IMG/VR virus record: IMGVR_UViG_2778261499_000007
Strand: one strand, 5' to 3'
Length of the DNA: 14,225 nucleotides
DNA from: a virus
Taxonomy: Duplodnaviria > Heunggongvirae > Uroviricota > Caudoviricetes
Shown piece by piece: positions 1-14,225 of this stretch. The position numbers were made by a program, and so were the translations under genes. Under the pieces are notes generated by a model that made no database searches, was not told the DNA's origin, and worked only from the letters and a program-made list of their open reading frames with translations. How positions within the stretch are numbered: the first letter of the stretch is position 1; every line of letters begins with the position of its first letter.

Positions 1-77
1 CCCCTCAGAGTGGATAGCTGCCAGTGTGGCGTAATTCAGGCCGCTATAGTGCTTTCCGTCATCCCAGCCAACCGCTA
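1..77. repeat. Terminal overlap copy 1 (identical to 14149-14225), marking a circular molecule
   Basis: Base-by-base comparison of both ends gives 77/77 identity. 77 is also a common assembler k-mer size, so this is most simply an assembly overlap and not a biological repeat. Confidence 0.9.
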
Positions 78-156
78 CACCTTCCATCTGTGAGAGCTCT
101 TTGTGCAGCTTATCCATCATGCGCTTGTCTATGGTGCAATGGACTTTCGGACTCAT
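1..156 (-). CDS. 5' part (codons 1-52) of a wrap-around 152-aa CDS; putative tail-completion / virion-morphogenesis protein (HK97 gp10-like)
   Basis: ATG at 156-154 is preceded by GGAG with an 8-nt spacer. This ATG overlaps the TGA (155-153) of the upstream gene as ATGA. The frame stays open through base 1 and continues at 14148. N-terminus: MSPKVHCTIDKRMMDKLHKELSQMEGVAVGWDDGKHYSGLNYATLAAIHSEG. The stretch ATLAAIHSEGWGDLPKRSFMESA resembles the yA..vEfG....P.rpF motif of HK97 gp10-type tail components (from memory). Confidence 0.6.
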   Translation of the reverse strand, partial: MSPKVHCTIDKRMMDKLHKELSQMEGVAVGWDDGKHYSGLNYATLAAIHSEG

Positions 157-956
157 TTGTTGATCTCCGTGATGTCATCGAGCAACATGTTGGCCTTATC
201 GATCATCGTTTCGTGGAACTCATTCGACACAACAGACTTATCACCTGCGGCAATCTTTCCAGCAGCCTCTCCCTGTGCATATTCCCCGCGATGCTTAGCC
301 CTGGTGGATTTCGTAGCAGCGTTGCCAGCGTTGCTACCCTCTTTAGCACTGTTAACAGCACCCTTTTGCTGTGTTTTGTTCACCTTCTTACTGTTAGTGA
401 AAACTCCGGCATTTTCGACCATCTTCACCTTGAAGGTGCGGAATTCTTCAAAAGTGCAATCAATAGTGATGCAGTCGCCAGAGGAAGAGCTACGCTTAAC
501 TTCACATTTCGTCATGATGAAGTTCTCAAGAAGTCCGGCATCTTCACTAACCAGGCTAACCAGCTGGCGCTTGTCTCTCATTTCCATAAGTGCCTGAACA
601 GCGGCAGCAGGGCGCATAGATTCACGGGGATTATCTGGATCAGTGTTCCGGTCGATGTAGTTCTCTTTCCGGATGATATGAGGGGAAGAGGTGATAATAC
701 CCGTAAAGCTGACAGATTTATCTTTAATGACGGCATGGTCTGACATGGTGGTGCCATCCTCGACCGCATAGCTCGATTTCTCGACAGGGAACGAATAGCT
801 GACATCAGAGATTGAGTCAAAGAAGATAGCCACGTTATCGGTATAGTTGAAGCCATCCATTATATTTTTGTTTTGTGAATATCCCCCACACATAACAGTG
901 AATGCAGGAGATCTCGACTCAGCTTGTTTTGCAGCTGTCAGAGCATCACTAGCCAT
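153..956 (-). CDS. Putative Dit-like / baseplate-type tail protein (267 aa from Met19 of the track ORF)
   Basis: GGAGG lies 10 nt upstream of the ATG at 956. The track start at 1010 is a TTG with no SD. SFPVEKSSYAVEDGTTMSDHAVIKDKSVSFTGIITS, followed by AAVQALMEMRDKRQLVSLVSEDAGLLENFIMTKCEVKR, matches the PvEdG..isDh...P..l...G pattern plus the later L..l....lv.lvt....y.nm.i....v.r pattern of Dit-like N-terminal domains (from memory). The C-terminal third is low complexity. Confidence 0.45.
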   Translation of the reverse strand: MASDALTAAKQAESRSPAFTVMCGGYSQNKNIMDGFNYTDNVAIFFDSISDVSYSFPVEKSSYAVEDGTTMSDHAVIKDKSVSFTGIITSSPHIIRKENYIDRNTDPDNPRESMRPAAAVQALMEMRDKRQLVSLVSEDAGLLENFIMTKCEVKRSSSSGDCITIDCTFEEFRTFKVKMVENAGVFTNSKKVNKTQQKGAVNSAKEGSNAGNAATKSTRAKHRGEYAQGEAAGKIAAGDKSVVSNEFHETMIDKANMLLDDITEINK

Positions 957-1150
957 ATTAAACATGCCTCCAAATTGGTCCACTTCATGGATTTGGCTAA
1001 ACTCGTGCAAGTAGCACTCATCCCGAGGGTGTTAAAGCCAAACCTGCAAAAGATGCAGGCAAAATAGAACTTATCGTTGCCCTGCTTAAAATCTGCAGAA
1101 AATACAGGGCAGTTATTCGTTAGAATCGCTTATAGCTCTTCCCGAGAGCG

Positions 1151-1402
1151 TTATTTTGCAAAACGATTATGGGCATTCAGGGCTTTTTTGCGGTCCTGGG
1201 CTTGTTTGCGTGCAATAAAATGTTCGAAAGTCTCGGCCCAGGTGCATTTATTATATTCACGGTATTTATGCATAGCCTGGCGGCTAACGTCATAGCAGGC
1301 GGCAAATGTGGAGATACGCAGGAATTCCGGCAGATCCTCGTCATCGATATGGATAATATCAAAAGGCACGTCATCACGGTCGCCGTATAAAACAATTTTC
1401 AT
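1151..1402 (-). CDS. Small HTH DNA-binding protein (83 aa)
   Basis: GAGGTG lies 6 nt upstream of the ATG at 1402. HTH-like stretch: ISTFAACYDVSRQAMHKY. The C-terminus is basic. The gene lies just outside the left inverted repeat. Confidence 0.55.
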   Translation of the reverse strand: MKIVLYGDRDDVPFDIIHIDDEDLPEFLRISTFAACYDVSRQAMHKYREYNKCTWAETFEHFIARKQAQDRKKALNAHNRFAK

Positions 1403-1436
1403 AAAAGACACCTCAAAAACTTAAGACGGGGATTAT

Positions 1437-1480
1437 GAGTCCTTCCAGGACCTTAGCTAAAGCTAAGCCCTTTGGGTCTG
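1437..1480 (-). repeat. Inverted repeat IR-L (44 nt, reverse complement of 4293-4336 with 5 mismatches)
   Basis: The minus strand reads cagacccaaagggcttagctttagctaaggtcctggaaggactc. It contains the palindrome CTTAGCT-TT-AGCTAAG and the hairpin GTCCT-GGA-AGGAC. Confidence 0.9.
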
Positions 1481-1487
1481 TGGATAA
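1479..1487 (-). promoter_or_regulatory. Perfect DnaA box (TTATCCACA on the minus strand)
   Basis: The plus strand reads tgtggataa, a 9/9 match to the E. coli consensus. It abuts IR-L. Confidence 0.4.
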
Positions 1488-1488
1488 T

Positions 1489-1541
1489 AAAAAAGGGAAG
1501 AGGGAAAGACCTATCCCCGATCTCTCACCTCTTCCCTTTGC
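1489..1541 (-). terminator. Rho-independent terminator after the capsid gene (possibly bidirectional)
   Basis: 10-bp stem AGGGAAGAGG (1494-1503) / CCTCTTCCCT (1528-1537). On the minus strand it is followed by TTTTT. It starts 3 nt after the capsid stop. Confidence 0.7.
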
Positions 1542-1543
1542 TT

Positions 1544-2578
1544 TTATTTAGCCTTGGCAGCGGCGGCGGTGTTTTTAACACTCACTTTAACCACAACTTC
1601 AGGCATCATGTTCATGAAAGCATAAGAGGATTCAACGAAGATTTCGCGTTTGCCTCTGGACTCTTCCATATACATGAAAGCTTCACGTGCAGCGCCGTTT
1701 GCCAGCTTCAGGTTGCGAGCGCAAGGGCCGAAAAATTGAGTATAAACGCCCACCATATCGCCTAACGCATGCGGCTGGAACTGTGGGACTAGATAAGCAG
1801 TATTCTCTGGCAGACTATCCATTTGCACCACACGCAGGGCTAAGCCCGGAATGCGGAAGGTCGGGAAGCCCGGCAGAATATCCTCAGGGAACATCAGACC
1901 TTTATCGGTAATATTCTGATTGCCGAACAACAGCACTTTACGGAGCAGTTCATCAGTCTGAATTGCAGCAAAGAGCTCAGCACGGCAGAACAGGGTGAAA
2001 CCACGCAGAGCGCGAACGACACCACGCTGTTTAACCTTGCTCAGTGCAACCAGGTCCTGCAGCTGTTTAAGGATATCTTGAGCTAGATCCACTTCTGAAG
2101 TGGTTTGCTGTGCGCCCAGCAGTTCGCACACATTCAGTTCTTTACCCTTGGTGAGGATAATTTTGTTCTCAAAGAGAGCAAGCTGGCGTGCTTCTTCATG
2201 GGTCTGGCGTAAGCCTTCGCCCAGTTGAATAACACGACGAGCGGTTACAGACTCTAAATTCTCTTCGGAATCTTTGCCAGGAACGCGGATACCCTGCCAG
2301 TCAGAAGGATAAATAGCACTTGATGCGGCAGTGAACGCCATATCACCCGTGCCCGTTTCACGCTCATCTGCGGTAATGGTCGCCATCTGTTCACCGTAGC
2401 GCGGATACTGACCGAAAGCGGTTTGTTTCACCTGCCGAACTTTGTCATATTCAAATTTGAAGGTATTGCACAGAGCAGTAGTGTTGAAGATATCCATTGC
2501 TGAAATAATCTGATTATCCAGCGGGATGTCTTTAATCAGACCACACAGATCGCGAACTTCGAATTCTTTCTTAGCCAT
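1544..2578 (-). CDS. Major capsid protein, lambda gpE-like (344 aa)
   Basis: AGGAGG lies 6 nt upstream of the ATG at 2578. The track start at 2584 is a TTG. Size, position directly after a gpD-like gene, and overall sequence character fit the phage major capsid protein E family. It is followed by a strong terminator. Confidence 0.7.
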   Translation of the reverse strand: MAKKEFEVRDLCGLIKDIPLDNQIISAMDIFNTTALCNTFKFEYDKVRQVKQTAFGQYPRYGEQMATITADERETGTGDMAFTAASSAIYPSDWQGIRVPGKDSEENLESVTARRVIQLGEGLRQTHEEARQLALFENKIILTKGKELNVCELLGAQQTTSEVDLAQDILKQLQDLVALSKVKQRGVVRALRGFTLFCRAELFAAIQTDELLRKVLLFGNQNITDKGLMFPEDILPGFPTFRIPGLALRVVQMDSLPENTAYLVPQFQPHALGDMVGVYTQFFGPCARNLKLANGAAREAFMYMEESRGKREIFVESSYAFMNMMPEVVVKVSVKNTAAAAKAK

Positions 2579-2589
2579 TTCCAACCTCC

Positions 2590-2925
2590 TTATTGTGCAA
2601 CACGCAAATCGCCATTGCTGGCAGCAATAACAGCGGCTAAGCCGTCTTTATCCACGTAGGCCGGATTGATATAACAGCCTTTGTTGGCAACAACGATAAA
2701 AGCATCACCAACCTCAGCACGTTCTACAACCAGCAGCGGAGTTTTATCGGTGTGCGTTTCTTTAACGAAGGTCTCAACCTCGCCAGCCTCAGTCACCACA
2801 ACAACAGTGCCAGCCGGAATCTCAGCTTTAACTTTGTTTTTAATTTCAACGTCGCGAATACTAAATTGCTCATCTGCGGCGTATGAAATGATGTGTCCGC
2901 GTGTGCGGATAGTCATATCTCTCAT
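2590..2925 (-). CDS. Head decoration / cement protein, lambda gpD-like (111 aa)
   Basis: AGGTGA lies 4 nt upstream of the ATG. About 110 aa with IPAGTVVVV...G..v.....a.VGDAFIVVANKGCY, typical of decoration proteins. It sits immediately upstream of the capsid gene, as in lambda D-E. Confidence 0.6.
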   Translation of the reverse strand: MRDMTIRTRGHIISYAADEQFSIRDVEIKNKVKAEIPAGTVVVVTEAGEVETFVKETHTDKTPLLVVERAEVGDAFIVVANKGCYINPAYVDKDGLAAVIAASNGDLRVAQ

Positions 2926-3410
2926 TTGATCACCTGCGATTTAAATTAACTCCCCTCAAAGAGTTCCGGTATAACCTCTCAAACCGCGACAGGCTCGGGC
3001 CGAAAAGTTATGCCGGAAATCTAAAGGGGGATTGATATAAGGAGAGGGAGATAGCCCCGCACCGTAGCCAAGCGGGGGCTATTCCACATGGGGAAACCGA
3101 CAACAGTCGGATGATAGTTCACAGTATGGGTTACGGTTACTAGAGAGCACTATCACGAAAGGCACTCCCCCGAATCAGTTCAGGCTGCGGTCACATCAGC
3201 GGGGAAATACCTTTCGGGATAGCTACCCACACAGAAAACCCGCAAAAGAAAACTGTGTGGATAACTAGCCCAATAGGAGAATTAATCGACCACTCAACGA
3301 TGATCAGGGTAGTGTTATTTATAGGGCGGCACCGCTACCTGGTCGCCTTTACTTTGGAGGAAAATATGGCAAATCAAGATCTTCTCAAATGATATTGATT
3401 CCATACTATA
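2926..3410 (-). other. About 480-nt ORF-poor, hairpin-dense leader between the SOS promoter and the decoration gene (candidate cos/packaging region or regulatory RNA)
   Basis: Stems read directly: ATAGCCCCGC/GCGGGGCTAT (3051-3081); CCGAC/GTCGG; CCACACAG/CTGTGTGG (3228-3260); TCCGG.ATAAC/GTTATACCGGA (2966-3019, 11 bp with 1 mismatch); and a nested long hairpin at about 3140-3226. There is a GC-rich quasi-symmetric block, GGGCGGCACCGCTACCTGGTCGCC, at 3324-3347. Confidence 0.4.
3256..3264 (-). promoter_or_regulatory. Perfect DnaA box (TTATCCACA on the minus strand)
   Basis: The plus strand reads tgtggataa, 9/9. It lies within the 3' arm of the CCACACAG/CTGTGTGG hairpin and its 3' flank. Confidence 0.35.
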
Positions 3411-3428
3411 CTGTATATTATATCAGTA
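3409..3428. promoter_or_regulatory. LexA operator (SOS box)
   Basis: TACTGTATATTATATCAGTA equals TACTG-N10-CAGTA with an all-A/T spacer. This is the canonical E. coli-type CTG-N10-CAG palindrome. It overlaps the -10 element of the promoter below. Confidence 0.8.
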
Positions 3429-3445
3429 TTTACTCACATTGTCAA
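3417..3445 (-). promoter_or_regulatory. Consensus sigma70 promoter firing leftward toward the decoration/capsid operon
   Basis: The minus strand reads TTGACA (3445-3440), a 17-nt spacer atgtgagtaaatactga, then TATAAT (3422-3417). Both hexamers and the spacing are perfect. Confidence 0.8.
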
Positions 3446-3775
3446 CACCTTGATTATATAAATTCTAATAATTAGCGTAGTAACGGTATTTTCAGACCTC
3501 TATCAATCCCATCAATACGTCACCCCCACCCTTTAGATGCATACATCCGACCTACTTTGTAGGCTTGGCGTACTGCCAAGGTCGCAGCTATGCGACTCCT
3601 ATCTATCACCACTTTATAAAGCTTGATAGATATCTTTTGATCAATATCAATGTTTTCCGGGTATTTACCCGGCTATAGTTCGAATCAAGGAAGGGGAGCA
3701 TTGATAGAGACACCCAAAGGGGTGACTGAAAGTCACCTGGCATAGCCAGTGAAAGCACCCAACCGAACAAACAAA

Positions 3776-3790
3776 TCAACTTCTCGCAAA
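3776..3790 (+). promoter_or_regulatory. Conserved leader motif copy 1 (TCAACTTCTCGCAAA), 26 nt before an ATG
   Basis: Identical 15-mer to 4367-4381, at the same distance from the start codon. Confidence 0.6.
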
Positions 3791-3801
3791 AGGTGATAGT
3801 T

Positions 3802-3924
3802 ATGGGTATCAAGAACAGTGCCAGCGCATGGCAAAAGGCCAGGTTTCATCACCCACACATTGTTAAGGCAATTGAGGTGGTTGGAGTTTTAGCCCTGATG
3901 TTAGCTCTGTGTGTGGAGGTGTGA
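3802..3924 (+). CDS. Small protein, 40 aa, with a hydrophobic C-terminal segment
   Basis: AGGTGA SD upstream. Translation: MGIKNSASAWQKARFHHPHIVKAIEVVGVLALMLALCVEV. It is below the ORF-track size cut-off and was translated by hand. Confidence 0.4.
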   Translation: MGIKNSASAWQKARFHHPHIVKAIEVVGVLALMLALCVEV

Positions 3925-3925
3925 G

Positions 3926-4006
3926 ATGGGCAAAGGAGGCAAAGCATTTTTAATAGGTCTGGCTATCCTGGATGTTCTACTAATCATGATTAAGCGGAGT
4001 TTATGA
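3926..4006 (+). CDS. Small membrane peptide, 26 aa
   Basis: GGAGG lies 6 nt upstream. The start is 1 nt after the previous stop. Translation: MGKGGKAFLIGLAILDVLLIMIKRSL. Confidence 0.4.
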   Translation: MGKGGKAFLIGLAILDVLLIMIKRSL

Positions 4007-4025
4007 ACAGCATTGAGAGGAGTTT

Positions 4026-4286
4026 ATGACGGGGGCTAAAGATATCAGGAGACTGAGGGAAGAGCTGATAGCTGAAATTAAAGCTAAGGCAAAGCAAATG
4101 GAGATAGCCGCACAAATGGATGTAGCGGAACAGATGTACAAGATGGTTGAGGAGGGAACGCCACGACAGGTTATCGCTAAAACCTTCGGTGTGGGGATCG
4201 CCACCGTGCACAGAAGGCTGAAAGCCTATGCCGACTACCACAATATCGAGAGAAAGGAGGATGGGAGATTTAAGAAGAATAAATAG
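4026..4286 (+). CDS. Stand-alone recombinase-type HTH protein (86 aa; coiled helix plus a Hin/resolvase-like HTH, no catalytic domain)
   Basis: GTPRQVIAKTFGVGIATVHRRL aligns with Hin GHPRQQLAIIFGIGVSTLYRYF (10/22 identical, from memory). The N-terminal 40 aa is a charged helix. No serine-recombinase catalytic domain is present anywhere in the element. Confidence 0.55.
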   Translation: MTGAKDIRRLREELIAEIKAKAKQMEIAAQMDVAEQMYKMVEEGTPRQVIAKTFGVGIATVHRRLKAYADYHNIERKEDGRFKKNK

Positions 4287-4292
4287 TAGGAA

Positions 4293-4336
4293 CAGGCCCG
4301 AAGGGCTTAGCTTTAGCTAAGGTCCTATCAGGACTC
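4293..4336 (+). repeat. Inverted repeat IR-R (44 nt, partner of 1437-1480)
   Basis: Sequence: caggcccgaagggcttagctttagctaaggtcctatcaggactc. It starts 7 nt after the HTH gene stop. Confidence 0.9.
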
Positions 4337-4366
4337 CCACACAGTCCAACAGGTTATTAACTAAAT

Positions 4367-4381
4367 TCAACTTCTCGCAAA
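4367..4381 (+). promoter_or_regulatory. Conserved leader motif copy 2 (TCAACTTCTCGCAAA), 26 nt before an ATG
   Basis: See 3776-3790. Confidence 0.6.
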
Positions 4382-4392
4382 GGGGTACCACT

Positions 4393-5103
4393 ATGTTTAA
4401 AGGTCTTGTTGTTACGCTATTGGCTTGCATTGTATTTGGTCCATGGGTGTTAGTAATTGCTTTACCTATATTGCTGATCATGAGCTTAGGGAATGATATT
4501 AAAAAGCTGCATGCACAATATAAGGAGCATCCTGGAGCAGTCATAACAAGTCTGGTTATAGTCGCGGGGCTTATTGGCTGGGTCTACTTCTCTCTTCCCA
4601 CAGGAAATACAACTGCAAATGTAGAAGAGGCGAACGCACAGCATGAAGAAGTGGTTAACGTCGCCGACCTTACATGGGAGGACAGGGTAAAAGCATATAA
4701 ATATATTTATGGTGTGCTAGATTGCGATCTCTCTAAAGATATAGGATGCACAGATAAATACCAGATTCACGCCTGGCTGTGGAATCATGCAGAAAAAGGT
4801 GCTTGCAACCAGATTAAAGTGGCGGTTAACAGTGGGGCACCTACTGGGAAAAATAAAGATGTTCTGACGGTATGGTGCAAGGATGTAAAAGGCAATGATC
4901 GTTGGCTACAGATGCGCCACATGGACGGTGTAAGCATAGAAACTACACGAACGGCTCGATGGTATAACGGTGAACTCGTTCACGAAGCATGGCAGAATAA
5001 CGCCTGGATCACTGAGGGAACACTCCTGAATGTTGATATGGAAGCATTGAAGATGCTTAATGAGATGTACGGTGAAGCCGTAGAAACCTCTCCGATGAAA
5101 TAA
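4393..5103 (+). CDS. Membrane protein (236 aa) with N-terminal TM helices and a Cys/Trp-rich extracytoplasmic domain; function unknown
   Basis: Hydrophobic stretches: LVVTLLACIVFGPWVLVIALPILLIM and VITSLVIVAGLIGWVYF. Soluble C-terminal domain. Followed by a strong terminator. Confidence 0.6.
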   Translation: MFKGLVVTLLACIVFGPWVLVIALPILLIMSLGNDIKKLHAQYKEHPGAVITSLVIVAGLIGWVYFSLPTGNTTANVEEANAQHEEVVNVADLTWEDRVKAYKYIYGVLDCDLSKDIGCTDKYQIHAWLWNHAEKGACNQIKVAVNSGAPTGKNKDVLTVWCKDVKGNDRWLQMRHMDGVSIETTRTARWYNGELVHEAWQNNAWITEGTLLNVDMEALKMLNEMYGEAVETSPMK

Positions 5104-5113
5104 CCACACCTAC

Positions 5114-5140
5114 CAGGGGCCATCACGGCCCCTTTTTATT
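5114..5140 (+). terminator. Rho-independent terminator
   Basis: AGGGGCC-atcac-GGCCCCT followed by TTTTTATTT. Confidence 0.8.
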
Positions 5141-5200
5141 TATCCCCTATTTACACTCCTTTCAGTCCTGATCATCACTCCCTACCCCCTGATCAATTAA

Positions 5201-5251
5201 CCCCTATTTAAGGGGTATTTAATGGGTATTTAATGCCTATTTATTGATTTA
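5201..5251. repeat. Phased 11-bp repeats (SSSTATTTAWK, 4-5 copies)
   Basis: TATTTA starts at 5205, 5216, 5227 and 5238, an exact 11-bp period. There is a degenerate copy at about 5247 and an isolated copy at 5148. Confidence 0.7.
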
Positions 5252-6486
5252 ATCCGTTTTATGCCACAACCGCCCGGTTGACAGAGTAAGAGAGAGGGTG
5301 TAACCCTTTTTCGTAATACTAATAAAATCAATAGCTTAGCTCAATTGGCCTTTTCTCTGTTTTTGTCAAATTTAACATACCCTAAAAAACTGCAAAATCT
5401 GGCTGCAAGATTATCTGCAGCTGGATTTCTTACACCTCAATTTGTGGTATCACCCTGACTAGTTTGTGCATAAAATGAACAGTTTTTAACATTTCCTCTT
5501 CACCTGGTAACCACACAAAAAGCTAAAAACGAGGCACAGATAATCTTAGAGGCCTGTTTTCTTGTTATCACTCTGGAAACGTCGTAGAAGTGATTTTGAT
5601 GAAAGATGACCTACCCTATTACACCCCCATTTTTTGTTATCACAATTGCATCCTGTGCGGTGTATGGCTGTGTGCTGAAAGCGGTCTTGGGTGTGGGTGT
5701 CAGAAATATCCATTAGCGGTATTAATACCCGTCAGATGTTCGTCTGAGGTGCCAGGCAGGCGCTCCCCCACCTCCCTTTTTTCTTCTAACAATTCTCAAA
5801 TATCACACCACTGCCGACCACGTTACTACTCTGTTAATTCTTAAGCTTTGCTGTATGTTGTGCACATTATTTATTCAGGTGCGTGTACGTAAATTCTGGG
5901 CCTCCTTATCATGATTTTTAAATCAGATTTTGTAGTTCGGTTTCTTAGTGTAGATAAGATCTATTATGTTAAATGCAATTTTCCCAACCCTTCAAATCAA
6001 TGACTTACATGTAAGCATGCACTAACACCCCACACAGCACATTAGACGTATAGATGGCTATATCCCACATTTTTGATTGTTTTGTAGTCATTCCCCTGAT
6101 CATTTAACCAGTATAGTTTGTTCTTTGCAGACCACAAAATCGGAATTTACATCTGATTAACATAATCTGTTAGCATGATCACTATTACCCACACAACAAT
6201 AACCCCATGCAAGACTCTTCAGGCAATTTATCGGCGTGTTGGTGTGAACAGTCTTTCATGTTCTTTATGTTTTCATTGTCCTGTGTGAGGGAAGGATGGA
6301 CTGCCCCAGGGGCCACACTTATGATGCCCGGTCAACATAGCTATTGATAAAATCAACGGGTGTTGATCTGCATATTTCCCACACATGAGAGGAAATCAGA
6401 GCAAAGAGAGAGGAGAGAGGTTTGCTAGTCAAAATAGGTCAATTGACGGCTAATACAGAGTAAAAAATCAGATGCAATCACTCCCC

Positions 6487-6673
6487 ACCTGTTGGGATTT
6501 CCCGCACCTGTATAAGAATACAGTCATACTTTCCCGTTATACGGTCATACACATGATGGAATAACCTGTTGGAATTTCCTACAGGTTTAACCATACACAG
6601 GAGCTAACCTGTTGGAATTTCCTACTACTACCTGTCGGTATTTCCCACAGGTACCTGTTGGAATTTCCCACAC
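6487..6673 (+). repeat. Iteron array (5 x 21 bp, ACCTGTTGGAATTTCCCACAS); candidate replication origin
   Basis: Copies start at 6487, 6564, 6607, 6630 and 6653. The last three have a 23-bp period. Each contains an internal ACCTGT...ACAGGT dyad. An AT-rich flank (6674-6708) contains GATCTATTCTCTT on the minus strand (6683-6695), 1 mismatch from the oriC 13-mer GATCTnTTnTTTT. Confidence 0.75.
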
Positions 6674-6797
6674 TAATAGATAAAGAGAATAGATCAATAA
6701 AAAGAACTCCCCCTATAATCCCCCAACAAGGGGGGATGGGGAGGGATCAGAGAGTGGGGAAGGTTTTCTAAGGGAAAAGCTTAACCCACAAATGAAA

Positions 6798-7086
6798 GCC
6801 TAAAGAGCATTAGCGACTCTTTAGGCAATCTGTGTGTGGGGTGACAATGTATTCCATACATGACACGTCACCCAATTGTGTGTGGGGTGCTTACAGCACT
6901 TAAGCCTCTGGCTTAACCCTTCGGGCCTCTGTGTGGGAAGCGTAGTGCGATAGCACGTAGCTTTATAATGTGGAGTCCGGATAAGAGACTTCTGTTTCCA
7001 ATCCGGACCGTTTAAGCGAGGGATTCCGCTCGCCCGTGTATGCACACACGTAATAGGACGCTCAGAAATCGATTTTAAGGCCCAAA
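6798..7086 (+). other. Cluster of GC-rich hairpins (candidate structured ncRNA or single-strand initiation signal)
   Basis: GCCTAAAGAG/CTCTTTAGGC (6798-6826); GGGTGAC..GTCACCC with nested ATGTAT/ATACAT (6839-6873); CCC-TTCG-GGG context (6917-6925); GTCCGGAT/ATCCGGAC (6975-7008); GCGAG/CTCGC (7016-7033); AGGCCC/GGGCCT (7069-7086). TGTGTGTGGGGTG occurs twice (6831, 6877). Confidence 0.35.
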
Positions 7087-7231
7087 ACGGGGCCTACAGC
7101 AACCTAAACCATACTCCATAGTGCAATTGCATTGCCTGATGCTTAAATCGCGTTGTAGGGCATCTCATGAGGTTTGAGTTTAACACCCTCCAAAGTTTTA
7201 ACAAAAAGTGCTCTCCCTCCATTGTGGGCCA

Positions 7232-7261
7232 TTGACAATCTTATTGCATAAATGCTATAAG
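7232..7261 (+). promoter_or_regulatory. Promoter P1 (TTGACA-18-TATAAG)
   Basis: Read directly. Shares the ATTGACAAT motif with P2 and P3. Confidence 0.5.
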
Positions 7262-7360
7262 TGATTCTGGTTTTGACACGGTAGGGGCCATTAATAATGT
7301 TTACCCCTTTGCTGTGGACTTGCTTGCACCTATAGCACACCTAAATGATAATAATTCTCA

Positions 7361-7389
7361 TTGACAATTGGTTGACAATATGATAAGAT
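7361..7389 (+). promoter_or_regulatory. Promoter P2 (TTGACA-17-TAAGAT)
   Basis: Read directly. A second TTGACAAT lies 11 bp downstream, at 7372. Confidence 0.5.
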
Positions 7390-7424
7390 TATAAATAGGG
7401 GGAGAAACAGATCCGGAGGTCAAT

Positions 7425-7574
7425 GTGGAAATTACTGATGCAATAGCGATCATCAACCTGGCTGTACTGTGGTGCGGTGTTGCCTACATAGCCGGAGTAA
7501 CTGCAATCGACAATCTCGAAGAAAAAATGATAGATAAATACAAAAAGATTGTTGACAATTTGACGAATGTCTGA
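7425..7574 (+). CDS. Small single-TM peptide (49 aa, GTG start)
   Basis: GGAGG lies 5 nt upstream of the GTG. Translation: VEITDAIAIINLAVLWCGVAYIAGVTAIDNLEEKMIDKYKKIVDNLTNV. Not in the ORF track; translated by hand. Confidence 0.4.
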   Translation: MEITDAIAIINLAVLWCGVAYIAGVTAIDNLEEKMIDKYKKIVDNLTNV

Positions 7575-7580
7575 TAAAAT
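7552..7580 (+). promoter_or_regulatory. Promoter P3 (TTGACA-17-TAAAAT)
   Basis: Read directly. It lies inside the 3' end of the 49-aa ORF. Confidence 0.55.
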
Positions 7581-7630
7581 ATAAAGCATAGGGTAATTCT
7601 CATCATAGTGAATTTCCTTAAACAAAAATG

Positions 7631-7662
7631 CGGGGGCTTGTCTTAAGTTCCCGTTTCTTTTT
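7631..7662 (+). terminator. Intrinsic terminator / attenuator in the leader of the replication operon
   Basis: CGGGGGCTT-gtctt-AAGTTCCCG (9-bp stem including two G.U pairs) followed by TTTCTTTTT. It sits between P3 and the ATG at 7706. Confidence 0.55.
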
Positions 7663-7705
7663 AACCGTATATCGCACAGGCGGTGAGCTGACAGGAGATT
7701 GAATC

Positions 7706-7915
7706 ATGGCTAAAACCGGACCGATAAGCCAGCTGGTAAACTGGACTACTGACGAAATCGTCGAGAACGTGCTTAAAGGTAACTTTCGAAAAACTTCCGT
7801 TTATGCATTTATTCGTAAACACAAAGGGGAATACCCACATATTGAAGCGGCAATAGAAAAACTTAACTTTATCCGCATTGAGCGTGAGCTGGAAAGATAT
7901 AAACATCTACTTTGA
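7706..7915 (+). CDS. Small protein (69 aa), possible DNA-binding regulator
   Basis: AGGAG lies 8 nt upstream. First gene of the rightward operon. KTSVYAFIRKHKGEYP weakly recalls AlpA/Xis-type sTiYr.i..g.fP. Confidence 0.5.
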   Translation: MAKTGPISQLVNWTTDEIVENVLKGNFRKTSVYAFIRKHKGEYPHIEAAIEKLNFIRIERELERYKHLL

Positions 7916-7939
7916 TAAATAATCTTGGAGGATCATATT

Positions 7940-8326
7940 ATGGCAAATAACGATGAAAATTTTACTCCCTTTTTTAAACGTTTCATCAAATACACTTTTA
8001 AAAATCCGATTGCAAAAACTGCAACCAATAAAGAAAGATTTCACTTAAATGTGTTGGAGGTAACAATTTATGGTGAAATGGTAAGTTATTCTTTTAAGGA
8101 GGGTGAAGAAATAATTATCTCAGAGCTCTCGACGCAGACATTAGCAGACGATTATGATGTTACAGAGAAAACAGTAAGGTCGGCTATCAAAACATTAGAG
8201 GCTGCAGGTCTGATAAACGTTAAACGAGAACAGGGCAAATCGAATATCTACGAATTGCTAATTACCCCTGATCAGCTTGGCAAGATGTGCGATGAGCAGG
8301 GTATTAGAGAATATTTTATATATTAA
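7940..8326 (+). CDS. Winged-helix DNA-binding protein, short paralog of the Rep-like protein (128 aa)
   Basis: GGAGG lies 8 nt upstream of the ATG at 7940. The track start at 7925 is a TTG. It aligns along its whole length with the N-terminal 130 aa of the next protein (FTP.F..FI.Y.F..P.A....NK...ERF.L...E..IYG.MV...F.....I.ISE...LA.......VSAIK.LE.AGLI......G.SN.Y.LL.TPDQL..MC.E.G). Confidence 0.65.
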   Translation: MANNDENFTPFFKRFIKYTFKNPIAKTATNKERFHLNVLEVTIYGEMVSYSFKEGEEIIISELSTQTLADDYDVTEKTVRSAIKTLEAAGLINVKREQGKSNIYELLITPDQLGKMCDEQGIREYFIY

Positions 8327-8337
8327 TGGGGGGAACT

Positions 8338-9258
8338 ATGGCAGGAAATAAACTGGGGGCACCTTTTACCCCCTCTTTCGATTTCTTTATTCAGTATGAT
8401 TTTGATAAACCAGTAGCAACAACAATTTCTAATAAAAAGACTGGAACAGTTAAAGAGCGCTTCTATTTAACAGACTTTGAAATGTTGATTTATGGAAAAA
8501 TGGTGGGATTTCATTTTAACGGTGAGGGAATTTATATTTCAGAGCAAAAACTGGCAACTCAACTCAGAAAGGATCGCGGGAAAATAGTAAGCGCTATTAA
8601 ATCTCTGGAAAATGCCGGGCTTATTTCTAAAGATAGCCGGAAAGGCATGTCTAATAATTACAAATTGCTGAAAACCCCTGATCAATTGTTGGATATGTGC
8701 ATTGAGAAGGGCGTAAATATTCCAGAAGGCATCTTAGAGACTTTCGGAAAGACTGCCGCTAAAGTAGAACAGCCTCAGGAAGCCCCAAAACAAGCCACAC
8801 AGCAAGCTAAAAAGGCTAAAGTAGTGCAATTGCCTACCCAAGACACTAAAGCGCCTCAAATTAACGCTGTTAGTGACAAGCCACGCCGGGGCCGTCCTGT
8901 GAAAGATGTCACCGATGGAGGCTGGATCGTCCTGGGTGAGAGTGAGGCTAAAGGCATAATGCGATCACTGTGGGAAAGCAAATACAAAGATTTAAACAAA
9001 CGTCGCCCGATCCTTTTGTCAAAGATTCAGGAGGATTTTTACACCGCAGAAGAGGTAAGCCAACATAAAGGGAAAAGAGAGGGTGAAATCTGGAAACCGG
9101 AAGAATACTGGCATTTAACCAGACCTGTGTTTATTTTTGCAAATAAGCTTATTGGGATGGGATTTGAAATATTGTTGGATAAAACCTGCGGAGATTATCC
9201 CGAAATATTGTGGAGAAATGTTAGAAAAAATAAAAAAGGCATTTTAGAGTTTAAATAA
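8338..9258 (+). CDS. Putative replication initiator (306 aa): N-terminal winged helix plus a PRRGRP basic linker plus a C-terminal domain
   Basis: GGGGGG lies 4 nt upstream of the ATG at 8338, and the paralog alignment starts at MAGNK. The wHTH pattern is typical of plasmid/phage initiators. The iterons lie about 1.3 kb upstream. Confidence 0.55.
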   Translation: MAGNKLGAPFTPSFDFFIQYDFDKPVATTISNKKTGTVKERFYLTDFEMLIYGKMVGFHFNGEGIYISEQKLATQLRKDRGKIVSAIKSLENAGLISKDSRKGMSNNYKLLKTPDQLLDMCIEKGVNIPEGILETFGKTAAKVEQPQEAPKQATQQAKKAKVVQLPTQDTKAPQINAVSDKPRRGRPVKDVTDGGWIVLGESEAKGIMRSLWESKYKDLNKRRPILLSKIQEDFYTAEEVSQHKGKREGEIWKPEEYWHLTRPVFIFANKLIGMGFEILLDKTCGDYPEILWRNVRKNKKGILEFK

Positions 9259-9275
9259 AAACACTGATAATCTTA

Positions 9276-9289
9276 TTTTTTTTTTTTTT
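9276..9289 (+). repeat. T14 homopolymer tract
   Basis: Counted directly. It lies between the Rep-like stop and the RBS of the next small ORF. Confidence 0.9.
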
Positions 9290-9306
9290 GTTTAAGGAAA
9301 TTTAAA

Positions 9307-9453
9307 ATGTATGGCGATTTTGATTATTACCTGGAAAAGGAAAAATATTTTGAAGATGAACTATCACAACATTTTTCATATTGGGAAGAATATTGTGGTT
9401 GGTTAGCTGAAGATCCAGCAGATGAAGAAAATGATTCTGACATCCCTTATTAA
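9307..9453 (+). CDS. Highly acidic, aromatic-rich 48-aa protein
   Basis: AAGGA lies 8 nt upstream. Translation: MYGDFDYYLEKEKYFEDELSQHFSYWEEYCGWLAEDPADEENDSDIPY (18 D/E, 2 K, 0 R). Not in the ORF track; translated by hand. Confidence 0.5.
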   Translation: MYGDFDYYLEKEKYFEDELSQHFSYWEEYCGWLAEDPADEENDSDIPY

Positions 9454-9551
9454 TTAATATCCCCTGTTATCCCCAAACAAACTAAATAAATAAACTAAGC
9501 ACTAGAACTAGATTGATTGCCCTGATCTTTTAAACGTTCGGAGAATTAATC

Positions 9552-10040
9552 ATGTTCAAATCTGATCTTTCTGATTCCCAATTTGAAAAACTGGTAGCAC
9601 TGCAGAAATATCTCCCCAGTGATGATCAACCAACACGACAGGCTAAACACTTATTAGTCGAGGGCTTTACCCCTGAATTCGTGGCGGAATATACAGGCGT
9701 TAAACTTGAGAAAGTCCAAAAACTATATAATGAGTCCTGGAATCCACGGTGTCGAGTTCCCCTCAGTGTCTACAACGAAATAGATAGAGATAGAAATGTC
9801 TTCGAAGATCGCCGCCGCAAATCTCTTTTAATGTGGAATTGTGGGATGAATATTGAAGAGATAGCAAAAGAATTAAAAGTAACCTGCTTTCATATCTGGG
9901 GCTTGTTGAGTGAAATCCTACCACGTAAGGAGCTTAATCAACGTTTGCCTAAGCCCGGTAGTCGTGCTTATCGCGAATTTATATTCATCTACCGCCGCCA
10001 TAGCAATAAAGTCCGGAAAGCAATGGCCCAGAAAGCCTAA
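9552..10040 (+). CDS. Protein with two HTH-like motifs (162 aa); function unknown
   Basis: GGAGA lies 7 nt upstream. HTH-like stretches: FTPEFVAEYTGVKLEKVQKLY and MNIEEIAKELKVTCFHIWGLL. Basic C-terminal tail. Confidence 0.6.
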   Translation: MFKSDLSDSQFEKLVALQKYLPSDDQPTRQAKHLLVEGFTPEFVAEYTGVKLEKVQKLYNESWNPRCRVPLSVYNEIDRDRNVFEDRRRKSLLMWNCGMNIEEIAKELKVTCFHIWGLLSEILPRKELNQRLPKPGSRAYREFIFIYRRHSNKVRKAMAQKA

Positions 10041-10113
10041 GTTTTATCTCTTCGATTTATTTATTTTCGACTCACTTTAACCCCTTCCGGGGCTCTAATT
10101 TAAGGAATTCCAA

Positions 10114-10557
10114 ATGTCTCAAATCGCTAAATTACTATCCCAGGTTATCAAAGCTTTCGACGCTGAAGATTCAAAAGTTCGCCAGGATCTTTTAGATGGC
10201 AAGTTTACCAACACCCTGGCATTTACCCGTGACAAAGAGCACTTCTTAAAACACAGACACCACGCTTTTGCTGAATGCAAGTCCGCTAATGGTGATGTTT
10301 TCTATGTCGATTTGGTGGTTATGGCATGTAGATTGTGGATGATTCAGGACCTTATGCGCCAACACGGTGATGATCCTCTTATCAGCATGTGGAACAGCGC
10401 CCAGGATGGCTTTGTGATTGCTGCCTTATCCAAATCAATGATTGAGGCAGAAGGGGCAAGCCTTCAGAACATGGCAGATCTCTTTGAAATAAGCGTAGGA
10501 ATGATGCAGACCATGCTCCAAGCTGTCAAACCTCTCAAACTGGTTAATCTTGATTAA
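10114..10557 (+). CDS. Hypothetical helical protein (147 aa)
   Basis: AAGGA lies 7 nt upstream. No recognisable motif. Confidence 0.55.
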   Translation: MSQIAKLLSQVIKAFDAEDSKVRQDLLDGKFTNTLAFTRDKEHFLKHRHHAFAECKSANGDVFYVDLVVMACRLWMIQDLMRQHGDDPLISMWNSAQDGFVIAALSKSMIEAEGASLQNMADLFEISVGMMQTMLQAVKPLKLVNLD

Positions 10558-10618
10558 GCTATTGATAAATAAGCACTCCCCATTTTTTTGGGGGGTGCAT
10601 CAATGAGAGGATATGCCT

Positions 10619-11002
10619 ATGAATATTGAAGAAATGATAGTTGAATTCGAAGATGGTGATTTCCTGGAAGATGGGGAGTTTAAATACTCCCGTTTTAAAC
10701 AGGCGTTATTTAGCAGTGAGGATAAACCACACGTTAGTGATCTTAACGACGATGATTTATGTCGTTGGGTATGCACCCGCTTATATGAGGATGGAAAATA
10801 TACAGGCCAAAACTTTCCAAATCTCTATTTCAAAGCACAAACATTTGAGGAAGGGCAAAGAGTGAAAAACCTGGTAGATAAAATGCTTTCAGCCGGATAT
10901 TTGCATAAAGAATTATTAAATCCTAAAGCTGAAAGCAAGCGCCATTATATTTTTGTGTGGTCTGTGGGGGATAAGTGCCCACTGAAGCGTAAAGGCAAAT
11001 GA
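10619..11002 (+). CDS. Hypothetical acidic protein (127 aa); tail assembly chaperone by position only
   Basis: GAGAGGA lies 7-8 nt upstream of the second ATG (10619). Acidic N-terminus. It sits two genes before the tape measure gene. Confidence 0.5.
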   Translation: MNIEEMIVEFEDGDFLEDGEFKYSRFKQALFSSEDKPHVSDLNDDDLCRWVCTRLYEDGKYTGQNFPNLYFKAQTFEEGQRVKNLVDKMLSAGYLHKELLNPKAESKRHYIFVWSVGDKCPLKRKGK

Positions 11003-11003
11003 T

Positions 11004-11189
11004 ATGAATACCTACGAAAAGATTTATCAAAAATTAAAAAGTGATAACAATGCTCCCGTCATCAAGGGCGGGGCTTCTTCCTCTGGTGACCTCTCAATCG
11101 AAGAGCTTGCGGAGAAATATAATATTGATAAAGAGGCCCTGAAAAGGGCTATTTCATTATCAAAATCTTTAAGACAAGGCGAGGTATAA
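11004..11189 (+). CDS. Hypothetical protein (61 aa)
   Basis: Tightly packed between its neighbours: it starts 1 nt after the upstream stop and its stop is 1 nt before the tape measure ATG. Confidence 0.5.
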   Translation: MNTYEKIYQKLKSDNNAPVIKGGASSSGDLSIEELAEKYNIDKEALKRAISLSKSLRQGEV

Positions 11190-11190
11190 A

Positions 11191-13293
11191 ATGGCAATGA
11201 AGGAAGTAGCCAAGCTAACAAACGTTATTTACTGGGATTCTGATAAATCCAGCTGGCGAAAAGAAGTTAAACGGCTTGAGGATTATAAAAAATCCTGGAA
11301 GAAAGCTACCGACGATATAGCTAAAGCGGATTTTAAATCTAATCAGGCTGTGCTCAGAACACAAAGAACACGCGCTAAGGTGGAAGAGCAGATCGCCAGA
11401 GCACAGAAGAAACAACGTGCTCAGGCTGTCAGCCGTCTGACCGGGGGCAATAATCCGGAGCTCTCCTCTATGCGCAAGTTCTATCAGCAGCAAGCCAGAG
11501 AGGCCGCCAGACAACAAAAACTGTTAGATCGTAGTGTTGGAGATGTTCAGCACAGAAAAGCACGTGTAGGGGCCAACAGTGCACGAATCAGCAGCATGTT
11601 TGATGGCTCCCTGGTTGCTCAGTTCCAATCCAGAATTCAGAGAGTTAATGCTGATTATGCTAAAGGGGCTATTAACCTGCAGACCTATAATCAGAAAATG
11701 GCCCGACTCAGATCTGAAATGAAGATGGCAACAGCAGAGGCCGGAAAATTTCAGAGCAGACTAGACAAAGCTGCGGTAGCAGGATCAAAGCTGCATGACA
11801 ACCTGGGCAAACTCAACTCCACACTAGGCAAGATAGCTATTGGCCTTACTGCCGCTGGCTGGGGTGTTCAGCGTGCTGTTAGTGGTGCTATGGGTAGCCT
11901 TGCAGATCGCAACAGTGCGTATTTCAGCTTAATGGCCCAGAACAAGGATGATAAAGAAAAAACTGATCAGCAGATGGCCTACGTCAAAAGAATCTCTTAT
12001 GACTACGGGATGGATCAGCGTGAGACTGAAGGCGGCTTTATGCGCTTTGCTGCAGCCACACCAAGCATAAAAGAGAAAGATAAGCAGGATCTCTTTGAGG
12101 CTATGGCGATTAAAGGCCGATCAGTGGGTGCTACCGCAGACCAACAGAACAGGGCTATCGTTGCACTAGGACAAATATATAGCAAGGGCGGTCGAGTGTA
12201 TGCGGAAGAGCTTAAGGGCCAACTTTCTGAAGCCCTGGCAGGTTCTCAGGTAGATTTCACTAAGGCCGCTATCGATGCCGGAGTCATCAAGAAAGAGGAA
12301 GAATTTAATAAAGCCCTTGAAGATGGCAAGATCACCATGGACAAGCTTCTTCCTTCTCTGGTGAAAATCTGGGGTGCTGCAAAAGAAACTAAAGCTTTTG
12401 CTGAATCCATGAAACAGCCAGAAGTAGCAATGCAGCGCATGAAAAACAGCTTTAACGAGCTGGCGATTCAGTTTATGGGTGTTGTGGATCCTGCAGATGG
12501 CGTTATTAGCTTATCTGAATCTCTAATCTCCATCTTCGAAGACCTCACCACTGATATGGACGGCAGCGGGAGCGCGGCAAAACAGTTCGGTGAGGCAGTC
12601 GGGGCTGCCATGCGGGAGATCATGTATTGGGTAGGCTTCGCTAAGGGATATATCGAGATTAAGGCTAAAGAGTTCGGCATGACCAGTGAGGAAGTCGGAG
12701 GATGGATCGGCAAGCTGGTTGTTGCAATCGCAGGTCTGAAGATCATCGGCACACTTCTTTCTCCGTTTACCGGACTGATTTCACTTGTCACACAGCTGAT
12801 AGCCTTGTTAGGTAAAATCCCTGGTATGAGCAAGCTTCTGGCTTCTGCCTCAGGTGGAACGGCAACAGGAGCAGCGGTCATCAGTGCAGGATCTAACGCT
12901 GAAAGAAGTTTCATTGATGGCAAGACGCAGGAAATGAGTAAGGAGAACTCAAAACAGGGTGCTTTGTTTGAGCTGGGAAGATTTGTTAGCAATGCTGGCG
13001 CACTATTCACACCTGGCGGTGATACTGGTCCTTTGTTCGATCAGGTCAGAGGCTGGTTTAATAAAGGGCCAACATTGACAGTAGACACTGGCATCAGACC
13101 AACACCAACGGGTGGCATAGCTATCCAGAATGGTGGATATCAACCAGTCCAAGTAAATGTAGCCCCACAAGGTGAGATTTCCGGCAAATGGGAGATAACC
13201 ATCGATGAGGGGGGAATTGCCAGGGTAATTCAGAAGGAAGTCAGCGATCAGTTGGATTGGAAAGCCACGCAGGAATCTAACCAGCTTTTCTAA
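11191..13293 (+). CDS. Tail tape measure protein (700 aa)
   Basis: GAGG lies 6 nt upstream. Long coiled-coil N-terminus. Conserved tape-measure core: ADQQNRAIVALGQIYSKGGRVYAEELKGQLSEALAGSQVDFTKAAIDAGV. Gly/Ala-rich hydrophobic segments: GKLVVAIAGLKIIGTLLSPFTGLISLVTQLIALLG. Confidence 0.85.
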   Translation: MAMKEVAKLTNVIYWDSDKSSWRKEVKRLEDYKKSWKKATDDIAKADFKSNQAVLRTQRTRAKVEEQIARAQKKQRAQAVSRLTGGNNPELSSMRKFYQQQAREAARQQKLLDRSVGDVQHRKARVGANSARISSMFDGSLVAQFQSRIQRVNADYAKGAINLQTYNQKMARLRSEMKMATAEAGKFQSRLDKAAVAGSKLHDNLGKLNSTLGKIAIGLTAAGWGVQRAVSGAMGSLADRNSAYFSLMAQNKDDKEKTDQQMAYVKRISYDYGMDQRETEGGFMRFAAATPSIKEKDKQDLFEAMAIKGRSVGATADQQNRAIVALGQIYSKGGRVYAEELKGQLSEALAGSQVDFTKAAIDAGVIKKEEEFNKALEDGKITMDKLLPSLVKIWGAAKETKAFAESMKQPEVAMQRMKNSFNELAIQFMGVVDPADGVISLSESLISIFEDLTTDMDGSGSAAKQFGEAVGAAMREIMYWVGFAKGYIEIKAKEFGMTSEEVGGWIGKLVVAIAGLKIIGTLLSPFTGLISLVTQLIALLGKIPGMSKLLASASGGTATGAAVISAGSNAERSFIDGKTQEMSKENSKQGALFELGRFVSNAGALFTPGGDTGPLFDQVRGWFNKGPTLTVDTGIRPTPTGGIAIQNGGYQPVQVNVAPQGEISGKWEITIDEGGIARVIQKEVSDQLDWKATQESNQLF

Positions 13294-13395
13294 TGTCCAC
13301 TCTGTGGATTTGAGTTCTACTCAAACCTGCATAGCAGGCACTGATATTGTGATCAAAATCAATAAGTTAGCCTGACCGGACAAACTCCAGGCAAG

Positions 13396-13432
13396 AAAAA
13401 AGCCCCTAAGTGTTAACAAAGGGGCTCTTCTC
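13396..13432. terminator. Bidirectional terminator between the convergent operons (best on the minus strand)
   Basis: AGCCCCT (13401-13407) / AGGGGCT (13420-13426), preceded by A6, so the minus strand reads stem plus TTTTTT. On the plus strand it is followed by CTTCTCC. Confidence 0.65.
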
Positions 13433-13456
13433 CGGTATCCTTTTGATGCGGGGCAA

Positions 13457-13504
13457 AACCTGCTAACAAAAATCAACCTCTCGCGAGACTAATGTTAGCA
13501 GGTT
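13457..13504 (+). other. 12-bp perfect hairpin whose 24-nt loop carries leader-motif variant 3
   Basis: AACCTGCTAACA / TGTTAGCAGGTT. The loop aaaatcaacctctcgcgagactaa contains TCAACCTCTCGCGAG (13473-13487) and the palindrome TCTCGCGAGA. Confidence 0.6.
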
Positions 13505-13822
13505 GCCGGAAGGTAAGTCAACTCCGGTCTATAAACCTTAAAGCGACTATAAAATCGCCCCGCCAATTGTGATGATCCGACCTTTGAGGCGGGTCCGGTG
13601 CCCAGGGGGTGCAGTGATGCACAAACCAGGCAACGATAAACAGGCTAACAGTGATAGCGGCGCTCAATCAGCGCACTAAATCCTAACCAGTCCGGGAAAG
13701 AGGCTGGCTCTATCGACCGCTCATGCACGGGACAATGCATACCTGATAAAGGATTCTCACAAGGGACCAATCGCGAGAAAGAAGTGGAAAGGGGCTGATT
13801 TGTGGTGTATCACTACGGCCTC

Positions 13823-13846
13823 AAAAGACATCCTATTGTCTTTTTT
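13823..13846 (+). terminator. AT-rich hairpin plus T-run (weak plus-strand terminator abutting the stop of the wrap-around gene)
   Basis: AAAAGACA-tcctat-TGTCTTTT followed by TT. Confidence 0.35.
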
Positions 13847-14148
13847 CAGCCTCTACCTACATTTGACCAATACTTGATTGCACCGATCAAATCATCATAG
13901 TGGCGCATTGCATCATTGAAGCCTTTATAGCTTGCCCATTGTGGTGAAACCTTGTTATTGCTGAATTGCCCACTAATCAGGATAGTCTCCAAAATGTCGG
14001 CATATCGCTTACCAATACGCTTTCTGACGGCCTCAGAGCTCCCACCCTTTACGATTGCATTAATCAGGGCTTTTGTGTGTCTCAGGCTCTCATAGAGCAT
14101 TGCAGCGTGGGCAGATTCCATAAAGGAGCGCTTAGGCAGATCACCCCA
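13846..14148 (-). CDS. 3' part (codons 53-152 plus stop) of the wrap-around CDS
   Basis: The ORF track lists only 13846-14121, starting at an internal Met. Hand translation shows the frame is open upstream through 14225 (...AVGWDDGKHYSGLNYATLAAIHSEGWGDLPKRSF-MESAH...). Confidence 0.6.
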   Translation of the reverse strand, partial: WGDLPKRSFMESAHAAMLYESLRHTKALINAIVKGGSSEAVRKRIGKRYADILETILISGQFSNNKVSPQWASYKGFNDAMRHYDDLIGAIKYWSNVGRG

Positions 14149-14225
14149 CCCCTCAGAGTGGATAGCTGCCAGTGTGGCGTAATTCAGGCCGCTATAGTGC
14201 TTTCCGTCATCCCAGCCAACCGCTA
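14149..14225. repeat. Terminal overlap copy 2 (identical to 1-77)
   Basis: Same comparison as for copy 1. Confidence 0.9.

Follow-up and report, generated by a model that had tools for sequence, protein, structure and literature searches.

The window, the whole stretch of 14,225 nucleotides analysed here, is a 14,148-bp circle once its 77-nt end overlap is subtracted. It carries virion genes together with a plasmid replication region, and about 30% of it is non-coding. Its features are listed below, with the strand where one applies.

1-77 and 14149-14225: terminal overlap, exact 77-nt identity, an assembler artefact of a circular contig
13846-14148 continued in 1-156, minus: neck or tail-completion-like gene, 152 aa (phrog_222 'tail completion or Neck1', 2e-28)
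13846-14225, minus: 3' part of the neck gene, the ORF being joined over the circle junction
78-156, minus: 5' end of the neck gene, with a 4-nt overlap between its ATG and the stop codon of the tube-initiator gene lying upstream
153-1010, minus: tail tube initiator (Dit_like; Pfam PF21821, 2.5e-25)
1151-1411, minus: small conserved protein, 83-86 aa, probably HTH, between the major capsid protein and tube-initiator genes in all lineages
1437-1481: 45-nt triple-hairpin module (I1), an inverted repeat 89% complementary, immediately 3' of the major capsid protein gene
1544-2584, minus: major capsid protein (MCP), lambda gpE / PF03864 type, 346 aa (phrog_29, 5.5e-21)
2590-2925, minus: 111-aa putative decoration protein of the head; its gene directly precedes the MCP gene, an arrangement also seen in rV5-like phages
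3417-3445, minus: sigma-70 promoter with perfect consensus (TTGACA-17-TATAAT, extended TG), directed towards the decoration/MCP operon
3698-3757: 57-nt indel, with 52 nt 90% identical to a Vequintavirus intergenic site
4026-4286, plus: HTH_7-type DNA-binding protein, 86 aa, candidate regulator (Pfam HTH_7, 3.4e-6; pN/pS 0.09)
4393-5103, plus: variable 'cargo' gene for a 236-aa membrane protein; relatives have alleles of 172-199 aa in its place
5104-7424: largely gene-free region, CCACACA-rich, conserved at 93-98% within the group over 5200-6400
6485-6671: iterons, five 21-nt copies with consensus TAACCTGTTGGAATTTCCTAC, two of them exact; presumed replication origin
7425-7574, plus: conserved small membrane protein, 49 aa, annotated in all RefSeq relatives
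7552-7580, plus: strong sigma-70 promoter (11/12 matches), driving the rightward operon
7706-7915, plus: conserved 69-aa protein upstream of Rep, kept in lineages L029 and L031, 34% identical to that of L024
7925-8326 and 8326-9258, plus: two paralogous wHTH Rep-like genes, 133 and 310 aa (PHROG replication-initiator matches, 1e-8 and 1e-7)
9307-9453, plus: very acidic invariant protein, 48 aa, an ORF identical to WP_001682500
9552-10040, plus: 162-aa core protein with two HTHs and the invariant motif SWNPRCR, also present in the integrated islands
10114-11189, plus: three conserved small genes (147, 129 and 61 aa) that immediately precede the tape measure gene
11191-13293, plus: tape measure protein (TMP), 700 aa (phrog_5255, 2e-153)
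13385-13846: structured conserved non-coding element of roughly 450 nt, with a bidirectional terminator at about 13395-13430

Maintenance as a plasmid

The initial annotation described a circular replicon with a gene that closes only across the junction. Both record ends match exactly over 77 nt, and the 152-aa neck ORF indeed runs over the junction on the minus strand. The same annotation held that the proposal would fall if the contig were a mis-circularised piece of a larger phage genome. A length of 77 is a usual assembler k-mer value, and the overlap alone could be a mere k-mer artefact. However, syntenic complete circular plasmids of 13.2-13.7 kb are present in 7 of 5,426 complete E. coli genomes, and additional related circular contigs measure 13.4-14.7 kb. 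In total, at least 10 independent circular records or contigs, long-read complete genomes included, have the same size and synteny. The DNA of the element is absent from IMG/VR and GenBank phage records, and no virome match was obtained. Since independent circular plasmids of equal size and synteny exist, the refutation fails and an assembly artefact can be practically dismissed. The size span of all members across lineages, 13.2-14.7 kb, is consistent with a capsid-size limit.

Within the 5,426 genomes, nine plasmid places and no chromosomal copy were found. With the Rep-like genes, the iterons and the lack of an integrase match, this agrees with the earlier proposal that the element persists as a plasmid. 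It is thus extrachromosomal and integrase-free, as are satellite-plasmids; some distant relatives were found as integrated islands. A wHTH Rep with cognate tandem iterons defines iteron-type theta plasmids; the five 21-nt iterons and the two Rep-like genes, already noticed in the initial annotation, correspond to this definition on a sequence basis, the origin function being putative. The iteron region co-varies with Rep among the plasmids. The paralogous pair, also seen as a direct repeat (D2), is replaced by a single Rep of 265-305 aa in most relatives.

The remaining genes are small. WP_001682500, the acidic protein, is present in six of the eight annotated relatives. An AF2 model of the 162-aa two-HTH protein (pLDDT 78) gave no significant fold match. 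The 83-86-aa protein is kept in L014, L015, L016, L029 and L031 (pN/pS 0.18). The cargo protein is 50-60% identical across plasmids that are otherwise 95% identical, and it has no family match in Pfam, PHROGs, NCBIfam or PADLOC. A second copy of the 45-nt triple-hairpin lies at 4292-4336, 3' of the 86-aa HTH gene and in the same sense relative to the gene, and the module is probably a terminator or an mRNA stabiliser. The promoters at 3417-3445 and 7552-7580 have a 42-nt sequence (I2) in common. The sequence gives no evident sign of helper-dependent induction of the capsid operon, whose sigma-70 promoter is perfect.

The best-conserved DNA of the family is the structured element at 13385-13846. 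It is 99% identical within the group and 76% identical over 308 nt in L029 (E 2e-45), with 14-18 compensatory pairs, and no Rfam family matches it. Lineages L029 and L031 have a counterpart of the gene-free region, 2.3-3 kb long. The heptamer CCACACA, enriched about tenfold in the plasmids, shows the same enrichment in the gene-free region of an rV5-like phage, which is one link between the two.

Structural genes and their phage relatives

Five structural genes had been proposed. For the MCP, the TMP, the Dit-like protein and the neck protein, family matches bear this out. The MCP of the window itself falls below the Pfam reporting threshold, and its close homologs (P0019-P0021) match PF03864 Phage_cap_E; together with the phrog_29 match, this gives the element a capsid protein of one of the two types, PF03864 or PF05065, used to define satellite-plasmids. 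Relatives of the TMP match PF20155 TMP_3. The tube initiator matches the 'tube initiator protein' 9cuy_K of the PDB (1.4e-34) as well as phi92 gp135, and its true start is probably at position 956; the resulting 267 aa are the length annotated for RefSeq relatives. The fifth assignment, a gpD-like decoration protein at 2590-2925, is weakly supported: in hhalign, the 111-aa product and the rV5-like decoration protein pair over their full lengths with 19% identity (E 0.02), and Pfam HDPD is matched (7.5e-4) by a single sequence of that alignment. The 147-, 129- and 61-aa genes, for which Pfam, PHROGs, NCBIfam and PADLOC searches gave no family match, could from their position encode tail-assembly chaperones.

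The same four resources gave no match for terminase, portal, protease, sheath, tube, baseplate, lysis (holin, endolysin) or integrase genes. The absences listed in the initial annotation (large terminase, portal, integrase, tail tube, protease and lysis genes) therefore stand, as does its count of three ORFs above 300 aa (346, 310 and 700 aa). Sensitive searches for terminase or portal homologs among the hypothetical ORFs, which it had named as another possible refutation, found none; the ORFs without assignment, at 48-236 aa, could accommodate neither a large terminase nor a portal. Neither a small terminase nor a pac site was identified in the element. Judged from these missing virion, packaging and lysis matches, the element cannot be autonomous. 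It thereby resembles satellites in general, which are without an autonomous virion and lysis gene set. It does not fall among phage-plasmids, defined by a complete phage repertoire plus plasmid functions, since its phage genes are five structural ones, with none for packaging or lysis.

An incomplete virion gene set and a large non-coding share would also be expected of a decaying remnant, either of a small phage-plasmid or of a defective prophage, left as a cryptic plasmid with non-functional structural genes. However, pN/pS is 0.02-0.31 in all 11 well-aligned genes, the variable cargo and Rep regions being left out, and 0.5-1.7 in spurious ORFs used as a control. The values are 0.02 for the neck gene, 0.10 for the MCP, 0.13 for the putative decoration gene, 0.16 for the tube initiator, 0.23 for the TMP and 0.08-0.31 for the three small genes upstream of it. 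By this measure, the structural genes are intact and kept by selection. The module formed by the decoration, MCP, small ORF and tube-initiator genes is kept in lineages with MCPs 82%, 43% and 30% identical. The neck gene is kept in all compared lineages except L016, the one with the 30% identical MCP, and the convergent TMP gene comes next in every lineage whose sequence reaches far enough. Because lineages whose proteins are only 30-50% identical have retained the same reduced set, the design of the element is, on this comparative ground, old and stable. No pseudogene fragments of other phage genes were found. With purifying selection this strong on every structural gene, a decaying remnant is very improbable.

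Wherever a structural protein of the element has phage relatives, its top matches database-wide come from virulent myoviruses of the rV5-like type (Vequintavirinae and allies). In comparison with the proteins of the rV5-like phage CarlMeissner, the neck protein is 45% identical (to bas48_0011), the tube initiator 50% (to bas48_0019), the TMP 26% over about 500 aa, and the MCP 24%. The order decoration then MCP is also common to both. The phages differ in that their genomes are of 137 kb and hold complete virion, replication and lysis genes, whereas the plasmid retains five out of some 40 structural genes, with identities of 24-50%. A DNA link is provided by the 57-nt indel. The non-coding query matched 40 phage records; 39 of them, all rV5-like, have the indel sequence, and the 40th is an unrelated promoter-like match. 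It is limited to the window, L001 and L003 (three of nine close plasmids), and the test phage CarlMeissner is without it. The indel is a footprint of DNA exchange.

A proposed plasmid-borne satellite of rV5-like phages

The initial annotation proposed a lambda-like helper. Such a helper is unlikely in view of the matches to virulent myoviruses; with rV5-like relatives, sheath and baseplate would also have to be borrowed, and a co-resident prophage is not expected. In sequence comparison, four structural homologs of 24-50% identity and the 57-nt indel point to the Vequintavirinae. Because five virion genes are present and no others, the element is most likely a plasmid-borne satellite of rV5-like phages. 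We consider it somewhat probable that it is an E. coli satellite plasmid whose helper is a virulent rV5-like myovirus, a member of the Vequintavirinae or a close ally.

The helper could instead be an unsampled myovirus, temperate or virulent, with closer MCP and TMP, the rV5-like phages being its nearest sequenced relatives. MCP and TMP are only 24-26% identical to their rV5-like counterparts, an exhaustive HMMER search found no non-satellite MCP above about 30% identity, and for the neck protein several genera give about the same similarity (41-49%). Against this, the 57-nt indel is shared with E. coli Vequintaviruses in particular, the top matches of the tube initiator are E. coli rV5-like phages (51%), and the plasmid and these phages share their host species. 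We regard an unsampled helper as unlikely. With MCP and TMP only about 25% identical, the fit of the plasmid proteins with the portal, scaffold and baseplate of an rV5-like helper is uncertain.

According to the satellite model with an rV5-like helper, infection of a plasmid-bearing cell would lead the two structural operons of the plasmid to supply its own shell subunits. These, with helper portal and scaffold, would form a small capsid suited to about 14 kb. Tails of the plasmid particles would be nucleated by the plasmid-encoded TMP, tube initiator and neck protein, which would draw baseplate, tube and sheath subunits away from the helper. Packaging of the plasmid DNA would fall to the helper terminase and release of the particles to helper lysis, and the element at 13385-13846 is a candidate for a cis site, or an RNA, that serves packaging or the sensing of the helper. 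Helper yield would drop as a side effect, so that the plasmid would also protect the host population.

Protection might even be the whole function. In a non-transmissible defence plasmid, the structural homologs would be decoys that poison rV5-like head and tail assembly, and the plasmid would never be packaged. No small terminase, pac site or virome match was found, and the most phage-similar proteins, neck and tube initiator (45-50%), are those that would join helper assemblies. The variable cargo gene adjoins the capsid module, as in defence hotspots, and interference with tail assembly is a known defence strategy (PMC11364771). However, interference would be costly by means of a full-length MCP, a decoration protein and a TMP of 700 aa, on each of which purifying selection acts along the whole length, and the size of the element is tightly held at 13.2-14.7 kb across lineages. 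This reading has a minor, though real, chance of being right. It is compatible with the satellite reading, because satellites usually interfere with their helpers.

Position among described satellites

The initial annotation stated that described satellite families are all integrative. This is outdated: the satellite-plasmids PISP and cf-PISP of Vibrio were described in 2025-26 (bioRxiv 10.1101/2025.10.10.681744; Nat Commun 2026, PMC13230959), and pDolos is an inovirus satellite plasmid (cited in PMC12282955). PISP and cf-PISP are, like the element, circular integrase-free plasmids, of 11-16 kb, with capsid genes but without a full virion (10.1101/2025.10.10.681744; PMC13230959), and PISP shares its PF03864 (gpE-type) capsid protein (10.1101/2025.10.10.681744). 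According to their authors, they were found in Vibrio only, have parA/repA, a head protease and a small terminase, and have no tail genes; cf-PISP additionally has portal, adaptors and terminases (10.1101/2025.10.10.681744; PMC13230959). In contrast, in the element from E. coli, TMP, tube initiator and neck genes are present, and protease, TerS and ParA are undetected. No match was obtained in it for the head protease and small terminase that define PISP or the portal, adaptors and terminases that define cf-PISP, and its tail genes depart from the definition of a satellite-plasmid as free of them.

In cf-PICIs, too, a satellite-encoded MCP makes the shell and the helper provides the rest of the virion. 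However, cf-PICIs are integrated, encode portal, protease, head-tail adaptor, connector, TerS and TerL, and steal tails only; the element is episomal and without those genes, yet has tail-initiation and tail-length genes. The markers that define both PICIs and cf-PICIs are an integrase, a regulator of the alpA type, pri-rep and terS, to which cf-PICIs add portal, adaptor, connector and terL; tail genes count as forbidden components (PMC10085698). None of these markers was detected in the element, and tail genes are present.

Other likenesses are functional. PLE of Vibrio cholerae is a satellite of a strictly virulent myovirus, ICP1, with its own replication initiator and small capsids, and it blocks its helper; it differs in being integrated and in remodelling helper coat protein with the scaffold TcaP, an MCP of its own being absent. 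No sequence homology to PLE was detected. P4, of about 11.6 kb, can persist as an E. coli plasmid and redirects its myovirus helper P2 to small capsids. It does so with the external scaffold Sid acting on the helper MCP, and it has an integrase and the alpha primase but no shell or tail structural genes. No Pfam or PHROG family corresponding to the P4-like markers (integrase, psu-delta-sid operon, alpha primase/helicase) was matched in the element, which thus falls outside P4-like satellites. As the initial annotation suspected, no description of the gene combination was found in the literature searched.

We propose more tentatively that the satellite re-specifies both ends of the virion of a virulent myovirus, with its own shell on one side and its own ruler, initiator and neck on the other, that it carries a non-coding RNA or DNA signal for packaging or helper sensing, and that it belongs, as one branch, to a larger family of MCP-plus-TMP satellites with integrated forms in other Enterobacterales. 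If so, no satellite with tail-length determinants would have been known before it, and it would be the first plasmid satellite in E. coli whose helper is a tailed phage. Since satellite finders reject elements with tail genes, such a family would be invisible to them, and the satellite gene repertoire would be broader than assumed. E. coli, the most tractable host, would gain a plasmid satellite of virulent phages used in therapy and biocontrol, and suitable helper phages are publicly available, for example in the BASEL collection. Because the element encodes size-determining and nucleating parts, it would be a natural experiment on capsid size and tail length. Its transmission would explain the spread of one class of 'non-mobilizable' cryptic plasmids, and the element at 13385-13846 may be a new kind of structured non-coding element.

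Circular replicon and gene content

The terminal 77 nt of the window are identical at both ends, which gives a circle of 14,148 bp; assemblers commonly use a k-mer of 77. Once the sequence is circularised, a minus-strand ORF of 152 aa is complete only when read through the junction, as initially annotated, and five 21-nt iterons and matches to replication-initiator PHROGs bear out the circular replicon with an iteron origin and Rep-like genes. Its features are as follows.

Features of the element (coordinates, strand, description)
complement(13846..14148,1..156), minus: neck or tail-completion-like gene, 152 aa (phrog_222 'tail completion or Neck1', 2e-28)
153-1010, minus: Dit-like gene, hereafter tube initiator (Pfam Dit_like, 2.5e-25)
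1151-1411, minus: 86-aa ORF
1544-2584, minus: major capsid protein, MCP (phrog_29 'major head protein', 5.5e-21)
2590-2925, minus: 111-aa ORF, putative decoration gene
4026-4286, plus: helix-turn-helix (HTH) protein
4393-5103, plus: 236-aa membrane protein
between the 236-aa gene and the 69-aa ORF: long stretch almost free of ORFs
6485-6671: iterons, five 21-nt copies
7706-7915, plus: 69-aa ORF
7925-9258, plus: two Rep-like paralogs (replication-initiator PHROGs)
between the Rep genes and the tape measure gene, plus: ORFs of 162, 147, 129 and 61 aa
11191-13293, plus: tape measure protein, TMP, 700 aa (phrog_5255, 2e-153)

Only three ORFs exceed 300 aa, and searches of Pfam, PHROGs, NCBIfam and PADLOC gave no family match for a terminase, portal, protease, tube, lysis protein or integrase, as the initial annotation had proposed, nor for a sheath. 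Four of its five structural genes (MCP, TMP, Dit-like and neck) stand by profile match, and the gpD-like gene is the weakest call. This 111-aa ORF lies directly upstream of the MCP gene, like the decoration gene in rV5-like phages, and aligns end to end with the rV5-like decoration protein (19% identity, hhalign E 0.02); a single member of that alignment matches Pfam HDPD (7.5e-4). A PDB sequence search with the 111-aa protein gave no match and its single-sequence AF2 model was unusable (pLDDT 36).

The 162-aa ORF encodes a two-HTH protein with a decent AF2 model (pLDDT 78), for which PDB and BFVD gave nothing significant, only a weak resemblance to sigma factors and HTH proteins; a TerS role is conceivable. 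HMM comparison of the 147-, 129-, 61-, 86- and 69-aa ORFs with the phage structural module gave nothing significant, and PADLOC and NCBIfam returned no match for the unknown proteins. No TerS or pac site was found in the element, and the window contains no tRNAs. An extremely acidic 48-aa protein (9307-9453; WP_001682500) shows no difference between the window and the six annotated relatives carrying it; in L029, a divergent lineage of the plasmid family, a 126-aa acidic protein occupies its position. The 48-aa protein could be a DNA mimic or inhibitor.

Megablast against PLSDB returned syntenic circular plasmids of 13.2-13.7 kb. Of 5,426 complete E. coli genomes, 7 have such an element, always plasmid-borne and with no chromosomal copies; the related plasmids come from human, cattle, chicken and feral-pig hosts across four continents. 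In a collection of 5.8 billion proteins, the only contigs with the MCP are from E. coli and measure about 13.4-14.3 kb; one MCP cluster has 441 member sequences. The plasmid group of the window also includes two contigs of about 13.9 kb from metagenomes. With the window's MCP as query, GTDB species representatives and IMG/VR yielded no family members, and none of the deposited phages contains window DNA by megablast. Since independent circular plasmids are syntenic and of the same size, the contigs carrying the MCP are from E. coli only and within that size range, metagenomes hold contigs of the same group, and no phage carries the DNA, the idea of a mis-circularised fragment of a larger phage fails. 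One record, NZ_CP043822.1 (39,610 bp), contains three head-to-tail copies of the element, one with fragmented genes; it is either a real multimer or an artefact of assembling long reads.

Kinship with rV5-like phages and constancy of the gene set

Tblastn against 50,697 phage records placed the best matches of MCP, TMP, tube initiator and neck in Vequintavirinae and allied genera, which are virulent rV5-like myoviruses of about 137 kb. With the full genome of phage CarlMeissner, identities are 45% for the neck (bas48_0011, 1e-33), 50% for the tube initiator (bas48_0019, 6e-61), 24% for the MCP (bas48_0008, 5e-9) and 26% for the TMP (bas48_0018, 6e-18). Further matches of the tube initiator are a 'tube initiator protein' of solved structure (9cuy_K, 1.4e-34) and phi92 gp135. 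Because every phage best match is rV5-like, the lambda-like helper initially put forward is rejected. The numerous MG0656xx GenBank records named 'Campylobacter phage' (e.g., H46, H53, H77-H80) hold unannotated sequences, about 135 kb long, of rV5-like phages of E. coli, and are probably mislabelled or contaminant assemblies.

The rV5-like phages possess a motif-rich, unannotated gene-free region of roughly 2.5 kb with convergent gene clusters on both sides (CarlMeissner 91797-94280; L010:2155-4647, in another rV5-like phage record). Within it (L010:3001-3052) sits the counterpart of 52 nt of the window (3704-3755). At 90% identity, these nucleotides match a variable, unannotated intergenic site that 39 Vequintavirus records share and that other phage groups lack. 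These 52 nt belong to a discrete 57-nt triple-hairpin indel (window 3698-3757), one hairpin of which shows a compensatory change. The indel is found in only three of nine close plasmids and is missing from CarlMeissner, which rules out a pac or regulatory site of the core. Its appearance is that of a small segment that is mobile or has recombined, and we read it as the probable footprint of plasmid-phage recombination in one cell.

Nine plasmids were aligned over their full length and served for the calculation of pN/pS. The values are 0.02 for the neck, 0.10 for the MCP, 0.13 for the putative decoration gene, 0.16 for the tube initiator and 0.23 for the TMP; well-aligned small genes give 0.08-0.31 and spurious control ORFs 0.5-1.7. 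An exhaustive HMMER search with the MCP uncovered intermediate relatives. The same module (small protein, MCP, small protein, Dit-like protein), followed by a convergent long ORF, is present on contigs whose MCPs are 82%, 43% and 30% identical; of these, only the lineage at 30% identity (L016) does not carry the neck gene. The whole architecture, including a gene-free region of 2.3-3 kb, recurs in two more complete E. coli lineages, one of 13.4 kb (L031) and one of 14.7 kb with a 99-nt terminal overlap (L029/L030). In a normal phage, about 8 kb and ten genes separate the MCP and tube-initiator genes. The constancy of the minimal set across wide divergence, together with purifying selection, argues that the reduced gene set is a working design and not debris.

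Regulatory and non-coding sequences

Besides the shared 52 nt, the heptamer CCACACA, often as yCCCACACA, is a second link to the phages at the DNA level: all three plasmid lineages and the phage gene-free region have about ten times the expected number. The window has 16 copies vs. 1.4 expected, 12 of them in non-coding DNA and mostly at 3200-7000; L029 has 12, L031 has 11, and the phage gene-free locus has 9 vs. 0.84 expected. In CarlMeissner, the heptamer peaks in the gene-free locus and in a divergent control region (90-95 kb and 131-134 kb). The enrichment was not seen in the integrated relatives described below. An assignment to DnaA boxes was dismissed, only one site fitting TTATCCACA by eye.

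A perfect sigma-70 promoter on the minus strand (3445..3417) faces the decoration/MCP operon, and another with 11 of 12 matches (7552..7580) faces the rightward operon. These two promoters, the strongest of the element, have in common a 42-nt sequence (3406-3447 and 7550-7591; TGTTGACAAT...CTGATAnAATATA), which suggests a common operator, one repressor possibly controlling both the capsid operon and the replication/tail operon.

A 45-nt triple-hairpin module stands at 1437-1481, immediately 3' of the MCP gene, and at 4292-4336, 3' of the 86-aa HTH gene, in the same sense relative to both; a further site is at 6911-6928. It is probably a reused 3' hairpin, either terminator or mRNA stabiliser. 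An invertible segment is unlikely, the nearby 86-aa protein being only an HTH protein and synteny being identical in all plasmids.

In the nine-plasmid alignment, the variable parts are the Rep/iteron region and the 236-aa gene, which fits incompatibility diversification and a cargo hotspot, respectively. The plasmids diverge most in Rep and iterons; most relatives have a single Rep of 265-305 aa, and the window and the close plasmid L001 show a partial tandem duplication of the Rep gene (133 aa and 310 aa; 68-nt repeat, 71% identity). In plasmids that are otherwise 95% identical, alleles of 172-199 aa that look unrelated take the place of the 236-aa gene, which has no match to known defence families.

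The best-conserved DNA across the plasmid lineages is non-coding: about 450 nt (13385-13846) that separate the TMP gene from the neck gene, which converge on it, with counterparts at L029:12215-12680 and L031:9625-10081. It is 99% identical within the group and 76% identical to that of L029 over 308 nt (E 2e-45); the L029 genes barely align as DNA. RNAalifold on four sequences found 14-18 pairs changed on both sides, with thin statistics as only two lineages are effectively independent. Among the pairs are five consecutive compensations in a long-range helix; the element also has an invariant 45-nt run and is apparently structured. Rfam gave nothing above chance on the whole window and no family for 13385-13846; the conserved core has no match in IMG/VR, and the only metagenome sequences with it are two further plasmids of this group.

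A candidate plasmid satellite and its integrated relatives

Of a contractile-tailed virion, the element encodes just those parts that set size or nucleate assembly, namely shell subunit, cement, tail ruler, the protein starting tube polymerisation on the hub, and neck protein, and no bulk or enzymatic parts. Of the initial proposal, an episomal satellite borrowing from a lambda-like helper, the first half holds as the best explanation, to which we give somewhat better than even credence; the helper group would be rV5-like. The most economical reading is that the plasmid would build small heads and its own tails out of helper parts, that the helper terminase would package its DNA, and that particles would be released through helper lysis. 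A limit set by a small capsid fits the narrow range of sizes, 13.2-14.7 kb; by analogy with P4, SaPIs and PLE, this capsid would be about T=4. The same gene set could belong to a non-transmissible plasmid interfering with phage assembly, the main rival, which we regard as rather improbable.

Compared with known systems, this putative satellite would work most like a capsid-forming one, and does not fit the definitions of PICI, cf-PICI, P4-like elements, PISP and phage-plasmids. That satellites are all integrative, the initial premise, no longer holds. In a 2025 review, pDolos, a satellite of an inovirus, was the only plasmid shown to be a phage satellite (PMC12282955), and Vibrio cf-PISP and PISP were then reported as the first plasmid-borne satellites of tailed phages (2025 preprint; Nat Commun 2026). 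PISP carry a PF03864 capsid, a protease and TerS; PISP and cf-PISP were found in Vibrio only and have no tail genes, whereas the E. coli element carries them. SatelliteFinder would reject the plasmid family by design, because tail genes are among its forbidden components (PMC10085698). The literature searched contains no description of the element.

MCPs at 22-26% identity are found in small integrated islands of Enterobacter, Dryocola, Pseudocitrobacter (two copies), Kluyvera, Silvania and Pantoea (L018:1500-11400, L020, L022-L028). Each island carries an integrase, a gene-free stretch of roughly 2 kb, a Rep-like wHTH protein, a homolog of the 162-aa two-HTH protein (29-33% identity), a Phage_phiTE_211 (Pfam) protein, a TMP homolog of roughly 710 aa, a decoration-like protein, an MCP and a small HTH protein. 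Tube-initiator and neck genes are absent from the islands; therefore, MCP, TMP and the 162-aa protein look like the core of a broader satellite-like family, of which the E. coli plasmids would be an episomal, more tail-equipped branch. The islands may be an undescribed integrative satellite family with a TMP. The interest of the element lies in the surprising occurrence of tail genes in a putative satellite, in its E. coli host, and in the fact that it is testable with available phages.

Follow-up and report, generated by a model that had tools for sequence, protein, structure and literature searches.

Inverted repeats around a plasmid-borne capsid segment as probable independent copies of a dispersed three-hairpin mini-element

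REP sequences and BIMEs are recognised by a host REP consensus, by hundreds of extragenic copies on the chromosome and by a cognate RAYT. Other small repeats have been described in coding and in phage DNA. Rickettsia palindromic elements (RPEs) can lodge in frame within protein-coding genes, where they are translated (PMC10969869). The PeSLs of T4-type phages are small repeated stem-loop cassettes at the boundaries of variable genes and have been linked to mosaicism (PMC2839356, PMC4122927), and the pseudo-ToxI locus of the rV5-like phage PhiTE consists of intergenic short structured repeats that expand and contract and are exchanged with a plasmid (PMC3475682). Here we analysed a 14,225-nt stretch of DNA (the window), circular at 14,148 bp once the 77-nt overlap of its ends is removed, in which an inverted repeat brackets a capsid-plus-regulatory segment. 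The two arms of this repeat are very probably independently acquired copies of a small, dispersed, indel-polymorphic and non-autonomous REP/MITE-like mini-element, and their inverted arrangement in the window is incidental. The host plasmid family comprises E. coli plasmids of ~13.5 kb whose capsid and tail genes are distantly rV5-like; hundreds of E. coli assemblies in the public domain contain it.

The arms (1437-1481 and 4292-4336) form the longest inverted repeat of the window in our repeat search: 45 nt long and 2810 nt apart, they are complementary at 40/45 positions (89%) and share 26 consecutive identical bases. Their match is far above chance level, since the longest exact inverted match in 100 shuffles averaged 14.3 and never exceeded 18. 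The 26-nt core, AAGGGCTTAGCT-TT-AGCTAAGGTCCT, has half-sites that are symmetric at 9/12 positions, with the inner 7/7 perfect. Of the five mismatches between the arms, the GTCCT-NNN-AGGAC loop accounts for three and the GAA/AAA loop for another, and the last affects the outer GCCC/GGGC pair. Our re-computation thus bears out the original prediction as to the repeat, the symmetry of its core and the position of the mismatches, and likewise the shared orientation of the arms relative to the divergent transcription, both having the same sense with respect to local gene direction.

The arms are not the only copies. At least six members of a three-hairpin family lie in the window (Table 1). Strict triple hairpins number four, as against 0.035 expected from shuffles, and the copies at sites E and F come in addition. 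Elements measure ~46-52 bp and share one architecture, in which a first hairpin (hp1), usually (G)CCC-GAA-GGG(C), is followed by a second (hp2) with a 7-bp stem and a third (hp3) with a 5-bp stem, often then by CCCACAC. They are found in intergenic DNA, in the ori-proximal non-coding region, which holds copies in both orientations, and in frame within genes. The copy in the long non-coding region shows compensatory changes relative to the arms; its position is empty in two plasmids (L003 and L005) and carries other variants in others. At site F a nested insert of ~35 bp (about 1000-1034) splits the middle hairpin.

Table 1. Members of the three-hairpin family in the window, with neighbouring genes and signals
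Feature	Coordinates	Strand	Position	Sequence	Evidence
Right arm (site A), type-I triple hairpin	4292..4340	+	106-nt spacer between HTH gene and cargo gene	ACAG GCCC-GAA-GGGC / CTTAGCT-TT-AGCTAAG / GTCCT-ATC-AGGAC TCCCAC	CM match, 70.1 bits
Left arm (site B), type-I triple hairpin	1433..1484	-	just 3' of capsid-gene terminator hairpin, 5' of 83/86-aa gene		CM match, 67.4 bits
Type-II member	3708..3755	+	non-coding leader upstream of HTH gene	CCC-AAA-GGG / GTGAC-TGAAA-GTCAC / CTGGC-ATA-GCCAG	CM 20.3 bits; DNA fold z = -4.2
Type-I copy	6882..6930	-	long non-coding region, ~210 nt from iterons	GGCCC-GAA-GGG / TTAAGCC-AGA-GGCTTAA / GTGCT-GTA-AGCAC; CCCACACA on either flank	CM 63.2 bits
Family member, site E	13295..13345	-	antisense to tape-measure gene, beginning 2 nt past its stop codon	CCTGC-TAT-GCAGG / TTTGAGT-AGA-ACTCAAA / TCCAC-AGA-GTGGA	DNA fold z = -4.0
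Family member, site F	975..1064	-	between 83/86-aa gene and Dit-like gene		
86-aa protein, resolvase-type HTH only	4026..4286	+			Pfam HTH_7, residues 30-65, 27.5 bits
Leftward promoter of capsid operon	3408..3445	-	outside the repeat family	TTGACA-17-TATAAT, 12/12, TG extension	promoter scan
Terminator-like hairpin and T-run	1484..1547	-	after capsid gene		repeat search

Related copies allowed the stems themselves to be assessed. In a MAFFT alignment of nine distinct copies, 99.3% of cells were paired and 10/12 pairs of hp2 and hp3 had changed on both sides, while none of 500 shuffles did as well and slid controls reached only 19-62% paired. Fifteen distinct copies gave the same outcome, so that helices 2 and 3 are confirmed by covariation, and about 180 cells of these two helices contained no one-sided (G·U) change. 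Compensatory variants also occur in hp1 (CCGAC-GTA-GTCGG, CCCTC-CGAA-GAGGG, CCTGC-TAT-GCAGG and CCTTC-GAA-GAAGG). The loop of hp2 measures 2, 3, 4 or 5 nt across family members, and most loops of the family have 3 nt, often GNA. Covariation by itself is blind to whether RNA or single-stranded DNA is folded; the compensatory changes, the absence of G·U, the 3-nt loops and the occurrence of both orientations nevertheless fit DNA hairpins better than an RNA-only structure. The perfect palindromy of the copies could stem from hairpin-templated repair instead of structural selection.

Presence and absence of the element were then tabulated across 23 plasmids, the window included, and collinearity across the 22 relatives. 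At least seven orthologous sites were filled in some plasmids and cleanly empty in others, and alignments of filled against empty forms gave clean indels of 48-52 bp at sites A, B, C, E, F, II_reg and II_61aa. Site A is a 49-bp indel between ACAG/ACAG, filled in 5/23 plasmids (window, L002, L033, L037, L039) and empty in 18/23. Site B is a 52-bp indel between ATCC/ATCC, filled in 7/23 (window, L006 with a nested 33-bp insert, L031, L034, L035, L038, L039) and empty in 16/23; the capsid terminator hairpin is kept in all aligned plasmids, and the left arm has been added directly 3' of it in only some. All four combinations of the two sites occur, and their occupancy is not associated: both arms are present together in two plasmids (window and L039), where ~1.5 would be expected if independent. 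The type-II site in the leader is a 48-bp indel (filled in 12/23, empty in 11/23), and site E is a 51-bp indel between ATCAG/ATTAG, filled in 13 plasmids, empty in seven and occupied by a different variant in L009. Site F is empty in 11 plasmids, carries the uninterrupted 46-bp form between TTTG/TTTG in L022 and has the 80-bp nested form in the window, L006, L031, L032 and L036. Within genes, translated in-frame insertions stretch a 61-aa gene to 78 or 82 aa and a 129-aa gene to 144 aa. Direct repeats adjoin the inserts (ACAG, ATCC and TTTG, 4 bp; ATTAG, 5 bp; CCCACACACA; and GACCTACAGG at the phage insert), with 1-2 bp at sites C and II_reg and 10 bp at nc2 and the phage site; with a length that ranges over 1-10 bp, they would probably not be classical target-site duplications of fixed length. 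The polarity of these indels, insertion as opposed to precise deletion, we infer from comparisons not anchored by a rooted tree. The mosaic identity profile indicates that the plasmids recombine heavily, so some filled and empty patterns could have spread by homologous exchange and not by new insertion.

The family extends to phages. One copy resides in Vequintavirus (rV5-like) phages, where it is polymorphic, being filled in rV5_ev147 and EduardKellenberger and empty in ECP2303 and slur12. A nested insert of 33 bp, bordered by TAGC, is identical in phage JEP1 and plasmid L006, and JEP1 was the only phage record with it. Searching 5,426 complete E. coli genomes with blastn placed the element nowhere on a chromosome; all matches were on plasmids.

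How, then, should the inverted pair be read? The original prediction saw in it a hix/gix-like pair of 12+2+12 crossover sites. On such a reading a Din-type (Hin/Gin/Cin) serine invertase from a helper or the host would flip the 2.8-kb capsid-plus-regulatory segment. The arms are indeed inverted, their 26-nt core is quasi-palindromic and an HTH_7-type gene does adjoin, yet the arm core scores only 3/15 (+ strand) and 4/15 (- strand) against the Din consensus (PMC3241671, Table 3), whereas true sites score 12 (hixL), 11 (gixL), 10 (cixL) and 11 (pixL) of 15. What had been taken for an asymmetric 2-bp core is a hairpin loop, which in other family members spans 2-5 nt, with compensatory stem changes, and is no fixed centre. 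The arms are inherited independently, with both in only 2/23 plasmids, and the segment has the window's orientation in each of the 22 relatives: all are collinear and 0/22 inverted, L039 with both arms included. The HTH-only, recombinase-like gene pointed out beside the right arm does end 5-6 nt before it and matches HTH_7, but the 86-aa ORF (4026-4286) gave no Pfam match to the Resolvase catalytic domain, and the protein is present whether site A is filled or empty, an identical one lying beside empty sites in L031, L032, L034-L036, L038 and L040. No recombinase or transposase domain or IS was found in the 20 window ORFs scanned. Consensus, occupancy, collinearity and domain results thus largely refute the arms as ends of a DNA-inversion switch, which we reject as scarcely credible. 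The segment might still flip occasionally by RecA-dependent homologous inversion, without a dedicated system, as the arms offer an inverted 26-bp perfect match within 40/45 identity, and RecA-mediated exchange is commonly said to need a match of at least roughly this length. However, neither double carrier departs from the standard orientation, assembly of the window yielded one circle, and such a flip, expected to be rare, would part the capsid operon from the downstream tail genes, which together make an incidental inversion improbable. As a separate observation on this segment, a LexA-box-like CTG-N10-CAG at 3410-3425 overlaps the capsid-operon promoter.

The second reading in the original prediction, a conserved RNA element, holds in that the mismatches between the arms do reflect conserved hairpins, as the 15-copy covariation shows. 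It does not hold as a control site after the first gene block of each operon, because the element is absent there in most relatives and is found elsewhere, including within coding sequence and in antisense. A functional RNA might more generally be envisaged, with three hairpins in a polycistronic mRNA serving as 3'-end protector, processing site or nut-like, protein-binding signal and retained for tuning expression. The helices co-vary, both arms and most intra-operon copies are in sense orientation, and REP-like hairpins stabilise upstream mRNA; about 8/11 orientable sites have the sense of their nearest gene, an excess without statistical significance that still leaves room for selection at the RNA level. 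Against this, most close relatives have empty sites between otherwise identical flanks, so that the element is dispensable, and copies lie antisense at site C, at site E (to the tape-measure gene) and after the capsid stop in L006. G·U pairs are wholly absent, the RNA folding energies of the arms are ordinary (z = -1.2 and -0.3), and Rfam yielded no match (none at the gathering threshold over the whole window, none at E <= 1 over 900-7100). Neither arm has a terminator-like T-run, and the left arm lies after the capsid terminator, not before it, which is unfit for a nut site. An RNA function is therefore rather unlikely as the reason for the arms. The fairly conserved palindrome of hp2 (TTWRGCY...RGCYWAA), the several HTH proteins encoded and the presence of CCCACA also in the iteron sequence would suit a dyad-symmetric operator bound as duplex by a plasmid or phage protein, for example the HTH_7 protein or Rep-like winged-helix proteins; but compensatory changes in the half-sites and a 2-5-nt spacer destroy a fixed protein-DNA register, and copies sit within coding regions and at polymorphic positions, leaving this idea very doubtful.

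Taken as a whole, the data are in all likelihood best explained by a dispersed three-hairpin mini-element, the inverted arrangement of its two copies being incidental. One copy would have entered the leftward operon and another the rightward operon. Propagation may, with a probability we put a little short of even, occur at the DNA level by hairpin-dependent copy-and-paste, for which template switching, microhomology-guided insertion or a phage enzyme acting in trans are conceivable routes, and loss could follow from slippage between the short flanking direct repeats. Effects on expression, for instance through intercistronic RNA hairpins, would be secondary. More speculatively, and on balance unlikely, the copies may belong to a class of ultra-small hairpin elements (33-52 bp), not described before, that move actively between Vequintavirus and widespread E. 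coli plasmids, mobilised in trans by a hairpin-recognising activity that would probably be phage-supplied. Their targets would be intergenic sequence, the hairpins of other copies and, with the reading frame kept, genes, and the plasmids would look like satellites or degenerate relatives of Vequintavirus phages. If movement is active, it points to an unrecognised mechanism of hairpin-directed insertion and mobilisation, and the element becomes a marker of phages and plasmids meeting in the same cell, a molecular record of phage-satellite co-infection. Our analysis removes a tempting wrong annotation, that of a phase-variable capsid/regulatory segment, and replaces it with a testable observation: a three-hairpin unit of ~50 bp, below the usual size of MITEs, comes and goes at many plasmid sites. 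The in-frame copies illustrate how a protein can gain length from such an element and not be destroyed by it.

Set beside the described systems, the element agrees with each in part. With hix/gix/cix/pix sites it shares, in the arm copy, a quasi-palindrome of 26 nt centred on 2 nt, and two inverted copies ~2.8 kb apart, but it fails their consensus (3-4/15), its centre varies in length, no recombinase accompanies it, 0/22 relatives are inverted and its arms are not co-inherited. Like the PhiTE repeats it is a short structured unit, intergenic and in an rV5-like phage, whereas the units of ToxI, 36 nt long and repeated directly in tandem, form a pseudoknot antitoxin; the element shares neither their sequence nor their architecture, and a toxin gene as in ToxI systems was looked for here and not found. 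PeSLs too are small repeated stem-loop units in phage-related genomes, at variable-gene boundaries and tied to mosaicism; they consist, however, of a sigma70 promoter and a terminator hairpin and are homologous recombination sites for module shuffling, whereas our element has no promoter or T-run, is a stand-alone indel and enters coding sequence. REP/BIME units and the element are both short (35-50 nt), hairpin-forming, dispersed, non-coding and variable in copy number, often lie between operon genes and keep their stems by compensatory change. Yet the element has no sequence similarity to E. coli REP and 0 copies on the 5,426 E. coli chromosomes, is built of three tandem hairpins where REP is one imperfect palindrome, and is carried by plasmids of one family and by a virulent phage, also in frame in genes, with no RAYT-type transposase in sight. 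Prokaryotic MITEs and RPEs are likewise small non-autonomous insertions with short direct repeats, polymorphic between close relatives. At 46-52 bp the element is several-fold smaller than typical MITEs (about 100-400 bp) and RPEs (about 150 bp), and it differs from MITEs in having variable flanking repeats (1-10 bp) and neither terminal inverted repeats, its three palindromes being internal and its ends not inverted copies, nor a related IS. As with RPEs, members of the window family are in frame and translated within genes.

A repeat search of the window recovered the inverted repeat as originally predicted, with two arms of 45 nt that are 89% complementary and lie 2810 nt apart. An unbroken run of 26 bases is identical in the two arms; when the window was shuffled 100 times, the longest exact inverted match averaged 14.3 and reached 18 at most. 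The predicted 12+2+12 layout and five mismatch positions were also correct, as was the 86-aa ORF, with HTH_7 alone, that ends just 5' of the right arm. RNA folding energies of both arms were ordinary relative to shuffles and folds with DNA parameters were modestly better (z -1.9 to -4.2). A T-run is missing at either arm, ruling out a terminator reading.

The termini of the window overlap exactly, which shows it to be a circular assembly of 14,148 bp. E. coli plasmids of 13.2-13.7 kb match it at 91-95% identity; five of them were retrieved from PLSDB and seven from complete RefSeq genomes, in every case from a plasmid and never from a chromosome. Our comparison comprised plasmids from these matches (L001-L009), from metagenomes (L020, L022 and L024) and from an exact look-up of the 86-aa HTH protein (L031-L040), a protein whose index entries span 655 blocks of public assemblies, for the most part on contigs of 10-20 kb. 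Alignment of the spacer between the HTH gene and the cargo gene revealed the right arm (site A) as a clean 49-bp indel with ACAG on both flanks, filled in the window and L002 and uninterrupted in the other plasmids of this first alignment. Similarly, in the spacer after the capsid terminator the left arm (site B) is a clean indel of 52 bp between ATCC flanks, filled in the window and L006 and empty in the rest. Across all 23 plasmids, 5 carry an element at site A and 7 at site B, and all four filled/empty combinations were found. Both sites were filled only in the window and L039 (about 1.5 plasmids expected if independent), and the segment between the arms lay on the same strand as its flanks in 22/22 relatives, L039 included. 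Therefore, the proposed inversion switch is not borne out, since the sites are usually absent and not co-inherited and the flipped state was never seen.

Nor does the core of the arms fit the consensus of hix/gix-like crossover sites. Against the Din consensus and site table (PMC3241671), the element core matches at only 3-4/15 specified positions, compared to 10-12/15 for hixL, gixL, cixL and pixL. Hin-type systems need a full serine recombinase plus an enhancer (PMC3798978), and no ORF of the window has a recombinase or transposase catalytic domain. The supposed 2-bp core does not hold either, as the unpaired centre of the second hairpin is 2, 3, 4 or 5 nt across the family.

The original prediction had also put forward a hairpin or RNA reading, under which the stems should covary in homologous copies. 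When nine distinct type-I copies (the type found at the arms) were aligned with MAFFT, 99.3% of cells were paired and ten pairs were changed on both sides. None of 500 shuffles reached the observed pairing, and sliding the partners by 1-3 columns reduced it to 19-62%. The same pattern was found in 15 distinct copies, with helices 2 and 3 100% paired and no one-sided (G·U) change. The first hairpin is CCC/GGG in most copies and has different 5-bp stems in others, and the loops are mostly 3 nt, often GNA, a particularly stable DNA hairpin loop. The element belongs to no known RNA family, because Rfam, CRISPR repeat families included, gave no match at the gathering threshold or E <= 1, and no tRNA or tmRNA was found. 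The third hairpin of type II (elements with other stems; CTGCC...GGCAG) bears a passing likeness to a type I-F CRISPR repeat, which we dropped as a model match was absent.

A structural scan found four strict three-hairpin units in the window compared to 0.035 expected in shuffles, and a covariance model built from the nine distinct copies recovered further members with other stems. Flank tests added two window copies to these, at sites F and E (975-1064 and 13295-13345; see table). Type-II 51-bp in-frame insertions extend a 61-aa protein to 78 aa, and in L009 a type-I-like insert at the same place in this gene yields 82 aa. Occupancy at sites E, F, II_reg and II_61aa varies across the 23 plasmids, each site carrying an insert in some and being cleanly empty in the rest. 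Exact and degenerate pattern scans of IMG/VR gave no match and a genome-contig scan gave only four hairpin-like matches, at chance level, in unrelated MAGs; the metagenome scan gave three more plasmids and one rV5-like contig besides chance matches. A strand bias relative to a replication origin near the iterons did not fit, with mixed strands on one replichore. Beside the iterons lies a non-coding string of differing hairpin modules separated by CCCACACACAG; plasmids differ in which modules they carry, CCCACACACAG being the junction, and this motif is found again in the rV5 non-coding region.

Coordinates of the element copies and neighbouring features.
Feature	Genome	Coordinates	Remarks
Terminal direct repeat	window	1-77 = 14149-14225	exact, 77 nt
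Left arm, site B	window	1433-1484 (-)	repeat 1437-1481
Right arm, site A	window	4292-4340 (+)	repeat 4292-4336
Segment compared for inversion	window	1500-4280	
Element copy	window	975-1064	nested ~35-bp insert; basis: flank test
Element copy	window	13295-13345	basis: flank test
Type-II relative	window	3708-3755	type-II form: CCC-GAA-GGG / GTGAC...GTCAC / CTGGC...GCCAG
Site C copy	L007, L008, L034		near-identical; 51-bp in-frame insertion near 3' end of 129-aa gene; antisense to gene
33-bp insert ATCGAGCATAGCTCTCAGCCCGAGAGCGT	L006	23175-23207	in site-B copy
33-bp insert ATCGAGCATAGCTCTCAGCCCGAGAGCGT	JEP1, MT740314	94607-94643	
AACAATTCTCAAATATC match	window	5781-5804	24 nt, 96%, non-coding
AACAATTCTCAAATATC match	LR597647	104374-104397	
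Sigma70 consensus promoter	window	3408-3445 (-)	perfect; TTGACA-17-TATAAT with TG; directed at capsid operon
LexA-box-like sequence	window	3410-3425	CTG-N10-CAG; overlaps capsid-operon promoter
Cargo gene	window	4393-5103	3' of HTH gene
Iterons	window	6485-6671	
Hairpin modules	window	6700-7000 (-)	
Promoter-like sequence	window	7550-7591	related to capsid-operon promoter; inverted; before Rep-like genes
Rep-like winged-helix genes	window	7925-8326, 8326-9258	adjacent
Internal 68-nt repeat	window	8234-8301, 8644-8711	71%

No E. coli chromosomal copy of the 49-nt element was found. A 42-nt copy, 83% identical, is present in about 27 Vequintavirus records, inside a 2.4-kb non-coding region between two converging gene clusters, and its second hairpin shows two compensatory changes when compared with the arm. 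In a covariance-model search, a whole 136-kb rV5-like genome contained only that strong copy and one weak two-hairpin relative. The phage site, too, is variable: it is empty in ECP2303 and slur12, and in rV5_ev147 and EduardKellenberger the element sits between two GACCTACAGG copies. JohannBauhin and phita32 have a different 34-bp insert at this site, JeffSchatz has both inserts and JEP1 has a nested 33-bp insert with TAGC flanks. An identical 33-bp insert interrupts the site-B element of L006, and within the phage collection it occurs in no record besides JEP1; it looks like a second, still smaller element family. The window and rV5 also share AACAATTCTCAAATATC, which in rV5 follows the triple-hairpin element 44 nt downstream and may be a cis-acting signal common to plasmid and phage. 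About 18 'Campylobacter phage' records (MG0656xx; among matches H20-H28 and others) are, by sequence, rV5-like E. coli phage genomes and are probably mislabelled or contaminant.

The host plasmids of about 13.5 kb are non-mobilizable, widespread in E. coli and apparently undescribed as a family. Their genes include those for a major capsid protein, a Dit-like tail protein, a tape-measure protein and Rep-like winged-helix proteins, and neither a terminase nor a portal gene was seen. Among phages, the capsid and tape-measure proteins have their best relatives in Vequintavirinae (rV5-like myoviruses), with an identity of only ~25%, and a capsid-protein scan of IMG/VR gave no match. The plasmid family may be a satellite of Vequintavirus; literature searches gave nothing relevant on such a satellite or on these plasmids. 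The 68-nt repeat common to both Rep-like genes suggests a partial gene duplication. The cargo gene is swappable, with at least three or four unrelated alleles (236, 233/228, 195 and 173-176 aa), a swap boundary exactly at the ATG and a conserved upstream leader; the 236-aa allele had no match in Pfam, PHROG or PADLOC. The site-A element is found beside different cargo alleles, and its linkage to the 236-aa allele was rejected, as site A is empty in L024, which has this allele, and is filled beside a 195-aa allele in L037 and L039. L006 (NZ_CP043822.1, 39,610 bp) is a head-to-tail trimer of the plasmid, which may be a genuine multimer or an artefact of assembly, with one unit degraded by frameshifts and truncated genes. 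In L031 (79 kb) and L032 (30 kb) the element is cointegrated in larger plasmids, where Tn3-family/bla or aph insertions cut the tape-measure gene short; microcin B17 genes adjoin in L031.

Taken together, the best-supported reading is that the arms belong to a REP/MITE-like, non-autonomous family of mini-hairpin elements, gained and lost at many plasmid positions and exchanged with rV5-like phages, and that the inverted pair in the window is a coincidence of two insertions into oppositely oriented operons. An RNA-level role is possible, and about 8 of 11 orientable sites are sense to the nearest gene, which is not significant; however, most relatives can do without the element at both arm positions. 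For the mini-hairpin family, we favour hairpin-dependent copy-paste at the DNA level as the candidate route of spread and slippage as that of loss, because the palindromes are perfectly Watson-Crick, the loops are small, the flanking direct repeats are short and variable, inserts are nested in hairpins, and copies occur in either orientation and within genes. The plasmids are strongly mosaic in their identity profile, and thus homologous exchange would also redistribute filled and empty alleles.

No description of these plasmids or elements was found in the searchable literature. Among known elements, the nearest in kind are REP/BIME, MITEs including RPEs, for which in-frame insertion is known (PMC10969869), and the PeSL cassettes of T4-type phages (PMC2839356). 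Size, three-hairpin architecture, habitat and the absence of a cognate enzyme set the present element apart from each of them.

Follow-up and report, generated by a model that had tools for sequence, protein, structure and literature searches.

At positions 3409-3445 of the window, i.e. the whole stretch of 14,225 nt analysed here, a predicted LexA box lies inside a perfect consensus promoter that faces the genes of a phage head, and this raises the question whether, and how far, capsid synthesis on this element is controlled by the SOS response of the host. The parts of the locus are the following:

3440..3445, minus strand: -35 hexamer TTGACA of the promoter, termed P1 here (read directly)
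3417..3425, minus strand: extended -10 of P1, i.e. TG at 3425-3424, one nucleotide (n) and TATAAT at 3422-3417 (read directly and by promoter scan)
3409..3428, no strand assigned (reads 3428..3409 on the minus strand): predicted LexA (SOS) box TACTGATATAATATACAGTA with a heterology index (HI) of 8.89
3446..3530, minus strand: AT-rich block preceding the P1 -35, near-invariant across 11 aligned sequences apart from a few single-base differences

The initial annotation had read TTGACA, 17 nt and TATAAT on the minus strand with a CTG-N10-CAG box over the -10, and this reading proved correct to the base. The 17-nt spacer (ATGTGAGTAAATACTGA) ends in TGA and so forms an extended -10, whose TG is at the same time the TG within the CTG of the box. 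In the promoter scan P1 scored 12/12 with TG present before the -10; the string TTGACA-N17-TATAAT occurs a single time in the window and in none of the shuffled sequences (0/200). The AT-rich block upstream is possibly UP-element-like, and no better promoter was found by the scan between P1 and its genes. Judged by its elements, P1 is a near-maximal sigma-70 promoter facing the capsid operon, with a start site predicted near 3409-3412.

The box has perfect TACTG/CAGTA arms around its centre and spans from about -17 to +2 of P1, covering the extended -10, the -10 and the predicted +1. A LexA box over the -10 and +1 sits at the position from which LexA represses, i.e. in the classical SOS geometry. 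The annotation of a site over the -10 in this geometry was thus borne out; the site is far better than expected by chance, and LexA binding is predicted. For scoring with a LexA matrix, as had been proposed along with that annotation, a Lewis-type HI matrix was recovered by regression on the 141 (sequence, HI) pairs of PSOSP Table S1 (PMC12527982); it reproduces the 141 published values exactly (rmse 1e-5). With an HI of 8.89 the P1 box is mid-range and lies well within the HI values of LexA-binding E. coli sites: the PSOSP binder class reaches an HI of 13.6 and has its low-HI peak at 7.3, and K-12 sites with HI 8.80, 9.19 and 9.40 belong to it (PSOSP Table S1, PMC12527982). One K-12 site of the binder class, TACTGATGATATATACAGGT, even has the same unusual TACTGAT half-site as the P1 box. 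The box centre (ATATAATATA) is dictated by the -10 hexamer at a cost of 8.9 HI units; positions 6-10, into which the nTATA of the extended -10 falls, account for the entire penalty. The A at position 6 costs 3.0 HI units; a T would be better for LexA and harmless to the promoter. The label of a 'canonical SOS box' therefore fits the perfect arms; the centre is set by the -10, and the site as a whole is of medium strength and not consensus.

With TGATATAAT held fixed, all of the free positions (11/11) carry the LexA consensus base, and the probability of reaching an HI <=8.9 is ~5e-7. Boxes this good are expected 0.005 times per 14 kb of Markov-1 random sequence. We considered the box as a by-product of a promoter family, as P1 and its two paralogues in the window, P2 and P3, all carry TGATA and (C/T)AG near the start; this origin was ruled out by the same probability. 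The promoter sequence thus does not account for the box, which is very probably a true LexA operator, as predicted from its bases, and we regard it as fairly likely that this operator is functional at P1.

The transcript predicted to start at P1 comprises a long leader and two genes:

2926..3411, minus strand: untranslated structured P1 leader, 486 nt (fold energy, conservation)
2590..2925, minus strand: 111-aa protein in the position of a head-decoration gene (putative, by position)
1544..2584, minus strand: major capsid protein, 346 aa (phrog_29, E = 5.5e-21)
1484..1541, minus strand: intrinsic terminator right after the capsid stop codon, a long GC-rich hairpin followed by UUUUUUAUUAU

The capsid protein shares 25% identity with rV5-like major capsid proteins over 97% of its length. 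Its designation as 'gpE-like' is supported indirectly, in that it matches phrog_29 and the syntenic gene of distant relatives matches Phage_cap_E (PF03864); the protein of the window itself has no Pfam match. For the 111-aa protein no match was found in Pfam, PHROG or PDB, its AlphaFold model from the single sequence is unusable (pLDDT 36), and an exhaustive HMMER search gave five matches at E<=0.001, none of them tied to a known decoration family. The 111-aa family is confined to these plasmid elements. In the rV5-like phage Alma, the phrog_2680 'head decoration' gene occupies the same place and agrees in position and size, with no sequence similarity between the 111-aa protein and the rV5 decoration protein; the designation 'gpD-like' is accordingly putative. 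In fact, rV5-like phages have the same layout of decoration gene, capsid gene and annotated terminator. The terminator fold of the window reaches -46.6 kcal/mol over 126 nt (z = -3.65), and because such a strong hairpin with its U-run follows the capsid gene, P1 serves a two-gene head operon. In the region 1-2600 no other sigma-70-like promoter was found for the downstream tail genes.

The 486-nt leader folds with a minimum free energy of -172.6 kcal/mol, compared to -137.3 +/- 6.1 kcal/mol for shuffled sequences (z = -5.74). It is near-invariant in relatives and more conserved than its flanks, and its conserved blocks are also found in a second clade (clade B). One hairpin of the leader has a conserved 11-nt loop, CAGGUAGCGGU, and its stem keeps pairing in clade B, where four pairs are changed on both sides among five sequences, a thin covariation. 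No conserved ORF was found in the leader, and the small ORFs there differ among relatives. Two candidates were rejected: a plus-strand ORF MANQDLLK with a GGAGG Shine-Dalgarno (3368-3392), whose ATG is replaced by ACG in each of the ten other elements of the alignment, and a leaderless 29-aa minus-strand ORF at 3404..3315, whose start and frame are not conserved and whose conserved part fits the RNA hairpin with paired changes. Rfam searches of the leader and of the ORF-poor region gave no family, whether judged by gathering threshold or by E-value, and no canonical intrinsic terminator was found within the leader. A conserved structured leader between promoter and genes points to a further layer of control; the claim that capsid synthesis would bypass a late activator can therefore not be upheld.

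The element itself is a plasmid. The terminal 77 nt of the window are an exact repeat of its first 77 nt at a spacing of 14,148 nt, and the window thus represents a complete circular 14.1-kb molecule. Its nearest relatives are small non-mobilizable E. coli plasmids (13.2-13.7 kb; 91-95% identity to the window); all of the relatives are E. coli plasmids. Among 5,426 complete E. coli genomes only seven carry the element, every time on a plasmid. One plasmid variant has strA/strB-like resistance genes. Neither a close nor a near-identical phage record was found, and queries of IMG/VR by protein and by DNA pattern gave no match to the plasmid. Scans of genome and metagenome collections with 19-mers returned mostly chance AT-rich matches, the only family members being four metagenome contigs. 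A literature search by names and accessions found no paper on this plasmid family. The gene content is as follows:

minus strand: 111-aa ORF, major capsid protein (phrog_29), 86-aa ORF, Dit-like protein, tail-completion/Neck1-like protein
plus strand: small membrane ORFs, HTH_7 protein (86 aa), 236-aa protein, wHTH/Rep-like proteins, 700-aa tape measure
listed with the plus-strand features: ORF-poor region of 2.3 kb with iterons

The tail-completion/Neck1-like gene spans the junction of the window ends. A tRNA search found none. The only ORFs of >=300 aa in the window are those of the capsid protein, the Rep-like protein and the tape measure; portal and large terminase are thus absent. The virion genes present (capsid, tape measure, Dit-like tail-tube initiator and tail completion/Neck1) form an incomplete set, and with such a partial set the plasmid is probably a satellite that would depend on a helper.

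As to the identity of the helper, the Dit-like protein shares 51% identity (E = 1e-57) with the tail-tube initiator of rV5-like Vequintavirinae, which are also the best matches of the capsid protein and the tape measure (~25% identity). In addition, rV5-like phages contain, in an ORF-free region, a counterpart of a 52-nt non-coding element of the plasmid (3704-3755) with 90% identity. In the phage collection the rV5-like Vequintavirinae are the only phages related to the structural genes of the plasmid, and no temperate relative was found there. We take these phages to be virulent, and the plasmid is probably a satellite of them. The proposal that SOS control would synchronise the element with the induction of a helper prophage is therefore left without a candidate.

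To see how far promoter and box persist, we compared 32 sequences of the closest clade (clade A), drawn from complete plasmids, assemblies and metagenomes; these sequences are related, and the following counts are not independent events. The -35, the 17-nt spacer and the -10 of P1 are identical in 32/32, the box is intact (HI 8.89) in 19/32 with 3 alleles, and it is broken by a change of CAG to CAT (HI 17-18) in 13/32 with 5 alleles. Box-minus sequences differ from their box-plus neighbours by a 1-nt deletion of a G, by a 6-nt deletion or by a deletion plus a substitution. The box is absent from three more distant clades. Clade B, whose capsid protein is 82% identical, has P1 as TTGACA-17-TAAAAT and no box; in the more distant clade L082/L083 P1 reads TTGACT-17-TATAAT-ATAC..., again with no box. 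As box-less relatives keep the same promoter, LexA control would be lineage-specific and dispensable and not a core switch; on this pattern LexA cannot be the general switch of the capsid operon. P1 is therefore old and constrained, and the operator is a clade-specific addition that was probably lost several times.

Boxes and promoters of similar kind are found elsewhere in the window:

6506..6525, no strand assigned: second LexA-like box ACCTGTATAAGAATACAGTC, HI 9.40, inside the iteron array of the ORF-poor replication-origin region
7361..7389, plus strand: P3, the third promoter of this paralogous set, TTGACA-17-TAAGAT with TG, preceding a 49-aa ORF
7552..7580, plus strand: P2, P1 paralogue, TTGACA-17-TAAAAT with TG (inverted repeat I2, 79% over 42 nt; scan 11/12)
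7630..7664, plus strand: intrinsic terminator downstream of P2 and ahead of the first gene (7706) of the replication/tail operon, conserved in relatives

At least one box with an HI below 10 is present in 29/30 elements >11 kb, and a further box below this value occurs in 25/30 of them, in four sequence variants (HI 6.25-9.40). The second box could be an inverted pair of iteron heads, i.e. an operator for Rep dimers instead of a LexA site; this reading is weakened by the variant GACTGTTTAAATACACAGTA and by a distant clade, where a TTGATT-17-TAAACA promoter directed into the corresponding ORF-poor region is immediately followed by a box of HI 5.69. The paralogous promoters share sequence with P1 beyond the hexamers (TTGACAAT..., TGATA...) and have no LexA box: P2 carries GTCTGATAAAATATAAAGCA (HI 18), with CTG-N10-CAG in none of the 11 aligned sequences, and P3 reaches an HI of 42. 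In one relative (L012) the P2 terminator is replaced by another hairpin with a T-run in the same place. The terminator behind P2 and the leader behind P1 both suggest control after initiation.

From the observed sequence features, their statistics, the conservation pattern and the operon boundaries we infer LexA binding, repression, SOS inducibility and the start site as follows. Transcription from P1 would pass through the structured leader of 486 nt and then the two genes of the operon, for the 111-aa protein and the major capsid protein, and end at the intrinsic terminator. In undamaged cells a LexA dimer would compete with RNA polymerase at P1 and lower its output; upon DNA damage, self-cleavage of LexA triggered by RecA* would let P1 fire. 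With a medium operator (HI 8.9) set against a very strong promoter, repression is probably partial, and on a multicopy plasmid such a medium-affinity operator may only weakly repress a consensus extended -10 promoter. LexA would act as an add-on brake in this plasmid and in ~60% of its close relatives, and further control probably resides in the leader or depends on the helper phage. In favour of a LexA gate are the boxes with an HI below 10 found across the family and the E. coli hosts, whose LexA recognises the CTG-N10-CAG motif, while the loss of the box through several alleles with the promoter persisting speaks against it. The virulent lifestyle of the likely helpers also counts against the gate, as it makes an adaptive reason for SOS control less evident.

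How much of the regulation such a gate would carry depends on what happens downstream of initiation. LexA may bind P1 and yet leave the main on/off decision on the capsid to a later step, i.e. termination in the leader (Rho- or structure-dependent) or occlusion of the ribosome binding site, relieved by a helper or plasmid factor, with the box trimming basal transcription. This explanation overlaps with the LexA gate, from which it differs in the dominant layer only, and we give it slightly less than an even chance. It draws on the strong structure of the leader and its conservation above the flanks, on the pairing of the CAGGUAGCGGU-loop hairpin kept through the changes in clade B, on the conserved position of the P2 terminator with its swapped hairpin in L012, on the box-less relatives that retain the same perfect promoter and on the region 1-2600, where tail genes have no other sigma-70-like promoter; it is weakened by a leader that has no canonical intrinsic terminator and matches no known RNA family, by a covariation of four two-sided pair changes in five sequences and by the fact that no antiterminator was identified. 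Were the box irrelevant, RNA polymerase would out-compete LexA at this maximal promoter and the patchy occurrence of the box would be neutral drift. Its presence in 19/32 and absence in 13/32 sequences, toggled by single-nucleotide indels, its lack in other clades, the mid-range HI and the unoptimised position 6 would all fit; however, 11/11 consensus bases at the free positions are hard to obtain via drift, chromosomal sites of similar HI are classed as binders, and the 3 box-plus alleles vs 5 box-minus alleles fit repeated loss of an ancestral box better than chance gains. We hold irrelevance to be quite unlikely. The palindrome might also be the operator of another repressor encoded by the plasmid or the helper, e.g. 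the 86-aa HTH_7 protein, in place of LexA. Several small HTH proteins are indeed encoded on the plasmid and P1, P2 and P3 have sequence in common beyond their hexamers, but what they share does not include the arms of the palindrome, the palindrome itself is missing from P2 and P3, the arms are the exact LexA consensus, and the same proteins occur in relatives with or without the box, which makes this reading very improbable.

Two wider readings of the locus bear on its context. The initial annotation had also envisaged a weaker rightward promoter sharing the box, so that the site would form a divergent SOS switch. The strings exist (TTGATT at 3395-3400, TATTAT at 3416-3421, TTATAT at 3418-3423), and ~370 nt to the right begin plus-strand genes (small membrane ORFs, the HTH gene and the 236-aa gene). 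However, TATTAT lies at a 15-nt spacer from TTGATT, while TTATAT (spacer 17) matches at 3/6 positions and has no A at position 2; the hexamers fail the promoter scan with either -10 option, and indels among relatives shift the spacing to 9-13 nt. Poor hexamers with a varying distance make a divergent switch scarcely credible. The broader reading starts from the helper: the element would be an autonomously replicating plasmid satellite of virulent rV5-like myoviruses, of a kind not described before, in which LexA serves as a sensor of the DNA damage caused by infection, so that lytic infection and not prophage induction would fire the satellite; the capsid protein, tape measure and tail-tube initiator that it contributes would possibly serve to form smaller particles, and while one box would gate the capsid promoter, the second would gate replication or a non-coding transcript. 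Taken as a whole, we regard this scenario as doubtful.

Direct LexA control of structural genes had been called unusual; it is uncommon indeed but not new, as operon I of the staphylococcal pathogenicity islands (SaPIs) and the late promoter of the tectivirus GIL01 provide precedents. SaPI operon I is under LexA (Ubeda et al. 2007, via PMC3152322 and PMC5052747) and resembles P1 in that a morphogenesis or packaging operon of a satellite is placed directly under host LexA, independent of a late activator of the helper. The SaPI is a Gram-positive, chromosomal island with another LexA motif, its operon encodes terS and capsid-remodelling proteins whereas the plasmid operon has its own capsid protein, and its helpers are SOS-inducible temperate phages, whereas the only phages related to the plasmid are virulent and rV5-like; the P1 box is polymorphic among relatives. 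GIL01, a tectivirus of Bacillus thuringiensis that persists as a linear plasmid prophage, has LexA at several promoters including the late P3 (PMC4551915, PMC6182141). Like the plasmid, it is a small extrachromosomal phage-like element (~15 kb) that uses host LexA directly, at a late structural promoter among others. It is, however, a complete phage, in which LexA and the co-repressor gp7 on early promoters form the lysogeny switch; the early promoters of GIL01 bear LexA sites, whereas the early/replication promoters P2 and P3 of the plasmid have no box.

On the chromosome, E. coli SOS operators with an HI of 8.8-9.5 are listed in PSOSP Table S1 (PMC12527982). They resemble the P1 box in the CTG-N10-CAG motif, a similar HI and a location in or beside a sigma-70 promoter. 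Those promoters are ordinary, whereas P1 scores 12/12 with an extended -10 and its -10 forms the centre of the box. The chromosomal operators in this range are presumably those of uvrD, ruvAB and yjiW/symE. The capsid-forming PICIs (cf-PICIs; bioRxiv 10.1101/2022.09.08.507074) and other satellites with a capsid gene of their own share with the plasmid a size of ~14 kb, an own major capsid protein and the lack of a full virion. The cf-PICIs differ from it as integrated islands with a full head and packaging set that steal tails only; the plasmid is an iteron replicon with capsid, tape measure, tail-tube-initiator and tail-completion genes and has no ORF of portal or large terminase size. LexA control of cf-PICIs is not reported in the cf-PICI literature examined. 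A 2025 review counts only one plasmid as a proven phage satellite, namely of an inovirus.

A repressor site over the -10 is textbook regulation. As a regulatory mechanism the P1 gate would accordingly be ordinary, and a precedent in satellites exists. Its interest lies in the operator: a LexA operator inside a promoter, with the -10 hexamer as its central part and with indels of one base that toggle it, offers a case for operator evolution, and natural box-plus and box-minus alleles that are one G apart provide a built-in control. If LexA gates P1, SOS-inducing antibiotics would raise capsid output from a plasmid that possibly rides in phage particles. The plasmid itself is the more novel object and may outweigh the regulatory finding in importance.

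The window begins and ends with an exact 77-nt terminal repeat (1-77 = 14149-14225) and is a complete circular plasmid of 14,148 bp, whose close kin are small, non-mobilizable E. coli plasmids that are rare among complete genomes (7 of 5,426). Judged by its sequence, it has the look of a satellite, not described before, of the rV5-like Vequintavirinae, which are virulent phages. Several of its proteins and one non-coding element resemble those of rV5-like phages, and the window contains no ORF large enough for a portal or a terminase. The features discussed here are as follows.

Features of the window
153-1010, minus strand: tail-tube initiator, 51% identity to rV5-like Vequintavirinae
1437-1481 and 4292-4336: pair of inverted repeats, 45 nt long with 89% complementarity, both composed of small hairpins
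1544-2584, minus strand: capsid protein, ~25% identity to rV5-like Vequintavirinae
2926-3411, minus strand: non-coding leader of the capsid-operon promoter P1, 486 nt, highly structured (z = -5.7), nearly invariant
3704-3755: 52-nt non-coding hairpin cluster, 90% identity to an ORF-free region of rV5-like phages
3793-3924, 3911-4006 and 7425-7574, plus strand: small ORFs for hydrophobic products (43, 31 and 49 aa), conserved
5100-7400: ORF-poor region of 2.3 kb, almost without ORFs
6506-6525: second LexA-like box, heterology index (HI) 9.40, within the iteron array (iterons 6485-6671)
7630-7664, plus strand: intrinsic terminator that separates promoter P2 from the replication/tail operon's first gene, kept in relatives
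11191-13293, plus strand: tape measure, ~25% identity to rV5-like Vequintavirinae

Three paralogous near-consensus promoters, P3 (7361-7389) and P2 (7552-7580) on the plus strand and P1 (3417-3445) on the minus strand, have TTGACAAT...TGATAnAnT in common, and four promoters resembling that style, e.g. TTGACA...CTGATAAAAT, occur in 5 kb sampled from an rV5-like phage (L079); this similarity may reflect mimicry of phage-type promoters. At the terminator downstream of P2, one family member (L012) carries a different hairpin and T-run at the unchanged position, a replacement which suggests attenuation or antitermination at this site. The leader of P1 includes a hairpin with a conserved 11-nt loop, CAGGUAGCGGU, and matches no Rfam family. 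In the 111-aa protein encoded by the first gene of the P1 operon, one 30-residue stretch is matched by 12 repeated stretches of a 1,706-aa protein (P0025), and therefore the 111-aa protein may be constructed around a repeat-like beta motif. The small hydrophobic ORFs precede the HTH_7 gene or are sited in the interval from P3 to P2.

The 45-nt inverted repeats bracket the segment that carries P1 with its capsid operon as well as the HTH_7 gene, and resemble the 52-nt rV5-like element, with which they share ACCCAAAGGG; possibly they are terminators or recombination sites. The ORF-poor region, which may be the seat of packaging or origin functions, holds many repeats of the CCACAC/CTGTGTGGGG motif (e.g. 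at 6830, 6878 and 6930) as well as CCCCTGATCA repeats (5186, 6093), and shares the CTGTGTGGG motif with the P1 leader.

A LexA-like box in the iteron region is found in 25 of the 30 elements larger than 11 kb, in four sequence variants with HI values of 6.25-9.40. The box at 6506-6525 could act as a gate on replication or on a non-coding transcript, or it could be an operator for Rep dimers built from iteron heads. Two distant relatives (L082 and L083), in which the order of the head and tail genes is the same, carry a strong LexA box, TACTGTATGTGCATACAGTG (1905-1924 and 1068-1087, respectively; HI 5.69), immediately 3' of a TTGATT-17-TAAACA promoter directed into their ORF-poor region, and have no LexA box at their capsid promoter.

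The family record L013 (NZ_CP043822.1, 39,610 bp) consists of three head-to-tail copies of a ~13.2-kb unit, some of them damaged, and is either a true multimer/concatemer or an assembly artefact. In the family member L015 (NTNY01000053.1, a 30.1-kb contig), an insertion holds a transposase gene, TetR-family genes and two strA/strB-like genes for aminoglycoside phosphotransferases; antibiotic resistance can therefore travel on the element.

Follow-up and report, generated by a model that had tools for sequence, protein, structure and literature searches.

In the PR'-6S-tR'-Q system of phage lambda, a constitutive strong promoter gives an untranslated RNA, a terminator stands before the structural genes and these are reached by read-through. 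The immunity leader of the satellite P4 (PLE, seqA-cI-seqC, CI RNA) and the C4 antisense RNAs of P1, P7 and N15 are found in a satellite or plasmid-prophage setting and combine a constitutive promoter with an untranslated leader of several hundred nucleotides, whose own RNA terminates early and silences genes. Structured leader RNAs also precede terminators in the HK022 put, EAR and boxA/nut systems, and strong promoters drive the abundant and highly structured phage-linked ncRNAs phi29 pRNA, ROOL and GOLLD, which are a few hundred nucleotides long and of which pRNA acts in packaging. In ColE1, a strong promoter feeds RNA II, likewise a long structured untranslated RNA. At the DNA level, lambda cos (cosQ-cosN-cosB) lies upstream of the head genes.

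We report a computational analysis of a plasmid-borne leader that can be compared with each of these systems. The window, by which we mean the whole stretch of 14,225 nt that was analysed, covers a circle of 14,148 bp once, bases 1-77 recurring at 14149-14225, and the leader, ~487 nt long in this plasmid, occupies 2926..3412 on the minus strand, directly before a pair of head genes. It has the layout of the lambda late leader but no sequence similarity to it; moreover, no Q-like gene is recognised on the plasmid, the terminator is degenerate in clade A (the window's own side of the family, as opposed to the more distant clade B) and, where 6S is a short transcript, the leader holds ~340 nt of conserved helices. 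The setting and layout of the P4 and C4 leaders are also alike, yet there is no Rfam match to C4, P4-like seqA/seqC repeats are not conserved within the leader, and it is head genes, not replication genes, that it would control. HK022 put is ~70 nt long with two stem-loops and gives no Rfam match in the leader; nor do pRNA, ROOL or GOLLD, and the leader family is confined to one E. coli plasmid lineage. By analogy, the functional likeness appears closest to lambda PR'-6S-tR' or to the P4 immunity leader, though the leader is a member of neither family.

Among 5,426 complete genomes of E. coli, 7 contain a match to the stretch 2400-4000, each time on a plasmid of 13.3-13.7 kb (one record being a 39.6-kb trimer) and never on a chromosome, and the leader core used alone as a query returned the identical seven genomes. 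None of these seven carries an annotated feature over the core, and the RNA is without annotation in every RefSeq record that holds it. The size of the plasmids in the family varies narrowly (13.2-14.3 kb), and E. coli strains 7_14_47A, E275a and 190 are among the carriers. Literature searches by topic and by accession turned up no paper that describes these plasmids or their RNA, and locus searches of IMG/VR and of GTDB genomes based on the capsid protein gave no match.

The minus strand of the plasmid encodes a Dit-like baseplate protein (153-1010), a major capsid protein of 346 aa (1544-2584; PHROG 29, major head protein) and a protein of 111 aa whose family is not recognised (2590-2925), with a terminator-like inverted repeat (repeat I10, 1484-1547) 3' of the head-gene pair. 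The plus strand encodes an 86-aa HTH protein (4026-4286), two Rep/DnaD-like initiators (7925-9258) and a tape measure protein of 700 aa (11191-13293). Five 21-bp iterons lie at 6485-6671, and no terminase, portal, sheath or tube gene is found among the plasmid's recognised genes. The capsid and tape measure proteins share ~25% identity with their distant homologues in rV5-like myoviruses (Vequintavirinae); rV5, and not lambda, is therefore the apt comparison, and the lambda frame in which an earlier note had set the region, as cos followed by a deletion and then genes D and E, falls away with this kinship. Phage satellites lack part of the virion genes, encode products that alter or substitute for helper components and move with the aid of a helper. 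The combination of capsid, Dit-like, tape measure and Rep genes without terminase, portal, sheath or tube genes fits such an element, and we suggest that the plasmid may be a phage satellite and that its helper would be an rV5-like phage. Just one satellite is known as a plasmid according to a 2025 review.

The DNA shared with the presumed helper group is slight. On the upstream side of the head-gene promoter, at 3704-3755, lies a 52-nt element that is 90% identical to rV5-like phages; it is the sole DNA common to the plasmid and these phages in a search of 50,697 phage records, and it is present in some of the plasmids only; a direct blastn comparison of the plasmid with rV5 returned this element, two short intragenic pieces and nothing else. 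The rV5 genes run in the order terminase, portal, two further genes, decoration protein and capsid protein, and the 111-aa gene occupies the place of the decoration gene, directly upstream of the capsid gene. Gene position alone thus suggests a gpD-like, decoration role for the 111-aa protein. It belongs to no Pfam or PHROG family, BLASTP shows no similarity to the rV5 decoration protein (ORF61), a profile search of the PDB returned Alba alone (E 0.056) and the AlphaFold model, with a pLDDT of 41, is unusable.

The best sigma-70 promoter of the whole window, a 12/12 consensus match with an extended -10, lies at 3417..3445 on the minus strand and is here called P_cap. It consists of TTGACA (3445-3440), a 17-nt spacer, TG and TATAAT (3422-3417), that is TTGACA-17-TGnTATAAT; it is unchanged in all clade A relatives and reads TTGACA-17-TGnTAAAAT in clade B. 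A 20-mer spanning the -10, which we took to resemble a LexA box, is not kept across the plasmid family. Transcription would start at about 3412-3410, and among the first transcribed bases is a -10-like TATAGT (3410-3405) that presumably resembles the sigma-dependent pause element of lambda PR'. The leader serves the 111-aa gene, whose ATG is at 2925, and the capsid gene (together 1544..2925, minus strand), and the Shine-Dalgarno sequence AGGUGA and AUG of the 111-aa gene (2923..2935) are AU-rich and lie outside the predicted consensus helices. No second sigma-70 promoter for the head genes was found in the window or, in clade B, between promoter and gene. A near-copy of P_cap (repeat I2, 7552-7580) heads the plasmid's other operon, with a terminator-like hairpin (7630-7654) within ~50 nt of it. 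Since both P_cap and its twin precede stop-like hairpins, a very strong promoter followed by a stop signal and then by genes looks like the general design of this plasmid.

The resemblance of P_cap and its long structured untranslated RNA to ColE1 RNA II raises the question of whether the region serves replication, either as a pre-primer transcript of the ColE1 kind or as structured DNA at an origin. We find this barely credible, since the two Rep/DnaD-like genes and the iterons make a standard iteron origin elsewhere on the plasmid, and the leader continues straight into translated head genes.

The ORFs on the minus strand of the gap are 21-33 aa long, none exceeding 33 codons, and the sole one with an ATG (3404..3315, 29 aa) starts inside a 5' hairpin that varies among relatives and has its frame broken by one-base indels in L019 and L021, two of the distant relatives. 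The earlier note had described a structured leader without a credible ORF downstream of a promoter, and both the absence of a conserved ORF and the promoter (12/12) bear this out, as does the folding of the leader given below. Attenuation by a leader peptide would call for a short ORF, 10-15 nt past the transcript start, on which the position of the ribosome picks the helices. A start codon close to the 5' end, with 13-29 codons after it, is present in all relatives, and in three subtypes the frame reaches an invariant UAUAAAUAA stop, but there is no Shine-Dalgarno sequence, neither sequence nor length is conserved, the clade B peptide is unrelated and the one-base frame shifts of L019 and L021 are uncompensated; we regard this mechanism as extremely unlikely.

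The minimum free energy (MFE) of the sense leader is -172.6 kcal/mol, against -137.4 +/- 6.0 for shuffled sequences (z -5.85; 0 of 100 shuffles equal it), so that the stable stems claimed from inspection of the sequence are indeed there. The antisense strand gives z -3.67, the sense strand being 20 kcal/mol better, and the DNA upstream of the promoter gives z -2.35, whereas for the control region 5300-5800 of this plasmid, which is non-coding and just as conserved, z is ~0 on both strands. The clade B leader folds as strongly as that of the window (z -5.86).

Conservation of the leader is likewise high. Among four full-length relatives the bin 3201-3300 shows 99.8% identity, the top value of all 141 100-base bins, coding bins included, and nine plasmids share long invariant runs in the leader, with substitutions and indels in its flanks. 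More distant leaders, reached through look-ups with the 111-aa protein, are 86% (L019-L021) and 77% (L022 and L023) identical. Clade B (L009-L017) consists of 13.3-kb E. coli plasmids whose capsid and small proteins are 82% and 65% identical, respectively, to those of the window; blastn finds only a 65-nt block of the leader in this clade. The cluster of the capsid protein has 441 members. The conserved core amounts to ~340 nt of helices.

The Rfam scan that the earlier note had proposed was run and yielded no family: the leader matches none in Rfam 15 at the gathering threshold, permissive settings over 2800-3900 gave miRNA and snoRNA matches only, at chance level (E >=0.2), and a further Rfam search gave no match in the leader at E <=1. 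A pattern built on the invariant loop had no match in IMG/VR or in 185,579 species-representative genomes, and in metagenomes it matched four contigs of the same plasmid family together with one chance match. The known distribution of the RNA is thus one host species, E. coli, and two clades, and as no remoter copies were found the covariation described here rests on these two clades.

RNAalifold applied to 11 sequences gave 14 helices with 112 pairs. A standard pair is formed in 96.2% of the consensus-pair cells, compared with 40-50% when the 3' partners are slid by 1-3 columns. In thirteen pairs both partners differ, a number that none of 500 column shuffles attained (mean 3.6 +/- 1.6); this control overstates significance for related sequences, and here the sequences are few, with few independent changes in several of the helices. 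The count of thirteen is, if anything, low, because MAFFT misaligns parts of clade B. Read in the sense direction, the 112 pairs include 17-22 that are G.U; the opposite strand, or a cruciform formed by the DNA, would have A.C mismatches at these places. As G.U pairs are valid in the sense orientation only, the structure is a property of the minus-strand transcript. Stability beyond composition, compensatory changes and strand specificity, the generic marks of a conserved structured RNA, are all found here, in few independent lineages. The leader is a conserved structured non-coding RNA, transcribed from the minus strand.

The helices are described below in the 5' to 3' direction of this transcript; all coordinates refer to the window and all features to its minus strand. 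The 5' hairpin P1 (3371..3400, AAUCAA...UUGAUU) keeps its closing stem, with loops and length that differ among the types represented by the window, L004, L008 and L019. It is followed by hairpin H1/H2 (3344..3371), which holds CCUCC (3360-3356) in its loop and whose outer stem can, in an alignment read by eye, re-form in clade B in a shifted register as GCGG/CCGC. Hairpin X (3325..3347) is formed by the GC block, GGCGACC-AGGUAGC-GGUGCCGCC, with the invariant loop CAGGUAGCGGUG. Hairpin X shares bases of its 5' arm with the 3' arm of H1/H2 and bases of its loop with helix H3, so these pairings are mutually exclusive. A single-stranded segment, UAUAAAUAACACU (3311..3323), comes next, and its final 12 bases, AUAAAUAACACU, are identical in all relatives of both clades. 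We considered a T4-type late promoter within the invariant UAUAAAUA and rejected it: TATAAATA occurs 9 times in rV5 where ~10 are expected, and not ahead of late genes.

Hairpin H4 (3287..3306, UGAUCAU...GUGGUCG) is found in clade A only, clade B having a U-rich stretch there. In the MFE fold GAUCAUC (3305-3299) pairs with the ribosome-binding site, a long-range pairing that we did not retain; as judged by eye it is present in most of clade A, is reduced to 4 pairs in L022 and is absent in clade B. The long hairpin H5/H6 (3216..3271), with 19 + 3 pairs, carries the conserved apical loop UUUUGCGG(G/A)UUU; changes within clade A stay paired through wobble, and clade B has a long hairpin with another stem sequence. 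The long helix H7-H9 (3157..3215) is formed by GAAAGGUAUUUCCCCG... and ...CGGGGGAGUGCCUUUC. Five pairs in helices 7 and 8 are altered on both sides, L022 having GAAGAGUAUUUGUC/GACGAGUGCUCUUC in place of GAAAGGUAUUUCCCC/GGGGGAGUGCCUUUC, and the clade B sequence, in its own MFE fold, forms a 22-pair helix of different sequence at the same site.

Hairpins H10 (UGAUAGU...ACUAUCA) and H11 (CCGAC...GUCGG) lie together at 3097..3155, and in H11 a G-C pair is replaced by A-U in 4 of the 11 sequences (CCAAC...GUUGG). The string UGCUCUCUAGUAA in the H10 loop, which we took to resemble the rrn boxA UGCUCUUUAACAA, is lost in L019, L022 and clade B and was set aside. H12 (3047..3085), a 15-pair GC-rich hairpin, closes the conserved core, and 3' of it lies a pyrimidine-rich, G-free tract (3026..3050) whose 25 nt include 13 C. 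Beyond the core, clade A alone has the long irregular hairpin H13/H14 (2952..3029), at whose tip small hairpin elements have repeatedly been inserted, the insertions measuring ~80 nt in L008, L019 and L021 and ~95 nt in L022.

Hairpin X coincides with the sequence on which a packaging role had been proposed. The GC-rich block that the earlier note placed at 3324-3347 is present as described: GGGCGGC at 3324-3330 and GGTCGCC at 3341-3347 form an inverted repeat on the transcribed strand, and, as in lambda cos, two 7-mers of the cohesive end lie within 24 bp upstream of head genes. In contrast to cos, the 7-mers are on opposite strands and no 12-mer is present; the lambda cohesive end, GGGCGGCGACCT, has no match with 0-1 mismatch in the whole window, and with 2-3 mismatches it occurs 7 times, against 5.6 expected, and not within 2926-3412. 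There are also no terminase genes, and the plasmid's phage relatives are not lambdoid. The supposed halves of a split cos are, rather, the two arms of hairpin X. The clade B hairpin reads GCCGCCC-AGGUAGC-GGUGGCGGU, and the five differences between the clades all fall in the stem, where they keep or extend the pairing (G-C to C-G, G-C to G.U and one new C-G), while the 12-nt loop is unchanged. Arm changes that preserve pairing around a fixed loop imply selection on the pairing and not on a cos sequence, whose bases a terminase would read and relatives would keep as they are.

A DNA-level packaging signal, cos or pac, for a helper terminase, notably at this inverted repeat, would suit a highly conserved site upstream of head genes, the usual place of terminase genes and packaging sites in many phages, and a plasmid without a terminase of its own must, if it is a satellite, hold a signal for the helper's enzyme somewhere. 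Against such a signal here, besides the covarying arms of hairpin X, the G.U pairs make the structure strand-specific, and the leader has no similarity to rV5 or to any of the 50,697 phage records; a profile of the leader searched with nhmmer against the whole rV5 genome found no homologue (best E 0.82), which argues against a hijacked packaging signal, since this would be expected to have one. The 52-nt rV5-like element falls outside the leader. Furthermore, the rV5-like phages are reported to be headful packagers with circularly permuted genomes and not cos phages (PMC8407724, PMC13211470). The leader, then, is not a lambda-type packaging site, and the cos or terminase-binding role put forward for it is not supported; a DNA-level role is unlikely in general, and we hold a helper-directed packaging signal in this region to be very unlikely.

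In clade B the core ends in a canonical intrinsic terminator (in L010, 2901-2935, 15 pairs and a T run); the ATG follows 66 nt later, and no other good promoter intervenes. H12 is homologous to this terminator, and L022 and clade B each have altered bases in both arms of its stem. In the window a C-rich tract follows H12 instead of a U tract, and H12 is not flagged as a terminator; in the alignment the tract at 3026..3050 stands opposite the clade B U tract and, judged from its sequence, may be the weakened tail of a terminator or a place where Rho enters. We found no conserved antiterminator alternative to H12: the one candidate, pairing of CGGGGG in H8 with CCCCCG in H12, is lost in L022 (by eye), and the alternative pairings of H1 and hairpin X do not touch H12.

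We consider it about an even chance (a probability of roughly 0.5) that the leader is a cis-acting attenuator, or leader RNA, that gates the expression of the head genes. P_cap would fire constitutively into ~340 nt of helices (P1, H1/H2 or X, H5, H7-9, H10 and H12), most transcripts would stop at or just past H12, and the RNA would thereby keep the head genes off during plain plasmid maintenance. With the U tract of H12 replaced by a C-rich, G-free tract, termination in this plasmid would be partial or Rho-dependent; as clade A H12 is without a U tract, attenuation in clade A is deduced from clade B. Read-through to the capsid genes would require a signal, most plausibly from an infecting rV5-like helper phage, for which the conserved loops, or the choice between the H1 and X pairings, may be the target, and relief could come from an antitermination factor, from inhibition of Rho or from binding to the invariant loops. 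Everything beyond the clade B terminator, that is the conditional nature of termination and its relief, is proposed here on the strength of the arrangement. A further argument for a gate is cost, which a plasmid would incur if a perfect promoter drove capsid synthesis unregulated. The fallback offered by the earlier note, a regulatory RNA (antiterminator or riboregulator, for example) for capsid expression, is the reading that the fold, the covariation, the strand specificity and the clade B terminator favour.

The same terminator also lends itself to the main rival of the gate, namely an abundant stand-alone ncRNA of ~340-375 nt running from P_cap to H12 and acting in trans. Such an RNA might serve plasmid immunity or copy control, act as a decoy or sensor of a helper factor, or be a cofactor of head assembly or packaging, and that it lies ahead of the head genes would, on this view, be a secondary matter. 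In clade B the promoter and the canonical terminator bracket the conserved core; conservation stops exactly at H12, the stretch from there to the gene not being common to both clades; the loops and segment CAGGUAGCGGUG, AUAAAUAACACU and UUUUGCGG are invariant, as expected for binding surfaces; and the size and conservation of the core exceed the needs of a simple attenuator, so that the RNA may do something else. However, no complementary target is found, matches elsewhere in the plasmid being at chance level, the leader has no conserved repeats like seqA/seqC of P4 within it, and no Rfam family matches. Clade A, moreover, is without a called terminator, so the RNA would continue into the genes, and the head genes have no other sigma-70 promoter. 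We therefore treat a free-standing RNA as possible but, on balance, unlikely.

Returning to the gate, we rate the RNA as an unusually large structured leader or attenuator of phage structural genes, in an apparently undescribed plasmid element. Should it be an attenuator and nothing more, the result is a modest one, a new RNA family of narrow distribution. A broader claim, that the core is a new class of large structured ncRNA in a plasmid-borne 13-14 kb satellite of rV5-like myoviruses, a type of mobile element not described before, and acts as a helper sensor or a trans cofactor, is in our opinion distinctly improbable. If it were true, the satellite would bring its own capsid and tape measure proteins and its helpers would be virulent rV5-like myoviruses. 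As a sensor, the RNA would have its invariant loops bound by a helper protein or metabolite, which would open the head operon; as a cofactor, it would act in trans in the assembly of small capsids or in packaging, in the manner of phi29 pRNA. To our knowledge, hardly any satellite of a large virulent coliphage is known.

For annotation, the lesson is that conserved DNA without genes just ahead of the head genes is not necessarily a packaging site. For the biology of the element itself, capsid and tape measure genes together with a strong promoter gated by an RNA would offer a testable handle on how the element stays silent and how it is switched on.

The promoter of the structured leader RNA (consensus sigma-70, window 3445..3417, minus strand) has a twin on the plus strand at 7552-7580, TTGACA-17-TGnTAAAAT (11/12), with which the operon running from the two Rep/DnaD-like genes through the tape measure gene starts. 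The two promoters are 79% identical over 42 nt, the first transcribed bases included, and because the sequence from -35 to about +12 is common to both, control by one common regulator is suggested. Directly after the twin promoter lies a terminator-like hairpin (7630-7654, plus strand), ahead of a 69-aa ORF (7706-7915). The pattern of the LexA box is CTG-N10-CAG, and TACTGATATAATATACAGTA, at 3409-3428 on the minus strand, matches it and overlaps the -10 element of the leader promoter. The CAG half reads CAT in several relatives from the window's own group, clade A, and the motif was found neither in the divergent clade B plasmids nor in the twin promoter; the resemblance is probably a coincidence. 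Window 3500-3720, lying in the interval that separates the leader promoter from the divergent gene for an 86-aa HTH protein, holds numerous copies of ATCAAT/ATTGAT and TGATAG/CTATCA, examples being CTATCAATCCCATCAATA, GATCAATATCAATG and TTGATAGATATC, which look like operator repeats for the HTH protein.

A 9-codon mini-ORF (GGAGG-N6-ATGGCAAATCAAGAT…TGA; 3356-3392, plus strand) runs antisense to the leader near its 5' end and is 76% identical to the stretch at 7930-7954 that holds the first Rep gene's ribosome-binding site and opening codons. We rejected it as a gene because every other clade A relative examined has ACG in place of the ATG; it may be a relic. The 111-aa protein encoded after the leader (2590-2925, minus strand) gave, as a profile against the PDB, a sole match to Alba over residues 3-49, which at E 0.056 is marginal and not significant. 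Alba is a DNA/RNA-binding protein, and the match is worth recording solely because the gene comes after a large structured RNA.

Small hairpin cassettes seem to have colonised the plasmid. A 45-nt multi-hairpin module (GAGTCCTTCCAGGACCTTAGCTAAAGCTAAGCCCTTTGGG…) is present downstream of the capsid gene (1437-1481) and downstream of the HTH gene (4292-4336), the two copies forming an inverted repeat of 89% identity, and also occurs at 6911-6928; by-eye comparison relates it to a ~80-nt insertion at the tip of the leader hairpin H14 in L008, L019 and L021. A hairpin-containing element of ~50 nt (3704-3755, plus strand; …GACACCCAAAGGGGTGACTGAAAGTCACCTGGCATAGCC…) is ~90% identical to unannotated DNA in 33 phage records, all with rV5-sized genomes, 24 of them named Escherichia and 9 deposited as Campylobacter. 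At the 3704-3755 site a copy is carried by the window and by L001, L003 and L028, the other relatives being without it, and in L022 (1399-1448) and L023 a copy lies in reversed orientation within the tip of H14. The element behaves as a small mobile insert. The copy in phage rV5 (DQ832317, 105688-105738) sits within 2.6 kb of sequence that carries no gene annotation (104014-106617; 1621-4226 of locus L024), flanked by two convergent gene blocks (ORF163, ORF164): a large unexplained non-coding region, though rV5 is a well-known phage.

Members of the plasmid family exchange whole modules (4400-5100, 7600-9400 and 12600-13100) within a narrow size range of 13.2-14.3 kb, and one complete-genome record, NZ_CP043822.1, is a 39.6-kb head-to-tail trimer. 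Size range and trimer fit a size-constrained, possibly concatemer-packaged element, and neither is proof of one. At 6485-6671 lie five 21-bp direct repeats (TAACCTGTTGGAATTTCCTAC and variants, some spaced 23 bp), probably the iteron origin used by the two Rep/DnaD-like proteins. The ~2.4 kb from 5104 to 7550 contains no ORF of at least 100 aa, and within it 5400-5800 is 98% conserved among relatives; in contrast to the leader, 5300-5800 shows no unusual structure when folded (z ~0 on both strands). A packaging signal, should the plasmid have one, could as well lie in 5104-7550, and especially in 5400-5800, as in the leader.

Follow-up and report, generated by a model that had tools for sequence, protein, structure and literature searches.

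The 14,225-nt stretch of plasmid DNA analysed here (the window) contains three copies of one short motif, and their arrangement raises the question of what this motif does and whether all three copies do the same thing. An exact match search found the identical 15-mer TCAACTTCTCGCAAA at 3776-3790 and 4367-4381, in each case starting 26 nt upstream of an ATG (3802 and 4393), as the first-pass annotation had described. The variant that it had placed in a hairpin loop, TCAACCTCTCGCGAG, was likewise found at 13473-13487, where a perfect 12-bp inverted repeat (arms at 13457-13468 and 13493-13504) encloses it in a 24-nt loop and an ATG (13492) spans the loop/stem boundary. The similarity of copies 1 and 2 does extend from the motif start through the Shine-Dalgarno sequence (SD) to the ATG, and by our own count amounts to 22 of 29 identical positions rather than the 21 of 30 given earlier. 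We propose, at a probability of roughly one half and on the strength of sequence comparisons, that the three copies form one circuit, consisting of a predicted small RNA (sRNA) gene and two mRNA target sites beside ribosome-binding sites.

Conservation of the motif in the plasmid family

The three copies have the same orientation, as direct repeats of the plus strand; allowing up to three mismatches, an inverted copy was found on neither strand. The motif stands at only two of approximately 19 genes. An exact 15-mer direct repeat appeared somewhere in 26 of 300 shuffled versions of the 14-kb sequence (9%), and the repeat by itself is only marginally unusual relative to chance. The weight of the motif therefore comes from its conservation in relatives, not from the repeat alone. 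A search for the motif in related elements, which had been suggested as a check, covered 34 loci of the E. coli plasmid family, to which pE275a_13 (NZ_CP035869) and p7_14_47A-2 (NZ_CP074841) belong, and showed that every full-length member carries exactly three same-strand copies of the core TCAACYTCTCGC, and this pattern persists in lineages with approximately 70% identity or with unalignable flanks. Copy 1 is invariant in 35 of 35 family copies, including those of the L132 and L128 lineages, and the 12-nt core is retained at copies 2 and 3 despite flanks that are approximately 70% identical or unalignable. Relatives of copy 2 read ACAACCTCTCGC, ACAATCTCTCGC, or TCAACTTCTCGC followed by AGG. 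In the search for relatives outside E. coli, a capsid-protein profile matched nothing in one-genome-per-species GTDB contigs or IMG/VR, and a metagenome pattern search yielded three loci.

The comparison among lineages also changes which feature of copies 1 and 2 is regarded as constant. The first-pass annotation emphasized a fixed spacing to the start codon, which does not hold in relatives: copy 1 starts 26 or 29 nt before the ATG, and for copy 2 this distance is 25, 26, or 27 nt. Instead, the SD begins 1-4 nt past the 12-nt core at both copies in every lineage and for every cargo gene, and the conserved feature is adjacency to the SD, not distance to the ATG. The small hairpins noted before copies 1 and 2 are present in the window, but they are 47-49-nt insertions that most relatives lack and do not belong to the conserved unit.

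Genes downstream of copies 1 and 2

Copy 1 has the core TCAACTTCTCGC at 3776-3787 on the plus strand (the 15-mer extends to 3790) and lies in the leader of the first operon, where we propose that the sRNA would bind. It is followed by an SD (AAGGTGA, 3790-3796), an ORF for a 40-aa membrane peptide that is conserved in all lineages (ATG 3802-3924), an ORF for a 26-aa hydrophobic peptide (3927-4007), and a gene for an 86-aa protein with a Pfam HTH_7 match (4026-4286, E=3.4e-6), which together constitute the proposed regulated operon (3790-4286). Both peptides have hydrophobic segments and are conserved, and the HTH_7 gene, which lies between copies 1 and 2, encodes a recognition helix conserved across lineages. 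A simple promoter scan found no plus-strand sigma-70-type promoter directly upstream of copy 1; a conserved -10-like box (TATAGT/TAAAGT) lies approximately 100 nt upstream, which suggests that copy 1 is located inside a leader.

Copy 2 has the same core, TCAACTTCTCGC, at 4367-4378 on the plus strand (the 15-mer extends to 4381) and is the proposed second, intercistronic target site. The proposed second regulated unit (4381-5133) comprises an SD (GGGG, 4382-4385), a 236-aa cargo ORF (4393-5103) whose product has a transmembrane segment at its N-terminus, and a terminator-like hairpin identified in a terminator scan (5115-5133). The cargo ORF is variable among relatives, which have at least three different envelope-protein genes at this site (173/179, 186/225/236, and 195 aa). 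Copy 2 lies in a short intercistronic gap, which in most members contains no terminator. The proteins of the proposed regulated units have no match among known toxin or defence families. We also considered the motif as a site-specific recombination site or cassette boundary and rejected this idea because lineage comparison places the point of cargo exchange at the ATG, not at the motif.

A predicted small RNA gene at copy 3

Neither an SD nor an ORF follows copy 3 in any of the three sequence versions of this locus, and copy 3 is therefore a different kind of signal from copies 1 and 2. The ATG at 13492, described earlier as sequestered by the hairpin, is indeed at that position, but it lacks an SD and a conserved ORF; its complement is part of a predicted -10 box, TAACAT, on the minus strand. 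Copy 3 is more likely to be the opposite-strand gene for the regulator's seed than a third regulated site.

Read on the minus strand, copy 3 is GCGAGAGGTTGA (13473-13484), which matches copies 1 and 2 as their complement, apart from one G-U pair, and would form the 5' seed of the predicted sRNA. A predicted sigma-70-type promoter on the same strand (13492-13521) has a -35 box TTGACT (13521-13516), an 18-nt spacer, and TGc plus the -10 box TAACAT (13500-13492); in the promoter scan, it scored 9/12 with an extended -10 in the window and L132 versions, which have the same TTGACT-18-TGcTAACAT arrangement. The predicted -10 box is 7 nt upstream of the seed on this strand, the predicted transcription start is near G13484, and this predicted +1 coincides exactly with the end of the similarity to copies 1 and 2. 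The predicted sRNA body of approximately 89 nt (13396-13484, minus strand) ends with a hairpin, GCCCCT...AGGGGC (13425-13402), and a U6 run (13401-13396). Its predicted folding energy is -31 kcal/mol (z = -3.0), in a fold that leaves the first 8 nt single-stranded, and a longer form gives z = -5.7. The minimum free energy fold of the 89-nt RNA in the window version pairs the seed partly, and a slightly longer 5' end frees it. The predicted sRNA segment is 97-99% identical between lineages that are elsewhere 60-80% identical, and the 400 nt after copy 3 are exceptionally conserved. RefSeq records contain no annotation at the copy 3 locus, and the predicted sRNA has no match among Rfam families.

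The layout of promoter, seed, and terminator recurs in three otherwise unrelated sequence versions. In L128, L129, and L141, the whole 13400-13800 module is replaced by unalignable sequence, which nevertheless keeps GAGTTGACTT, a 29-nt gap, and GCGAGAAGTTGA, directly followed by a terminator hairpin. The minus strand of these versions thus reads GCGAGAAGTTGA, which is fully Watson-Crick complementary to the targets within unalignable flanks, and GAGTTGACTT is one of the few blocks common to the window and the diverged L128 versions, where it lies nearly equally far from the seed (29 nt in one and 31 nt in the other). A hairpin followed by U4-6 is located downstream of the seed on the minus strand in all three versions, with folds of z = -3.0 to -5.7, whereas the same hairpins read on the plus strand lack the U-run. 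The L128 and L141 versions keep the -35 box TTGACT and have a weak -10 box, CACACT (3/6), and a simple scan of these versions called neither that promoter nor that terminator. Because the motif complement contains TTGA, a nearby -35-like box is a little less surprising, and hairpins beside copy 3 are expected between convergent operons anyway. The 12-bp inverted repeat (13457-13504), with one arm within the predicted sRNA and the other across its -10 region, is missing from the L128 and L141 versions, and the conserved unit can therefore do without it; its 24-nt loop would expose the seed in read-through transcripts. A conserved hairpin around the -35 box was also considered and dropped, as a convincing stem was present in the L128 version only.

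Pairing between the seed and its predicted targets

A plasmid-wide scan with the 14-nt seed, covering both strands in three lineages, ranked copies 1 and 2 as the top two targets, with duplex energies of -21 to -22 kcal/mol compared with -17.5 kcal/mol or weaker for anything else. In a plasmid-wide duplex ranking that included the sRNA's own locus, which came first, copy 1 was second-best and copy 2 third-best. Cofolding of the seed with the targets gave gains of -17.5 and -12.9 kcal/mol. The predicted duplex has 12 contiguous pairs and ends 1-4 nt from the SD. At position 6, the window lineage has U opposite G, copy 2 of L132 has C opposite G, and L128 has U opposite A, and the change of position 5 from C to U in L133 gives a G-U pair. 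All internal natural variants therefore preserve pairing (G-U, G-C, or A-U), at two variable positions and in few independent lineages; the A at position 1 of copy 2 in the L132 lineage is a terminal mismatch. This covariation evidence is thin, and all of the changes are transitions, which a protein site might also tolerate.

Alternative explanations

The first-pass annotation listed a translational regulator, an sRNA, and an element-specific promoter as candidates, of which the sRNA fits best, with copy 3 probably not a third regulated site. An element-specific or helper-phage-specific promoter, used by a phage-modified RNA polymerase or an alternative sigma factor, would give copies 1 and 2 very short leaders and produce a non-coding plus-strand RNA from copy 3. 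It would account for three same-strand copies that each stand at the start of a unit after an A/T-rich stretch, for the missing sigma-70-type promoter directly upstream of copy 1, and for the exceptional conservation of the 400 nt following copy 3. The plasmid also encodes a 162-aa protein with similarity to sigma-70 region 4, although this match is below threshold. However, transcripts from such a promoter would start at or within the SD, the conserved -10-like box places copy 1 within a leader, and copy 2 occupies a short intercistronic gap that in most members lacks a terminator. The motif is also absent from the candidate helper phage, where it had been suggested to look for it: the whole rV5_ev168 genome has no match to the motif at up to two mismatches and none to the degenerate form TCAAC.TCTCG, and de novo k-mer enrichment upstream of 108 rV5 genes returned only Shine-Dalgarno-type motifs. 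An exact scan of IMG/VR gave 106 matches, one per stretch and all in unrelated contexts, and these are chance matches. We thus regard a promoter function as very unlikely, and its helper-phage form as unsupported. We obtained a similarly poor fit for the motif as an RNA-level signal that a protein or the ribosome would recognize, such as a site for a translational repressor, for RNase processing, or for enhancement by S1 or 16S, with copy 3 unrelated or a decoy. The T7 gene 10 'epsilon' enhancer is TTAACTTTA, and the pyrimidine-rich composition of the motif is loosely like it; the motif also adjoins the SD at copies 1 and 2 in all lineages. That only 2 of approximately 19 genes bear it, that neither an enhancer nor S1 sites need 12/12 conservation, and that no recognisable RNA-binding protein is encoded on the plasmid all argue in the other direction, and the exact core at copy 3 in three unrelated contexts without an ORF would be left unexplained. 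We therefore give this reading little credence.

An unlikely but more substantial alternative is that a DNA-binding protein encoded by the plasmid, for example the 86-aa HTH_7 protein, uses the 12-nt core as its operator; bound at all three copies, it would repress its own operon as well as the cargo gene and the unit starting at copy 3. Resolvase-type HTH domains can bind asymmetric sites of approximately 12 bp as monomers, and Hin-type half-sites offer a likeness to a non-palindromic 12-bp site after an A-rich tract, which is how the core appears here. The location of the HTH_7 gene between copies 1 and 2, its conserved recognition helix, and the restriction of the motif to this family are consistent with an operator, and the overlap of copy 3 with the predicted minus-strand +1 is a plausible operator position. 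Nevertheless, the core at copies 1 and 2 tracks the SD (1-4 nt, in all lineages and with all cargo genes) rather than a recognisable promoter, and all three copies have one orientation although copy 3 faces a minus-strand unit. An operator also leaves unexplained why the predicted +1, and in L128 the terminator stem, marks the exact end of the similarity. As the motif is private to the family, a plasmid-borne pairing partner is what the sRNA reading would lead one to expect.

Several narrower candidates were dropped. By eye, the three copies show no consistent -35/-10 or -24/-12 spacing for sigma-54, sigma-E/ECF, sigma-28, or T7-like layouts. The single IMG/VR look-alike examined, which has an SD and an ATG (L064/L075), lies inside a 423-aa ORF, and the resemblance of copy 1 in L128 to the CsrA SELEX consensus is not shared by the other copies.

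Proposed circuit and known RNA systems

We propose an sRNA circuit in which the sRNA would be transcribed from the minus strand at copy 3, starting at approximately 13484 and ending at an intrinsic terminator near 13396, with a predicted length of approximately 89 nt in this plasmid and approximately 45-60 nt in the versions of L141 and L128. The 12 nt at its 5' end (GCGAGAGGUUGA) would pair with UCAACUUCUCGC, 1-4 nt upstream of the SD of two plus-strand cistrons. One target would be the operon for the 40-aa peptide, the 26-aa hydrophobic peptide, and the HTH_7 protein, and the other would be the gene for the swappable envelope protein. At this short distance from the ribosome-binding site, pairing would most likely block 30S binding and repress translation, with activation as the alternative. 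We infer the production of the sRNA, its 5' end position, the direction of regulation, any Hfq dependence, and its biological role, for which plasmid addiction, an immunity-like switch in a phage-dependent element, and a need to keep toxic membrane peptides silent are candidates.

RybB and OmrA/B are enterobacterial trans-encoded sRNAs with a 5'-terminal seed and an intrinsic terminator, and the prophage sRNA DicF is similarly short. The predicted sRNA resembles RybB and OmrA/B in having its own predicted promoter, a seed at the extreme 5' end, a 3' hairpin with a U-tail, a pairing region of approximately 12 nt by the ribosome-binding site, and more than one target. It differs in that the sRNA and both of its targets are predicted on one 14-kb plasmid, and it has no sequence or Rfam relationship to any known family. 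A further comparison is offered by type I toxin-antitoxin systems with trans-acting antitoxin RNAs, such as tisB/istR-1, shoB/ohsC, and zorO/orzO. As in these pairs, a short leader stretch complementary to the predicted sRNA immediately precedes ORFs for small hydrophobic peptides (40 and 26 aa), and the predicted sRNA is encoded elsewhere, with no more than a short complementarity to its target. In contrast to them, the predicted peptides match no known toxin family, and the same predicted sRNA would also control an unrelated swappable envelope gene and, by polarity, the HTH regulator.

In the phage-plasmids P1 and P7, the immunity RNA is c4, found with the icd-ant leader. In satellite P4, it is the CI RNA, found with seqA and seqC (PMC10111431). 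Rfam represents this family of RNAs by C4 and IsrK. The proposed circuit would share with P4 CI and P1 c4 a phage-linked mobile element, one short RNA, two repeated target sites, and an early or regulatory operon that would be held in check. The P4 and P1 RNAs are processed from the same transcript and strand as their targets, and the P4 RNA acts via transcription termination, whereas here the complementary sequence is found on the opposite strand only, 4.5 kb away, and the targets abut the SD. The C4 and IsrK models gave no match at the gathering threshold, and relaxing the cutoff to E<=1 for the whole window and to E<=10 for the copy 3 region gave none either.

If the model is true, it adds an unannotated small RNA with two targets to a widespread plasmid family and provides a handle on the control of small membrane peptides, a regulator, and an exchangeable envelope gene; it would also represent another independent RNA-based control in a phage-dependent element, beside those of P4 and P1. 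A more far-reaching and rather doubtful reading is that the plasmid is a new kind of plasmid-borne rV5-like (Vequintavirus) satellite with the predicted sRNA as its RNA immunity or addiction switch. The sRNA would then silence the membrane-peptide/HTH operon and the swappable envelope gene (for exclusion or defence) during plasmid carriage, and helper infection or plasmid loss would lift the repression, in parallel to P4 CI and P1 c4 but independently evolved and acting in trans from the opposite strand. The regulatory logic of the motif is of a known kind, and the carrier element is the more unusual object. This widespread and uncharacterised plasmid family occurs in E. coli and Shigella, where the tape measure protein alone gave 410 protein clusters, and its members carry capsid, tail tape measure, baseplate, and neck genes related to those of rV5-type phages, without a terminase or portal gene.

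Conservation of the motif in the plasmid family

The window contains identical 15-mers at 3776 and 4367 (copies 1 and 2), each 26 nt ahead of an ATG, and a variant at 13473 (copy 3) in a 24-nt loop closed by a perfect 12-bp inverted repeat, as the first-pass annotation described. The similarity between copies 1 and 2 does run on to the ATG, with a count of 22/29 rather than the 21/30 reported there. Some exact 15-mer repeat is present in 9% of shuffled sequences, so the repeat by itself is weak evidence. The comparative sequence data for the motif are strong. The proposed search of relatives found exactly three copies, on one strand, in every full-length member of the same E. coli plasmid family (34 loci). 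Copy 1 does not vary (35/35). Copy 2 retains a core, with the variants ACAACCTCTCGC, ACAATCTCTCGC, and TCAACTTCTCGC followed by AGG, and copy 3 reads TCAACCTCTCGC in 28 copies and TCAACTTCTCGC in 3; this leaves the 12-mer TCAACYTCTCGC as the conserved unit. This core is kept in the L115/L132 lineage although most of the plasmid there is 60–80% identical or unalignable, and in the L128/L129/L141 versions although the entire surroundings of copy 3 have been replaced. We conclude that the motif is genuine and conserved and has the look of a functional element.

Two features of the window do not extend to the family. The spacing to the ATG, thought to be fixed, ranges from 25 to 29 nt among relatives, and the constant is a Shine-Dalgarno sequence starting 1–4 nt past the core. 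The small hairpins noted ahead of copies 1 and 2 do exist in the window but belong to 47–49-nt insertions found in few members. These elements, each of three adjoining mini-hairpins, are located at 1437–1481 (minus strand), 3704–3755 (plus), and 4292–4336 (plus), with a partial one at 6911–6928, and are clean insertions, present or absent between close relatives. In an ORF-free region (~103.4–105.7 kb) of the candidate helper phage rV5 there are close counterparts, with compensatory changes in their stems; the elements have the appearance of a tiny repeat, mobile or structured, common to plasmid and phage.

Genes headed by copies 1 and 2

The operon headed by copy 1 encodes a 40-aa peptide, conserved and hydrophobic at its C-terminus, together with a 26-aa hydrophobic peptide and the 86-aa HTH_7 protein. 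Copy 2 lies a short gap behind this operon and heads a gene that varies between relatives. The slot that follows (4393–5103) holds at least three membrane/secreted protein families among relatives (173/179, 186/225/236, and 195 aa), and the exchange point is exactly the start codon. These cargo proteins had no Pfam or PADLOC match. Only 2 of ~19 genes, those behind copies 1 and 2, carry the motif. TGATAG-containing sequences are also repeated in 3600–3801: GGTGATAGAT (complement of 3601–3610), CTTGATAGAT at 3622, ATTGATAGAG at 3700, and GGTGATAGTT at 3792; the copy at 3792 overlaps the first gene's Shine-Dalgarno/ATG region. These repeats may be HTH_7 operators distinct from the 12-nt core.

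A predicted small RNA gene opposite copy 3

None of the versions has a Shine-Dalgarno sequence or an ORF behind copy 3. On the minus strand, TTGACT, an 18-nt spacer, and TGcTAACAT form a predicted promoter of the sigma-70 type whose -10 is extended. GCGAGAGGTTGA, which is exactly complementary to the core, begins 7 nt past this box, and a GC-rich hairpin with six U behind it lies ~75 nt beyond, a layout suggestive of a small RNA gene. The resemblance of copy 3 to copies 1 and 2 stops precisely at the predicted start. The ATG once regarded as sequestered in the copy 3 hairpin turned out to be the complement of the minus-strand -10 box.

In L128 and L141, the flanks of copy 3 cannot be aligned with the window. 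Their minus strand again carries GAGTTGACTT, a 29-nt gap, and GCGAGAAGTTGA, immediately followed by a terminator hairpin with a U-run. In these versions the 12-mer is hemmed between the predicted start on one side and the terminator stem on the other, which accounts for the conservation of exactly 12 nt. The -10 is weak in L128-type versions. The predicted RNAs fold well (z-scores -3 to -5.7), and the seed, their predicted 5' end, is unpaired in the short versions. The predicted RNA matched no Rfam family, and C4 and IsrK, the P4/P1-type immunity RNAs, were also unmatched. The window and the L132 lineage share 97–99% identity across the surrounding non-coding module (13400–13850), between the tape measure and neck-like genes, whereas the rest of these plasmids is 60–80% identical or unalignable; L128/L129/L141 carry other sequence in place of the whole module. 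Apart from the predicted sRNA, this stretch could be a packaging site.

Seed pairing and alternative explanations

We scanned the 14-nt 5' end against both strands of the whole plasmid in three lineages. The two best targets were copies 1 and 2 (-21 to -22 kcal/mol), and pairing elsewhere in the plasmid was -17.5 kcal/mol or weaker; cofolding gains were -17.5 and -12.9 kcal/mol. At core position 6 in the window lineage, U lies opposite G. Within the core, C is opposite G in copy 2 of the L132 lineage and U is opposite A in L128, while in L133 position 5 has changed from C to U and also faces G. Only at position 1 of L132 copy 2 does a base not fit, a terminal A. Natural variation within the core is always pairing-compatible, which is the right direction but thin, with few independent events, all transitions.

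We consider a plasmid-encoded trans-acting sRNA the best explanation, with a probability of about 0.5. The RNA would be made from the minus strand at copy 3, its 5' seed would pair next to the ribosome-binding sites of the two cistrons, and this pairing would most likely repress the translation of both. That the core is instead a DNA operator for a plasmid HTH protein is doubtful, since it keeps company with the Shine-Dalgarno sequence and not with any promoter. An element- or helper-specific promoter is improbable, as the motif is absent from rV5 and a scan of IMG/VR viral contigs shows no meaningful context for it. We give similarly little credence to a protein or ribosome signal on the RNA, which leaves copy 3 unexplained.

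The proposed sRNA would work like enterobacterial 5'-seed sRNAs. It is alike in logic to the immunity RNA of phage-plasmid P1 and to type I toxin-antitoxin pairs, but does not belong to those RNA families. The same applies to the immunity RNA of satellite P4 (PMC10111431). The motif is most likely known regulatory logic in a new set of sRNA and targets, and the carrier plasmid family is the more unusual object.

The carrier plasmid family

Bases 1–77 of the window are identical to 14149–14225 (77 nt), which makes the window a circularly closed assembly contig with a true size of ~14,148 bp. It belongs to a tight group of non-mobilisable E. coli/Shigella plasmids of 13.2–14.4 kb (loci L001–L005 and L115–L142), of which NZ_CP043822 is a head-to-tail trimer (39.6 kb). 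The window encodes a major capsid protein (1544–2584, minus) adjoined by a 111-aa protein, a Dit-like baseplate protein (153–1010, minus), a tape measure protein (11191–13293, plus), a neck-like protein, two HTH_36/O-like replication proteins, and several small HTH proteins. The capsid, decoration-like, Dit-like, neck-like, chaperone-like, and tape measure genes of the family are related by sequence to those of rV5-type phages (Vequintavirus), to differing depths: the capsid and tape measure proteins share ~25% amino-acid identity with them, and the Dit-like gene 63% nucleotide identity. No terminase, portal, or integrase gene was found on these plasmids, and no description of the family in the literature searched. 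We regard them as candidate plasmid-borne phage satellites.

An ORF-free stretch of ~2.3 kb (window 5104–7424), common to all family members, had no Rfam match. With five 21-nt iteron-like repeats TAACCTGTTGGAATTTCCTAC at 6485–6671, spaced mostly 23 nt, it is probably the replication origin. A 162-aa protein (9552–10040) has two HTH-like segments with sub-threshold similarity to sigma-70 region 4, HTH_40, and KorA (E ~0.007–0.07), too weak for a sigma-factor assignment. Two sigma-70 promoters, close to consensus and paralogous to each other (TGTTGACAAT...TGnTATAAT/TAAAAT), are located at 3445–3417 (minus) and 7552–7580 (plus) and resemble the reported Vequintavirinae early-promoter consensus (PMC7344957); from the former, the capsid operon would receive an untranslated leader of ~490 nt (3410 to 2925). 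A run of 15 T at 9277–9291, shortly upstream of a 48-aa ORF (ATG 9307), is possibly a slippage-prone tract or a promoter spacer.

Follow-up and report, generated by a model that had tools for sequence, protein, structure and literature searches.

The DNA invertases Hin, Pin, Gin and Cin bind DNA through a helix-turn-helix (HTH) domain of the HTH_7 type (PDB 1HCR, 1IJW), in which an extended arm ahead of helix 1 reportedly enters the minor groove. Mobile elements also produce HTH-only proteins derived from the DNA-binding domain of their enzyme, as exemplified by IS1 InsA, which binds the IS1 ends and represses, and the Mor/C family of Mu and Fis are small dimeric regulators that combine a dimerisation helix with a C-terminal HTH and use dyad-symmetric sites near promoters. 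Here we describe an 86-aa HTH protein encoded at 4026..4286 on the + strand (stop codon included; translation MTGAKDIRR...GRFKKNK) of the window, that is, the whole 14,225-nucleotide stretch of DNA that was analysed, which is a complete circular, phage-like Escherichia coli plasmid of ~14.1 kb.

The best sequence match of this protein is the invertase DNA-binding domain (36–41% identity over 33–38 aligned residues), with which it shares G-x-PRQ before helix 2 and F-G-[VI]-G-[IV]-[AS]-T at the turn and recognition helix. TGATAG sites near its gene differ by one base from TGATAA, the outer hexamer of the Hin half-site. Unlike Hin and Pin, the protein stands alone, without catalytic domain, alphaE helix or Gly-Arg-Pro arm (GRPR in Hin, GRRP in PinE); a 40-residue helix unrelated in sequence comes before its HTH and a beta-hairpin wing after it, and four of six recognition-helix positions differ from Hin (ATVHRR versus STLYRY). 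Like IS1 InsA, it is small and consists essentially of one HTH of the recombinase/transposase class, but its plasmid encodes no cognate enzyme. With Mor/C and Fis it has in common the plan of an N-terminal helix and a C-terminal HTH, in a class of about 90–130 aa, with dimerisation putative here. The protein is most likely a small regulator of transcription and, as such, nothing out of the ordinary.

Sequence and fold of the helix-turn-helix protein

HTH_7 (PF02796) is the best Pfam family for the protein (E = 3.4e-6, residues 30–65), and its score of 27.5 bits exceeds the gathering score of 23.8, which supports membership. The margin over HTH_23 is small (23.6 bits, just under the cut-off of 24.6), and HTH_23 outscores HTH_7 in P0010 and P0011, the only two informative relatives found in an exhaustive representative search, which lie on contigs of 0.8–1.2 kb. 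Among 177,635 PDB sequences, the Hin DNA-binding domain (1HCR and seven more entries) is the only significant match (E = 3.5e-4 with the single sequence and 4.5e-5 with the family profile). BLASTP against E. coli PinE places residues 36–67 on PinE 150–181 with 38% identity, GTPRQ being identical, and hhalign, run against an alignment of Pin-like invertases, aligns residues 35–67 only (89% probability, E = 2e-6). These matches delimit an invertase-type HTH at codons 34–67 (4125..4226, + strand), which by sequence comparison is closest to those of Hin/Pin-type DNA invertases, more than by chance, with homology over ~33 residues only. The initial annotation had aligned a C-terminal segment, GTPRQVIAKTFGVGIATVHRRL, with the Hin HTH. 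The alignment stands, 10 of 22 positions being identical to the Hin string, but the segment (residues 44–65) is central to C-terminal rather than at the extreme C-terminus.

Other HTH classes score lower. Weak, sub-threshold matches to HTH_Tnp_IS1 and to IS1 and IS630 transposase models fall under HTH_7 and under their own curated cut-offs, and LuxR/GerE, DeoR/SorC and sigma-70 region 4 were rejected as candidates, their profiles lying far under cut-offs (Sigma70_r4_2, 14.7 versus 25.7 bits) or, for GerE, giving no match. A profile comparison of resolvase-type with transposase-type HTHs, as suggested for this gene at the outset, thus puts the resolvase-type family first, with no better hit in a different class. 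An unrelated HTH, also considered initially, is not the best sequence-level description, because the best profile matches are recombinase-type; the term is apt for the fold, which is a generic HTH.

In an AlphaFold2 model (pLDDT 84), the protein is predicted to form one helix at residues 3–42, further helices at 47–54 and 58–72 and a beta-hairpin at 75–82, that is, a 40-residue N-terminal helix, an HTH and a short wing. The long amphipathic helix (codons 3–42; 4032..4151, + strand) is modelled with pLDDT 79–92, agrees with the charged initial helix noted earlier in this 86-aa product, has a pN/pS of 0.157 and is probably a dimerisation element. Residues 47–54 form helix 2, and the recognition helix (58–72) includes ATVHRR, which is unchanged even in relatives with 44% identity. 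The wing and basic tail (codons 73–86; 4242..4283, + strand) are delimited by the predicted secondary structure and by invariant columns, N73, I74, R76 and G80 being invariant throughout the family. Fis (6p0s_B) is among the weak Foldseek matches, and neither Mor (PF08765) nor the Fis-type HTH_8 gives a Pfam match.

The ORF is present in all eight sister plasmids, where RefSeq labels the product ‘helix-turn-helix domain-containing protein’, and in L011, one further copy of the same plasmid and the sole return of a metagenome scan, with 94–99% amino acid identity. Across 10 copies, pN/pS is 0.095 overall and 0.03 for residues 43–86, and 32 of 45 variable sites are third codon positions, a pattern that marks the ORF as real, functional and under strong purifying selection. 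No relatives, close or distant, were found in GenBank phages, and none in IMG/VR and GTDB representative genomes. P0010 and P0011 bear a different C-terminal domain; this extension matches no Pfam or PHROG family, and nothing corresponding to it was found in the plasmids or cargo alleles.

The initial annotation described the protein as lacking the serine-recombinase core, and this is borne out. The catalytic domain PF00239 has no match in the protein or in any ORF of the window, the protein contains no serine-recombinase catalytic domain with a nucleophilic serine, and a Pin-family HMM at maximum sensitivity, applied to six frames of the window and eight sister plasmids, matches only at HMM 148–181, which is the HTH. 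hhalign leaves the N-terminal helix unaligned to any invertase column, including alphaE (...AEMERELIVERT...), and alphaE homology hinted at by a PHROG invertase alignment from residue 15 was not upheld. The set used for hhalign, 18 Pin-like invertases, is shallow (84–98% identity), so a very remote relationship to alphaE could still exist; the long helix nevertheless appears not to be homologous to it. The residues aligned with the minor-groove Gly-Arg-Pro/Arg arm (24–33, QMEIAAQMDV) lie within the predicted long helix and include no Gly, Arg or Pro. The protein appears to be neither a recombinase nor a piece of one. A decaying recombinase remnant, proposed initially, would account for the HTH_7-type similarity and for a PHROG ‘DNA invertase’ match confined to the C-terminal part of the profile. 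It is refuted as far as sequence analysis allows, and is scarcely credible, given the strong purifying selection on the gene, the lack of any catalytic or alphaE match by HMM in any frame of nine plasmids or by hhalign, the conserved peptide genes that fill the upstream space, and an 86-aa module that is intact at 44% identity on unrelated contigs.

Host plasmid and operon

Genes for capsid, Dit and tape-measure proteins are present on the plasmid, but those for terminase, portal and recombinase are lacking, and besides the 86-aa protein it encodes at least four other HTH-like proteins. Of 5,426 complete E. coli genomes, 7 contain a member of the family, and searches of the GenBank phage, IMG/VR and GTDB representative collections returned none. 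GenBank phages contain no relatives of the window, close or distant, and the capsid protein as a query in IMG/VR returned no diverged elements. PADLOC gave no defence-system match of note, and neither the Rfam nor the tRNA scan of the window produced a match. The literature searched holds no description of the plasmid family or of orphan HTH_7 regulators, and published work on small HK97 viruses does not cover the family.

Two 42-nt arms, initially read as an inverted repeat flanking the gene, correspond to sigma-70 promoters facing outwards. The left arm (3406..3447, − strand) is the divergent capsid-operon promoter (TTGACA-17-TATAAT, 12/12, with an upstream TG), and the right arm (7550..7591, + strand) is the promoter of the rep/tail operon (TTGACA-17-TAAAAT, 11/12). 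TGATA(T/A) is present at the extended −10 of the two strong promoters and of one further promoter-like site. Iterons of 21 nt occupy 6485–6671, and an inverted iteron half-copy, TCCAACAGGTTATT, lies directly after the HTH stop codon (4345–4358); its complementarity to the iteron core (6560–6573) is 100%.

The HTH gene comes third in a small operon that encodes two hydrophobic micro-peptides, the HTH protein and a swappable membrane-protein cargo. FNR binds the consensus TTGAT-N4-ATCAA, and at class II promoters the centre of the site lies ~41.5 bp upstream of the transcription start. A perfect FNR-type box (3637..3650) occurs exactly once per plasmid (9/9), with half-sites kept and an N4 that varies (CAAT or CCTG), and its centre is 30.5 bp before a conserved TATAGT (3674–3679). 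Box and TATAGT together may constitute an activated promoter of class II for the HTH operon. A simple consensus scan gave no sigma-70 promoter ahead of the operon, and the promoter assignment is therefore itself putative.

Just before the first gene lies a conserved leader, TCAACTTCTCGCAAA (3776..3790, + strand), which is repeated at 4367–4381 before the cargo gene. Its core, CTCTCGCAAAGGTGAT, also precedes the homologues of 44% identity in L003 and L004; a scan of IMG/VR with the 15-mer gave 71 scattered single matches, about the chance number as estimated, and was dropped. The first gene, pep1 (3802..3924, + strand), encodes 40 aa with a hydrophobic C-terminus (...ALMLALCVEV), and a counterpart ending in ...MLAMCVEL lies upstream of the distant HTH homologue in L004. 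The second, pep2 (3926..4006, + strand), encodes a 26-aa hydrophobic peptide. Its stop overlaps the HTH start (ATGA) in L005 and L006, which implies translational coupling. L009 carries a frameshifted pep2 and L003 lacks it, which implies that the HTH gene is independent of pep2. A 23-nt tandem duplication (3989..4029, + strand; absent in L005, L006 and L009) covers the end of pep2 and the HTH ribosome-binding site, GAGAGGAGTTTATG, and creates an 8-codon mini-ORF (4003–4029) whose stop overlaps the HTH ATG. The cargo slot (4393..5103, + strand), last in the unit, holds a 236-aa membrane protein in the window. Other plasmids have a 173-aa or a 195-aa protein in its place, and the leader in front is the same in every case.

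The layout of this operon raises the question of whether the HTH protein could instead be a regulator or antidote of the micro-peptides in a toxin–antitoxin-like, lysis or exclusion cassette, with DNA binding serving only autoregulation. The pep1–pep2–HTH order kept in L004, the ATGA overlap and the purifying selection on both peptides (pN/pS 0.20 for pep1 and 0.30 for pep2) are consistent with such a cassette, whereas L003 retains the HTH gene and leader with both peptide genes lost, the L009 frameshift disrupts pep2, and there is no PADLOC or toxin-family match of note. We regard this as improbable; it would also not fully replace regulation through the TGATAG sites, because in both cases the protein would autoregulate the same operon.

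TGATAG sites and the regulation proposed

TGATAG occurs 16 times in the window (7.5 ± 2.7 expected), with nine of these in 3112–4325, and TGATAGA occurs four times within 3499–3708 (~210 bp); 0 of 1,000 shuffles reached even three copies in 250 bp. Six TGATAG sites are positionally conserved across nine plasmids. Judged by recurrence and position, the clustering and conservation of the TTGATAGA sites, in the control region that precedes the HTH operon, are real. Single sites lie at 3499..3506 (− strand), ~90 bp upstream of the predicted start of the capsid-operon promoter and present in 9/9 plasmids, and at 3701..3708 (+ strand), downstream of the putative HTH-operon promoter, where TGATAG is kept in 9/9 plasmids despite a 48-bp indel.

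Between them lies a candidate operator (3600..3632), a perfect 9-bp inverted repeat TATCTATCA-N15-TGATAGATA with the core CTATCA-N15-TGATAG, of which each plasmid has one. All nine plasmids retain CTATCA and eight of them TGATAG, the right half being TGACAG in L006. The 15-nt spacer is only ~53% identical between two plasmid groups, the left flank is non-homologous, and L007 has a 14-nt spacer, which makes the site 26 bp there and 27 bp in most plasmids. Sequence around the right half is conserved more generally, which leaves the left half as the only distinct island of conservation.

Sites of the Din family span 26 bp, with two 12-bp half-sites, inner AAACC/GGTTT and a 2-bp crossover core; hixL is TTCTTGAAAACC AA GGTTTTTGATAA, and the Hin half-site ends in TGATAA (PMC3241671, Table 3). 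The palindrome here, CTATCA + CCACTTTATAAAGCT + TGATAG, contains no AAACC/GGTTT, its spacer varies between plasmids, and, unlike hix, it has no recombination core. A symmetric hix form built from the right half of hixL, which we take to correspond to hixC, has its outer hexamers 14 bp apart, compared with N15 in the plasmid. The likeness to hix is one of outer hexamers and similar spacing only.

This likeness, and an HTH closest to those of Hin and Pin, might suggest an accessory subunit that recruits or blocks a Pin/Gin/Cin-type invertase of the host or a helper at hix-like sites or at the 42-nt inverted repeats (3447–7550), the initial annotation having envisaged a helper-encoded invertase at the flanking repeats. 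Most of the evidence goes the other way. The arms are promoters; all eight sister plasmids align collinearly with the window without any inverted segment, and each non-multimeric record shows a single place; an invertible-segment system, with two inverted sites and both orientations, was not found in these plasmids, which each have one palindrome and no recombinase; and the dix core AAACC-AA-GGTTT is absent from a site whose length is mostly not 26 bp and whose spacer is not conserved. Collinearity already largely refutes such a role, which we consider very improbable.

The reading that we prefer, with a probability of roughly 0.45, is that the 86-aa protein regulates as a dimer through the TGATAG sites. 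Dimerisation would be through its long N-terminal helix, and each HTH would read a TGATAG(A) half-site much as the Hin HTH reads TGATAA. In the 350-bp region between its own and the divergent capsid operon, the dimer would sit on CTATCA-N15-TGATAG and on the single sites to either side, and could thereby autoregulate its own operon, which seemingly depends on the adjacent FNR-type activator site, and possibly modulate the capsid promoter. Repression or autoregulation is the default given the size and position of the protein, and the sign of regulation is putative. Among the initial proposals, a repressor acting on the TTGATAGA sites fares best, since the cluster is real, positionally conserved and upstream of the protein's own operon; we infer the link between protein and sites, which other HTH-like proteins of the plasmid could also bind. 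Palindrome half-sites that persist where spacer and left flank have diverged, and the invariance of ATVHRR, also speak for this reading. Some TGATAGA sites could belong to the host FNR/CRP family, because three begin with TTGAT, an FNR half-site. Further points against are the recognition-helix differences from Hin, the missing minor-groove arm, the blurred conservation at the right half of the palindrome and the negative sigma-70 scan ahead of the operon.

In a rather unlikely alternative, the protein is a regulator with another target, namely the 21-nt iterons, the two strong promoters or a helper phage, and TGATAGA belongs to another factor, either a host FNR/CRP-type protein or another plasmid HTH protein. 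The iteron half-copy beside the gene, the TGATA(T/A) motifs at the extended −10 positions and the several other HTH proteins would fit this, and PLE CapR is a satellite regulator that acts on helper DNA. Iterons are normally bound by Rep-type winged-HTH proteins, however, which the plasmid encodes, no helper phage is known for it, and the similarity of TGATAG to the Hin half-site, together with sites adjoining the protein's own operon, favours a regulator acting on TGATAG.

A packaging role is also conceivable, since a plasmid with capsid and tail genes but without terminase or portal needs some packaging signal. The TGATAGA cluster beside the head operon would then be a pac/cos-type region, and the protein a small-terminase-like specificity factor that recruits a helper's large terminase. 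Small terminases typically have an oligomerisation core and an N-terminal HTH, whereas this protein has 86 aa and a C-terminal HTH, with neither feature, and its model shows helix, HTH and wing with no further domain. Its Pfam, PHROG and NCBIfam matches include no TerS family, P0010 and P0011 have a different C-terminal domain, and the sites straddle a promoter region. We think it improbable that packaging is its function.

Significance of the protein and its plasmid

By itself, the 86-aa protein adds one more to the small, standalone HTH regulators, and its value is as a way into its host element. That plasmid is unusual and unstudied, and is the more interesting object, as the family unites plasmid replication with a partial, very divergent set of phage head and tail genes. 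A far-reaching extension of regulation through TGATAG, which we consider unlikely, is that the protein is the master switch of an undescribed family of plasmid-borne phage satellites. Such satellites would be circular E. coli plasmids of 13–14 kb with their own capsid, Dit, tape-measure and tail-completion genes and without terminase, portal, integrase or lysis genes. An invertase HTH joined to a new dimerisation helix would act on hix-like TGATAG dyads in a central control region, setting the level of its own operon, which would be FNR-dependent and induced anaerobically, and that of the divergent capsid operon, and the plasmid would stay quiescent until a helper arrives, perhaps a distant rV5-like myovirus. 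If capsid control through TGATAG is true, the protein would be a handle for switching the element on experimentally, and would plainly illustrate how the DNA-binding domain of an invertase can be turned into a transcription factor without losing its preference for hix-like half-sites.

An 86-residue protein with an invertase-type helix-turn-helix

The gene at 4026-4286 (+) encodes a standalone DNA-binding protein under constraint, in which an invertase-type helix-turn-helix (HTH) is joined to a novel N-terminal helix. ORF calling and translation bore out the 86-residue frame proposed in the initial annotation, with GGAG as its ribosome-binding site, 7 nt 5' of the ATG. The likeness to Hin claimed there also holds: residues 44-65 (GTPRQVIAKTFGVGIATVHRRL) are the same as the quoted Hin segment at 10 of 22 positions. 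Pfam HTH_7 is the top family (27.5 bits against a gathering score of 23.8; E = 3.4e-6), and the Hin DNA-binding domain is the sole significant match among all PDB sequences, with E = 3.5e-4 for the single sequence and 4.5e-5 for the family profile. The profile search of the PDB, even when extended to E <= 10, turned up no further resolvase and no transposase or sigma factor. Residues 36-67 share 38% identity with E. coli PinE, including an identical GTPRQ, and profile-profile comparison of the HTH family with 18 Pin-like invertases gave 89% probability (E = 2e-6). At the level of sequence, the resemblance to invertases is statistically real. As HTH_7, the Hin DNA-binding domain, PinE and the Pin-like profile are all recombinase-type, the best matches do not fall in another HTH class devoid of recombinase signal, an outcome that would have counted against the initial annotation. 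The invertase-type signal is narrow, as HTH_23 trails HTH_7 by just 4 bits and both distant homologues (P0010 and P0011) favour HTH_23 in Pfam. In the AlphaFold2 model (pLDDT 84), residues 3-42 form a single unbroken helix, the end of which doubles as HTH helix 1, followed by helices at 47-54 and 58-72, a beta-hairpin at 75-82 and a basic tail. Invertases, in contrast, carry a Gly-Arg-Pro arm ahead of the HTH, and the HTH protein has no such arm.

That this invertase-type HTH is what is left of a decayed recombinase, as had been suggested, is extremely improbable given the constraint on the gene and the extent of the homology. The 10 gene copies compared, from the window, one metagenomic contig and 8 complete plasmids, vary at 45 nucleotide sites, and third codon positions account for 32 of these. 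The pN/pS ratio, 0.095 for the whole gene, drops to 0.03 in residues 43-86, and it exceeds 1 in both alternative frames. Only residues 35-67 align with Pin-like invertases in hhalign, leaving the N-terminal helix wholly unaligned, and an invertase HMM run at maximum sensitivity against six frames of nine plasmids matched only at HMM positions 148-181. No ORF of the window matched catalytic families of recombinase, integrase or transposase. These comparisons indicate that the gene is functional rather than a remnant, and that its invertase homology is confined to the HTH.

Very few proteins belong to this family. Among 5.8 billion clustered proteins, a search recovered 9 clusters, each of them from E. 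coli and at least 86% identical, and HMMER, run exhaustively against 1.84 billion representatives, gave only 29 matches at E <= 1e-3. The informative ones among these are just P0010 (233 aa) and P0011 (247 aa), in which the entire 86-aa module is ~44% identical to the HTH protein, the recognition helix ATVHRR is invariant, and an extra C-terminal domain of ~150 residues matches no known family. Those of the other matches that were examined are multi-HTH repeat proteins and lack recombinase domains.

A four-gene operon with a swappable cargo slot

The HTH gene stands third in a compact run of cistrons, after pep1 and pep2 and before a membrane or secreted 'cargo' gene. Both pep1 (3802-3924; 40 aa; pN/pS 0.20) and pep2 (3926-4006; 26 aa; pN/pS 0.30) encode hydrophobic micro-peptides that are RefSeq-unannotated and, by these ratios, under purifying selection. 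The stop codon of pep2 and the start codon of HTH overlap in an ATGA in two sister plasmids (loci L005 and L006), and in the window a 23-nt tandem duplication adds a mini-ORF that restores the stop-start overlap; translational coupling of pep2 and HTH is predicted in some plasmids. Counterparts of both peptides also precede the distant homologue at L004, in the order peptide, peptide, HTH. The HTH protein might serve this cassette specifically, as regulator of the micro-peptides or as their antidote, which we consider unlikely: the peptides are lost at L003, the locus of the other distant homologue, and pep2 is broken at L009, so the HTH protein is independent of them.

The cargo gene (4393-5103), directly after the HTH gene, is a swappable slot with three allele classes: 236 aa (window and L002), 173 aa (L001, L006, L008 and L010) and 195 aa with a signal peptide (L005, L007 and L009). 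Two of the three classes share <= 26% identity over 66 residues, every allele has a transmembrane or signal sequence at its N-terminus, and no class matched any family. All three follow the same non-coding leader, TCAACTTCTCGCAAA(A/G)GG, also written (C)TCTCGCAAAGGTGAT, which occurs at 3776-3790 and 4367-4381, with a start codon ~10 nt further on in both places. Upstream of the 44%-identical homologues (L003, 1-55; L004, 20-60) the leader's core, CTCTCGCAAAGGTGAT, is near-identical, making the leader more conserved than the proteins. The leader may mark a cassette junction, or act as a specialised element in translation initiation or regulation; an IMG/VR scan with the leader 15-mer gave matches at chance level only.

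TGATAG sites, promoters and a proposed regulatory role

A significant, conserved TGATAG(A) cluster with a dyad adjoins the HTH gene's own operon. The window holds 16 copies of TGATAG (7.5 +/- 2.7 expected), 9 of them inside 3112-4325, and 6 of TGATAGA, 4 of them in 3499-3708; a density of >= 3 TGATAGA per 250 bp was reached in 0/1000 Markov shuffles. Six TGATAG sites keep their position in all or nearly all nine plasmids. Two sites make up a perfect 9-bp inverted repeat at 3600-3632, TATCTATCA-N15-TGATAGATA, whose half-sites are kept while the spacer (14 nt in L007) is only ~53% identical between plasmid groups and the left flank is non-homologous.

Directly downstream lies a perfect FNR-type box, TTGAT-N4-ATCAA (TTGATCAATATCAA; 3637-3650), present exactly once per plasmid (9/9) with constant half-sites and a variable N4 (CAAT or CCTG). 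A conserved TATAGT (3674-3679) follows 30.5 bp beyond the centre of the box, a geometry that fits a putative class II activated promoter of the HTH operon and suggests anaerobic induction of pep1-pep2-HTH-cargo. A simple consensus scan found no sigma-70 promoter ahead of this operon. On the putative class II promoter, the palindrome centre would lie near -70, with single sites near +16 and further upstream.

We propose, with a probability of roughly 0.45, that the HTH protein dimerises, binds the TGATAG(A) sites and thereby regulates its own operon, perhaps together with the divergent capsid operon. Against this, other HTH proteins of the plasmid could bind the sites instead, and FNR half-sites lie within three of them; there is a modest chance that the HTH protein acts on a different DNA target.

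In the outer hexamers and their spacing, the palindrome is similar to a hix site, since the Hin half-site ends in TGATAA and the outer hexamers are 14 bp apart in a symmetric hix site constructed from the hixL right half (PMC3241671 Table 3). It lacks the conserved inner crossover core of hix-type sites, AAACC-AA-GGTTT, and is therefore not a recombination site. The 'flanking IRs' of the initial annotation, 42-nt arms at 3406-3447 and 7550-7591 that are 79% complementary, proved to be two near-consensus sigma-70 promoters pointing outward, one leftwards into the capsid operon and the other rightwards into the rep/tail operon. The window and all 8 sister plasmids are collinear and thus give no sign of an invertible segment; the element has neither a recombinase nor an inversion. 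A role for the HTH protein as accessory to an external invertase is very improbable. Between the consensus promoter of the capsid operon (3445-3417) and its first gene lies a ~485-nt leader on the minus strand (2925-3410) that is ~95% conserved. Its folding z-scores range from -2.6 to -3.7 across 2925-3274, and it includes a GC-rich hairpin (3050-3085) as well as an inverted TGATAG...CTATCA pair (3112 and 3150). This leader may be a structured regulatory 5'-UTR.

An E. coli plasmid family with phage-type genes

The window ends overlap directly by 77 nt, and it is therefore a complete circular molecule of ~14.1 kb. Its relatives in E. coli are non-mobilisable circular plasmids measuring 13.2-13.9 kb. 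They occur in 7 of 5,426 complete E. coli genomes, whose sources (human, bovine, chicken and pig) span several continents. They encode a major capsid protein (phrog_29), Dit-like baseplate, tape-measure and tail-completion-like proteins, and Rep-type winged-HTH proteins; family searches found no terminase, portal, integrase or lysis genes. A TerS-like packaging role for the HTH protein, on plasmids with capsid and tail genes and no terminase found, seems improbable. The capsid and tape-measure proteins share only ~25% identity with their counterparts in rV5-like large myoviruses, the GenBank phage collection held no related DNA, and no description of the family was found in the literature searched. 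The plasmid looks like an undescribed plasmid-borne phage satellite or a defective phage-plasmid. In the RefSeq record NZ_CP043822.1 (39,610 bp; hits H6 and H10) it occurs in three tandem places (3 x ~13.2 kb), either a multimer or a concatemeric assembly; a multimer-resolution recombinase is absent from the plasmid.

Several further features were observed. Two adjacent rep-like winged-HTH genes (7925-8326 and 8326-9258) have paralogous N-terminal domains, and their region (8000-9200) is among the family's most variable, with allele lengths differing between sister plasmids. Upstream, a variable region holds five 21-nt iterons (6485-6671; TAACCTGTTGGAATTTCC...), and an inverted 14-nt copy of the iteron core (4345-4358) sits directly 3' of the HTH stop, ~35 nt before the cargo start. 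A 162-aa protein (9552-10040) with two weak HTH-like segments, a further candidate DNA-binding regulator, lies in the plasmid's most conserved block (9600-10000; 98-99% identity). Segments of 48-70 bp (4291-4340, ~3534-3600 and ~3706-3753) are present in some plasmids and missing from others; several contain a hairpin-like GGCCCGAAGGGCTTAGC...GCTAAGG, and related copies occur elsewhere in the plasmid (6911-6928) and, in L009, at a different position, in an insert near the capsid leader. Such segments may represent small hairpin elements that are mobile or recombinogenic. The 1.2 kb at 5200-6400 holds only ORFs of <= 84 aa, is RefSeq-unannotated, and is 93-98% identical across the 8 sister plasmids, equal to the conservation of the structural genes; Rfam matched nothing in it, and neither strand gave an RNA-folding signal (z about 0).

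Standalone HTH_7/HTH_23-type proteins are common, and this one is already annotated generically in RefSeq. The host plasmid, with its ORF-free 1.2-kb block and structured capsid-operon leader, is a more remarkable object than the HTH protein that it encodes.

Follow-up and report, generated by a model that had tools for sequence, protein, structure and literature searches.

A probable composite control region, including an iteron-type origin, in the gene-free DNA of a satellite-like plasmid related to rV5-type phages

Replication origins served by winged-helix initiators (pPS10, R6K, F, P1 oriR and lambda ori/O) have ~20 bp tandem repeats (iterons) spaced at about two helical turns, an AT-rich tract adjoining the repeats and a nearby gene for the cognate initiator, and the specificity of the initiator diverges together with the repeat sequence. 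Other origins are assisted by transcripts or by DNA structure, as in the R-loop origins oriF and oriG of T4, RNA II of ColE1 and the single-strand initiation hairpins of F and R6K. Satellites such as P4, PICI/SaPI, cf-PICI and PLE are small, carry their own replication module and few morphogenesis genes, and lack a full virion gene set. Most known satellites of virulent phages (PLE, PICMI) come from Vibrio, as do PISP and cf-PISP, which are episomal satellite-plasmids, a type first described in 2026 (PMC13230959). Among virulent phages, the genome of rV5 is circularly permuted, with an origin that has been left undefined and a non-coding box that is unexplained (PMC3606486). Packaging in Vequintavirus is of the headful/pac type (PMC13211470). 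Our literature search found nothing on a satellite of rV5, on the protein accessions of the present element, or on a characterised Vequintavirus origin or box.

The stretch of DNA analysed here (the window; IMG/VR record IMGVR_UViG_2778261499_000007, 14,225 nt) has identical ends (1–77 and 14149–14225), indicating a circular replicon, and represents a complete circular Escherichia coli plasmid of 14,148 bp. Its four structural genes are akin to those of rV5-like phages (Vequintavirus), with protein identities of 51% (Dit-like tube initiator), 45% (orf152), 26% (tape measure) and 24% (capsid). Searches by Pfam, PHROGs and tblastn found no phage homologue for the other plasmid proteins, and no terminase, portal, sheath or tube. 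Because it combines four Vequintavirus-related structural genes with the absence of those functions, the plasmid looks like a satellite of rV5-type phages, and the guess made in the first-pass annotation that it is a satellite fits this gene content. Since the identities to known Vequintaviruses are only 24–51%, the actual helper may be a relative yet to be sampled. In its small size (11–16 kb), replication module and limited morphogenesis genes the plasmid resembles the satellites named above; it is maintained episomally, like PISP and cf-PISP, and its likely helper is a virulent phage, as for PLE and PICMI. It differs from them in having tail genes (tape measure, tube initiator and chaperone-like ORFs) in addition to a capsid gene, in lacking parA, integrase and the terminase small subunit, and in being 34% non-coding, with parts that appear to be derived from, or to share words with, the non-coding DNA of the putative helper.

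Nucleotide searches with the gap matched nothing in the phage collection, and in PLSDB and 5,426 E. coli genomes matched only the same plasmid family; no related sequence was found there on any other plasmid or chromosome. Searching for distant relatives by way of the capsid protein gave E. coli relatives with at least 94% identity plus one cluster at 82%, the latter on a 4.9 kb contig without the gap, and pattern scans of genome contigs and viral contigs added no further relatives. One record of the family is a trimer. No ParA/ParB or recombinase is encoded in the family, and neither tRNA nor tmRNA was found.

The summed genes cover 9,372 of 14,148 bp (66%), which agrees with the coding density of about two thirds estimated earlier. 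The first-pass annotation also described 5104–7705 as 2.6 kb without a credible ORF, and this holds for 5104–7424, the ORF-free block named in the annotation's own text, which has none under any genetic code and is a gap shared by ~20 relatives, but fails at 7425–7574, where there is a real gene for a 49-aa protein. Across 5104–7705 the longest stop-to-stop frame is 105 codons, compared with a mean of 98 in shuffled sequence (5–95% range, 73–134), and stop codons are evenly spread over the six frames (47–55 per frame). Re-calling ORFs under alternative codes, the control that had been suggested, opened no long frame with TGA, TAG or TAA reassigned; together with ~20 independent assemblies this excludes recoding and sequencing error, the two findings that had been named as fatal to the claim. 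PGAP leaves the same 2.2–2.4 kb gap in eight GenBank/RefSeq relatives, and it is also present in the stored gene calls of 11 further contigs. When all gap ORFs of at least 20 aa were examined across 19 distinct family members, every one except 7425–7574 was either broken in some relatives or showed mostly non-synonymous change. The four listed ORFs that had been dismissed as noise are indeed best regarded as such: 5590–5844 and 6821–7045 are each intact in 3/18 relatives, 7143–7340 is intact in 1/18, and 7389–7625 (minus strand) shows 23 synonymous versus 132 non-synonymous changes. The first of these, which would encode a Cys-rich peptide, was rejected as a gene on the same count. The six longest stop-free frames of the gap, checked as possible pseudogenes, have no Pfam or PHROG similarity.

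The gap does contain the repeat families that had been reported, namely the iterons, an 11 bp tandem repeat, CCCACAC(A) (8 copies, 0.46 expected), TTGACAAT (4 copies within the gap), AAATAGGGG (3 copies, 0.02 expected) and CCTGATCA (3 copies). The accompanying statement that it holds dozens of stable hairpins was overstated: folding z-scores are significant only at 6480–7080 and at the terminator at 5115, and 5400–6480 is no more structured than shuffled sequence. Another motif, CCCACACA, is enriched in both the plasmid and the phage genomes and is given here as a lead only; it was considered as a phage promoter element and set aside, its phage copies being scattered and often within genes.

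At the left edge, the 236-aa gene (4393–5103) is followed by an intrinsic terminator (5115–5133, plus strand), a 7 bp GC-rich stem and a T-run, that is conserved in the family. It leads into an A/T-rich patch (5129–5250) with two copies of CCCCTATTTA and 3.5 copies of the 11 bp tandem repeat TATTTAATGGG (5205–5243). The patch has many indels between members and a divergence of 10.6%, and is possibly bent DNA or a protein-binding array.

Next to it lies a conserved 1.1 kb core (5300–6440). Its left part (5300–5805), with a pairwise divergence of 4.1%, is constrained without being coding or structured (folding z = +0.24 and +0.04), includes a perfectly conserved palindrome with a 13 bp stem (5395–5428), and is closed by the 18-mer TAACAATTCTCAAATATC (5787–5804), which is also found in the phage non-coding box. 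A swappable cassette follows (5806–6254), of which the window allele carries TATGTTAAAT at 5965, ATATCCCACA at 6060 and GACTCTTCAGGCAAT at 6213. In two members (L015 and L020) it is replaced by ~404 nt of non-homologous and equally ORF-free sequence, which retains TATGTTAAAT and GACTCTTCAGGCAAT and has no match in phage or PLSDB that would reveal its origin. The right part (6255–6440) carries TTTCCCACACATGA (6375–6388), a word that is likewise present in the phage box. Divergence between members is 4–5% over 5300–6254 and 8% over 6255–6440, compared with 7–16% at four-fold sites of neighbouring conserved genes, so that the core as a whole evolves 2–3 times slower than synonymous sites. The earlier remark that the gap is not random filler thus stands for this part of it. 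Codon periodicity is absent over the 5300–6400 block (50/60/43), no folding excess was found on either strand of 5300–6440, and no good promoter was found in the core. Comparison shows the core to be under purifying selection, as read from these substitution patterns, and yet apparently to encode neither a protein nor a stable RNA.

To the right of the core is an array of five ~21 bp repeats (ACCTGTTGGAATTTCCCAC; 6485–6671, with copies at 6485, 6562, 6605, 6628 and 6651), the last three spaced at 23 bp and each unit bearing short terminal inverted arms. A multi-copy array occupies this position in 19/19 members, and among those with the window-type Rep fold its layout is retained while the iteron sequence differs. 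The iterons fall into at least five sequence classes, which track the N-terminal winged-helix domain of Rep: classes A, C, D, B2 and E each go with an N-terminal domain or recognition-helix region of their own, irrespective of the C-terminal allele, and within the family a change of iteron sequence has coincided with a change of the Rep DNA-binding domain on at least five occasions. Pairing is imperfect in one case (L008), where class-B-like repeats accompany an E-type Rep. The array adjoins an AT-rich tract (6672–6720; ~22% G+C over 6672–6707), a candidate DNA-unwinding element. The main initiator gene, for Rep310 (8326–9258, plus strand), specifies a winged-helix N-terminal domain and a C-terminal half that is mosaic in alignments, and some members, including the window, also carry Rep133, a 133-aa winged-helix paralogue (7925–8326, plus strand). 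Both proteins match HTH_36 and the PHROG replication-initiator and O-like families.

The prediction that 6485–6671 and the AT-rich tract form an iteron-type replication origin, served by the Rep encoded ~1.7 kb downstream, is well supported, because the iterons co-vary with the DNA-binding domain of the initiator and because the adjacent hairpin module is homologous to an origin-like locus of the phage (see below). On this comparative evidence the earlier proposal of a heavy investment in cis-acting functions holds for the origin. The locus shares with pPS10, R6K, F, P1 and lambda the length and spacing of the repeats, the adjoining tract, the nearby winged-helix gene and the joint divergence of repeat and initiator, and, as in lambda O, the initiator combines an N-terminal DNA-binding half with an exchangeable C-terminal half. 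Unlike in those systems, the iterons neither abut nor lie inside the main rep gene, a 450 nt module homologous to a virulent-phage locus is placed between them and the rep promoters, and they are not flanked by a DnaA box, the nearest one-mismatch box (6185–6193) being 300 nt away. DnaA boxes are enriched replicon-wide (15, compared with 3.6 expected), and as none adjoins the iterons they were discarded as an origin component. Flanking DnaA boxes are not universal among iteron-type theta origins.

The hairpin zone (approximately 6720–7170, plus strand) contains GTGTGTGGGG repeats, and its segment 6931–7166 is homologous to positions 131687–131916 of the Vequintavirus MaxTheCat. A family profile of the zone matches the phage with E = 3.5e-19, and a profile of the phage locus is matched by 18/19 plasmid alleles (E down to 9e-28); the allele of the window, the most phage-diverged of all, gives E = 7e-4 on its own. 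Folding is well above that of shuffled sequence (z = -3.3 on the plus and -7.9 on the minus strand), and a minus-strand terminator-like hairpin is present at 6826–6798. Within the zone is a conserved stem-loop (6970–7031, plus strand), the inner stem of which (TCCGGAT/ATCCGGA; 6976–6982 and 7001–7007) has been preserved, both in the phage and in two types of plasmid allele, by compensatory changes. RNAalifold gives 22 pairs, 10 of them changed on both sides. Of the stem-loop cells 94% are paired, compared with 81% in shuffles (0/500 reach this value) and 27–45% with slid partners, and the covariation score is 0.40 against 0.03–0.07, the covariation coming from ~3 independent lineages. In the window allele, 2/4 outer-helix pairs are broken. 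DNA and RNA hairpins are indistinguishable by the folding and covariation results at 6480–7080. Of the non-coding RNAs that had been proposed, this stem-loop of ~60 nt is the part that finds support from covariation; a long structured RNA in the core is not supported. By analogy only, GC-rich hairpins beside an unwinding region and oriented with downstream transcription recall the structure-assisted origins of T4, ColE1, F and R6K, to which there is no sequence similarity.

In the phage, the homologous locus has an initiator gene, whose winged-helix product of 116 aa is a "replication initiation protein" (phrog_12838, E = 5e-80; HTH_36), and then four 22 bp repeats, an AT-rich tract and hairpins, which is the same order of repeats, tract and hairpins as in the plasmid. 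It lies ~1.5 kb from the cumulative-skew minimum, where the skew also follows the direction of transcription, and is 91–97% conserved in 119 phage genomes, in most of which it is unannotated. This combination of initiator gene, four repeats and hairpins is a candidate, as yet only predicted, for the rV5-type replication origin.

The core has a different counterpart in the phage, namely the non-coding box (MaxTheCat 90051–92584). Both are part of ORF-free regions of 2.3–2.5 kb (for the box, see PMC3606486, Figure 2) in genomes that share structural-gene ancestry; the box is flanked by convergent transcription units and located at the skew maximum, whereas the plasmid core has a terminator on one side and the origin on the other. 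For words shared with the plasmid core the box ranks first genome-wide at k = 10, 11 and 12, none of 511 other phage windows reaches its word sharing, and coding controls are flat. The shared words (10–18 nt) show conservation among four phage boxes as well as within the plasmid family, and two of them persist in the non-homologous replacement cassette. The specific words were picked after the fact, whereas the genome-wide ranking test is unbiased. Exact words common to both are TATGTTAAAT, GACTCTTCAGG(CAAT), ATATCCCACA, TTCCCACACA(TGA) and TAACAATTCTCAAATATC, the last found on the opposite strand at phage positions 91576–91593 (nhmmer E = 0.007), and the distance from TATGTTAAAT to GACTCTTCAGG is ~250 nt in both. 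No collinear homology between core and box was found (best nhmmer E = 0.007 over 55 nt): the stretches that separate shared words cannot be aligned (z near 0), the order of the words is scrambled and their orientation is mixed. A model of repeated units in the cassette and the phage box was rejected, the spacing being alike (~250 nt) and the interiors unalignable. The box also has a strong leftward sigma-70-like promoter (92456–92429). Rfam searches of the phage origin-like locus and box gave no relevant match in gathering or E-value mode; in the window there was no match at gathering score, and over 5000–7800 at E up to 1 there was one chance-level match.

The right end of the region is organised around the rep operon. 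A promoter-like sequence, P1 (7361–7389, plus strand; TTGACA-17-TAAGAT with TG), in a region conserved at 90% or more, is embedded in duplicated TTGACAAT boxes (7232, 7361 and 7372) and is followed by TATAAATAGGGGG (7390–7401). Downstream is orf49 (7425–7574, plus strand), which starts with GTG, has GGAGG 5 nt upstream and encodes a hydrophobic protein of 49 aa. The gene is unbroken in 18/18 relatives, with 59 synonymous versus 24 non-synonymous changes and a third-position bias (7/5/16 by codon position), and is called by PGAP in all eight GenBank/RefSeq relatives; it belongs to no Pfam or PHROG family. A second promoter-like sequence, P2 (7552–7580, plus strand; TTGACA-17-TAAAAT, 11/12 match, with TG), overlaps the 3' end of orf49, and a terminator-like hairpin (7630–7654, plus strand), possibly an attenuator, lies in the leader before orf69 and rep. 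Comparison shows this end to hold a genuine 49-aa gene together with what are, from their sequences, predicted promoters of the rep operon and an attenuator-like terminator.

The explanation that we favour, and consider probable, is that the gap would be a composite cis-acting control region of a satellite-like plasmid of rV5-type phages, made up of an origin, a phage-like hairpin module and a core built on box words. We infer that the core and the hairpin zone may be docking sites for helper-phage replication or packaging; the packaging and decoy roles suggested by the first-pass annotation are possibilities that draw on the word vocabulary shared with the phage box. A different reading, which we judge unlikely, is that the core or the whole gap specifies one or more long non-coding RNAs, either regulatory or anti-phage RNAs or a transcript that primes the origin, and that its conservation reflects RNA function. 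The strong structure of the hairpin zone (z = -3.3 and -7.9), the covariation-supported stem-loop, which tolerates G-U pairs on the plus strand, the minus-strand terminator-like hairpin (6826–6798), weak minus-strand promoter-like sites at 7378–7351 and 7555–7527, and the strong leftward promoter of the phage box would all suit such an RNA. It is difficult to reconcile with a core that has neither folding excess on either strand nor a good promoter, with a cassette of ~450 nt that can be replaced by unrelated sequence, with box-shared words whose scrambled order and mixed orientation misfit a collinear RNA, and with the lack of any Rfam family at gathering score or of any relevant one at E up to 1.

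It is also conceivable, if quite improbable in our estimation, that the region does plasmid housekeeping only, combining an origin with sites at which host proteins act in partition, multimer resolution or copy control, its likeness to phage being a relic of ancestry. The iteron/Rep origin is clear, a family without ParA/ParB or recombinase would depend on cis sites for host systems, the trimeric record is in keeping with this, and CCACAC-type words and the 11 bp repeats could be host-factor sites. Neutral relics would not be expected to look as they do, however, because the non-coding pieces are 63–88% identical to phage at the nucleotide level whereas the capsid and tape measure proteins are only 24–26% identical; moreover, word sharing is specific to the phage non-coding box, two shared words survive in the replaced cassette, and the searches of PLSDB and 5,426 E. 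coli genomes found related sequence on no other plasmid or chromosome. That the gap consists of decayed or recoded genes, or stems from an assembly error, so that it once coded or still does, is very hard to maintain: the size of the gap and the Cys-rich frame at 5590–5844 would speak for it, but no stop reassignment opens a frame, the gap recurs in ~20 independent assemblies, indels are few and evolution is slower than at synonymous sites, and the long frames lack Pfam or PHROG similarity, that at 5590–5844 being intact in just 3/18 relatives.

If the composite control region is the correct explanation, then in an uninfected cell Rep would bind the iterons, open the AT-rich tract and recruit host replication proteins, so maintaining the plasmid. 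On infection by an rV5-type phage, phage DNA-binding proteins would recognise the hairpin module and the clusters of box-like words, the former perhaps through the phage replisome or its loader and the latter, in the core, through the headful packaging machinery or another box-binding factor. The plasmid might then be amplified and packaged by combining helper parts with the capsid, tape-measure and tube-initiator proteins that it encodes itself. Instead of a transmissible satellite, it could be a plasmid that serves for defence or as a decoy. More tentatively, and as a possibility that we think doubtful at present, it may represent the first E. coli satellite-plasmid that parasitises a virulent rV5-type myovirus, with non-coding DNA that mimics sites of the helper, the hairpins capturing its replication machinery and the core reusing the vocabulary of its box.

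Should the phage link prove wrong, what remains would be an iteron origin of the ordinary kind whose conserved flank is unusually long. If the more tentative reading is right, the non-coding box of the phage would be a functional cis-acting region, for example a site of headful packaging initiation or of other genome handling, and not filler. The words shared by box and core can be targeted directly by mutagenesis and protein pull-down. The question of the rV5-type origin gains a candidate in the locus of initiator gene, four-repeat array and hairpins. Phages of this type find wide use in phage therapy and in the biocontrol of O157, and plasmids linked to them would affect their performance on carrier strains.

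The window begins and ends with the same 77 nt (1-77 and 14149-14225) and is therefore a circular replicon, complete at 14,148 bp. Its near-full-length relatives are E. coli plasmids of 13.2–13.7 kb, present in seven of 5,426 complete genomes, with two more retrieved from PLSDB and none from the phage collection. Further members were supplied by draft assemblies and metagenomes, giving 19 distinct sequences of the gap region, the gene-free stretch at 5104-7424. One member, NZ_CP043822.1, was deposited as a 39.6 kb plasmid with three copies of the unit, the result either of multimer formation or of misassembly.

A first-pass annotation had described 2.6 kb without a credible ORF, and this description held. 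The longest stop-to-stop frame in 5104-7705 is 105 codons (shuffled mean, 98), stops are evenly spread over the six frames, and reassigning TGA, TAG or TAA opens no long frame. The same gap of 2.2–2.4 kb is left in every relative by PGAP and by the stored gene calls of other contigs. A conservation test applied to every gap ORF of at least 20 aa retained a single gene-like CDS, orf49 (7425-7574, plus strand), which encodes 49 aa, is intact in 18/18 relatives, shows 59 synonymous and 24 non-synonymous changes (7/5/16 by codon position), and is preceded by GGAGG at a distance of 5 nt. By the same comparison across relatives, the four ORFs previously dismissed as noise are indeed noise, and a Pfam and PHROG scan of the six longest gap frames matched no family. 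The estimate that only about two thirds of the element is coding also agrees with the gene lengths, which total 9,372 bp (66%), and the repeat families listed earlier are present in the gap. The dozens of stable hairpins were found only in part, as a sliding folding scan detected excess stability in two places only, the terminator at 5115 and 6480-7080, where z falls to -6.4.

A whole-plasmid alignment of the family divides the gap into regimes of conservation. The terminator and A/T-rich repeats at 5104-5299 are variable, with indels, and are followed by a conserved block (5300-6440) whose conservation ranks with the highest in the replicon. From 6440 to 7300 the sequence is highly variable, with 24–30% divergence and many indels, resembling the downstream rep genes, and conservation returns at 7300-7600. 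Substitutions in the conserved block show no periodicity by codon position (50/60/43, compared with 128/17/39 for the capsid gene). Divergence is 4.1% at 5300-5805, 5.0% at 5806-6254 and 7.9% at 6255-6440, against 7–16% at four-fold degenerate sites of neighbouring conserved genes, so that, over most of the block, evolution is two to three times slower than at synonymous sites. In two members (L015 and L020), 5806-6254 is exchanged for about 404 nt of unrelated sequence, likewise ORF-free, and the block thus consists of a swappable cassette between a left and a right core.

Directly upstream of the gap lies the family's most variable gene (4393-5103), coding for a membrane-like protein of 236 aa without a Pfam or PHROG family; allele groups share about 43% nucleotide identity and range from 173 to 239 aa, and the position may serve as a slot for accessory or defence-type cargo. 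A 21-mer, A(A/T)TCAACTTCTCGCAAA(A/G)GG, is repeated at 3773-3793, 4364-4384 and 13470-13490. It occurs just upstream of the start of this gene and of a possible 43-aa ORF (3793-3924; third-position bias 1/3/10, intact in 6/8 relatives), and resembles a common element for translation initiation or regulation. A 45-nt inverted repeat (1437-1481 and 4292-4336, 89% complementary, both arms intergenic) brackets the segment that carries the start of the capsid operon and an HTH gene, and could be a bidirectional terminator pair or a recombination/inversion site. Conservation across the replicon is highest, at 1.9% divergence, in the intergenic block 13294-13845, where the tape-measure gene and orf152 converge; a single window of the block is locally structured (about 13354-13473), and neither a conserved ORF nor a phage match was found in it.

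To the right of the core, at 6485-6671, a 21-bp iteron occurs five times; its last three copies are spaced at 23 bp, and an AT-rich tract comes next. Downstream, 7925-8326 and 8326-9258 code for winged-helix initiators of the HTH_36/lambda-O-like kind. A multi-copy repeat array occupies the iteron position in every member, with at least five sequence classes in the family, and members with the Rep fold of the window keep the array layout with a different unit sequence. Rep (8326-9258) is a mosaic, the N-terminal DNA-binding domain of which follows the iteron class regardless of the C-terminal allele; L001, for example, has the iterons and N-terminal domain of the window but the C-terminal half of L003. 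Because of this co-variation, the strongest evidence of the study (with L008, which has class-B-like repeats and an E-type Rep, as an imperfect case), assignment of 6485-6671 and the AT-rich tract as a replication origin of the iteron class is well supported by comparative sequence data. No DnaA box was found flanking the iterons. The 133-aa ORF at 7925-8326 is an extra paralogue of the Rep N-terminal domain (paralogous segments 8234-8301 and 8644-8711), limited to some members (the window, L002, L015 and L016), and is close in size to the 116-aa initiator of the phage described below. The right end of the gap region is a rep-operon control region, where strong sigma-70-like promoters were recognized by sequence match at 7361-7389 and 7552-7580, with orf49 between them; the promoter region carries duplicated TTGACAAT boxes, and a terminator-like hairpin (7630-7654) lies ahead of orf69 and rep.

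The closest phage relatives of the plasmid structural proteins are found in Vequintavirus, a group of 137 kb lytic E. coli myoviruses. Related genes are those for the capsid (24% identity), a decoration-like protein, the tape measure (26%), a chaperone-like protein, the Dit/tube initiator (51%) and orf152 (45%). No phage counterpart was found for Rep and the remaining plasmid genes, and no terminase, portal, sheath or tube gene was found in the plasmid. Such a gene set points to a satellite-like element, with helper dependence as a prediction.

The hairpin zone next to the origin (about 6720-7170) provides a non-coding link to the same phages. A profile of the plasmid gap matches the Vequintavirus MaxTheCat at 131685-131933 (E = 3.5e-19). 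In the reverse direction, the phage-locus profile is matched by 18 of the 19 plasmid alleles, all in the same orientation (E down to 9e-28); single alleles share 63–80% nucleotide identity with the phage, and that of the window (6931-7166) is the most diverged (E = 7e-4). Judged from these alignments, the two are homologous. In order, the phage locus has a gene for a 116-aa winged-helix protein, which matches phrog_12838, 'replication initiation protein' (E = 5e-80), and HTH_36 and bears the same name in RefSeq for phage V18, then four direct repeats of 21–22 bp (TAACTGTCCGTGATACGGACAC) that are unique in the phage genome, then an AT-rich tract and finally a hairpin zone; the succession of repeats, AT-rich tract and hairpins is common to plasmid and phage. 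The locus, about 1.5 kb away from the minimum of cumulative skew, is 91–97% conserved in 119 genomes, most records of which leave it unannotated or place tiny ORFs on it. MaxTheCat 130960-131950 (L023 30960-31950) is a candidate for the Vequintavirus replication origin, which could not be defined in the rV5 genome paper (PMC3606486). RNAalifold analysis of the joint plasmid and phage alignment gave 22 pairs, ten with both sides changed; 94% of cells are paired, compared with 81% in shuffles (0/500 reach 94%) and 27–45% with partners slid, and the covariation score is 0.40 compared with 0.03–0.07 in controls, with only about three independent lineages contributing. The best-supported element is a stem-loop at 6970-7031, the outer helix of which is partly broken in the window allele; from the alignment, a DNA and an RNA hairpin cannot be distinguished.

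The core (5300-6440) was compared with a 2.5 kb ORF-free box of rV5-type phages (MaxTheCat 90051-92584), situated where gene arms converge and skew is maximal, and drawn without explanation in the rV5 paper (PMC3606486). There is no collinear homology; the best match (E = 0.007) centres on an exact 18-mer, TAACAATTCTCAAATATC, the plasmid copy of which ends exactly at the cassette boundary. To avoid post-hoc bias, a box-sized window was slid along the whole phage and independent exact runs in common with the core were counted. The box ranked first at every k, with 22 runs at k = 10 (sliding-window mean 7.5 ± 3.3, sd), 12 at k = 11 (2.3 ± 2.1) and 7 at k = 12 (0.8 ± 1.1), and 0/511 non-overlapping windows reached it. 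The same count gave nothing for coding controls or the 13294-13845 block. Common words include TATGTTAAAT, GACTCTTCAGG(CAAT), ATATCCCACA and TTCCCACACA(TGA), which in the phage are confined to, or mainly in, the box and are conserved in four phage boxes; TATGTTAAAT and GACTCTTCAGGCAAT are kept in the otherwise unrelated L015/L020 cassette.

A triple mini-hairpin at 3704-3755 (CACCC..GGGTG, GTGAC..GTCAC, CTGGC..GCCAG) is 88% identical to MaxTheCat 90900-90951, within the box, with a weaker inverted copy at 93118-93061, and its first hairpin has a terminator score on the phage minus strand. CCACAC occurs 26 times in the window (4.4 expected). CCCACACA occurs 10 times (0.4 expected), 9/10 in non-coding DNA, and its orientation flips across the iterons, from the plus strand (6029, 6188, 6378) to the minus strand (6833, 6879, 6930); it is enriched in the phage as well (20 versus 4.8), with five copies in the box. 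The linear records MH752840.1 (Pr121LW) and MK327930.1 (EdH4) start at the same base in the box (MaxTheCat 91167), adjoining a repeated ATTATGTCAnAnAA word, and MT884008.2 starts about 450 nt further on; the common start is either a physical terminus or a shared convention. About 18 'Campylobacter phage' records are 90–95% identical to E. coli Vequintaviruses over non-coding loci, which suggests mislabelled hosts or contaminating phages.

The proposal that the element invests heavily in cis-acting functions was right in outline, the origin being shown by comparison; a helper-phage role for the hairpin module and core is a further step that we infer. Both would be sites where the replication or headful packaging machinery of a helper phage acts on the plasmid. 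Three observations underlie this reading: terminase genes are absent from the plasmid; packaging in Vequintaviruses is of the headful/pac type (PMC13211470), the rV5 genome being circularly permuted (PMC3606486); and helper-like non-coding sequence in the plasmid is limited to the hairpin module, the core and 3704-3755. Decayed genes, as a source of the gap, are effectively excluded. A long ncRNA is the rival reading that bears on the core, where word order and orientation are scrambled relative to the box, the stretches between words are unalignable, and neither folding excess nor good promoters were found; these sequence features favour clusters of protein-binding DNA sites over one long RNA. 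Plain plasmid housekeeping is the other alternative to helper-phage sites, and similarity to the phage is higher for the non-coding pieces than for the capsid and tape-measure proteins.

Among phage satellites, the element is most like the episomal satellite-plasmids that were recently reported from Vibrio (PMC13230959). Unlike them, it carries tail genes, has no parA and has a large non-coding fraction related to the helper. In the literature searched, neither this plasmid family nor a satellite of Vequintavirus is described, and no function is given for the rV5 box. The replicon belongs to a rare family of E. coli plasmids and is a candidate for a satellite-plasmid with a virulent myovirus as its helper.

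Follow-up and report, generated by a model that had tools for sequence, protein, structure and literature searches.

The iteron origin of this element is surrounded by scattered copies of the motif CCCACA(C), and the question arises whether these copies are half-iterons that belong to the origin or a signal of another kind. The window, that is, the whole stretch of 14,225 nucleotides that was analyzed, represents a complete circular element of 14,148 bp, of which about one third (approximately 35%) is free of ORFs. We compared it with 20 family members, the L-numbered relatives, which are 90-98% identical outside swapped modules; insertion sites were checked in ten aligned genomes. The results revealed that the earlier note, which had treated origin and motif as one system, merges two things, an iteron origin and a separate 8-mer. 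The features of the origin are as follows.

6485-6505, 6562-6582, 6605-6625, 6628-6648, and 6651-6671, plus strand: five direct 21-bp iterons, the last three at 23-bp spacing
6672-6712, no strand: A+T-rich stretch of approximately 40 bp adjoining the iterons and containing GATCTATTCTCTT (6683-6695, minus strand)
7925-8326, plus strand: window-specific extra gene for a free-standing Rep N-domain of 133 aa
8326-9258, plus strand: gene for Rep, a 310-aa initiator with an N-terminal winged-helix domain (Pfam HTH_36; PHROG 270/678, replication initiation/O-like)

The five 21-bp iterons, previously placed at 6487-6673, are real and lie at 6485-6671. Their consensus, ACCTGTTGGAATTTCCCAC, had six matches with at most three mismatches against none expected, all within 6487-6671. 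The reading as an iteron-type origin was supported by the location of the repeats upstream of the winged-helix Rep gene and by the iteron class, which follows the class of the Rep N-domain across the 20 relatives. An array with a 23-bp period occupied the same place in all relatives, and its sequence was class specific; at least five sequence classes were found, tracking the N-terminal winged-helix domain of the adjacent Rep. Each of the four multi-member N-domain clusters had one iteron class, with L004, L072, and cluster 8 as exceptions, and L005 combined the N-domain and iterons of the window with another C-domain. The free-standing N-domain is 79% identical to the N-domain of the Reps paired with CGGTAAATATTTCC iterons. 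Tandem repeats, an adjoining winged-helix initiator gene, and covariation of repeat and initiator were all found, as in known iteron origins. The 21-bp repeats would be the cognate sites of Rep, read by its N-terminal winged-helix domain, and iterons and N-domain may be swapped among relatives as one specificity module.

A near-consensus oriC-type 13-mer had also been reported. Such a sequence is present at 6683-6695 on the minus strand (GATCTATTCTCTT, one mismatch from GATCTNTTNTTTT), but 13-mer-like sequences are not enriched, with nine matches at up to two mismatches against 8.6 expected, which is the chance level; what speaks for this one is solely its position within the A+T-rich stretch beside the iterons. 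The core of that stretch, AATAGATC, was kept in all relatives, and a G/C-rich block follows at 6713-6760. The origin contains no DnaA box, and TTWTNCACA occurs in the element only at 1479, 3256, and 5465. The origin resembles those of P1, F, pSC101, R6K, and lambda (O/ori) in its tandem direct repeats of about 21 bp, 23-bp spacing, A+T-rich stretch, and winged-helix Rep gene and in the covariation of the repeat sequence with the DNA-binding domain of the initiator. In contrast to these systems, it lacks both the DnaA box and an inverted iteron at the rep promoter, the origins of the relatives carry orphan iterons of other classes, and the window has the extra Rep N-domain. The iteron origin itself is ordinary, whereas the element family and the organization of its non-coding DNA are not.

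The dispersed motif is a different matter. CCCACAC occurs in 13 copies against 1.01 expected, a count reached in none of 200 shuffles, and CCCACA in 24 against 6.1. No other 8-mer of the element is as over-represented as the longer form CCCACACA, which has ten copies against 0.33 expected. The copies outside the hairpin cassettes described below are listed here.

885-892, plus strand: CCCACACA within the baseplate/Dit-like gene, antisense to the gene
3226-3262, no strand: inverted pair CCCACACAG-N18-CTGTGTGGATAA in the capsid-operon leader
3852-3859, plus strand: CCCACACA upstream of the gene for an 86-aa HTH protein, also kept in the 72%-identical L010
6029-6036, plus strand: CCCACACA left of the iterons and directed towards them, kept in 17 of 20 relatives
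6188-6195, plus strand: CCCACACA left of the iterons
6378-6385, plus strand: CCCACACA, here TTTCCCACACA, left of the iterons at the edge of a conserved block

All motif positions given in the earlier note were right (3226, 3852, 4336, 6029, 6188, and 6378 on the plus strand; 6833, 6879, and 6930 on the minus strand), and three more copies were found at 885(+), 4189(-), and 5691(-). Nine of the ten 8-mers lie in ORF-free DNA, and 7,000-14,148 contains no copies. The 8-mer was conserved exactly and without flanking information. Its orientation flips at the iterons (seven copies on the plus strand at 885-6385, three on the minus strand at 6833-6937), and the iterons are flanked by three converging copies per side. 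Exceptions to exact conservation were few: L074 had point changes in two copies, including 6029, which reads CCCGCACA there, and one phage likewise had changes in two; the flank probe for 6029 found no match in L007 and L072. In the capsid-operon leader, the pair at 3226/3254 forms a 15-bp stem within a 487-nt fold (z = -4.5), and its right arm shares sequence with a perfect minus-strand DnaA box; this right arm varies in the relatives, whereas the 8-mer does not. A second inverted pair is located at 3852/3910.

The copies had been interpreted as half-iterons or inverted iterons bound by Rep that would serve autoregulation or handcuffing and link replication with the expression of structural genes. 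The clustering of copies around the iterons in convergent orientation agrees with this interpretation, as does the last iteron, which ends in TTTCCCACAC, a 10-mer repeated exactly at 6375-6384. However, TTTCCCACAC was found nowhere else, and the 3' half of the iteron is not a recurring unit. CCCACAC is present in only one of the five iterons, the others having CCCGCAC, CCTACAG, CCTACTA, and CCCACAG, and the extended half-site TTTCCCACA at up to one mismatch occurred ten times against 4.4 expected, which is within chance. The dispersed copies extend as CCCACACA(G), whereas the iteron copy reads CCCACACT instead. Neither an iteron-like site nor an 8-mer exists in 7000-7925, although the rep-operon promoters lie at 7228-7580, and a cluster of the motif occurs likewise in non-coding DNA of Vequintavirus phages, where no homologue of Rep was found by tblastn. 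Finally, 17 of the 20 relatives have iterons without CCCACA (for example, CCCCGGAAGATTTCTCCG, CCCCGGTAAATATTTCC, ACCTGTAAAAATATTTTTAC, and GGTAAAAATTACCG) and Reps with other N-domains, yet almost all 17 kept CCCACACA at 885, 3226, 3852, 6029, 6188, and 6378 and in the array right of the iterons. An operator half-site would have to change with the iterons; because the 8-mer does not, it is not a Rep half-site. These natural swaps contradict Rep binding of the dispersed copies and, as far as sequence comparison can tell, largely refute the half-iteron reading, which we consider extremely improbable; the same comparison demonstrated that the 8-mer is independent of Rep and iterons. A short motif that overlaps one iteron is no evidence of Rep binding, and iteron swaps among relatives offer a cheap test.

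Right of the iterons, and at several other places, the 8-mer is associated with small hairpin units.

1432-1483, minus strand: B-type three-hairpin module (IR-L), inserted as 52 bp between the capsid gene and the gene that follows, beginning with CCACAG on the minus strand
3704-3755, plus strand: three-hairpin module of 52 nt with a counterpart at 88-90% identity in the gene-free region of 63 rV5-like phages (Vequintavirinae records)
4292-4343, plus strand: B-type three-hairpin module with CCCACACA (IR-R), a 49-bp insertion (4292-4340) with ACAG direct-repeat flanks
6798-6826, minus strand: hairpin with an 11-bp stem and a trailing T-rich tail, terminator-like for leftward transcription, at the inner end of the array
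6833-7036, minus strand: three hairpin cassettes, with TGTGTGGG on the plus strand as the boundary of each (6833-6840, 6879-6886, and 6930-6937)
6841-6873: cassette A
6887-6928: cassette B, with three mini-hairpins
6938 to about 7036: cassette C

The array region folds with z = -6.0, and the linkers are mostly unpaired in the fold. The terminator-like hairpin was conserved in all relatives but L004 and L072, where the anchor was not found. The array beside it is hypervariable: relatives have two to four cassettes, taken in differing orders from a set of A, B variants, C, D, and E, with at least nine arrangements (for example, A-B-C, B'-D, A-B'-D, B''-A-B'-D, and E-D), and GTGTGG(G/T) bounds every cassette in 18 arrays. 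The three-hairpin module exhibited compensatory changes in ten of 14 pairs, one pair being broken in one sequence. Most hairpin loops have 3 nt (for example, GAA or GTA), and such loops are known for their unusual stability in DNA. The CCCACAC-sense strand was slightly more stable in 11 of 14 cassettes but less stable for C and E, an asymmetry too weak to assign the functional strand. A search of Rfam 15 yielded no family match in the element, only two chance-level matches (E >= 0.26).

Single modules are inserted elsewhere. Of the ten aligned genomes, only the window and L005 have the 4292 module, and the other eight lack it cleanly. The 1432 module is present in the window and L009, and the other eight have the empty site TTATTAT/CCCCGTC, which lacks the motif; the module is also indicated in L070, L074, L076, and L077. 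In L003, CCACA(C)AAAG flanks a further module on either side, at the place of CCCACAAA (6785) of the window. Relative to their flanking genes, the two inserted B modules lie in the sense direction. Their 45-nt inverted repeat (1437-1481/4292-4336), beside the HTH_7 protein, does not delimit an invertible segment, because the arms are independent insertions found in different relatives, and the 86-aa HTH_7 protein, with a DNA-binding domain only and no catalytic domain, was rejected as an invertase. No recombinase or transposase domain was found in any ORF of the element.

Part of this material is shared with phages. The 3704 module differs from the phage copy by one compensatory change from C-G to T-A. 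Cassette D of the relatives is 85% identical over 62 nt to positions 4752-4813 of phage naam, with three compensatory pair changes, and element X of L004 matches naam 4609-4662 collinearly at 87% identity. The phage homologue of element X lies just right of the phage's own repeats and A+T-rich stretch, and that of cassette D points, in its GTGTGGG sense, the same way as the phage gene downstream. The 6-kb locus that surrounds the gene-free region of the phage has six copies of CCCACAC where 0.7 are expected, and six of the 15 copies of CCCACACA in the phage genome lie within 4 kb at that region, in mixed orientation. An IMG/VR scan for three spaced 8-mers returned 53 loci, all unrelated tandem repeats or CRISPR arrays and none like the window.

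The family occurs as closed circular plasmids of approximately 13.5 kb and is widespread in E. coli; its 49-aa family protein was found in 1,657 blocks of public assemblies. Compared with naam, the element's proteins are identical at 50% (baseplate), 45% (neck), 24% (MCP), and 25% (TMP) of positions, and domain and PHROG searches found no terminase, portal, or sheath among its ORFs. As in phage satellites, homologues of some helper virion proteins are present and the full virion gene set is absent, and cis-acting sequence is common to the element and rV5-like phages (the 52-nt module; cassette D and element X in relatives). The window element is probably a plasmid satellite that has so far been undescribed, a small E. 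coli plasmid that seems to parasitize rV5-type phages; rV5-like (Vequintavirus) phages are its probable helpers. Satellites are known to share cis elements with their helpers: P4 shares cos and late promoters with P2, and PLE shares an iteron origin with ICP1. Similar to these, the element has its own Rep and iterons, a small size, homologues of helper virion proteins, and short stretches near-identical to helper non-coding DNA within otherwise unrelated sequence. In contrast to them, it is a non-integrated plasmid with a 137-kb virulent myovirus as its probable helper, and its shared pieces are structured modules with no assigned function, none being a known cos/pac site or promoter. Our literature searches found no description of the plasmid family and nothing relevant on the motif, on rV5 satellites, or on plasmid satellites of this kind; according to a 2025 review, only one plasmid phage satellite has been shown so far (PMC12282955). 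The capsid protein had no match in IMG/VR, and the capsid homologue search returned only relatives at least 82% identical and no distant family members for footprinting. The non-coding DNA is organized by an exact 8-mer and small covarying hairpin cassettes that are reshuffled among near-identical plasmids and partly shared with phages. If these connect the satellite to the replication, packaging, or gene control of its helper, they provide a handle on the exploitation of large virulent phages and on what the "non-coding" box of rV5 does and where the still undefined rV5 origin lies (PMC3606486).

The best explanation overall, to which we assign a probability of roughly 0.45, is that CCCACACA(G) is the junction sequence of small structured cassettes and separate from the iteron origin. 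The genome comparisons demonstrated the junction position of the motif, the polymorphism of the cassettes, the covariation of their hairpins, and the sharing with phages. Cassettes of 33-100 nt, including the three-mini-hairpin module, would be joined at CCCACACA(G), and single cassettes would insert at CACA(G)-like sequences elsewhere. The 8-mer may be a short single-stranded boundary at which cassettes join and exchange, either through microhomology (copy-choice) or through a putative site-specific activity, and it would be retained because a factor other than Rep, encoded by the phage or a conserved satellite protein, recognizes cassette and junction. The convergent arrangement of three plus three copies around the iterons suggests that this recognition acts on or near the origin. 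The reader of the motif is inferred, as is the form (DNA, single-stranded DNA, or RNA) in which the motif would act. Nevertheless, the junction role leaves six solo copies unexplained (885, 3226, 3852, 6029, 6188, and 6378), because they lie in conserved sequence with no adjoining cassette in any of 20 genomes, the nearby indels being unrelated short duplications; and their retention is weak evidence of selection given the 90-98% identity of the relatives. The absence of a recombinase or transposase gene, the motif-free insertion site of the 1432 module, and the weak strand asymmetry of the cassettes also count against this explanation. Our best guess is a cassette junction or a recognition signal for a reader other than Rep.

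Several other readings of the 8-mer compete with the cassette junction. A small, conserved DNA-binding protein, encoded by the element or the phage, could bind it as a double-stranded DNA site, with the three sites per side wrapping or bridging the origin and the others located in operon leaders; the candidate reader is the HTH_7 protein of 86 aa (4026-4286), conserved at 91-98%. Copies in both orientations, the convergent sets around the iterons, the inverted pairs at 3226/3254 and 3852/3910, the presence of several conserved HTH proteins without assigned sites, and the location of the left-hand copies in conserved, ORF-free, unstructured DNA are consistent with such a site. However, the copies lack the dyad symmetry, regular spacing, and flanking degeneracy typical of transcription-factor sites, the covarying-hairpin cassettes bounded by the 8-mer would be left unexplained, and no homologue of the 86-aa protein was found in naam, which has the cluster too; we regard this reading as unlikely. 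Exact conservation without flanking information is what base pairing would give, and CCCACACA might instead act in non-coding transcripts as a single-stranded seed that separates hairpins (in a leftward array RNA ending at the 6798-6826 terminator and in plus-strand operon leaders). Its pairing partner would be UGUGUGGG, located at 3226 in the leader of the capsid operon and at 885 in the 5' part of the baseplate mRNA; phage transcripts with this seed could then switch on the structural genes at infection. The terminator-like hairpin is in the right sense for this, the linkers are mostly unpaired, the two antisense copies fall exactly in two leftward structural transcripts, the complement at 3226 is sequestered in the 15-bp stem of a highly structured leader with a perfect sigma-70 promoter, and both inserted B modules are sense to the flanking genes. 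Against this, we found no convincing promoter for the array RNA or for a rightward RNA over 6029-6385 and no RNA-structure signal in the 1.1-kb region that includes 6029-6385; moreover, cassette stability differs between the strands only weakly and in both directions, the phage counterpart of cassette D has the GTGTGGG sense relative to its downstream gene, and no Rfam family matches. A seed network is thus quite doubtful.

The flip of orientation at the iterons (885-6385 on the plus strand, 6833-6937 on the minus strand) would also fit a replication-polar signal, 5'-CTGTGTGGG-3' on the lagging-strand template on both sides, acting together with the DNA hairpins in ssi-like priming or helicase loading for host DnaG (template CTG) or a phage primase-helicase. 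Many copies do read CTGTGTGGG, the predominant 3-nt loops are of a kind unusually stable in DNA, and the homologous elements flank the repeats and A+T-rich stretch of the phage. Yet the polarity has weak significance, because no more than about six clusters are independent, 7,000-14,148 has no copies, the G.T wobbles of the B modules favor the opposite strand, and the phage cluster is mixed in orientation; we consider this signal improbable. IncQ plasmids provide a parallel: the oriV of RSF1010 has iterons, G+C-rich and A+T-rich segments, and then hairpin ssi priming sites on opposite strands. The element has a similar order (iterons, A+T-rich stretch, G/C-rich block at 6713-6760, hairpins) and oppositely oriented signals flanking the opening region, but it encodes no primase or helicase, has no sequence similarity to oriV, and its priming role is putative. 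The 8-mer might even have no function of its own and be a footprint of cassette movement, a terminal or target sequence with the solo copies as relics, as the ACAG and CCACAAAG duplications at insertions and the occasional point changes in solo copies would allow. Ten exact copies against 0.33 expected without decay among paralogous copies, a motif at every array junction despite reshuffling, and independent clustering in the phage make this very unlikely. Known short signals were also rejected: the 8-mer is not a DnaA box (TTATNCACA, with T at position 4), its flanks lacking TTAT, boxes not being enriched, and only the right arm of 3226/3254 being a true box; it is not Chi, GCTGGTGG being absent from the element; and it is not a sigma-70 promoter element, with no conserved hexamers at a fixed distance.

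A bolder form of the cassette-junction explanation, possible but with the odds clearly against it, is that CCCACACA is the core (crossover) site of cassette exchange between satellite and helper, a non-coding "mini-integron" beside the origin whose modules may be decoys or docking sites for the replication, packaging, or regulatory machinery of the phage. Integrons have a core site at each cassette junction, with hairpin-forming attC. The element resembles integron arrays in its variable array of modules with the same short core at each junction, its hairpin folds, the differing order and content between close relatives, and single modules at secondary sites. By contrast, its cassettes are non-coding and only 33-100 nt long, the core is CCCACACA, and the array lies beside a replication origin; the conserved core corresponds to that of integrons by analogy only, the adjoining tyrosine recombinase (IntI) being absent. 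PeSL of T4-type phages are mobile regulatory cassettes in which a promoter and stem-loop repeats mediate modular shuffling. Both PeSL and the REP/BIME of E. coli are, like the units described here, short conserved non-coding hairpin units between genes and at mosaic boundaries. The units of the element differ from them in having no sigma-70 promoter and no sequence similarity and in being arranged in tandem with the exact 8-mer between them.

We compared the counts of the CCCACAC motif and its extensions in the element with expectation. The earlier observation was largely accurate. Every motif position in the earlier note was correct, and further copies were located at 885 (plus strand), 4189 (minus strand), and 5691 (minus strand).

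Observed and expected motif counts
CCCACAC: observed 13, expected 1.01; reached by 0 of 200 shuffles
CCCACA: observed 24, expected 6.1
CCCACACA: observed 10, expected 0.33; the top 8-mer of the element
TTTCCCACA, up to 1 mismatch: observed 10, expected 4.4; reached by 5 of 200 shuffles

The dispersed copies had been interpreted as half-iterons through which Rep, the 310-aa protein encoded at 8326-9258, would couple replication to structural and regulatory genes. This interpretation was wrong, because the 8-mers stayed in place when the iteron class differed. The longer half-site TTTCCCACA, regarded as a recurring 3' half of the iteron, was not enriched. Among the iterons, CCCACAC occurs in the last one only, and that copy reads CCCACACT, whereas the dispersed copies consist of CCCACACA followed by any base; the link between the 8-mer and the iterons is thin. 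A comparison of 20 genomes (nine complete plasmids, ten further contigs, and the window) revealed that the iterons lacked any CCCACA in 17 of them, that CCCACACA was present in 8-12 copies in all 20, and that its copies at 885, 3226, 3852, 6029, 6188, and 6378 were retained in nearly all. A Rep-operator sub-site would have to co-vary with the iterons; the 8-mers remain fixed while the iterons change and are therefore not half-iterons. No iteron-like sequence was found in the element outside 6487-6671, and the rep operon's strong sigma-70-like promoters (7228-7580) contain no 8-mer. The 8-mer is thus firmly established as independent of Rep.

The iteron origin itself, by contrast, was borne out. 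The five 21-bp iterons were found where the earlier note had placed them (6485-6505, 6562-6582, 6605-6625, 6628-6648, and 6651-6671), the last three at a spacing of 23 bp; the adjacent 310-aa protein matched HTH_36 and the PHROG families "replication initiation protein / O-like", and the iteron class tracked the Rep N-domain. A 23-bp-period array occupied the equivalent place in all 20 family members, with sequences that split into classes.

Iteron classes in the plasmid family
ACCTGTTGGAATTTCC: class of the window
CCCCGGAAGATTTCTCCG: relatives
CCCCGGTAAATATTTCC: relatives
ACCTGTAAAAATATTTTTAC: relatives
GGTAAAAATTACCG: relatives

Clustering Rep residues 1-135 at 85% identity yielded eight clusters; four of these have three or four members, and in each of the four only one iteron class occurs. 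In the relative L005, the N-domain is 88% identical to that of the window and the iterons are of the window's class, whereas the C-terminal domain is only 44% identical, which indicates that the N-terminal winged helix goes with the repeat. There were exceptions: L004 has class-5-like iterons, yet the protein encoded in the place of Rep is unrelated, and two further small Rep clusters have iterons in common with other clusters. Judged from these sequence comparisons, the iterons are predicted to be genuine Rep sites, and the origin is of the ordinary iteron type. The oriC-type 13-mer proposed at 6683-6695 (minus strand) does differ from the consensus by one mismatch, but such matches are not enriched (9 observed versus 8.6 expected with up to 2 mismatches), and no DnaA box was found within the origin.

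The origins of the relatives are mosaics of specificities; in L006, L009, L004, and L002, orphan iterons belonging to several other classes, the window-class ACCTGTTGGGATTTCC among them, lie upstream of each plasmid's own triplet. The window contains a specific insertion (7925-8326) encoding a free-standing Rep N-terminal domain, which is 79% identical to Reps paired with a different iteron class, CGGTAAATATTTCC, and could therefore interfere with co-resident relatives. Upstream of the rep operon, 7228-7580 holds four mutually paralogous units with TTGACA/CGACA-type hexamers, at a 17-nt spacing from a -10-like hexamer in three of the four.

To the right of the iterons, all relatives share a common layout comprising an A+T-rich stretch, a G/C-rich block, a conserved hairpin, and an array of modules, each bounded by (C)TGTGTGGG on the plus strand.

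Structured units in the window
6798-6826: conserved hairpin; T-rich tail after it on the minus strand
6841-6873: module A of the array
6887-6928: module B of the array, three mini-hairpins
6938 to about 7036: module C of the array
3551-3595: further three-hairpin module
3704-3755: further three-hairpin module
13295-13338: further three-hairpin module, after the tape-measure stop codon

Arrays elsewhere read B'-D, E-D, A-C, B''-A-D, A-B'-D, B'-A-D, and B''-A-B'-D, giving at least nine arrangements among 18 arrays, and the arrangement was independent of the iteron class. The array region folds with z = -6.0 against shuffles. In module B, pairing was kept across eight copies with differing stem sequences; compensatory double changes affected 10 of the 14 predicted pairs, and one pair was broken in one sequence. 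Modules also occur as insertions. Among ten aligned genomes, the 49-bp copy at 4292-4340, cleanly inserted and with ACAG on its flanks, occurs only in the window and L005. A 52-bp insertion (1432-1483) occurs in the window and L009 and, by indication, in four newer contigs, and L003 has a further copy at the place of the window's CCCACAAA (6785), with CCACA(C)AAAG on either side. The 4292 copy ("IR-R") and its partner at 1432 are B-type modules, and the 8-mer at 4336 is a module end. These findings firmly place the 8-mer at cassette junctions and show the cassettes to be structured and polymorphic.

The two insertions form a 45-nt inverted repeat (1437-1481/4292-4336) that brackets the capsid segment. 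We rejected a role as invertase sites or as the boundary of an invertible segment; the arms are indels present in different subsets of relatives and therefore represent two independent insertions of a mobile module. In L009, one copy of this module contains a nested 33-bp insertion. The stretch after the tape-measure stop codon (13295-13600), which begins with a three-hairpin module, is strongly structured, with minus-strand z values as low as -5.5. Among the coding regions, the 236-aa gene after the HTH gene (4393-5103) varies most, at 28-64% column identity; its product has 173-236 aa in relatives, and the variable block begins at the 4336 motif. Just after the terminator of this gene, 5129-5243 holds 11-bp-period repeats TATTTAATGGG (3.5 copies) and CCCCT..CCCCTATTTA units, which occur in some relatives only.

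The first 77 bases of the window are identical to the last 77 (1-77 versus 14149-14225), a k-mer overlap left by assembly, so the element is circular and complete at 14,148 bp. Megablast matched only non-mobilizable E. coli plasmids of approximately 13.2-13.7 kb at 91-95% identity, the single 39.6 kb record being a trimer, and found no match in the phage collection. Public assemblies list a 49-aa marker protein (7425-7574) in 1,657 blocks, and the longest contig is 10-20 kb in 1,292 of these. The element encodes major capsid, tape-measure, baseplate/Dit-like, and neck proteins; no gene was recognised as specifying a terminase, portal, or sheath protein, and approximately 35% of the element is free of ORFs. 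The closest phage relatives of the virion-type proteins are rV5-like Vequintavirinae (identity to phage naam: baseplate 50%, neck 45%, capsid 24%, and tape measure 25%). This widespread family of ~13.5-kb E. coli plasmids probably represents a plasmid satellite, as yet undescribed, of rV5-like virulent phages. Our literature search found no paper on the family or on the 8-mer, and a 2025 review records a single plasmid satellite shown so far, the satellite of an inovirus (PMC12282955). In L070, a Tn3-type transposon (beta-lactamase, resolvase, and transposase; 15358-20125) lies directly after a shortened tape-measure gene, and this family member sits inside a 79-kb contig.

A sensitive DNA search with 2900-7750 returned a single match, the 52-nt module at 3704-3755. 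Its counterpart, an unannotated spot in 63 Vequintavirinae records (3001-3052 in the phage record L064), shares 88-90% identity with it, and this is the only strong plasmid-phage DNA similarity. The middle hairpin differs between plasmid and phage by a compensatory C-G to T-A change. In naam, the spot falls within 2.5 kb that lack genes and separate convergent gene blocks; the rV5 paper drew the matching region as a "non-coding" box and could not locate the origin (PMC3606486). The 6-kb naam locus contains 6 CCCACAC versus 0.7 expected, and the genome contains 15 CCCACACA versus 4.9 expected, 6 of the 15 within 4 kb; two other phages retain most of the naam sites, and two point changes were noted. 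Cassette D, carried by many relatives and not by the window, shares 85% identity with naam 4752-4813 across 62 nt, with three stem base pairs changed on both sides (GCTGCC/GGCAGC versus ACCGAC/GTCGGT), and an L004 element is 87% identical to naam 4609-4662, collinear with D. Immediately to the left of these homologues are four annotated repeats CTGTCCGTGATACGGACAC and an A+T-rich stretch (L065, phage naam, 4388-4860), so that the naam order mirrors the plasmid layout of iterons, A+T-rich stretch, and structured modules. We infer that this locus is a candidate for the phage origin. The 8-mer and two modules are firmly common to the plasmid family and its probable helper phage.

We propose that the 8-mer would be a short boundary where cassettes are joined and exchanged, maintained because a factor other than Rep may recognise cassette plus junction near the origin; we give this reading a probability of roughly 45%. 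The picture that takes the place of the coupling originally claimed, an 8-mer shared with the helper that borders reshuffled hairpin cassettes in a probable plasmid satellite of virulent phages, is the more unusual of the two; its mechanism is putative. Two 8-mers are antisense to local transcription, in the two leftward structural transcripts. A perfect sigma-70 promoter (TTGACA-17-TATAAT, extended -10; 3445-3417, minus strand) drives a highly structured leader of ~480 nt before the capsid operon (region 2926-3445), and at 3226 a 15-bp stem of this 487-nt leader (z = -4.5) keeps the complement paired. These observations fit a model in which the 8-mer acts by pairing with its complement in structural transcripts, which would restore the proposed link to structural genes along another path. 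An RNA role of the left-hand copies is disfavoured by 5300-6400, which is conserved and ORF-free and shows no folding signal. Cassette stability hardly separates the two strands. If the reader is instead double-stranded DNA-binding, the 86-aa HTH_7 protein, which comprises a DNA-binding domain only, is the obvious candidate; no recombinase is encoded in the element. All seven plus-strand 8-mers lie at 885-6385 and all three minus-strand copies at 6833-6937, the six nearest the iterons converge inward, and CTGTGTGGG is on the lagging-strand template on both sides; this polarity is weak because the independent clusters number only about six.

In integron arrays, every junction carries a core and the modules form hairpins, T4-type PeSL cassettes and REP/BIME elements are mobile non-coding hairpin units, the IncQ oriV has iterons flanked by hairpin signals, and P4 and P2 share cis sites as satellite and helper. 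The present arrangement resembles each in that respect, but the element lacks an integrase and a primase and the cassette unit lacks a promoter. The arrangement failed the defining tests of each compared family where these were run, and no sequence similarity to them was found. The 1.1 kb at 5300-6400 is 94-98% conserved among relatives, equal to the genes, and holds no ORF of at least 50 aa except two unsupported ones (55 and 84 aa) at 5546-5844.

Follow-up and report, generated by a model that had tools for sequence, protein, structure and literature searches.

The window analysed here, the whole stretch of 14,225 nucleotides, is a complete circular 14.1-kb plasmid-borne phage satellite, and beside its putative replication origin lies an array of hairpins that is a modular set and not a single RNA gene. 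From sequence comparison, we predict that this array most likely acts in the start of DNA replication. More specifically, we propose, tentatively and at somewhat less than even confidence, that it is an origin accessory made of DNA hairpins resembling single-strand initiation (ssi) signals. Among the roles suggested for this region by an earlier reading of the letters alone (the sequence-only reading), an ssi or primosome signal is the best fit: the array follows the iterons and an AT-rich stretch, it recurs in rV5-like phages, and the octamer that leads its modules switches strand at the iterons.

The array adjoins a putative lambda-like origin

The plasmid belongs to a widespread family, which includes pE275a_13 and of which one ORF, of 49 aa, is present in 1657 collection blocks. 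We compared 31 related E. coli plasmid loci, reading the iterons in nine reference plasmids. We found no description of this plasmid family, or of satellites of Vequintavirinae, in the literature. Pfam and PHROG scans of eleven different window ORFs (ten per library) identified capsid, Dit-like and O-like/HTH proteins, with ORFs 7925–8326 and 8326–9258 matching PHROG replication initiation or O-like families; the same scans found no primase or transposase gene on the plasmid and no cas or toxin gene in the window. ARAGORN reported no tRNA or tmRNA. The capsid and tail proteins of the satellite are about 25% identical to their counterparts in rV5-like phages, and a search of viral and genome contigs for related loci with the capsid protein gave no match.

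Five palindromic iterons of 21 bp and of the ACCTGTTGGAATTTCC type (6485–6671), detected by repeat finding and as inverted repeats I1–I4, are presumably the binding sites of the plasmid's lambda-O-like initiator; the iteron type varies between the nine reference plasmids. Next to them is an AT-rich stretch, TAATAGATAAAGAGAATAGATCAATAAAAAGAAC (6672–6710), kept in all family members and presumed to be the DNA-unwinding element, followed on the plus strand by a C5-6/G5-6 palindrome and a run of G-tracts (6711–6775) that are kept in the plasmid family and missing in rV5. Four tracts of three or more G lie within 6730–6759, their G-quadruplex potential being judged by sequence alone. The O-like initiator, the five palindromic iterons and the adjoining AT-rich stretch are the marks of a lambda-type origin, and we infer that the plasmid has a lambda-like origin here. 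Ori-lambda itself, served by the O protein, has four palindromic iterons, an AT-rich stretch and a 28-bp palindrome; the plasmid thus resembles it both in its O-like initiator and in the order of palindromic iterons, AT-rich stretch and palindromic DNA. However, the lambda palindrome is a single short one inside the O gene, whereas here a 300-nt multi-hairpin array with a polar octamer lies outside the genes.

The array starts 127 nt past the last iteron and 88 nt past the AT-rich stretch, and in all 31 family loci its position directly downstream of that stretch is constant. To its right are three rightward TTGACAAT promoter-like sequences, two found by scan (7361 and 7552) and one by eye (7233), which agrees with the location between origin and rep promoters given by the sequence-only reading. 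That reading had also described a GC content clearly higher than in the flanks and the absence of any ORF. The GC content is indeed raised, but modestly (0.49 over 6751–7050 versus 0.42 in both flanks). The second statement is nearly right, in that nothing conserved is encoded, but a 74-codon minus-strand ORF with a GTG start (6821–7045) does overlap the array. We rejected it as a gene: it is not conserved, because relatives lack or exchange the modules across which it runs, and these swaps break the ORF.

The array is built from exchangeable modules

Each module follows one plan, in which the octamer TGTGTGGG or the shorter TGTGGA is followed by one to three hairpins. Module combinations differ among the 31 related E. 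coli plasmids, which carry four to eight modules in variable order and are otherwise 90–95% identical despite this gain, loss and swapping. Accessory modules, variable in number, precede a universal C-D(-E) core, and a core pair, either C1-D1 or C2-D2, ends all 31 arrays read, at the same place in each; the sequences of the two core types are unlike.

In the window, the first module is M0 (6785–6840; inverted repeat I14 and MFE folding), whose 10-bp perfect stem, GCCTAAAGAG/CTCTTTAGGC at 6798–6826, is extended by pairing of CCCACA (6785–6790) with TGTGGG (6835–6840). Across the family its stem is invariant and its loop variable, and a scan of viral contigs with the M0 pattern gave no match. 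All further modules of the array are on the plus strand. Module A (6831–6876), recognized by sequence, MFE folding and family comparison, consists of TGTGTGTGGGG and a nested double hairpin, with the outer stem GGGTGAC (6839–6845)/GTCACCC (6867–6873) and the inner hairpin ATGTAT-TCC-ATACAT; it is accessory, some relatives having it and others lacking it. Module B1 (6877–6929), defined by covariation among nine variants, joins TGTGTGTGGGG to three mini-hairpins of 5, 7 and 3 bp: GTGCT-TAC-AGCAC (6887–6899), TTAAGCC-TCT-GGCTTAA (6900–6916) and CCC-TTC-GGG (6917–6925). The core pair comes next. Its first half, module C1 (6930–6968, from family comparison), has TGTGTGGG and the hairpin AAGC-GTA-GTGC-GATA-GCAC-GTA-GCTT (6938–6963), then TATAA. 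Its second half, module D1 (6969–7008, from inverted repeat I9 and a phage contig match), has TGTGGA and a long hairpin (6975–7008) with an 8-bp perfect stem, GTCCGGAT/ATCCGGAC, an internal loop and an inner stem, GAGAC/GTTTC, including one G.T. The tail of the array (7009–7095, from sequence and folding) holds hairpin E (GCGAG 7016–7020/CTCGC 7029–7033) and two further hairpins (CGTGT/ACACG, 7035–7050; GGCCC/GGGCC, 7078–7095). The E stem recurs with other loops in loci L002 and L043 and in a phage cassette.

Most of what the sequence-only reading had seen is therefore real: the strong back-to-back stems, including the 10-bp (M0) and 8-bp (D1) perfect stems, beat shuffled sequences on both strands, the nested double hairpin is module A, and the C(UUCG)G-type loop is the last mini-hairpin of B1. 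Its tandem units 46 nt apart are the TGTGTGTGGGGTG units at 6831 and 6877, to which a third copy at 6930 can be added. The modular build, the phage homology and the terminator-like look of M0 on the minus strand only did not figure in it.

Spacing of the array units is irregular (46, 51 and 39 nt), and the unit that they have in common is just 8–11 nt long. We rejected a CRISPR or type III ToxI repeat array, given this short unit, these uneven periods, 'spacers' that are hairpins, and the lack of a cas or toxin gene; REP/RAYT elements were also rejected, as hairpin sequences differ between modules and the plasmid has no transposase.

B-type modules also occur 2.2–2.9 kb from the iterons, in intergenic positions between plus-strand genes (3700–3760 and 4290–4345). 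One of them, B6 (4290–4343, minus strand), is a second three-hairpin module with its octamer on the minus strand, lying between ORFs 4026–4286 and 4393–5103, and it matches rV5 104955–104996 at 83%.

Compensatory changes preserve the hairpins

Folding of 6780–7100 with RNA parameters gave −121.4 kcal/mol (z −4.9) for the plus strand and −116.6 kcal/mol (z −5.1) for the minus strand, and with DNA parameters the z values were −4.9 and −5.5, respectively. The null was a set of dinucleotide shuffles, and in all four runs the real array beat every shuffle.

The sequence-only reading had named covariation among homologs as a check, and compensatory changes are found in modules B, D1 and D2. Among nine variants of module B, 8 of 12 pairs have changed on both sides and none on one side only, with 99.1% of cells paired. 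Between plasmid and rV5, three of the six D2 pairs show compensatory changes and the 24-nt loop is identical at 23 of 24 positions; between plasmid and phage contig, the D1 stem has a compensatory change from C-G to T-A (GTTCGGAT/ATCCGAAC). The six rV5-type arrays are 95% identical, too little variation for covariation analysis. Together, the compensatory changes and the conservation of loop classes show that the structure is under selection.

The octamer changes strand at the iterons

The exact octamer TGTGTGGG is present in 10 copies in the window, versus 0.43 expected, and none of 200 shuffles reached 10. The seven copies to the left of the iterons all lie on the minus strand, and the three to the right all lie on the plus strand; three conserved minus-strand copies on the left (6378–6385, 6188–6195 and 6029–6036) mirror the plus-strand copies of the array. 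In seven complete plasmids, this polarity around the iterons holds for all but 2 of 63 copies. Such polarity is as expected for a signal that is read relative to fork direction.

DnaG prefers CTG, and T7-type primases prefer GTC. To our knowledge the octamer matches no known primase site; CTG or GGGTC is present in only some modules, and CTG precedes the octamer only in some.

Several other identities for the octamer were rejected. It is not enriched across the rV5 genome, which excludes a motif used genome-wide by the helper. It is no DnaA box, as TTWTNCACA is missing near the origin and not enriched, and no Chi site, as the window has no copy of GCTGGTGG. A '5′-UTR module', in which a hairpin and CCCACACAA would stand before a ribosome-binding site, fits only about 4 of 52 rV5 copies.

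The core of the array is common to plasmids and rV5-like phages

The rV5-like phages have the same order of initiator-like gene, iterons, AT-rich stretch and hairpins. Their 116-aa winged-helix ORF (a 'replication initiation protein' in RefSeq) matches the 133-aa initiator-like ORF of the window with E = 4e-7. After this ORF, rV5 has four palindromic repeats, then an AT-rich stretch of about 120 nt and then an array of hairpins led by ATGTGTGGG and ATGTGGA. Module D2 of sister plasmids is 84–85% identical to that of rV5-like phages at the DNA level over 61–69 nt. Each of the 119 phage records that matched the rV5 array (Vequintavirus-type, 18 of them labelled Campylobacter phage) carries it at 89–100% identity, and its flanks are less conserved than the array itself. 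A 137-kb rV5-like metagenomic phage contig, Ga0129313_1000039, carries a second phage cassette, of the D1 type, with rep, iterons, AT-rich DNA and hairpins, including an exact 26-nt D1 match and a C1-like copy, and a plasmid of the family is present in the same metagenome. The window's own array had no match among phage records by megablast or blastn; the link to phages emerged solely from the D2 allele carried by sister plasmids and from a search for the exact D1 pattern.

The authors of the rV5 genome paper were unable to locate the origin (PMC3606486), and we found no description of it elsewhere in the literature. From the shared arrangement, we predict that the origin of rV5-like phages lies next to the array.

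The array may act as an ssi-like arm of the origin

Known single-strand initiation signals offer the closest parallels. In RSF1010, the ssiA unit comprises a specific single-stranded hexamer, a hairpin and, 3′ of the latter, a GTG triplet that contains the start site, and it is exposed once the iteron-bound initiator opens oriV (PMC8567376). The G4 origin and RSF1010 ssiA both have mini-hairpins of the GNA/GNNA type, the ssiA hairpin holding CCGAAGG (PMC13037366). Triloops of the GNA class are likewise found on one strand of the array. The array resembles the IncQ signals ssiA and ssiB in its location at an origin, adjoining iterons and an AT-rich stretch, and in having opposite signal polarity on the two sides. 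Its modules can be read like ssiA, as TGTGTGGG, hairpin and then the next TGTG, although this primase reading is putative, and the heptamer CCGAAGG is also found here, on the minus strand at 6918–6924 (CCTTCGG in B1). The differences are considerable. IncQ plasmids have exactly two near-identical 40-nt signals on opposite strands, whereas the array has four to eight unlike modules on one strand, of which the octamer alone is found again on the other strand, to the left of the iterons. Moreover, the IncQ signals are read by a plasmid-encoded Pri-type primase (RepB′), our ORF scans found no primase gene on the satellite, and the octamer TGTGTGGG is not known from IncQ.

Sites of the G4 type have about three hairpins in about 140 nt, a single-stranded DNA left uncovered by SSB. 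The G-site of R1, a few hundred bp downstream from the origin to which the initiator binds, is reported to determine where the leading strand starts (Masai and Arai 1989). The C-D-E core, three hairpins in about 105 nt, is similar to these sites and to the G-sites of R1 and R100, but they start at a CTG 3′ of hairpin I, in contrast to the conserved TGTGTGGG 5′ of each hairpin here, and we know of no sequence similarity between them and the array. PriA n′ sites of the phiX174 type (ColE1, pBR322, F) are hairpins with little consensus that lie on the exposed origin strand and load DnaB and primase; unlike the array, each is one hairpin of 50–70 nt, lacks a repeated leader motif and is not known to form modular arrays.

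In the mechanism that we propose, the initiator would open the AT-rich stretch and the helicase would move outward, making the array single-stranded. The hairpins, which SSB should bind poorly, and the adjacent single-stranded octamers would then serve as ssi signals at which a primase or primosome enters or starts, whether this comes from the host or is the helicase-primase of an rV5-like helper. These sites would set the start points of the first DNA chains, and reading of the array by a helper-encoded replication factor would let the satellite replicate during infection. Function as single-stranded DNA, priming and use by the helper are all inferred. Because the ORF scans found no primase gene on the plasmid, the priming enzyme must be assumed. 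That the array is probably an origin part read by a helper factor follows from the core DNA being common to the predicted origin regions of rV5-like phages though the proteins are only about 25% identical. Which array type a plasmid has (C1-D1 or C2-D2) does not depend on the type of its iterons, which argues that the array is not an initiator-binding site and is instead a separate, exchangeable origin part. The B-type modules 2.2–2.9 kb from the iterons fit less well with a role at the origin only, and the octamer's lack of a match to known primase sites and of enrichment across the rV5 genome also speaks against the proposal.

A more specific version, which we regard as doubtful, is that the array is a combinatorial set of ssi signals common to a virulent rV5-like myovirus and its plasmid satellite. 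In this version the phage helicase-primase, or an origin factor yet to be described, would recognise the octamer TGTGTGGG together with a hairpin. The two core alleles, C1-D1 and C2-D2, would be suited to distinct helper lineages, and the array would decide which phages amplify the plasmid, a kind of 'replication passport'. PLE, too, is said to encode its own initiator, which binds iterons, and to couple its replication to the helper phage (Barth et al. 2020). PLE/ICP1, SaPI and P4 resemble the plasmid in combining their own initiator with the helper's replisome; they differ in being chromosomal islands (P4 also a plasmid). We know of no hairpin array described for PLE, SaPI or P4 that is common with the helper origin.

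If the ssi-like reading holds, it gives a concrete origin candidate for rV5-like phages, common E. coli phages that are studied for therapy and whose origin has so far been unmapped. The array's short octamer, polar in its strand use, and its defined hairpins lend themselves to direct tests of priming. It also suggests that satellites may copy the cis-acting arm of a helper origin and keep their own initiator, and the module shuffling and two core alleles suggest a route by which helper range could change or widen.

Alternative roles for the array

The rival that survives best, although we consider it unlikely, is that the array works as an RNA of the plus (octamer) strand: a structured leader, a stable ncRNA with the downstream early genes, or an origin transcript controlling R-loop or primer formation (cf. 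ColE1 RNA II and the T4 and T7 origins). Were this so, it would represent a new RNA family common to phage and satellite. Such a role is possible because flanking or downstream genes have the octamer strand as their sense strand in all three contexts, namely the plasmid, the rV5 main locus and the second phage cassette. In rV5 the array is probably transcribed, because the stretch from the initiator-like gene to the following gene has neither a predicted terminator nor a predicted promoter. On the plasmid, however, a promoter scan found no promoter-like site able to transcribe across the array on either strand, and none between iterons and array; the sole upstream candidate (6297–6325, 9 of 12 matches) would need read-through of the iterons. 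A TATAAT at 6715 was rejected as a promoter, being found in this window only and not kept in the family. The G-rich tract at 6730–6759, just upstream, would favour R-loops.

Evidence on the folding strand points both ways. With RNA parameters, the plus strand is the more stable in 26 of 26 plasmids, but it is G+T-rich, which trivially inflates its RNA energy. G.T wobbles in the C2, C1, D1 and D2 (Aya) stems favour the octamer strand (4–5 versus 2, by eye); an automated count of hairpin wobbles (36 G.T versus 48 A.C) is too noisy for a strand call. Module B, in contrast, has no G.U among 107 cells despite 19 double changes, and the TNC/GNA loop bias favours the other strand, with GNA triloops on the octamer complement in 7 of 21 unique cases (p ~2e-4, CCGAAGG included). 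Thus GNA loops point to the octamer complement, and wobbles and RNA energies point to the octamer strand. The D2 loop is kept as its stem covaries, like protein- or RNA-binding hairpins, but the number and order of modules vary freely, unlike those of one folded RNA.

The sequence-only reading had noticed no match to a known RNA class, and the scans agree: Rfam 15 gave no match in the whole window at gathering thresholds, and over 5000–7700, at E up to 5, only an unrelated weak L20-leader match (7578–7666). In the rV5 array, Rfam gave one chance-level match, mainly to the upstream AT-rich stretch and the first ~100 nt of the array. The proposals of a structured ncRNA or of a copy-control or antisense RNA gained no positive support, given the lack of an Rfam match and of a promoter, and the shuffled cassettes.

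A second rival, which we judge improbable, makes the array a minus-strand transcription insulator, with hairpins between C-rich, G-poor CCCCACACACA tracts (possible Rho loading) and a stop at M0 that would keep the origin free of transcription. M0 is indeed terminator-like on the minus strand only (hairpin 6826–6798, then TTTCATTTGT; the other hairpins have no T-run directly after them in an intrinsic-terminator check), and with a strong plus-strand site on the other side of the origin (5115–5133) it forms a pair of inward-facing terminator-like sites flanking the origin region. Right of the array, however, no leftward promoter is convincing, and the strong promoter-like sequences there all face right. 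The distant B-type modules at 3700–3760 and 4290–4345, in the 'hairpins then CCCACACA' orientation between plus-strand genes, sit as would be expected of intergenic RNA hairpins, but the rV5 array is oriented opposite to local transcription, so an insulator role cannot hold in rV5. Nor does an insulator account for the change of strand that the octamer shows at the iterons, or for the conservation with phage at the DNA level.

The idea that the array is a pac site whose octamers bind the small subunit of the helper terminase is a long shot. A satellite without a recognisable terminase gene needs a site known to the helper's enzyme, the array is among the few stretches with DNA-level similarity to rV5, and repeated short motifs, typical of pac sites, are present, but their spacing is irregular and the strand switch at the iterons would be meaningless for packaging. 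In rV5, about 4 kb separate the array from the terminase gene, and the array directly adjoins the set of initiator-like gene, iterons and AT-rich DNA. Compensatory changes preserve hairpins and not duplex sequence, both unlike core types are found in rV5-like phages, and a conserved 1.25-kb non-coding block (5186–6442) is an equally good candidate.

Finally, selfish or neutral palindromic repeats (REP-like or T4-type promoter-stem-loop cassettes), spread and shuffled by recombination at the octamer, an obvious joint, with no role in replication, would suit the mosaic arrays of otherwise near-identical plasmids and the module copies in several non-coding regions of plasmid and rV5, but are hardly probable given the constant place of the C-D core in 31 of 31 arrays, the selection on structure evident in compensatory changes and loop classes, an rV5 array more conserved than its flanks across 119 records, and a strict octamer polarity at the iterons that is unexpected of a spreading repeat.

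A hairpin array beside a predicted origin

The hairpin run singled out by the sequence-only reading (6798–7086) comprises at least nine stems lying back to back between 6785 and 7095, hereafter the array. They include the 10-bp perfect stem of module M0 (6798–6826), a nested double hairpin (6839–6873), three mini-hairpins of which one is CCC-TTC-GGG (6887–6925), the C1 hairpin (6938–6963), an 8-bp perfect stem GTCCGGAT/ATCCGGAC (6975–7008), and stems of GCGAG/CTCGC (7016–7033), CGTGT/ACACG (7035–7050) and GGCCC/GGGCC (7078–7095). The fold of 6780–7100 is 4.9 to 5.5 SD better than those of dinucleotide shuffles, whichever strand is taken and whether RNA or DNA parameters are used, and none of the shuffles matched it; the run is thus as claimed. 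The tandem TGTGTGTGGGGTG units reported there are found at 6831 and 6877, with a third copy at 6930. The GC content, described as clearly higher than in the flanks, is indeed raised, but only modestly (0.49 versus 0.42).

Iterons and array are enclosed in a 2.3-kb gene-free stretch (5104–7424). The order is a strong plus-strand terminator-like site (5115–5133), a 1.25-kb gene-free block that is 90–95% conserved in the plasmid family (5186–6442), five palindromic iterons whose type varies among plasmids (6485–6671), an AT-rich stretch (6672–6710), a C/G palindrome with a run of G-tracts (6711–6775), the array, and rightward, plus-strand promoter-like sequences that all start with TTGACAAT (7233–7262, 7361–7389 and 7552–7580). 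The array therefore does lie between the iterons and three promoter-like sequences, as first proposed. Lambda-O-like winged-helix initiator genes are found at 7925–8326 and 8326–9258, and we read the layout as a putative lambda-type origin with an added hairpin arm. The window has its two initiator-like ORFs in tandem, of 133 aa and 310 aa; a single ORF of 285–310 aa is found in most relatives, and ORFs of 165 aa plus 295–297 aa in some.

Several features of this region deserve mention in their own right. The extended −35 element TTGACAAT also occurs in some predicted rV5 promoters (P051 and P074; PMC3606486, Table S4), and may double as an operator. The 5186–6442 block is better conserved than many coding parts of the family and contains three conserved minus-strand copies of the octamer TGTGTGGG, a leader motif of array modules; packaging and partition are candidate roles. 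On the octamer strand of the array (plus), GGGGGGATGGGGAGGGATCAGAGAGTGGGG (6730–6759) places four G-tracts about 20 nt past the AT-rich stretch and could form a G-quadruplex; it is kept in the plasmid family and missing from rV5.

Conserved pairing and a modular build

Module B was compared in nine variants, including a second copy in the window (4343–4290, minus strand) and one rV5 copy. In its two helices 99.1% of cells are paired, two-sided changes occur in 8 of 12 pairs and one-sided changes in none; no shuffle or slid register came close to this pairing. The D2 stem differs between plasmid and phage by double changes in three of six pairs, with 23 of 24 loop nucleotides identical, and in D1 a compensated C-G to T-A change sets the plasmid and phage stems apart. 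In M0, the stem is invariant and the loop varies. These comparisons argue that the structure of the array is under selection.

We aligned the array region first across nine reference plasmids and later across 31 loci of the family. Each cassette of the array starts with TGTG(TG)GG or TGTGGA, followed by one to three hairpins. Across the 31 loci, a core pair closes every array, either C1-D1 (as in the window) or C2-D2, and its halves are always linked; zero to three accessory modules (A, B1–B4, X, Y) precede the core and B7 sometimes follows it. Because the array is mosaic, megablast matched the flanks but missed the array in half of the relatives. Either core type is found with one and the same iteron type; the array is therefore no part of initiator recognition, and it recombines freely with the remainder of the origin. 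In two plasmids (L006, NZ_CP020521.1, and L016), M0 is replaced by a 450–500-nt insertion that brings three further direct repeats of a different kind, AT-rich DNA and an rV5-type large hairpin (GTGTCGGCCC...GGGCCTCC), in effect another origin-like unit ahead of the array.

The hairpin arm in rV5-like phages

In the phage rV5_ev168, a 660-nt non-coding gap (64,320–64,979) has the same order of parts as the origin region of the window. Specifically, a 116-aa winged-helix ORF comes first, followed by four palindromic repeats (CTGTCCGT..ACGGACAC), then about 120 nt of AT-rich DNA, then a GC-rich hairpin run with leaders ATGTGTGGG, ATGTGGA and ATGTGTGGA. The phage ORF, labelled 'replication initiation protein' in RefSeq, matches the 133-aa ORF of the window (E = 4e-7). 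D2 of the plasmids is 84–85% identical to the phage over 61–69 nt, and the first large hairpin of the phage also occurs in two plasmids (87%). The phage array is present in 119 of the 119 phage records matching it, at 89–100% identity (all Vequintavirus-type genomes, 18 of them labelled Campylobacter phage), and shows higher conservation than the DNA immediately preceding the phage's palindromic repeats.

A second phage context was found in L056 (Ga0129313_1000039), a 137,418-bp rV5-like metagenomic contig with an exact 26-nt match to D1 of the window. The match lies in a 1-kb insertion (2157–3130) missing from rV5_ev168 (near rV5 coordinate 11.25 kb). This insertion forms a second 'origin cassette', in which a 152-aa winged-helix ORF is followed by four CCxGGGGAATTTTCCCC iterons, AT-rich DNA, some 300 nt of other sequence and the hairpins C1'-D1'-E'. 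The same metagenome holds L057 (Ga0129313_1001591), a 13,870-bp family plasmid that matches the window over about 11 kb at 85–99% identity, which fits a helper–satellite pair. The matching layout and shared modules suggest that the hairpin arm is a regular part of an 'origin cassette' moving between rV5-like phages and their satellites. The arm is conserved at the DNA level, whereas the proteins shared by plasmid and phage are only about 25% identical.

Two non-coding islands of the window (3704–3755 and 4294–4334) are 82–83% identical over 42–52 nt to a 2.5-kb gene-free region of rV5_ev168 (104,000–106,560), which has several TGTGTGG copies and a B-type three-hairpin module (105,000–104,940, minus strand).

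Octamer polarity and the folding strand

The window has 10 copies of the octamer TGTGTGGG versus 0.43 expected, a count reached in none of 200 shuffles. The seven copies left of the iterons all lie on the minus strand and the three right of them all on the plus strand, and this polarity is repeated in seven complete plasmids with two exceptions among 63 copies. The three left-hand copies closest to the iterons hardly vary (only 2 of 36 listed variants alter the octamer), while their flanks do. The strand switch at the origin is the pattern expected of a signal read relative to fork direction. Identification of the octamer as a DnaA box or as Chi was ruled out, and the rV5 genome shows no enrichment of it. 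At 3226–3261 of the window, the octamer is paired with its own complement (CCACACAG, 3227–3234, and CTGTGTGG, 3253–3260) in an 8-bp stem with an 18-nt loop.

Since almost all pairs in the array are Watson–Crick, either strand could fold. Triloops are TNC on the octamer strand, equivalent to GNA on the opposite strand, in 7 of 21 unique cases (p ~2e-4); CCGAAGG (6918–6924, minus strand) is a GNA-type example. GNA/GNNA mini-hairpins are very stable in DNA and are found at the G4 origin, RSF1010 ssiA and the N4 single-stranded promoters (PMC13037366).

Pointing the other way, the few G•T pairs in the C and D stems, counted by eye, number 4–5 on the octamer strand versus 2. RNA-parameter energy is also lower for the octamer strand in 26 of 26 plasmids, a measure biased by its G+T richness. 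In the window plasmid, the rV5 main locus and the second cassette of L056, the downstream genes have this strand as their sense strand, and the phage array is accordingly likely to be transcribed. No promoter-like site covering the array was found on either strand, and M0 is terminator-like on the minus strand only.

The main rival to a role as DNA, a plus-strand structured RNA (a leader, stable RNA or origin transcript), seems rather unlikely. A role for the array as a minus-strand insulator is improbable given its opposite orientation in rV5. A packaging site is hardly to be expected either, as it is the hairpins that are under selection and the octamer changes strand at the origin, and neutral spreading repeats are very doubtful with a universal core and a polar octamer.

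A possible role in priming

The array is very probably a cis-acting arm of an origin shared with the helper. Tentatively, it may supply single-strand initiation signals on ssDNA. The initiator would open the AT-rich stretch, and the exposed hairpins with the adjacent octamer would then be read as initiation signals by a primase or primosome, which might belong to the host or be the helicase-primase of the helper.

The closest worked-out parallel is RSF1010, in which the initiator RepC starts unwinding at the iteron-bearing oriV and helicase then exposes ssiA and ssiB, each unit having a specific 5′ hexamer, a hairpin with CCGAAGG and, 3′ of that hairpin, a GTG triplet that holds the start (PMC8567376, PMC13037366). 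We rejected IncQ membership of the array: no plasmid primase was found in Pfam and PHROG scans of eleven ORFs, the modules are many and unlike rather than two and alike, and the motif is different. The G-site of plasmid R1 and the ColE1 primosome assembly sites are looser parallels. Hairpin signals adjoining plasmid origins are already known; we found no description of a shuffled array of hairpin modules with a polar octamer, of two core alleles of such an array, or of DNA-level sharing between the predicted origin of a virulent phage and a plasmid satellite.

A family of putative plasmid-borne satellites

The first and last 77 nt of the window are identical, indicating a complete circular contig of 14,148 bp. 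Its relatives are 13.2–14.4-kb plasmids in E. coli, Shigella and E. albertii. Like them, the window carries a major capsid gene (1544–2584, minus strand), a Dit-like tail gene and a tape measure gene (11191–13293); their products are about 25% identical to counterparts in rV5-like myoviruses, a group of virulent Vequintavirinae phages of 137 kb. Each family plasmid has only 14–16 annotated genes, with no terminase, portal, lysis or integrase gene among them. Capsid and tail genes with rV5-like relatives on a plasmid suggest that the window is a phage satellite carried as a plasmid, with virulent rV5-like myoviruses as its probable helpers.

This family, of which we found no description in the literature searched, may itself be a larger finding than the array. 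It is present in 7 of 5426 complete E. coli genomes, and a 49-aa ORF of the window is recorded in 1657 assembly-collection blocks, for the most part on contigs of 10–20 kb. One 39.6-kb member, L009 (NZ_CP043822.1, p3RM10740), consists of three head-to-tail copies of a 13.2-kb family plasmid, one of them partly rearranged; it may be a genuine multimer or have arisen in assembly.
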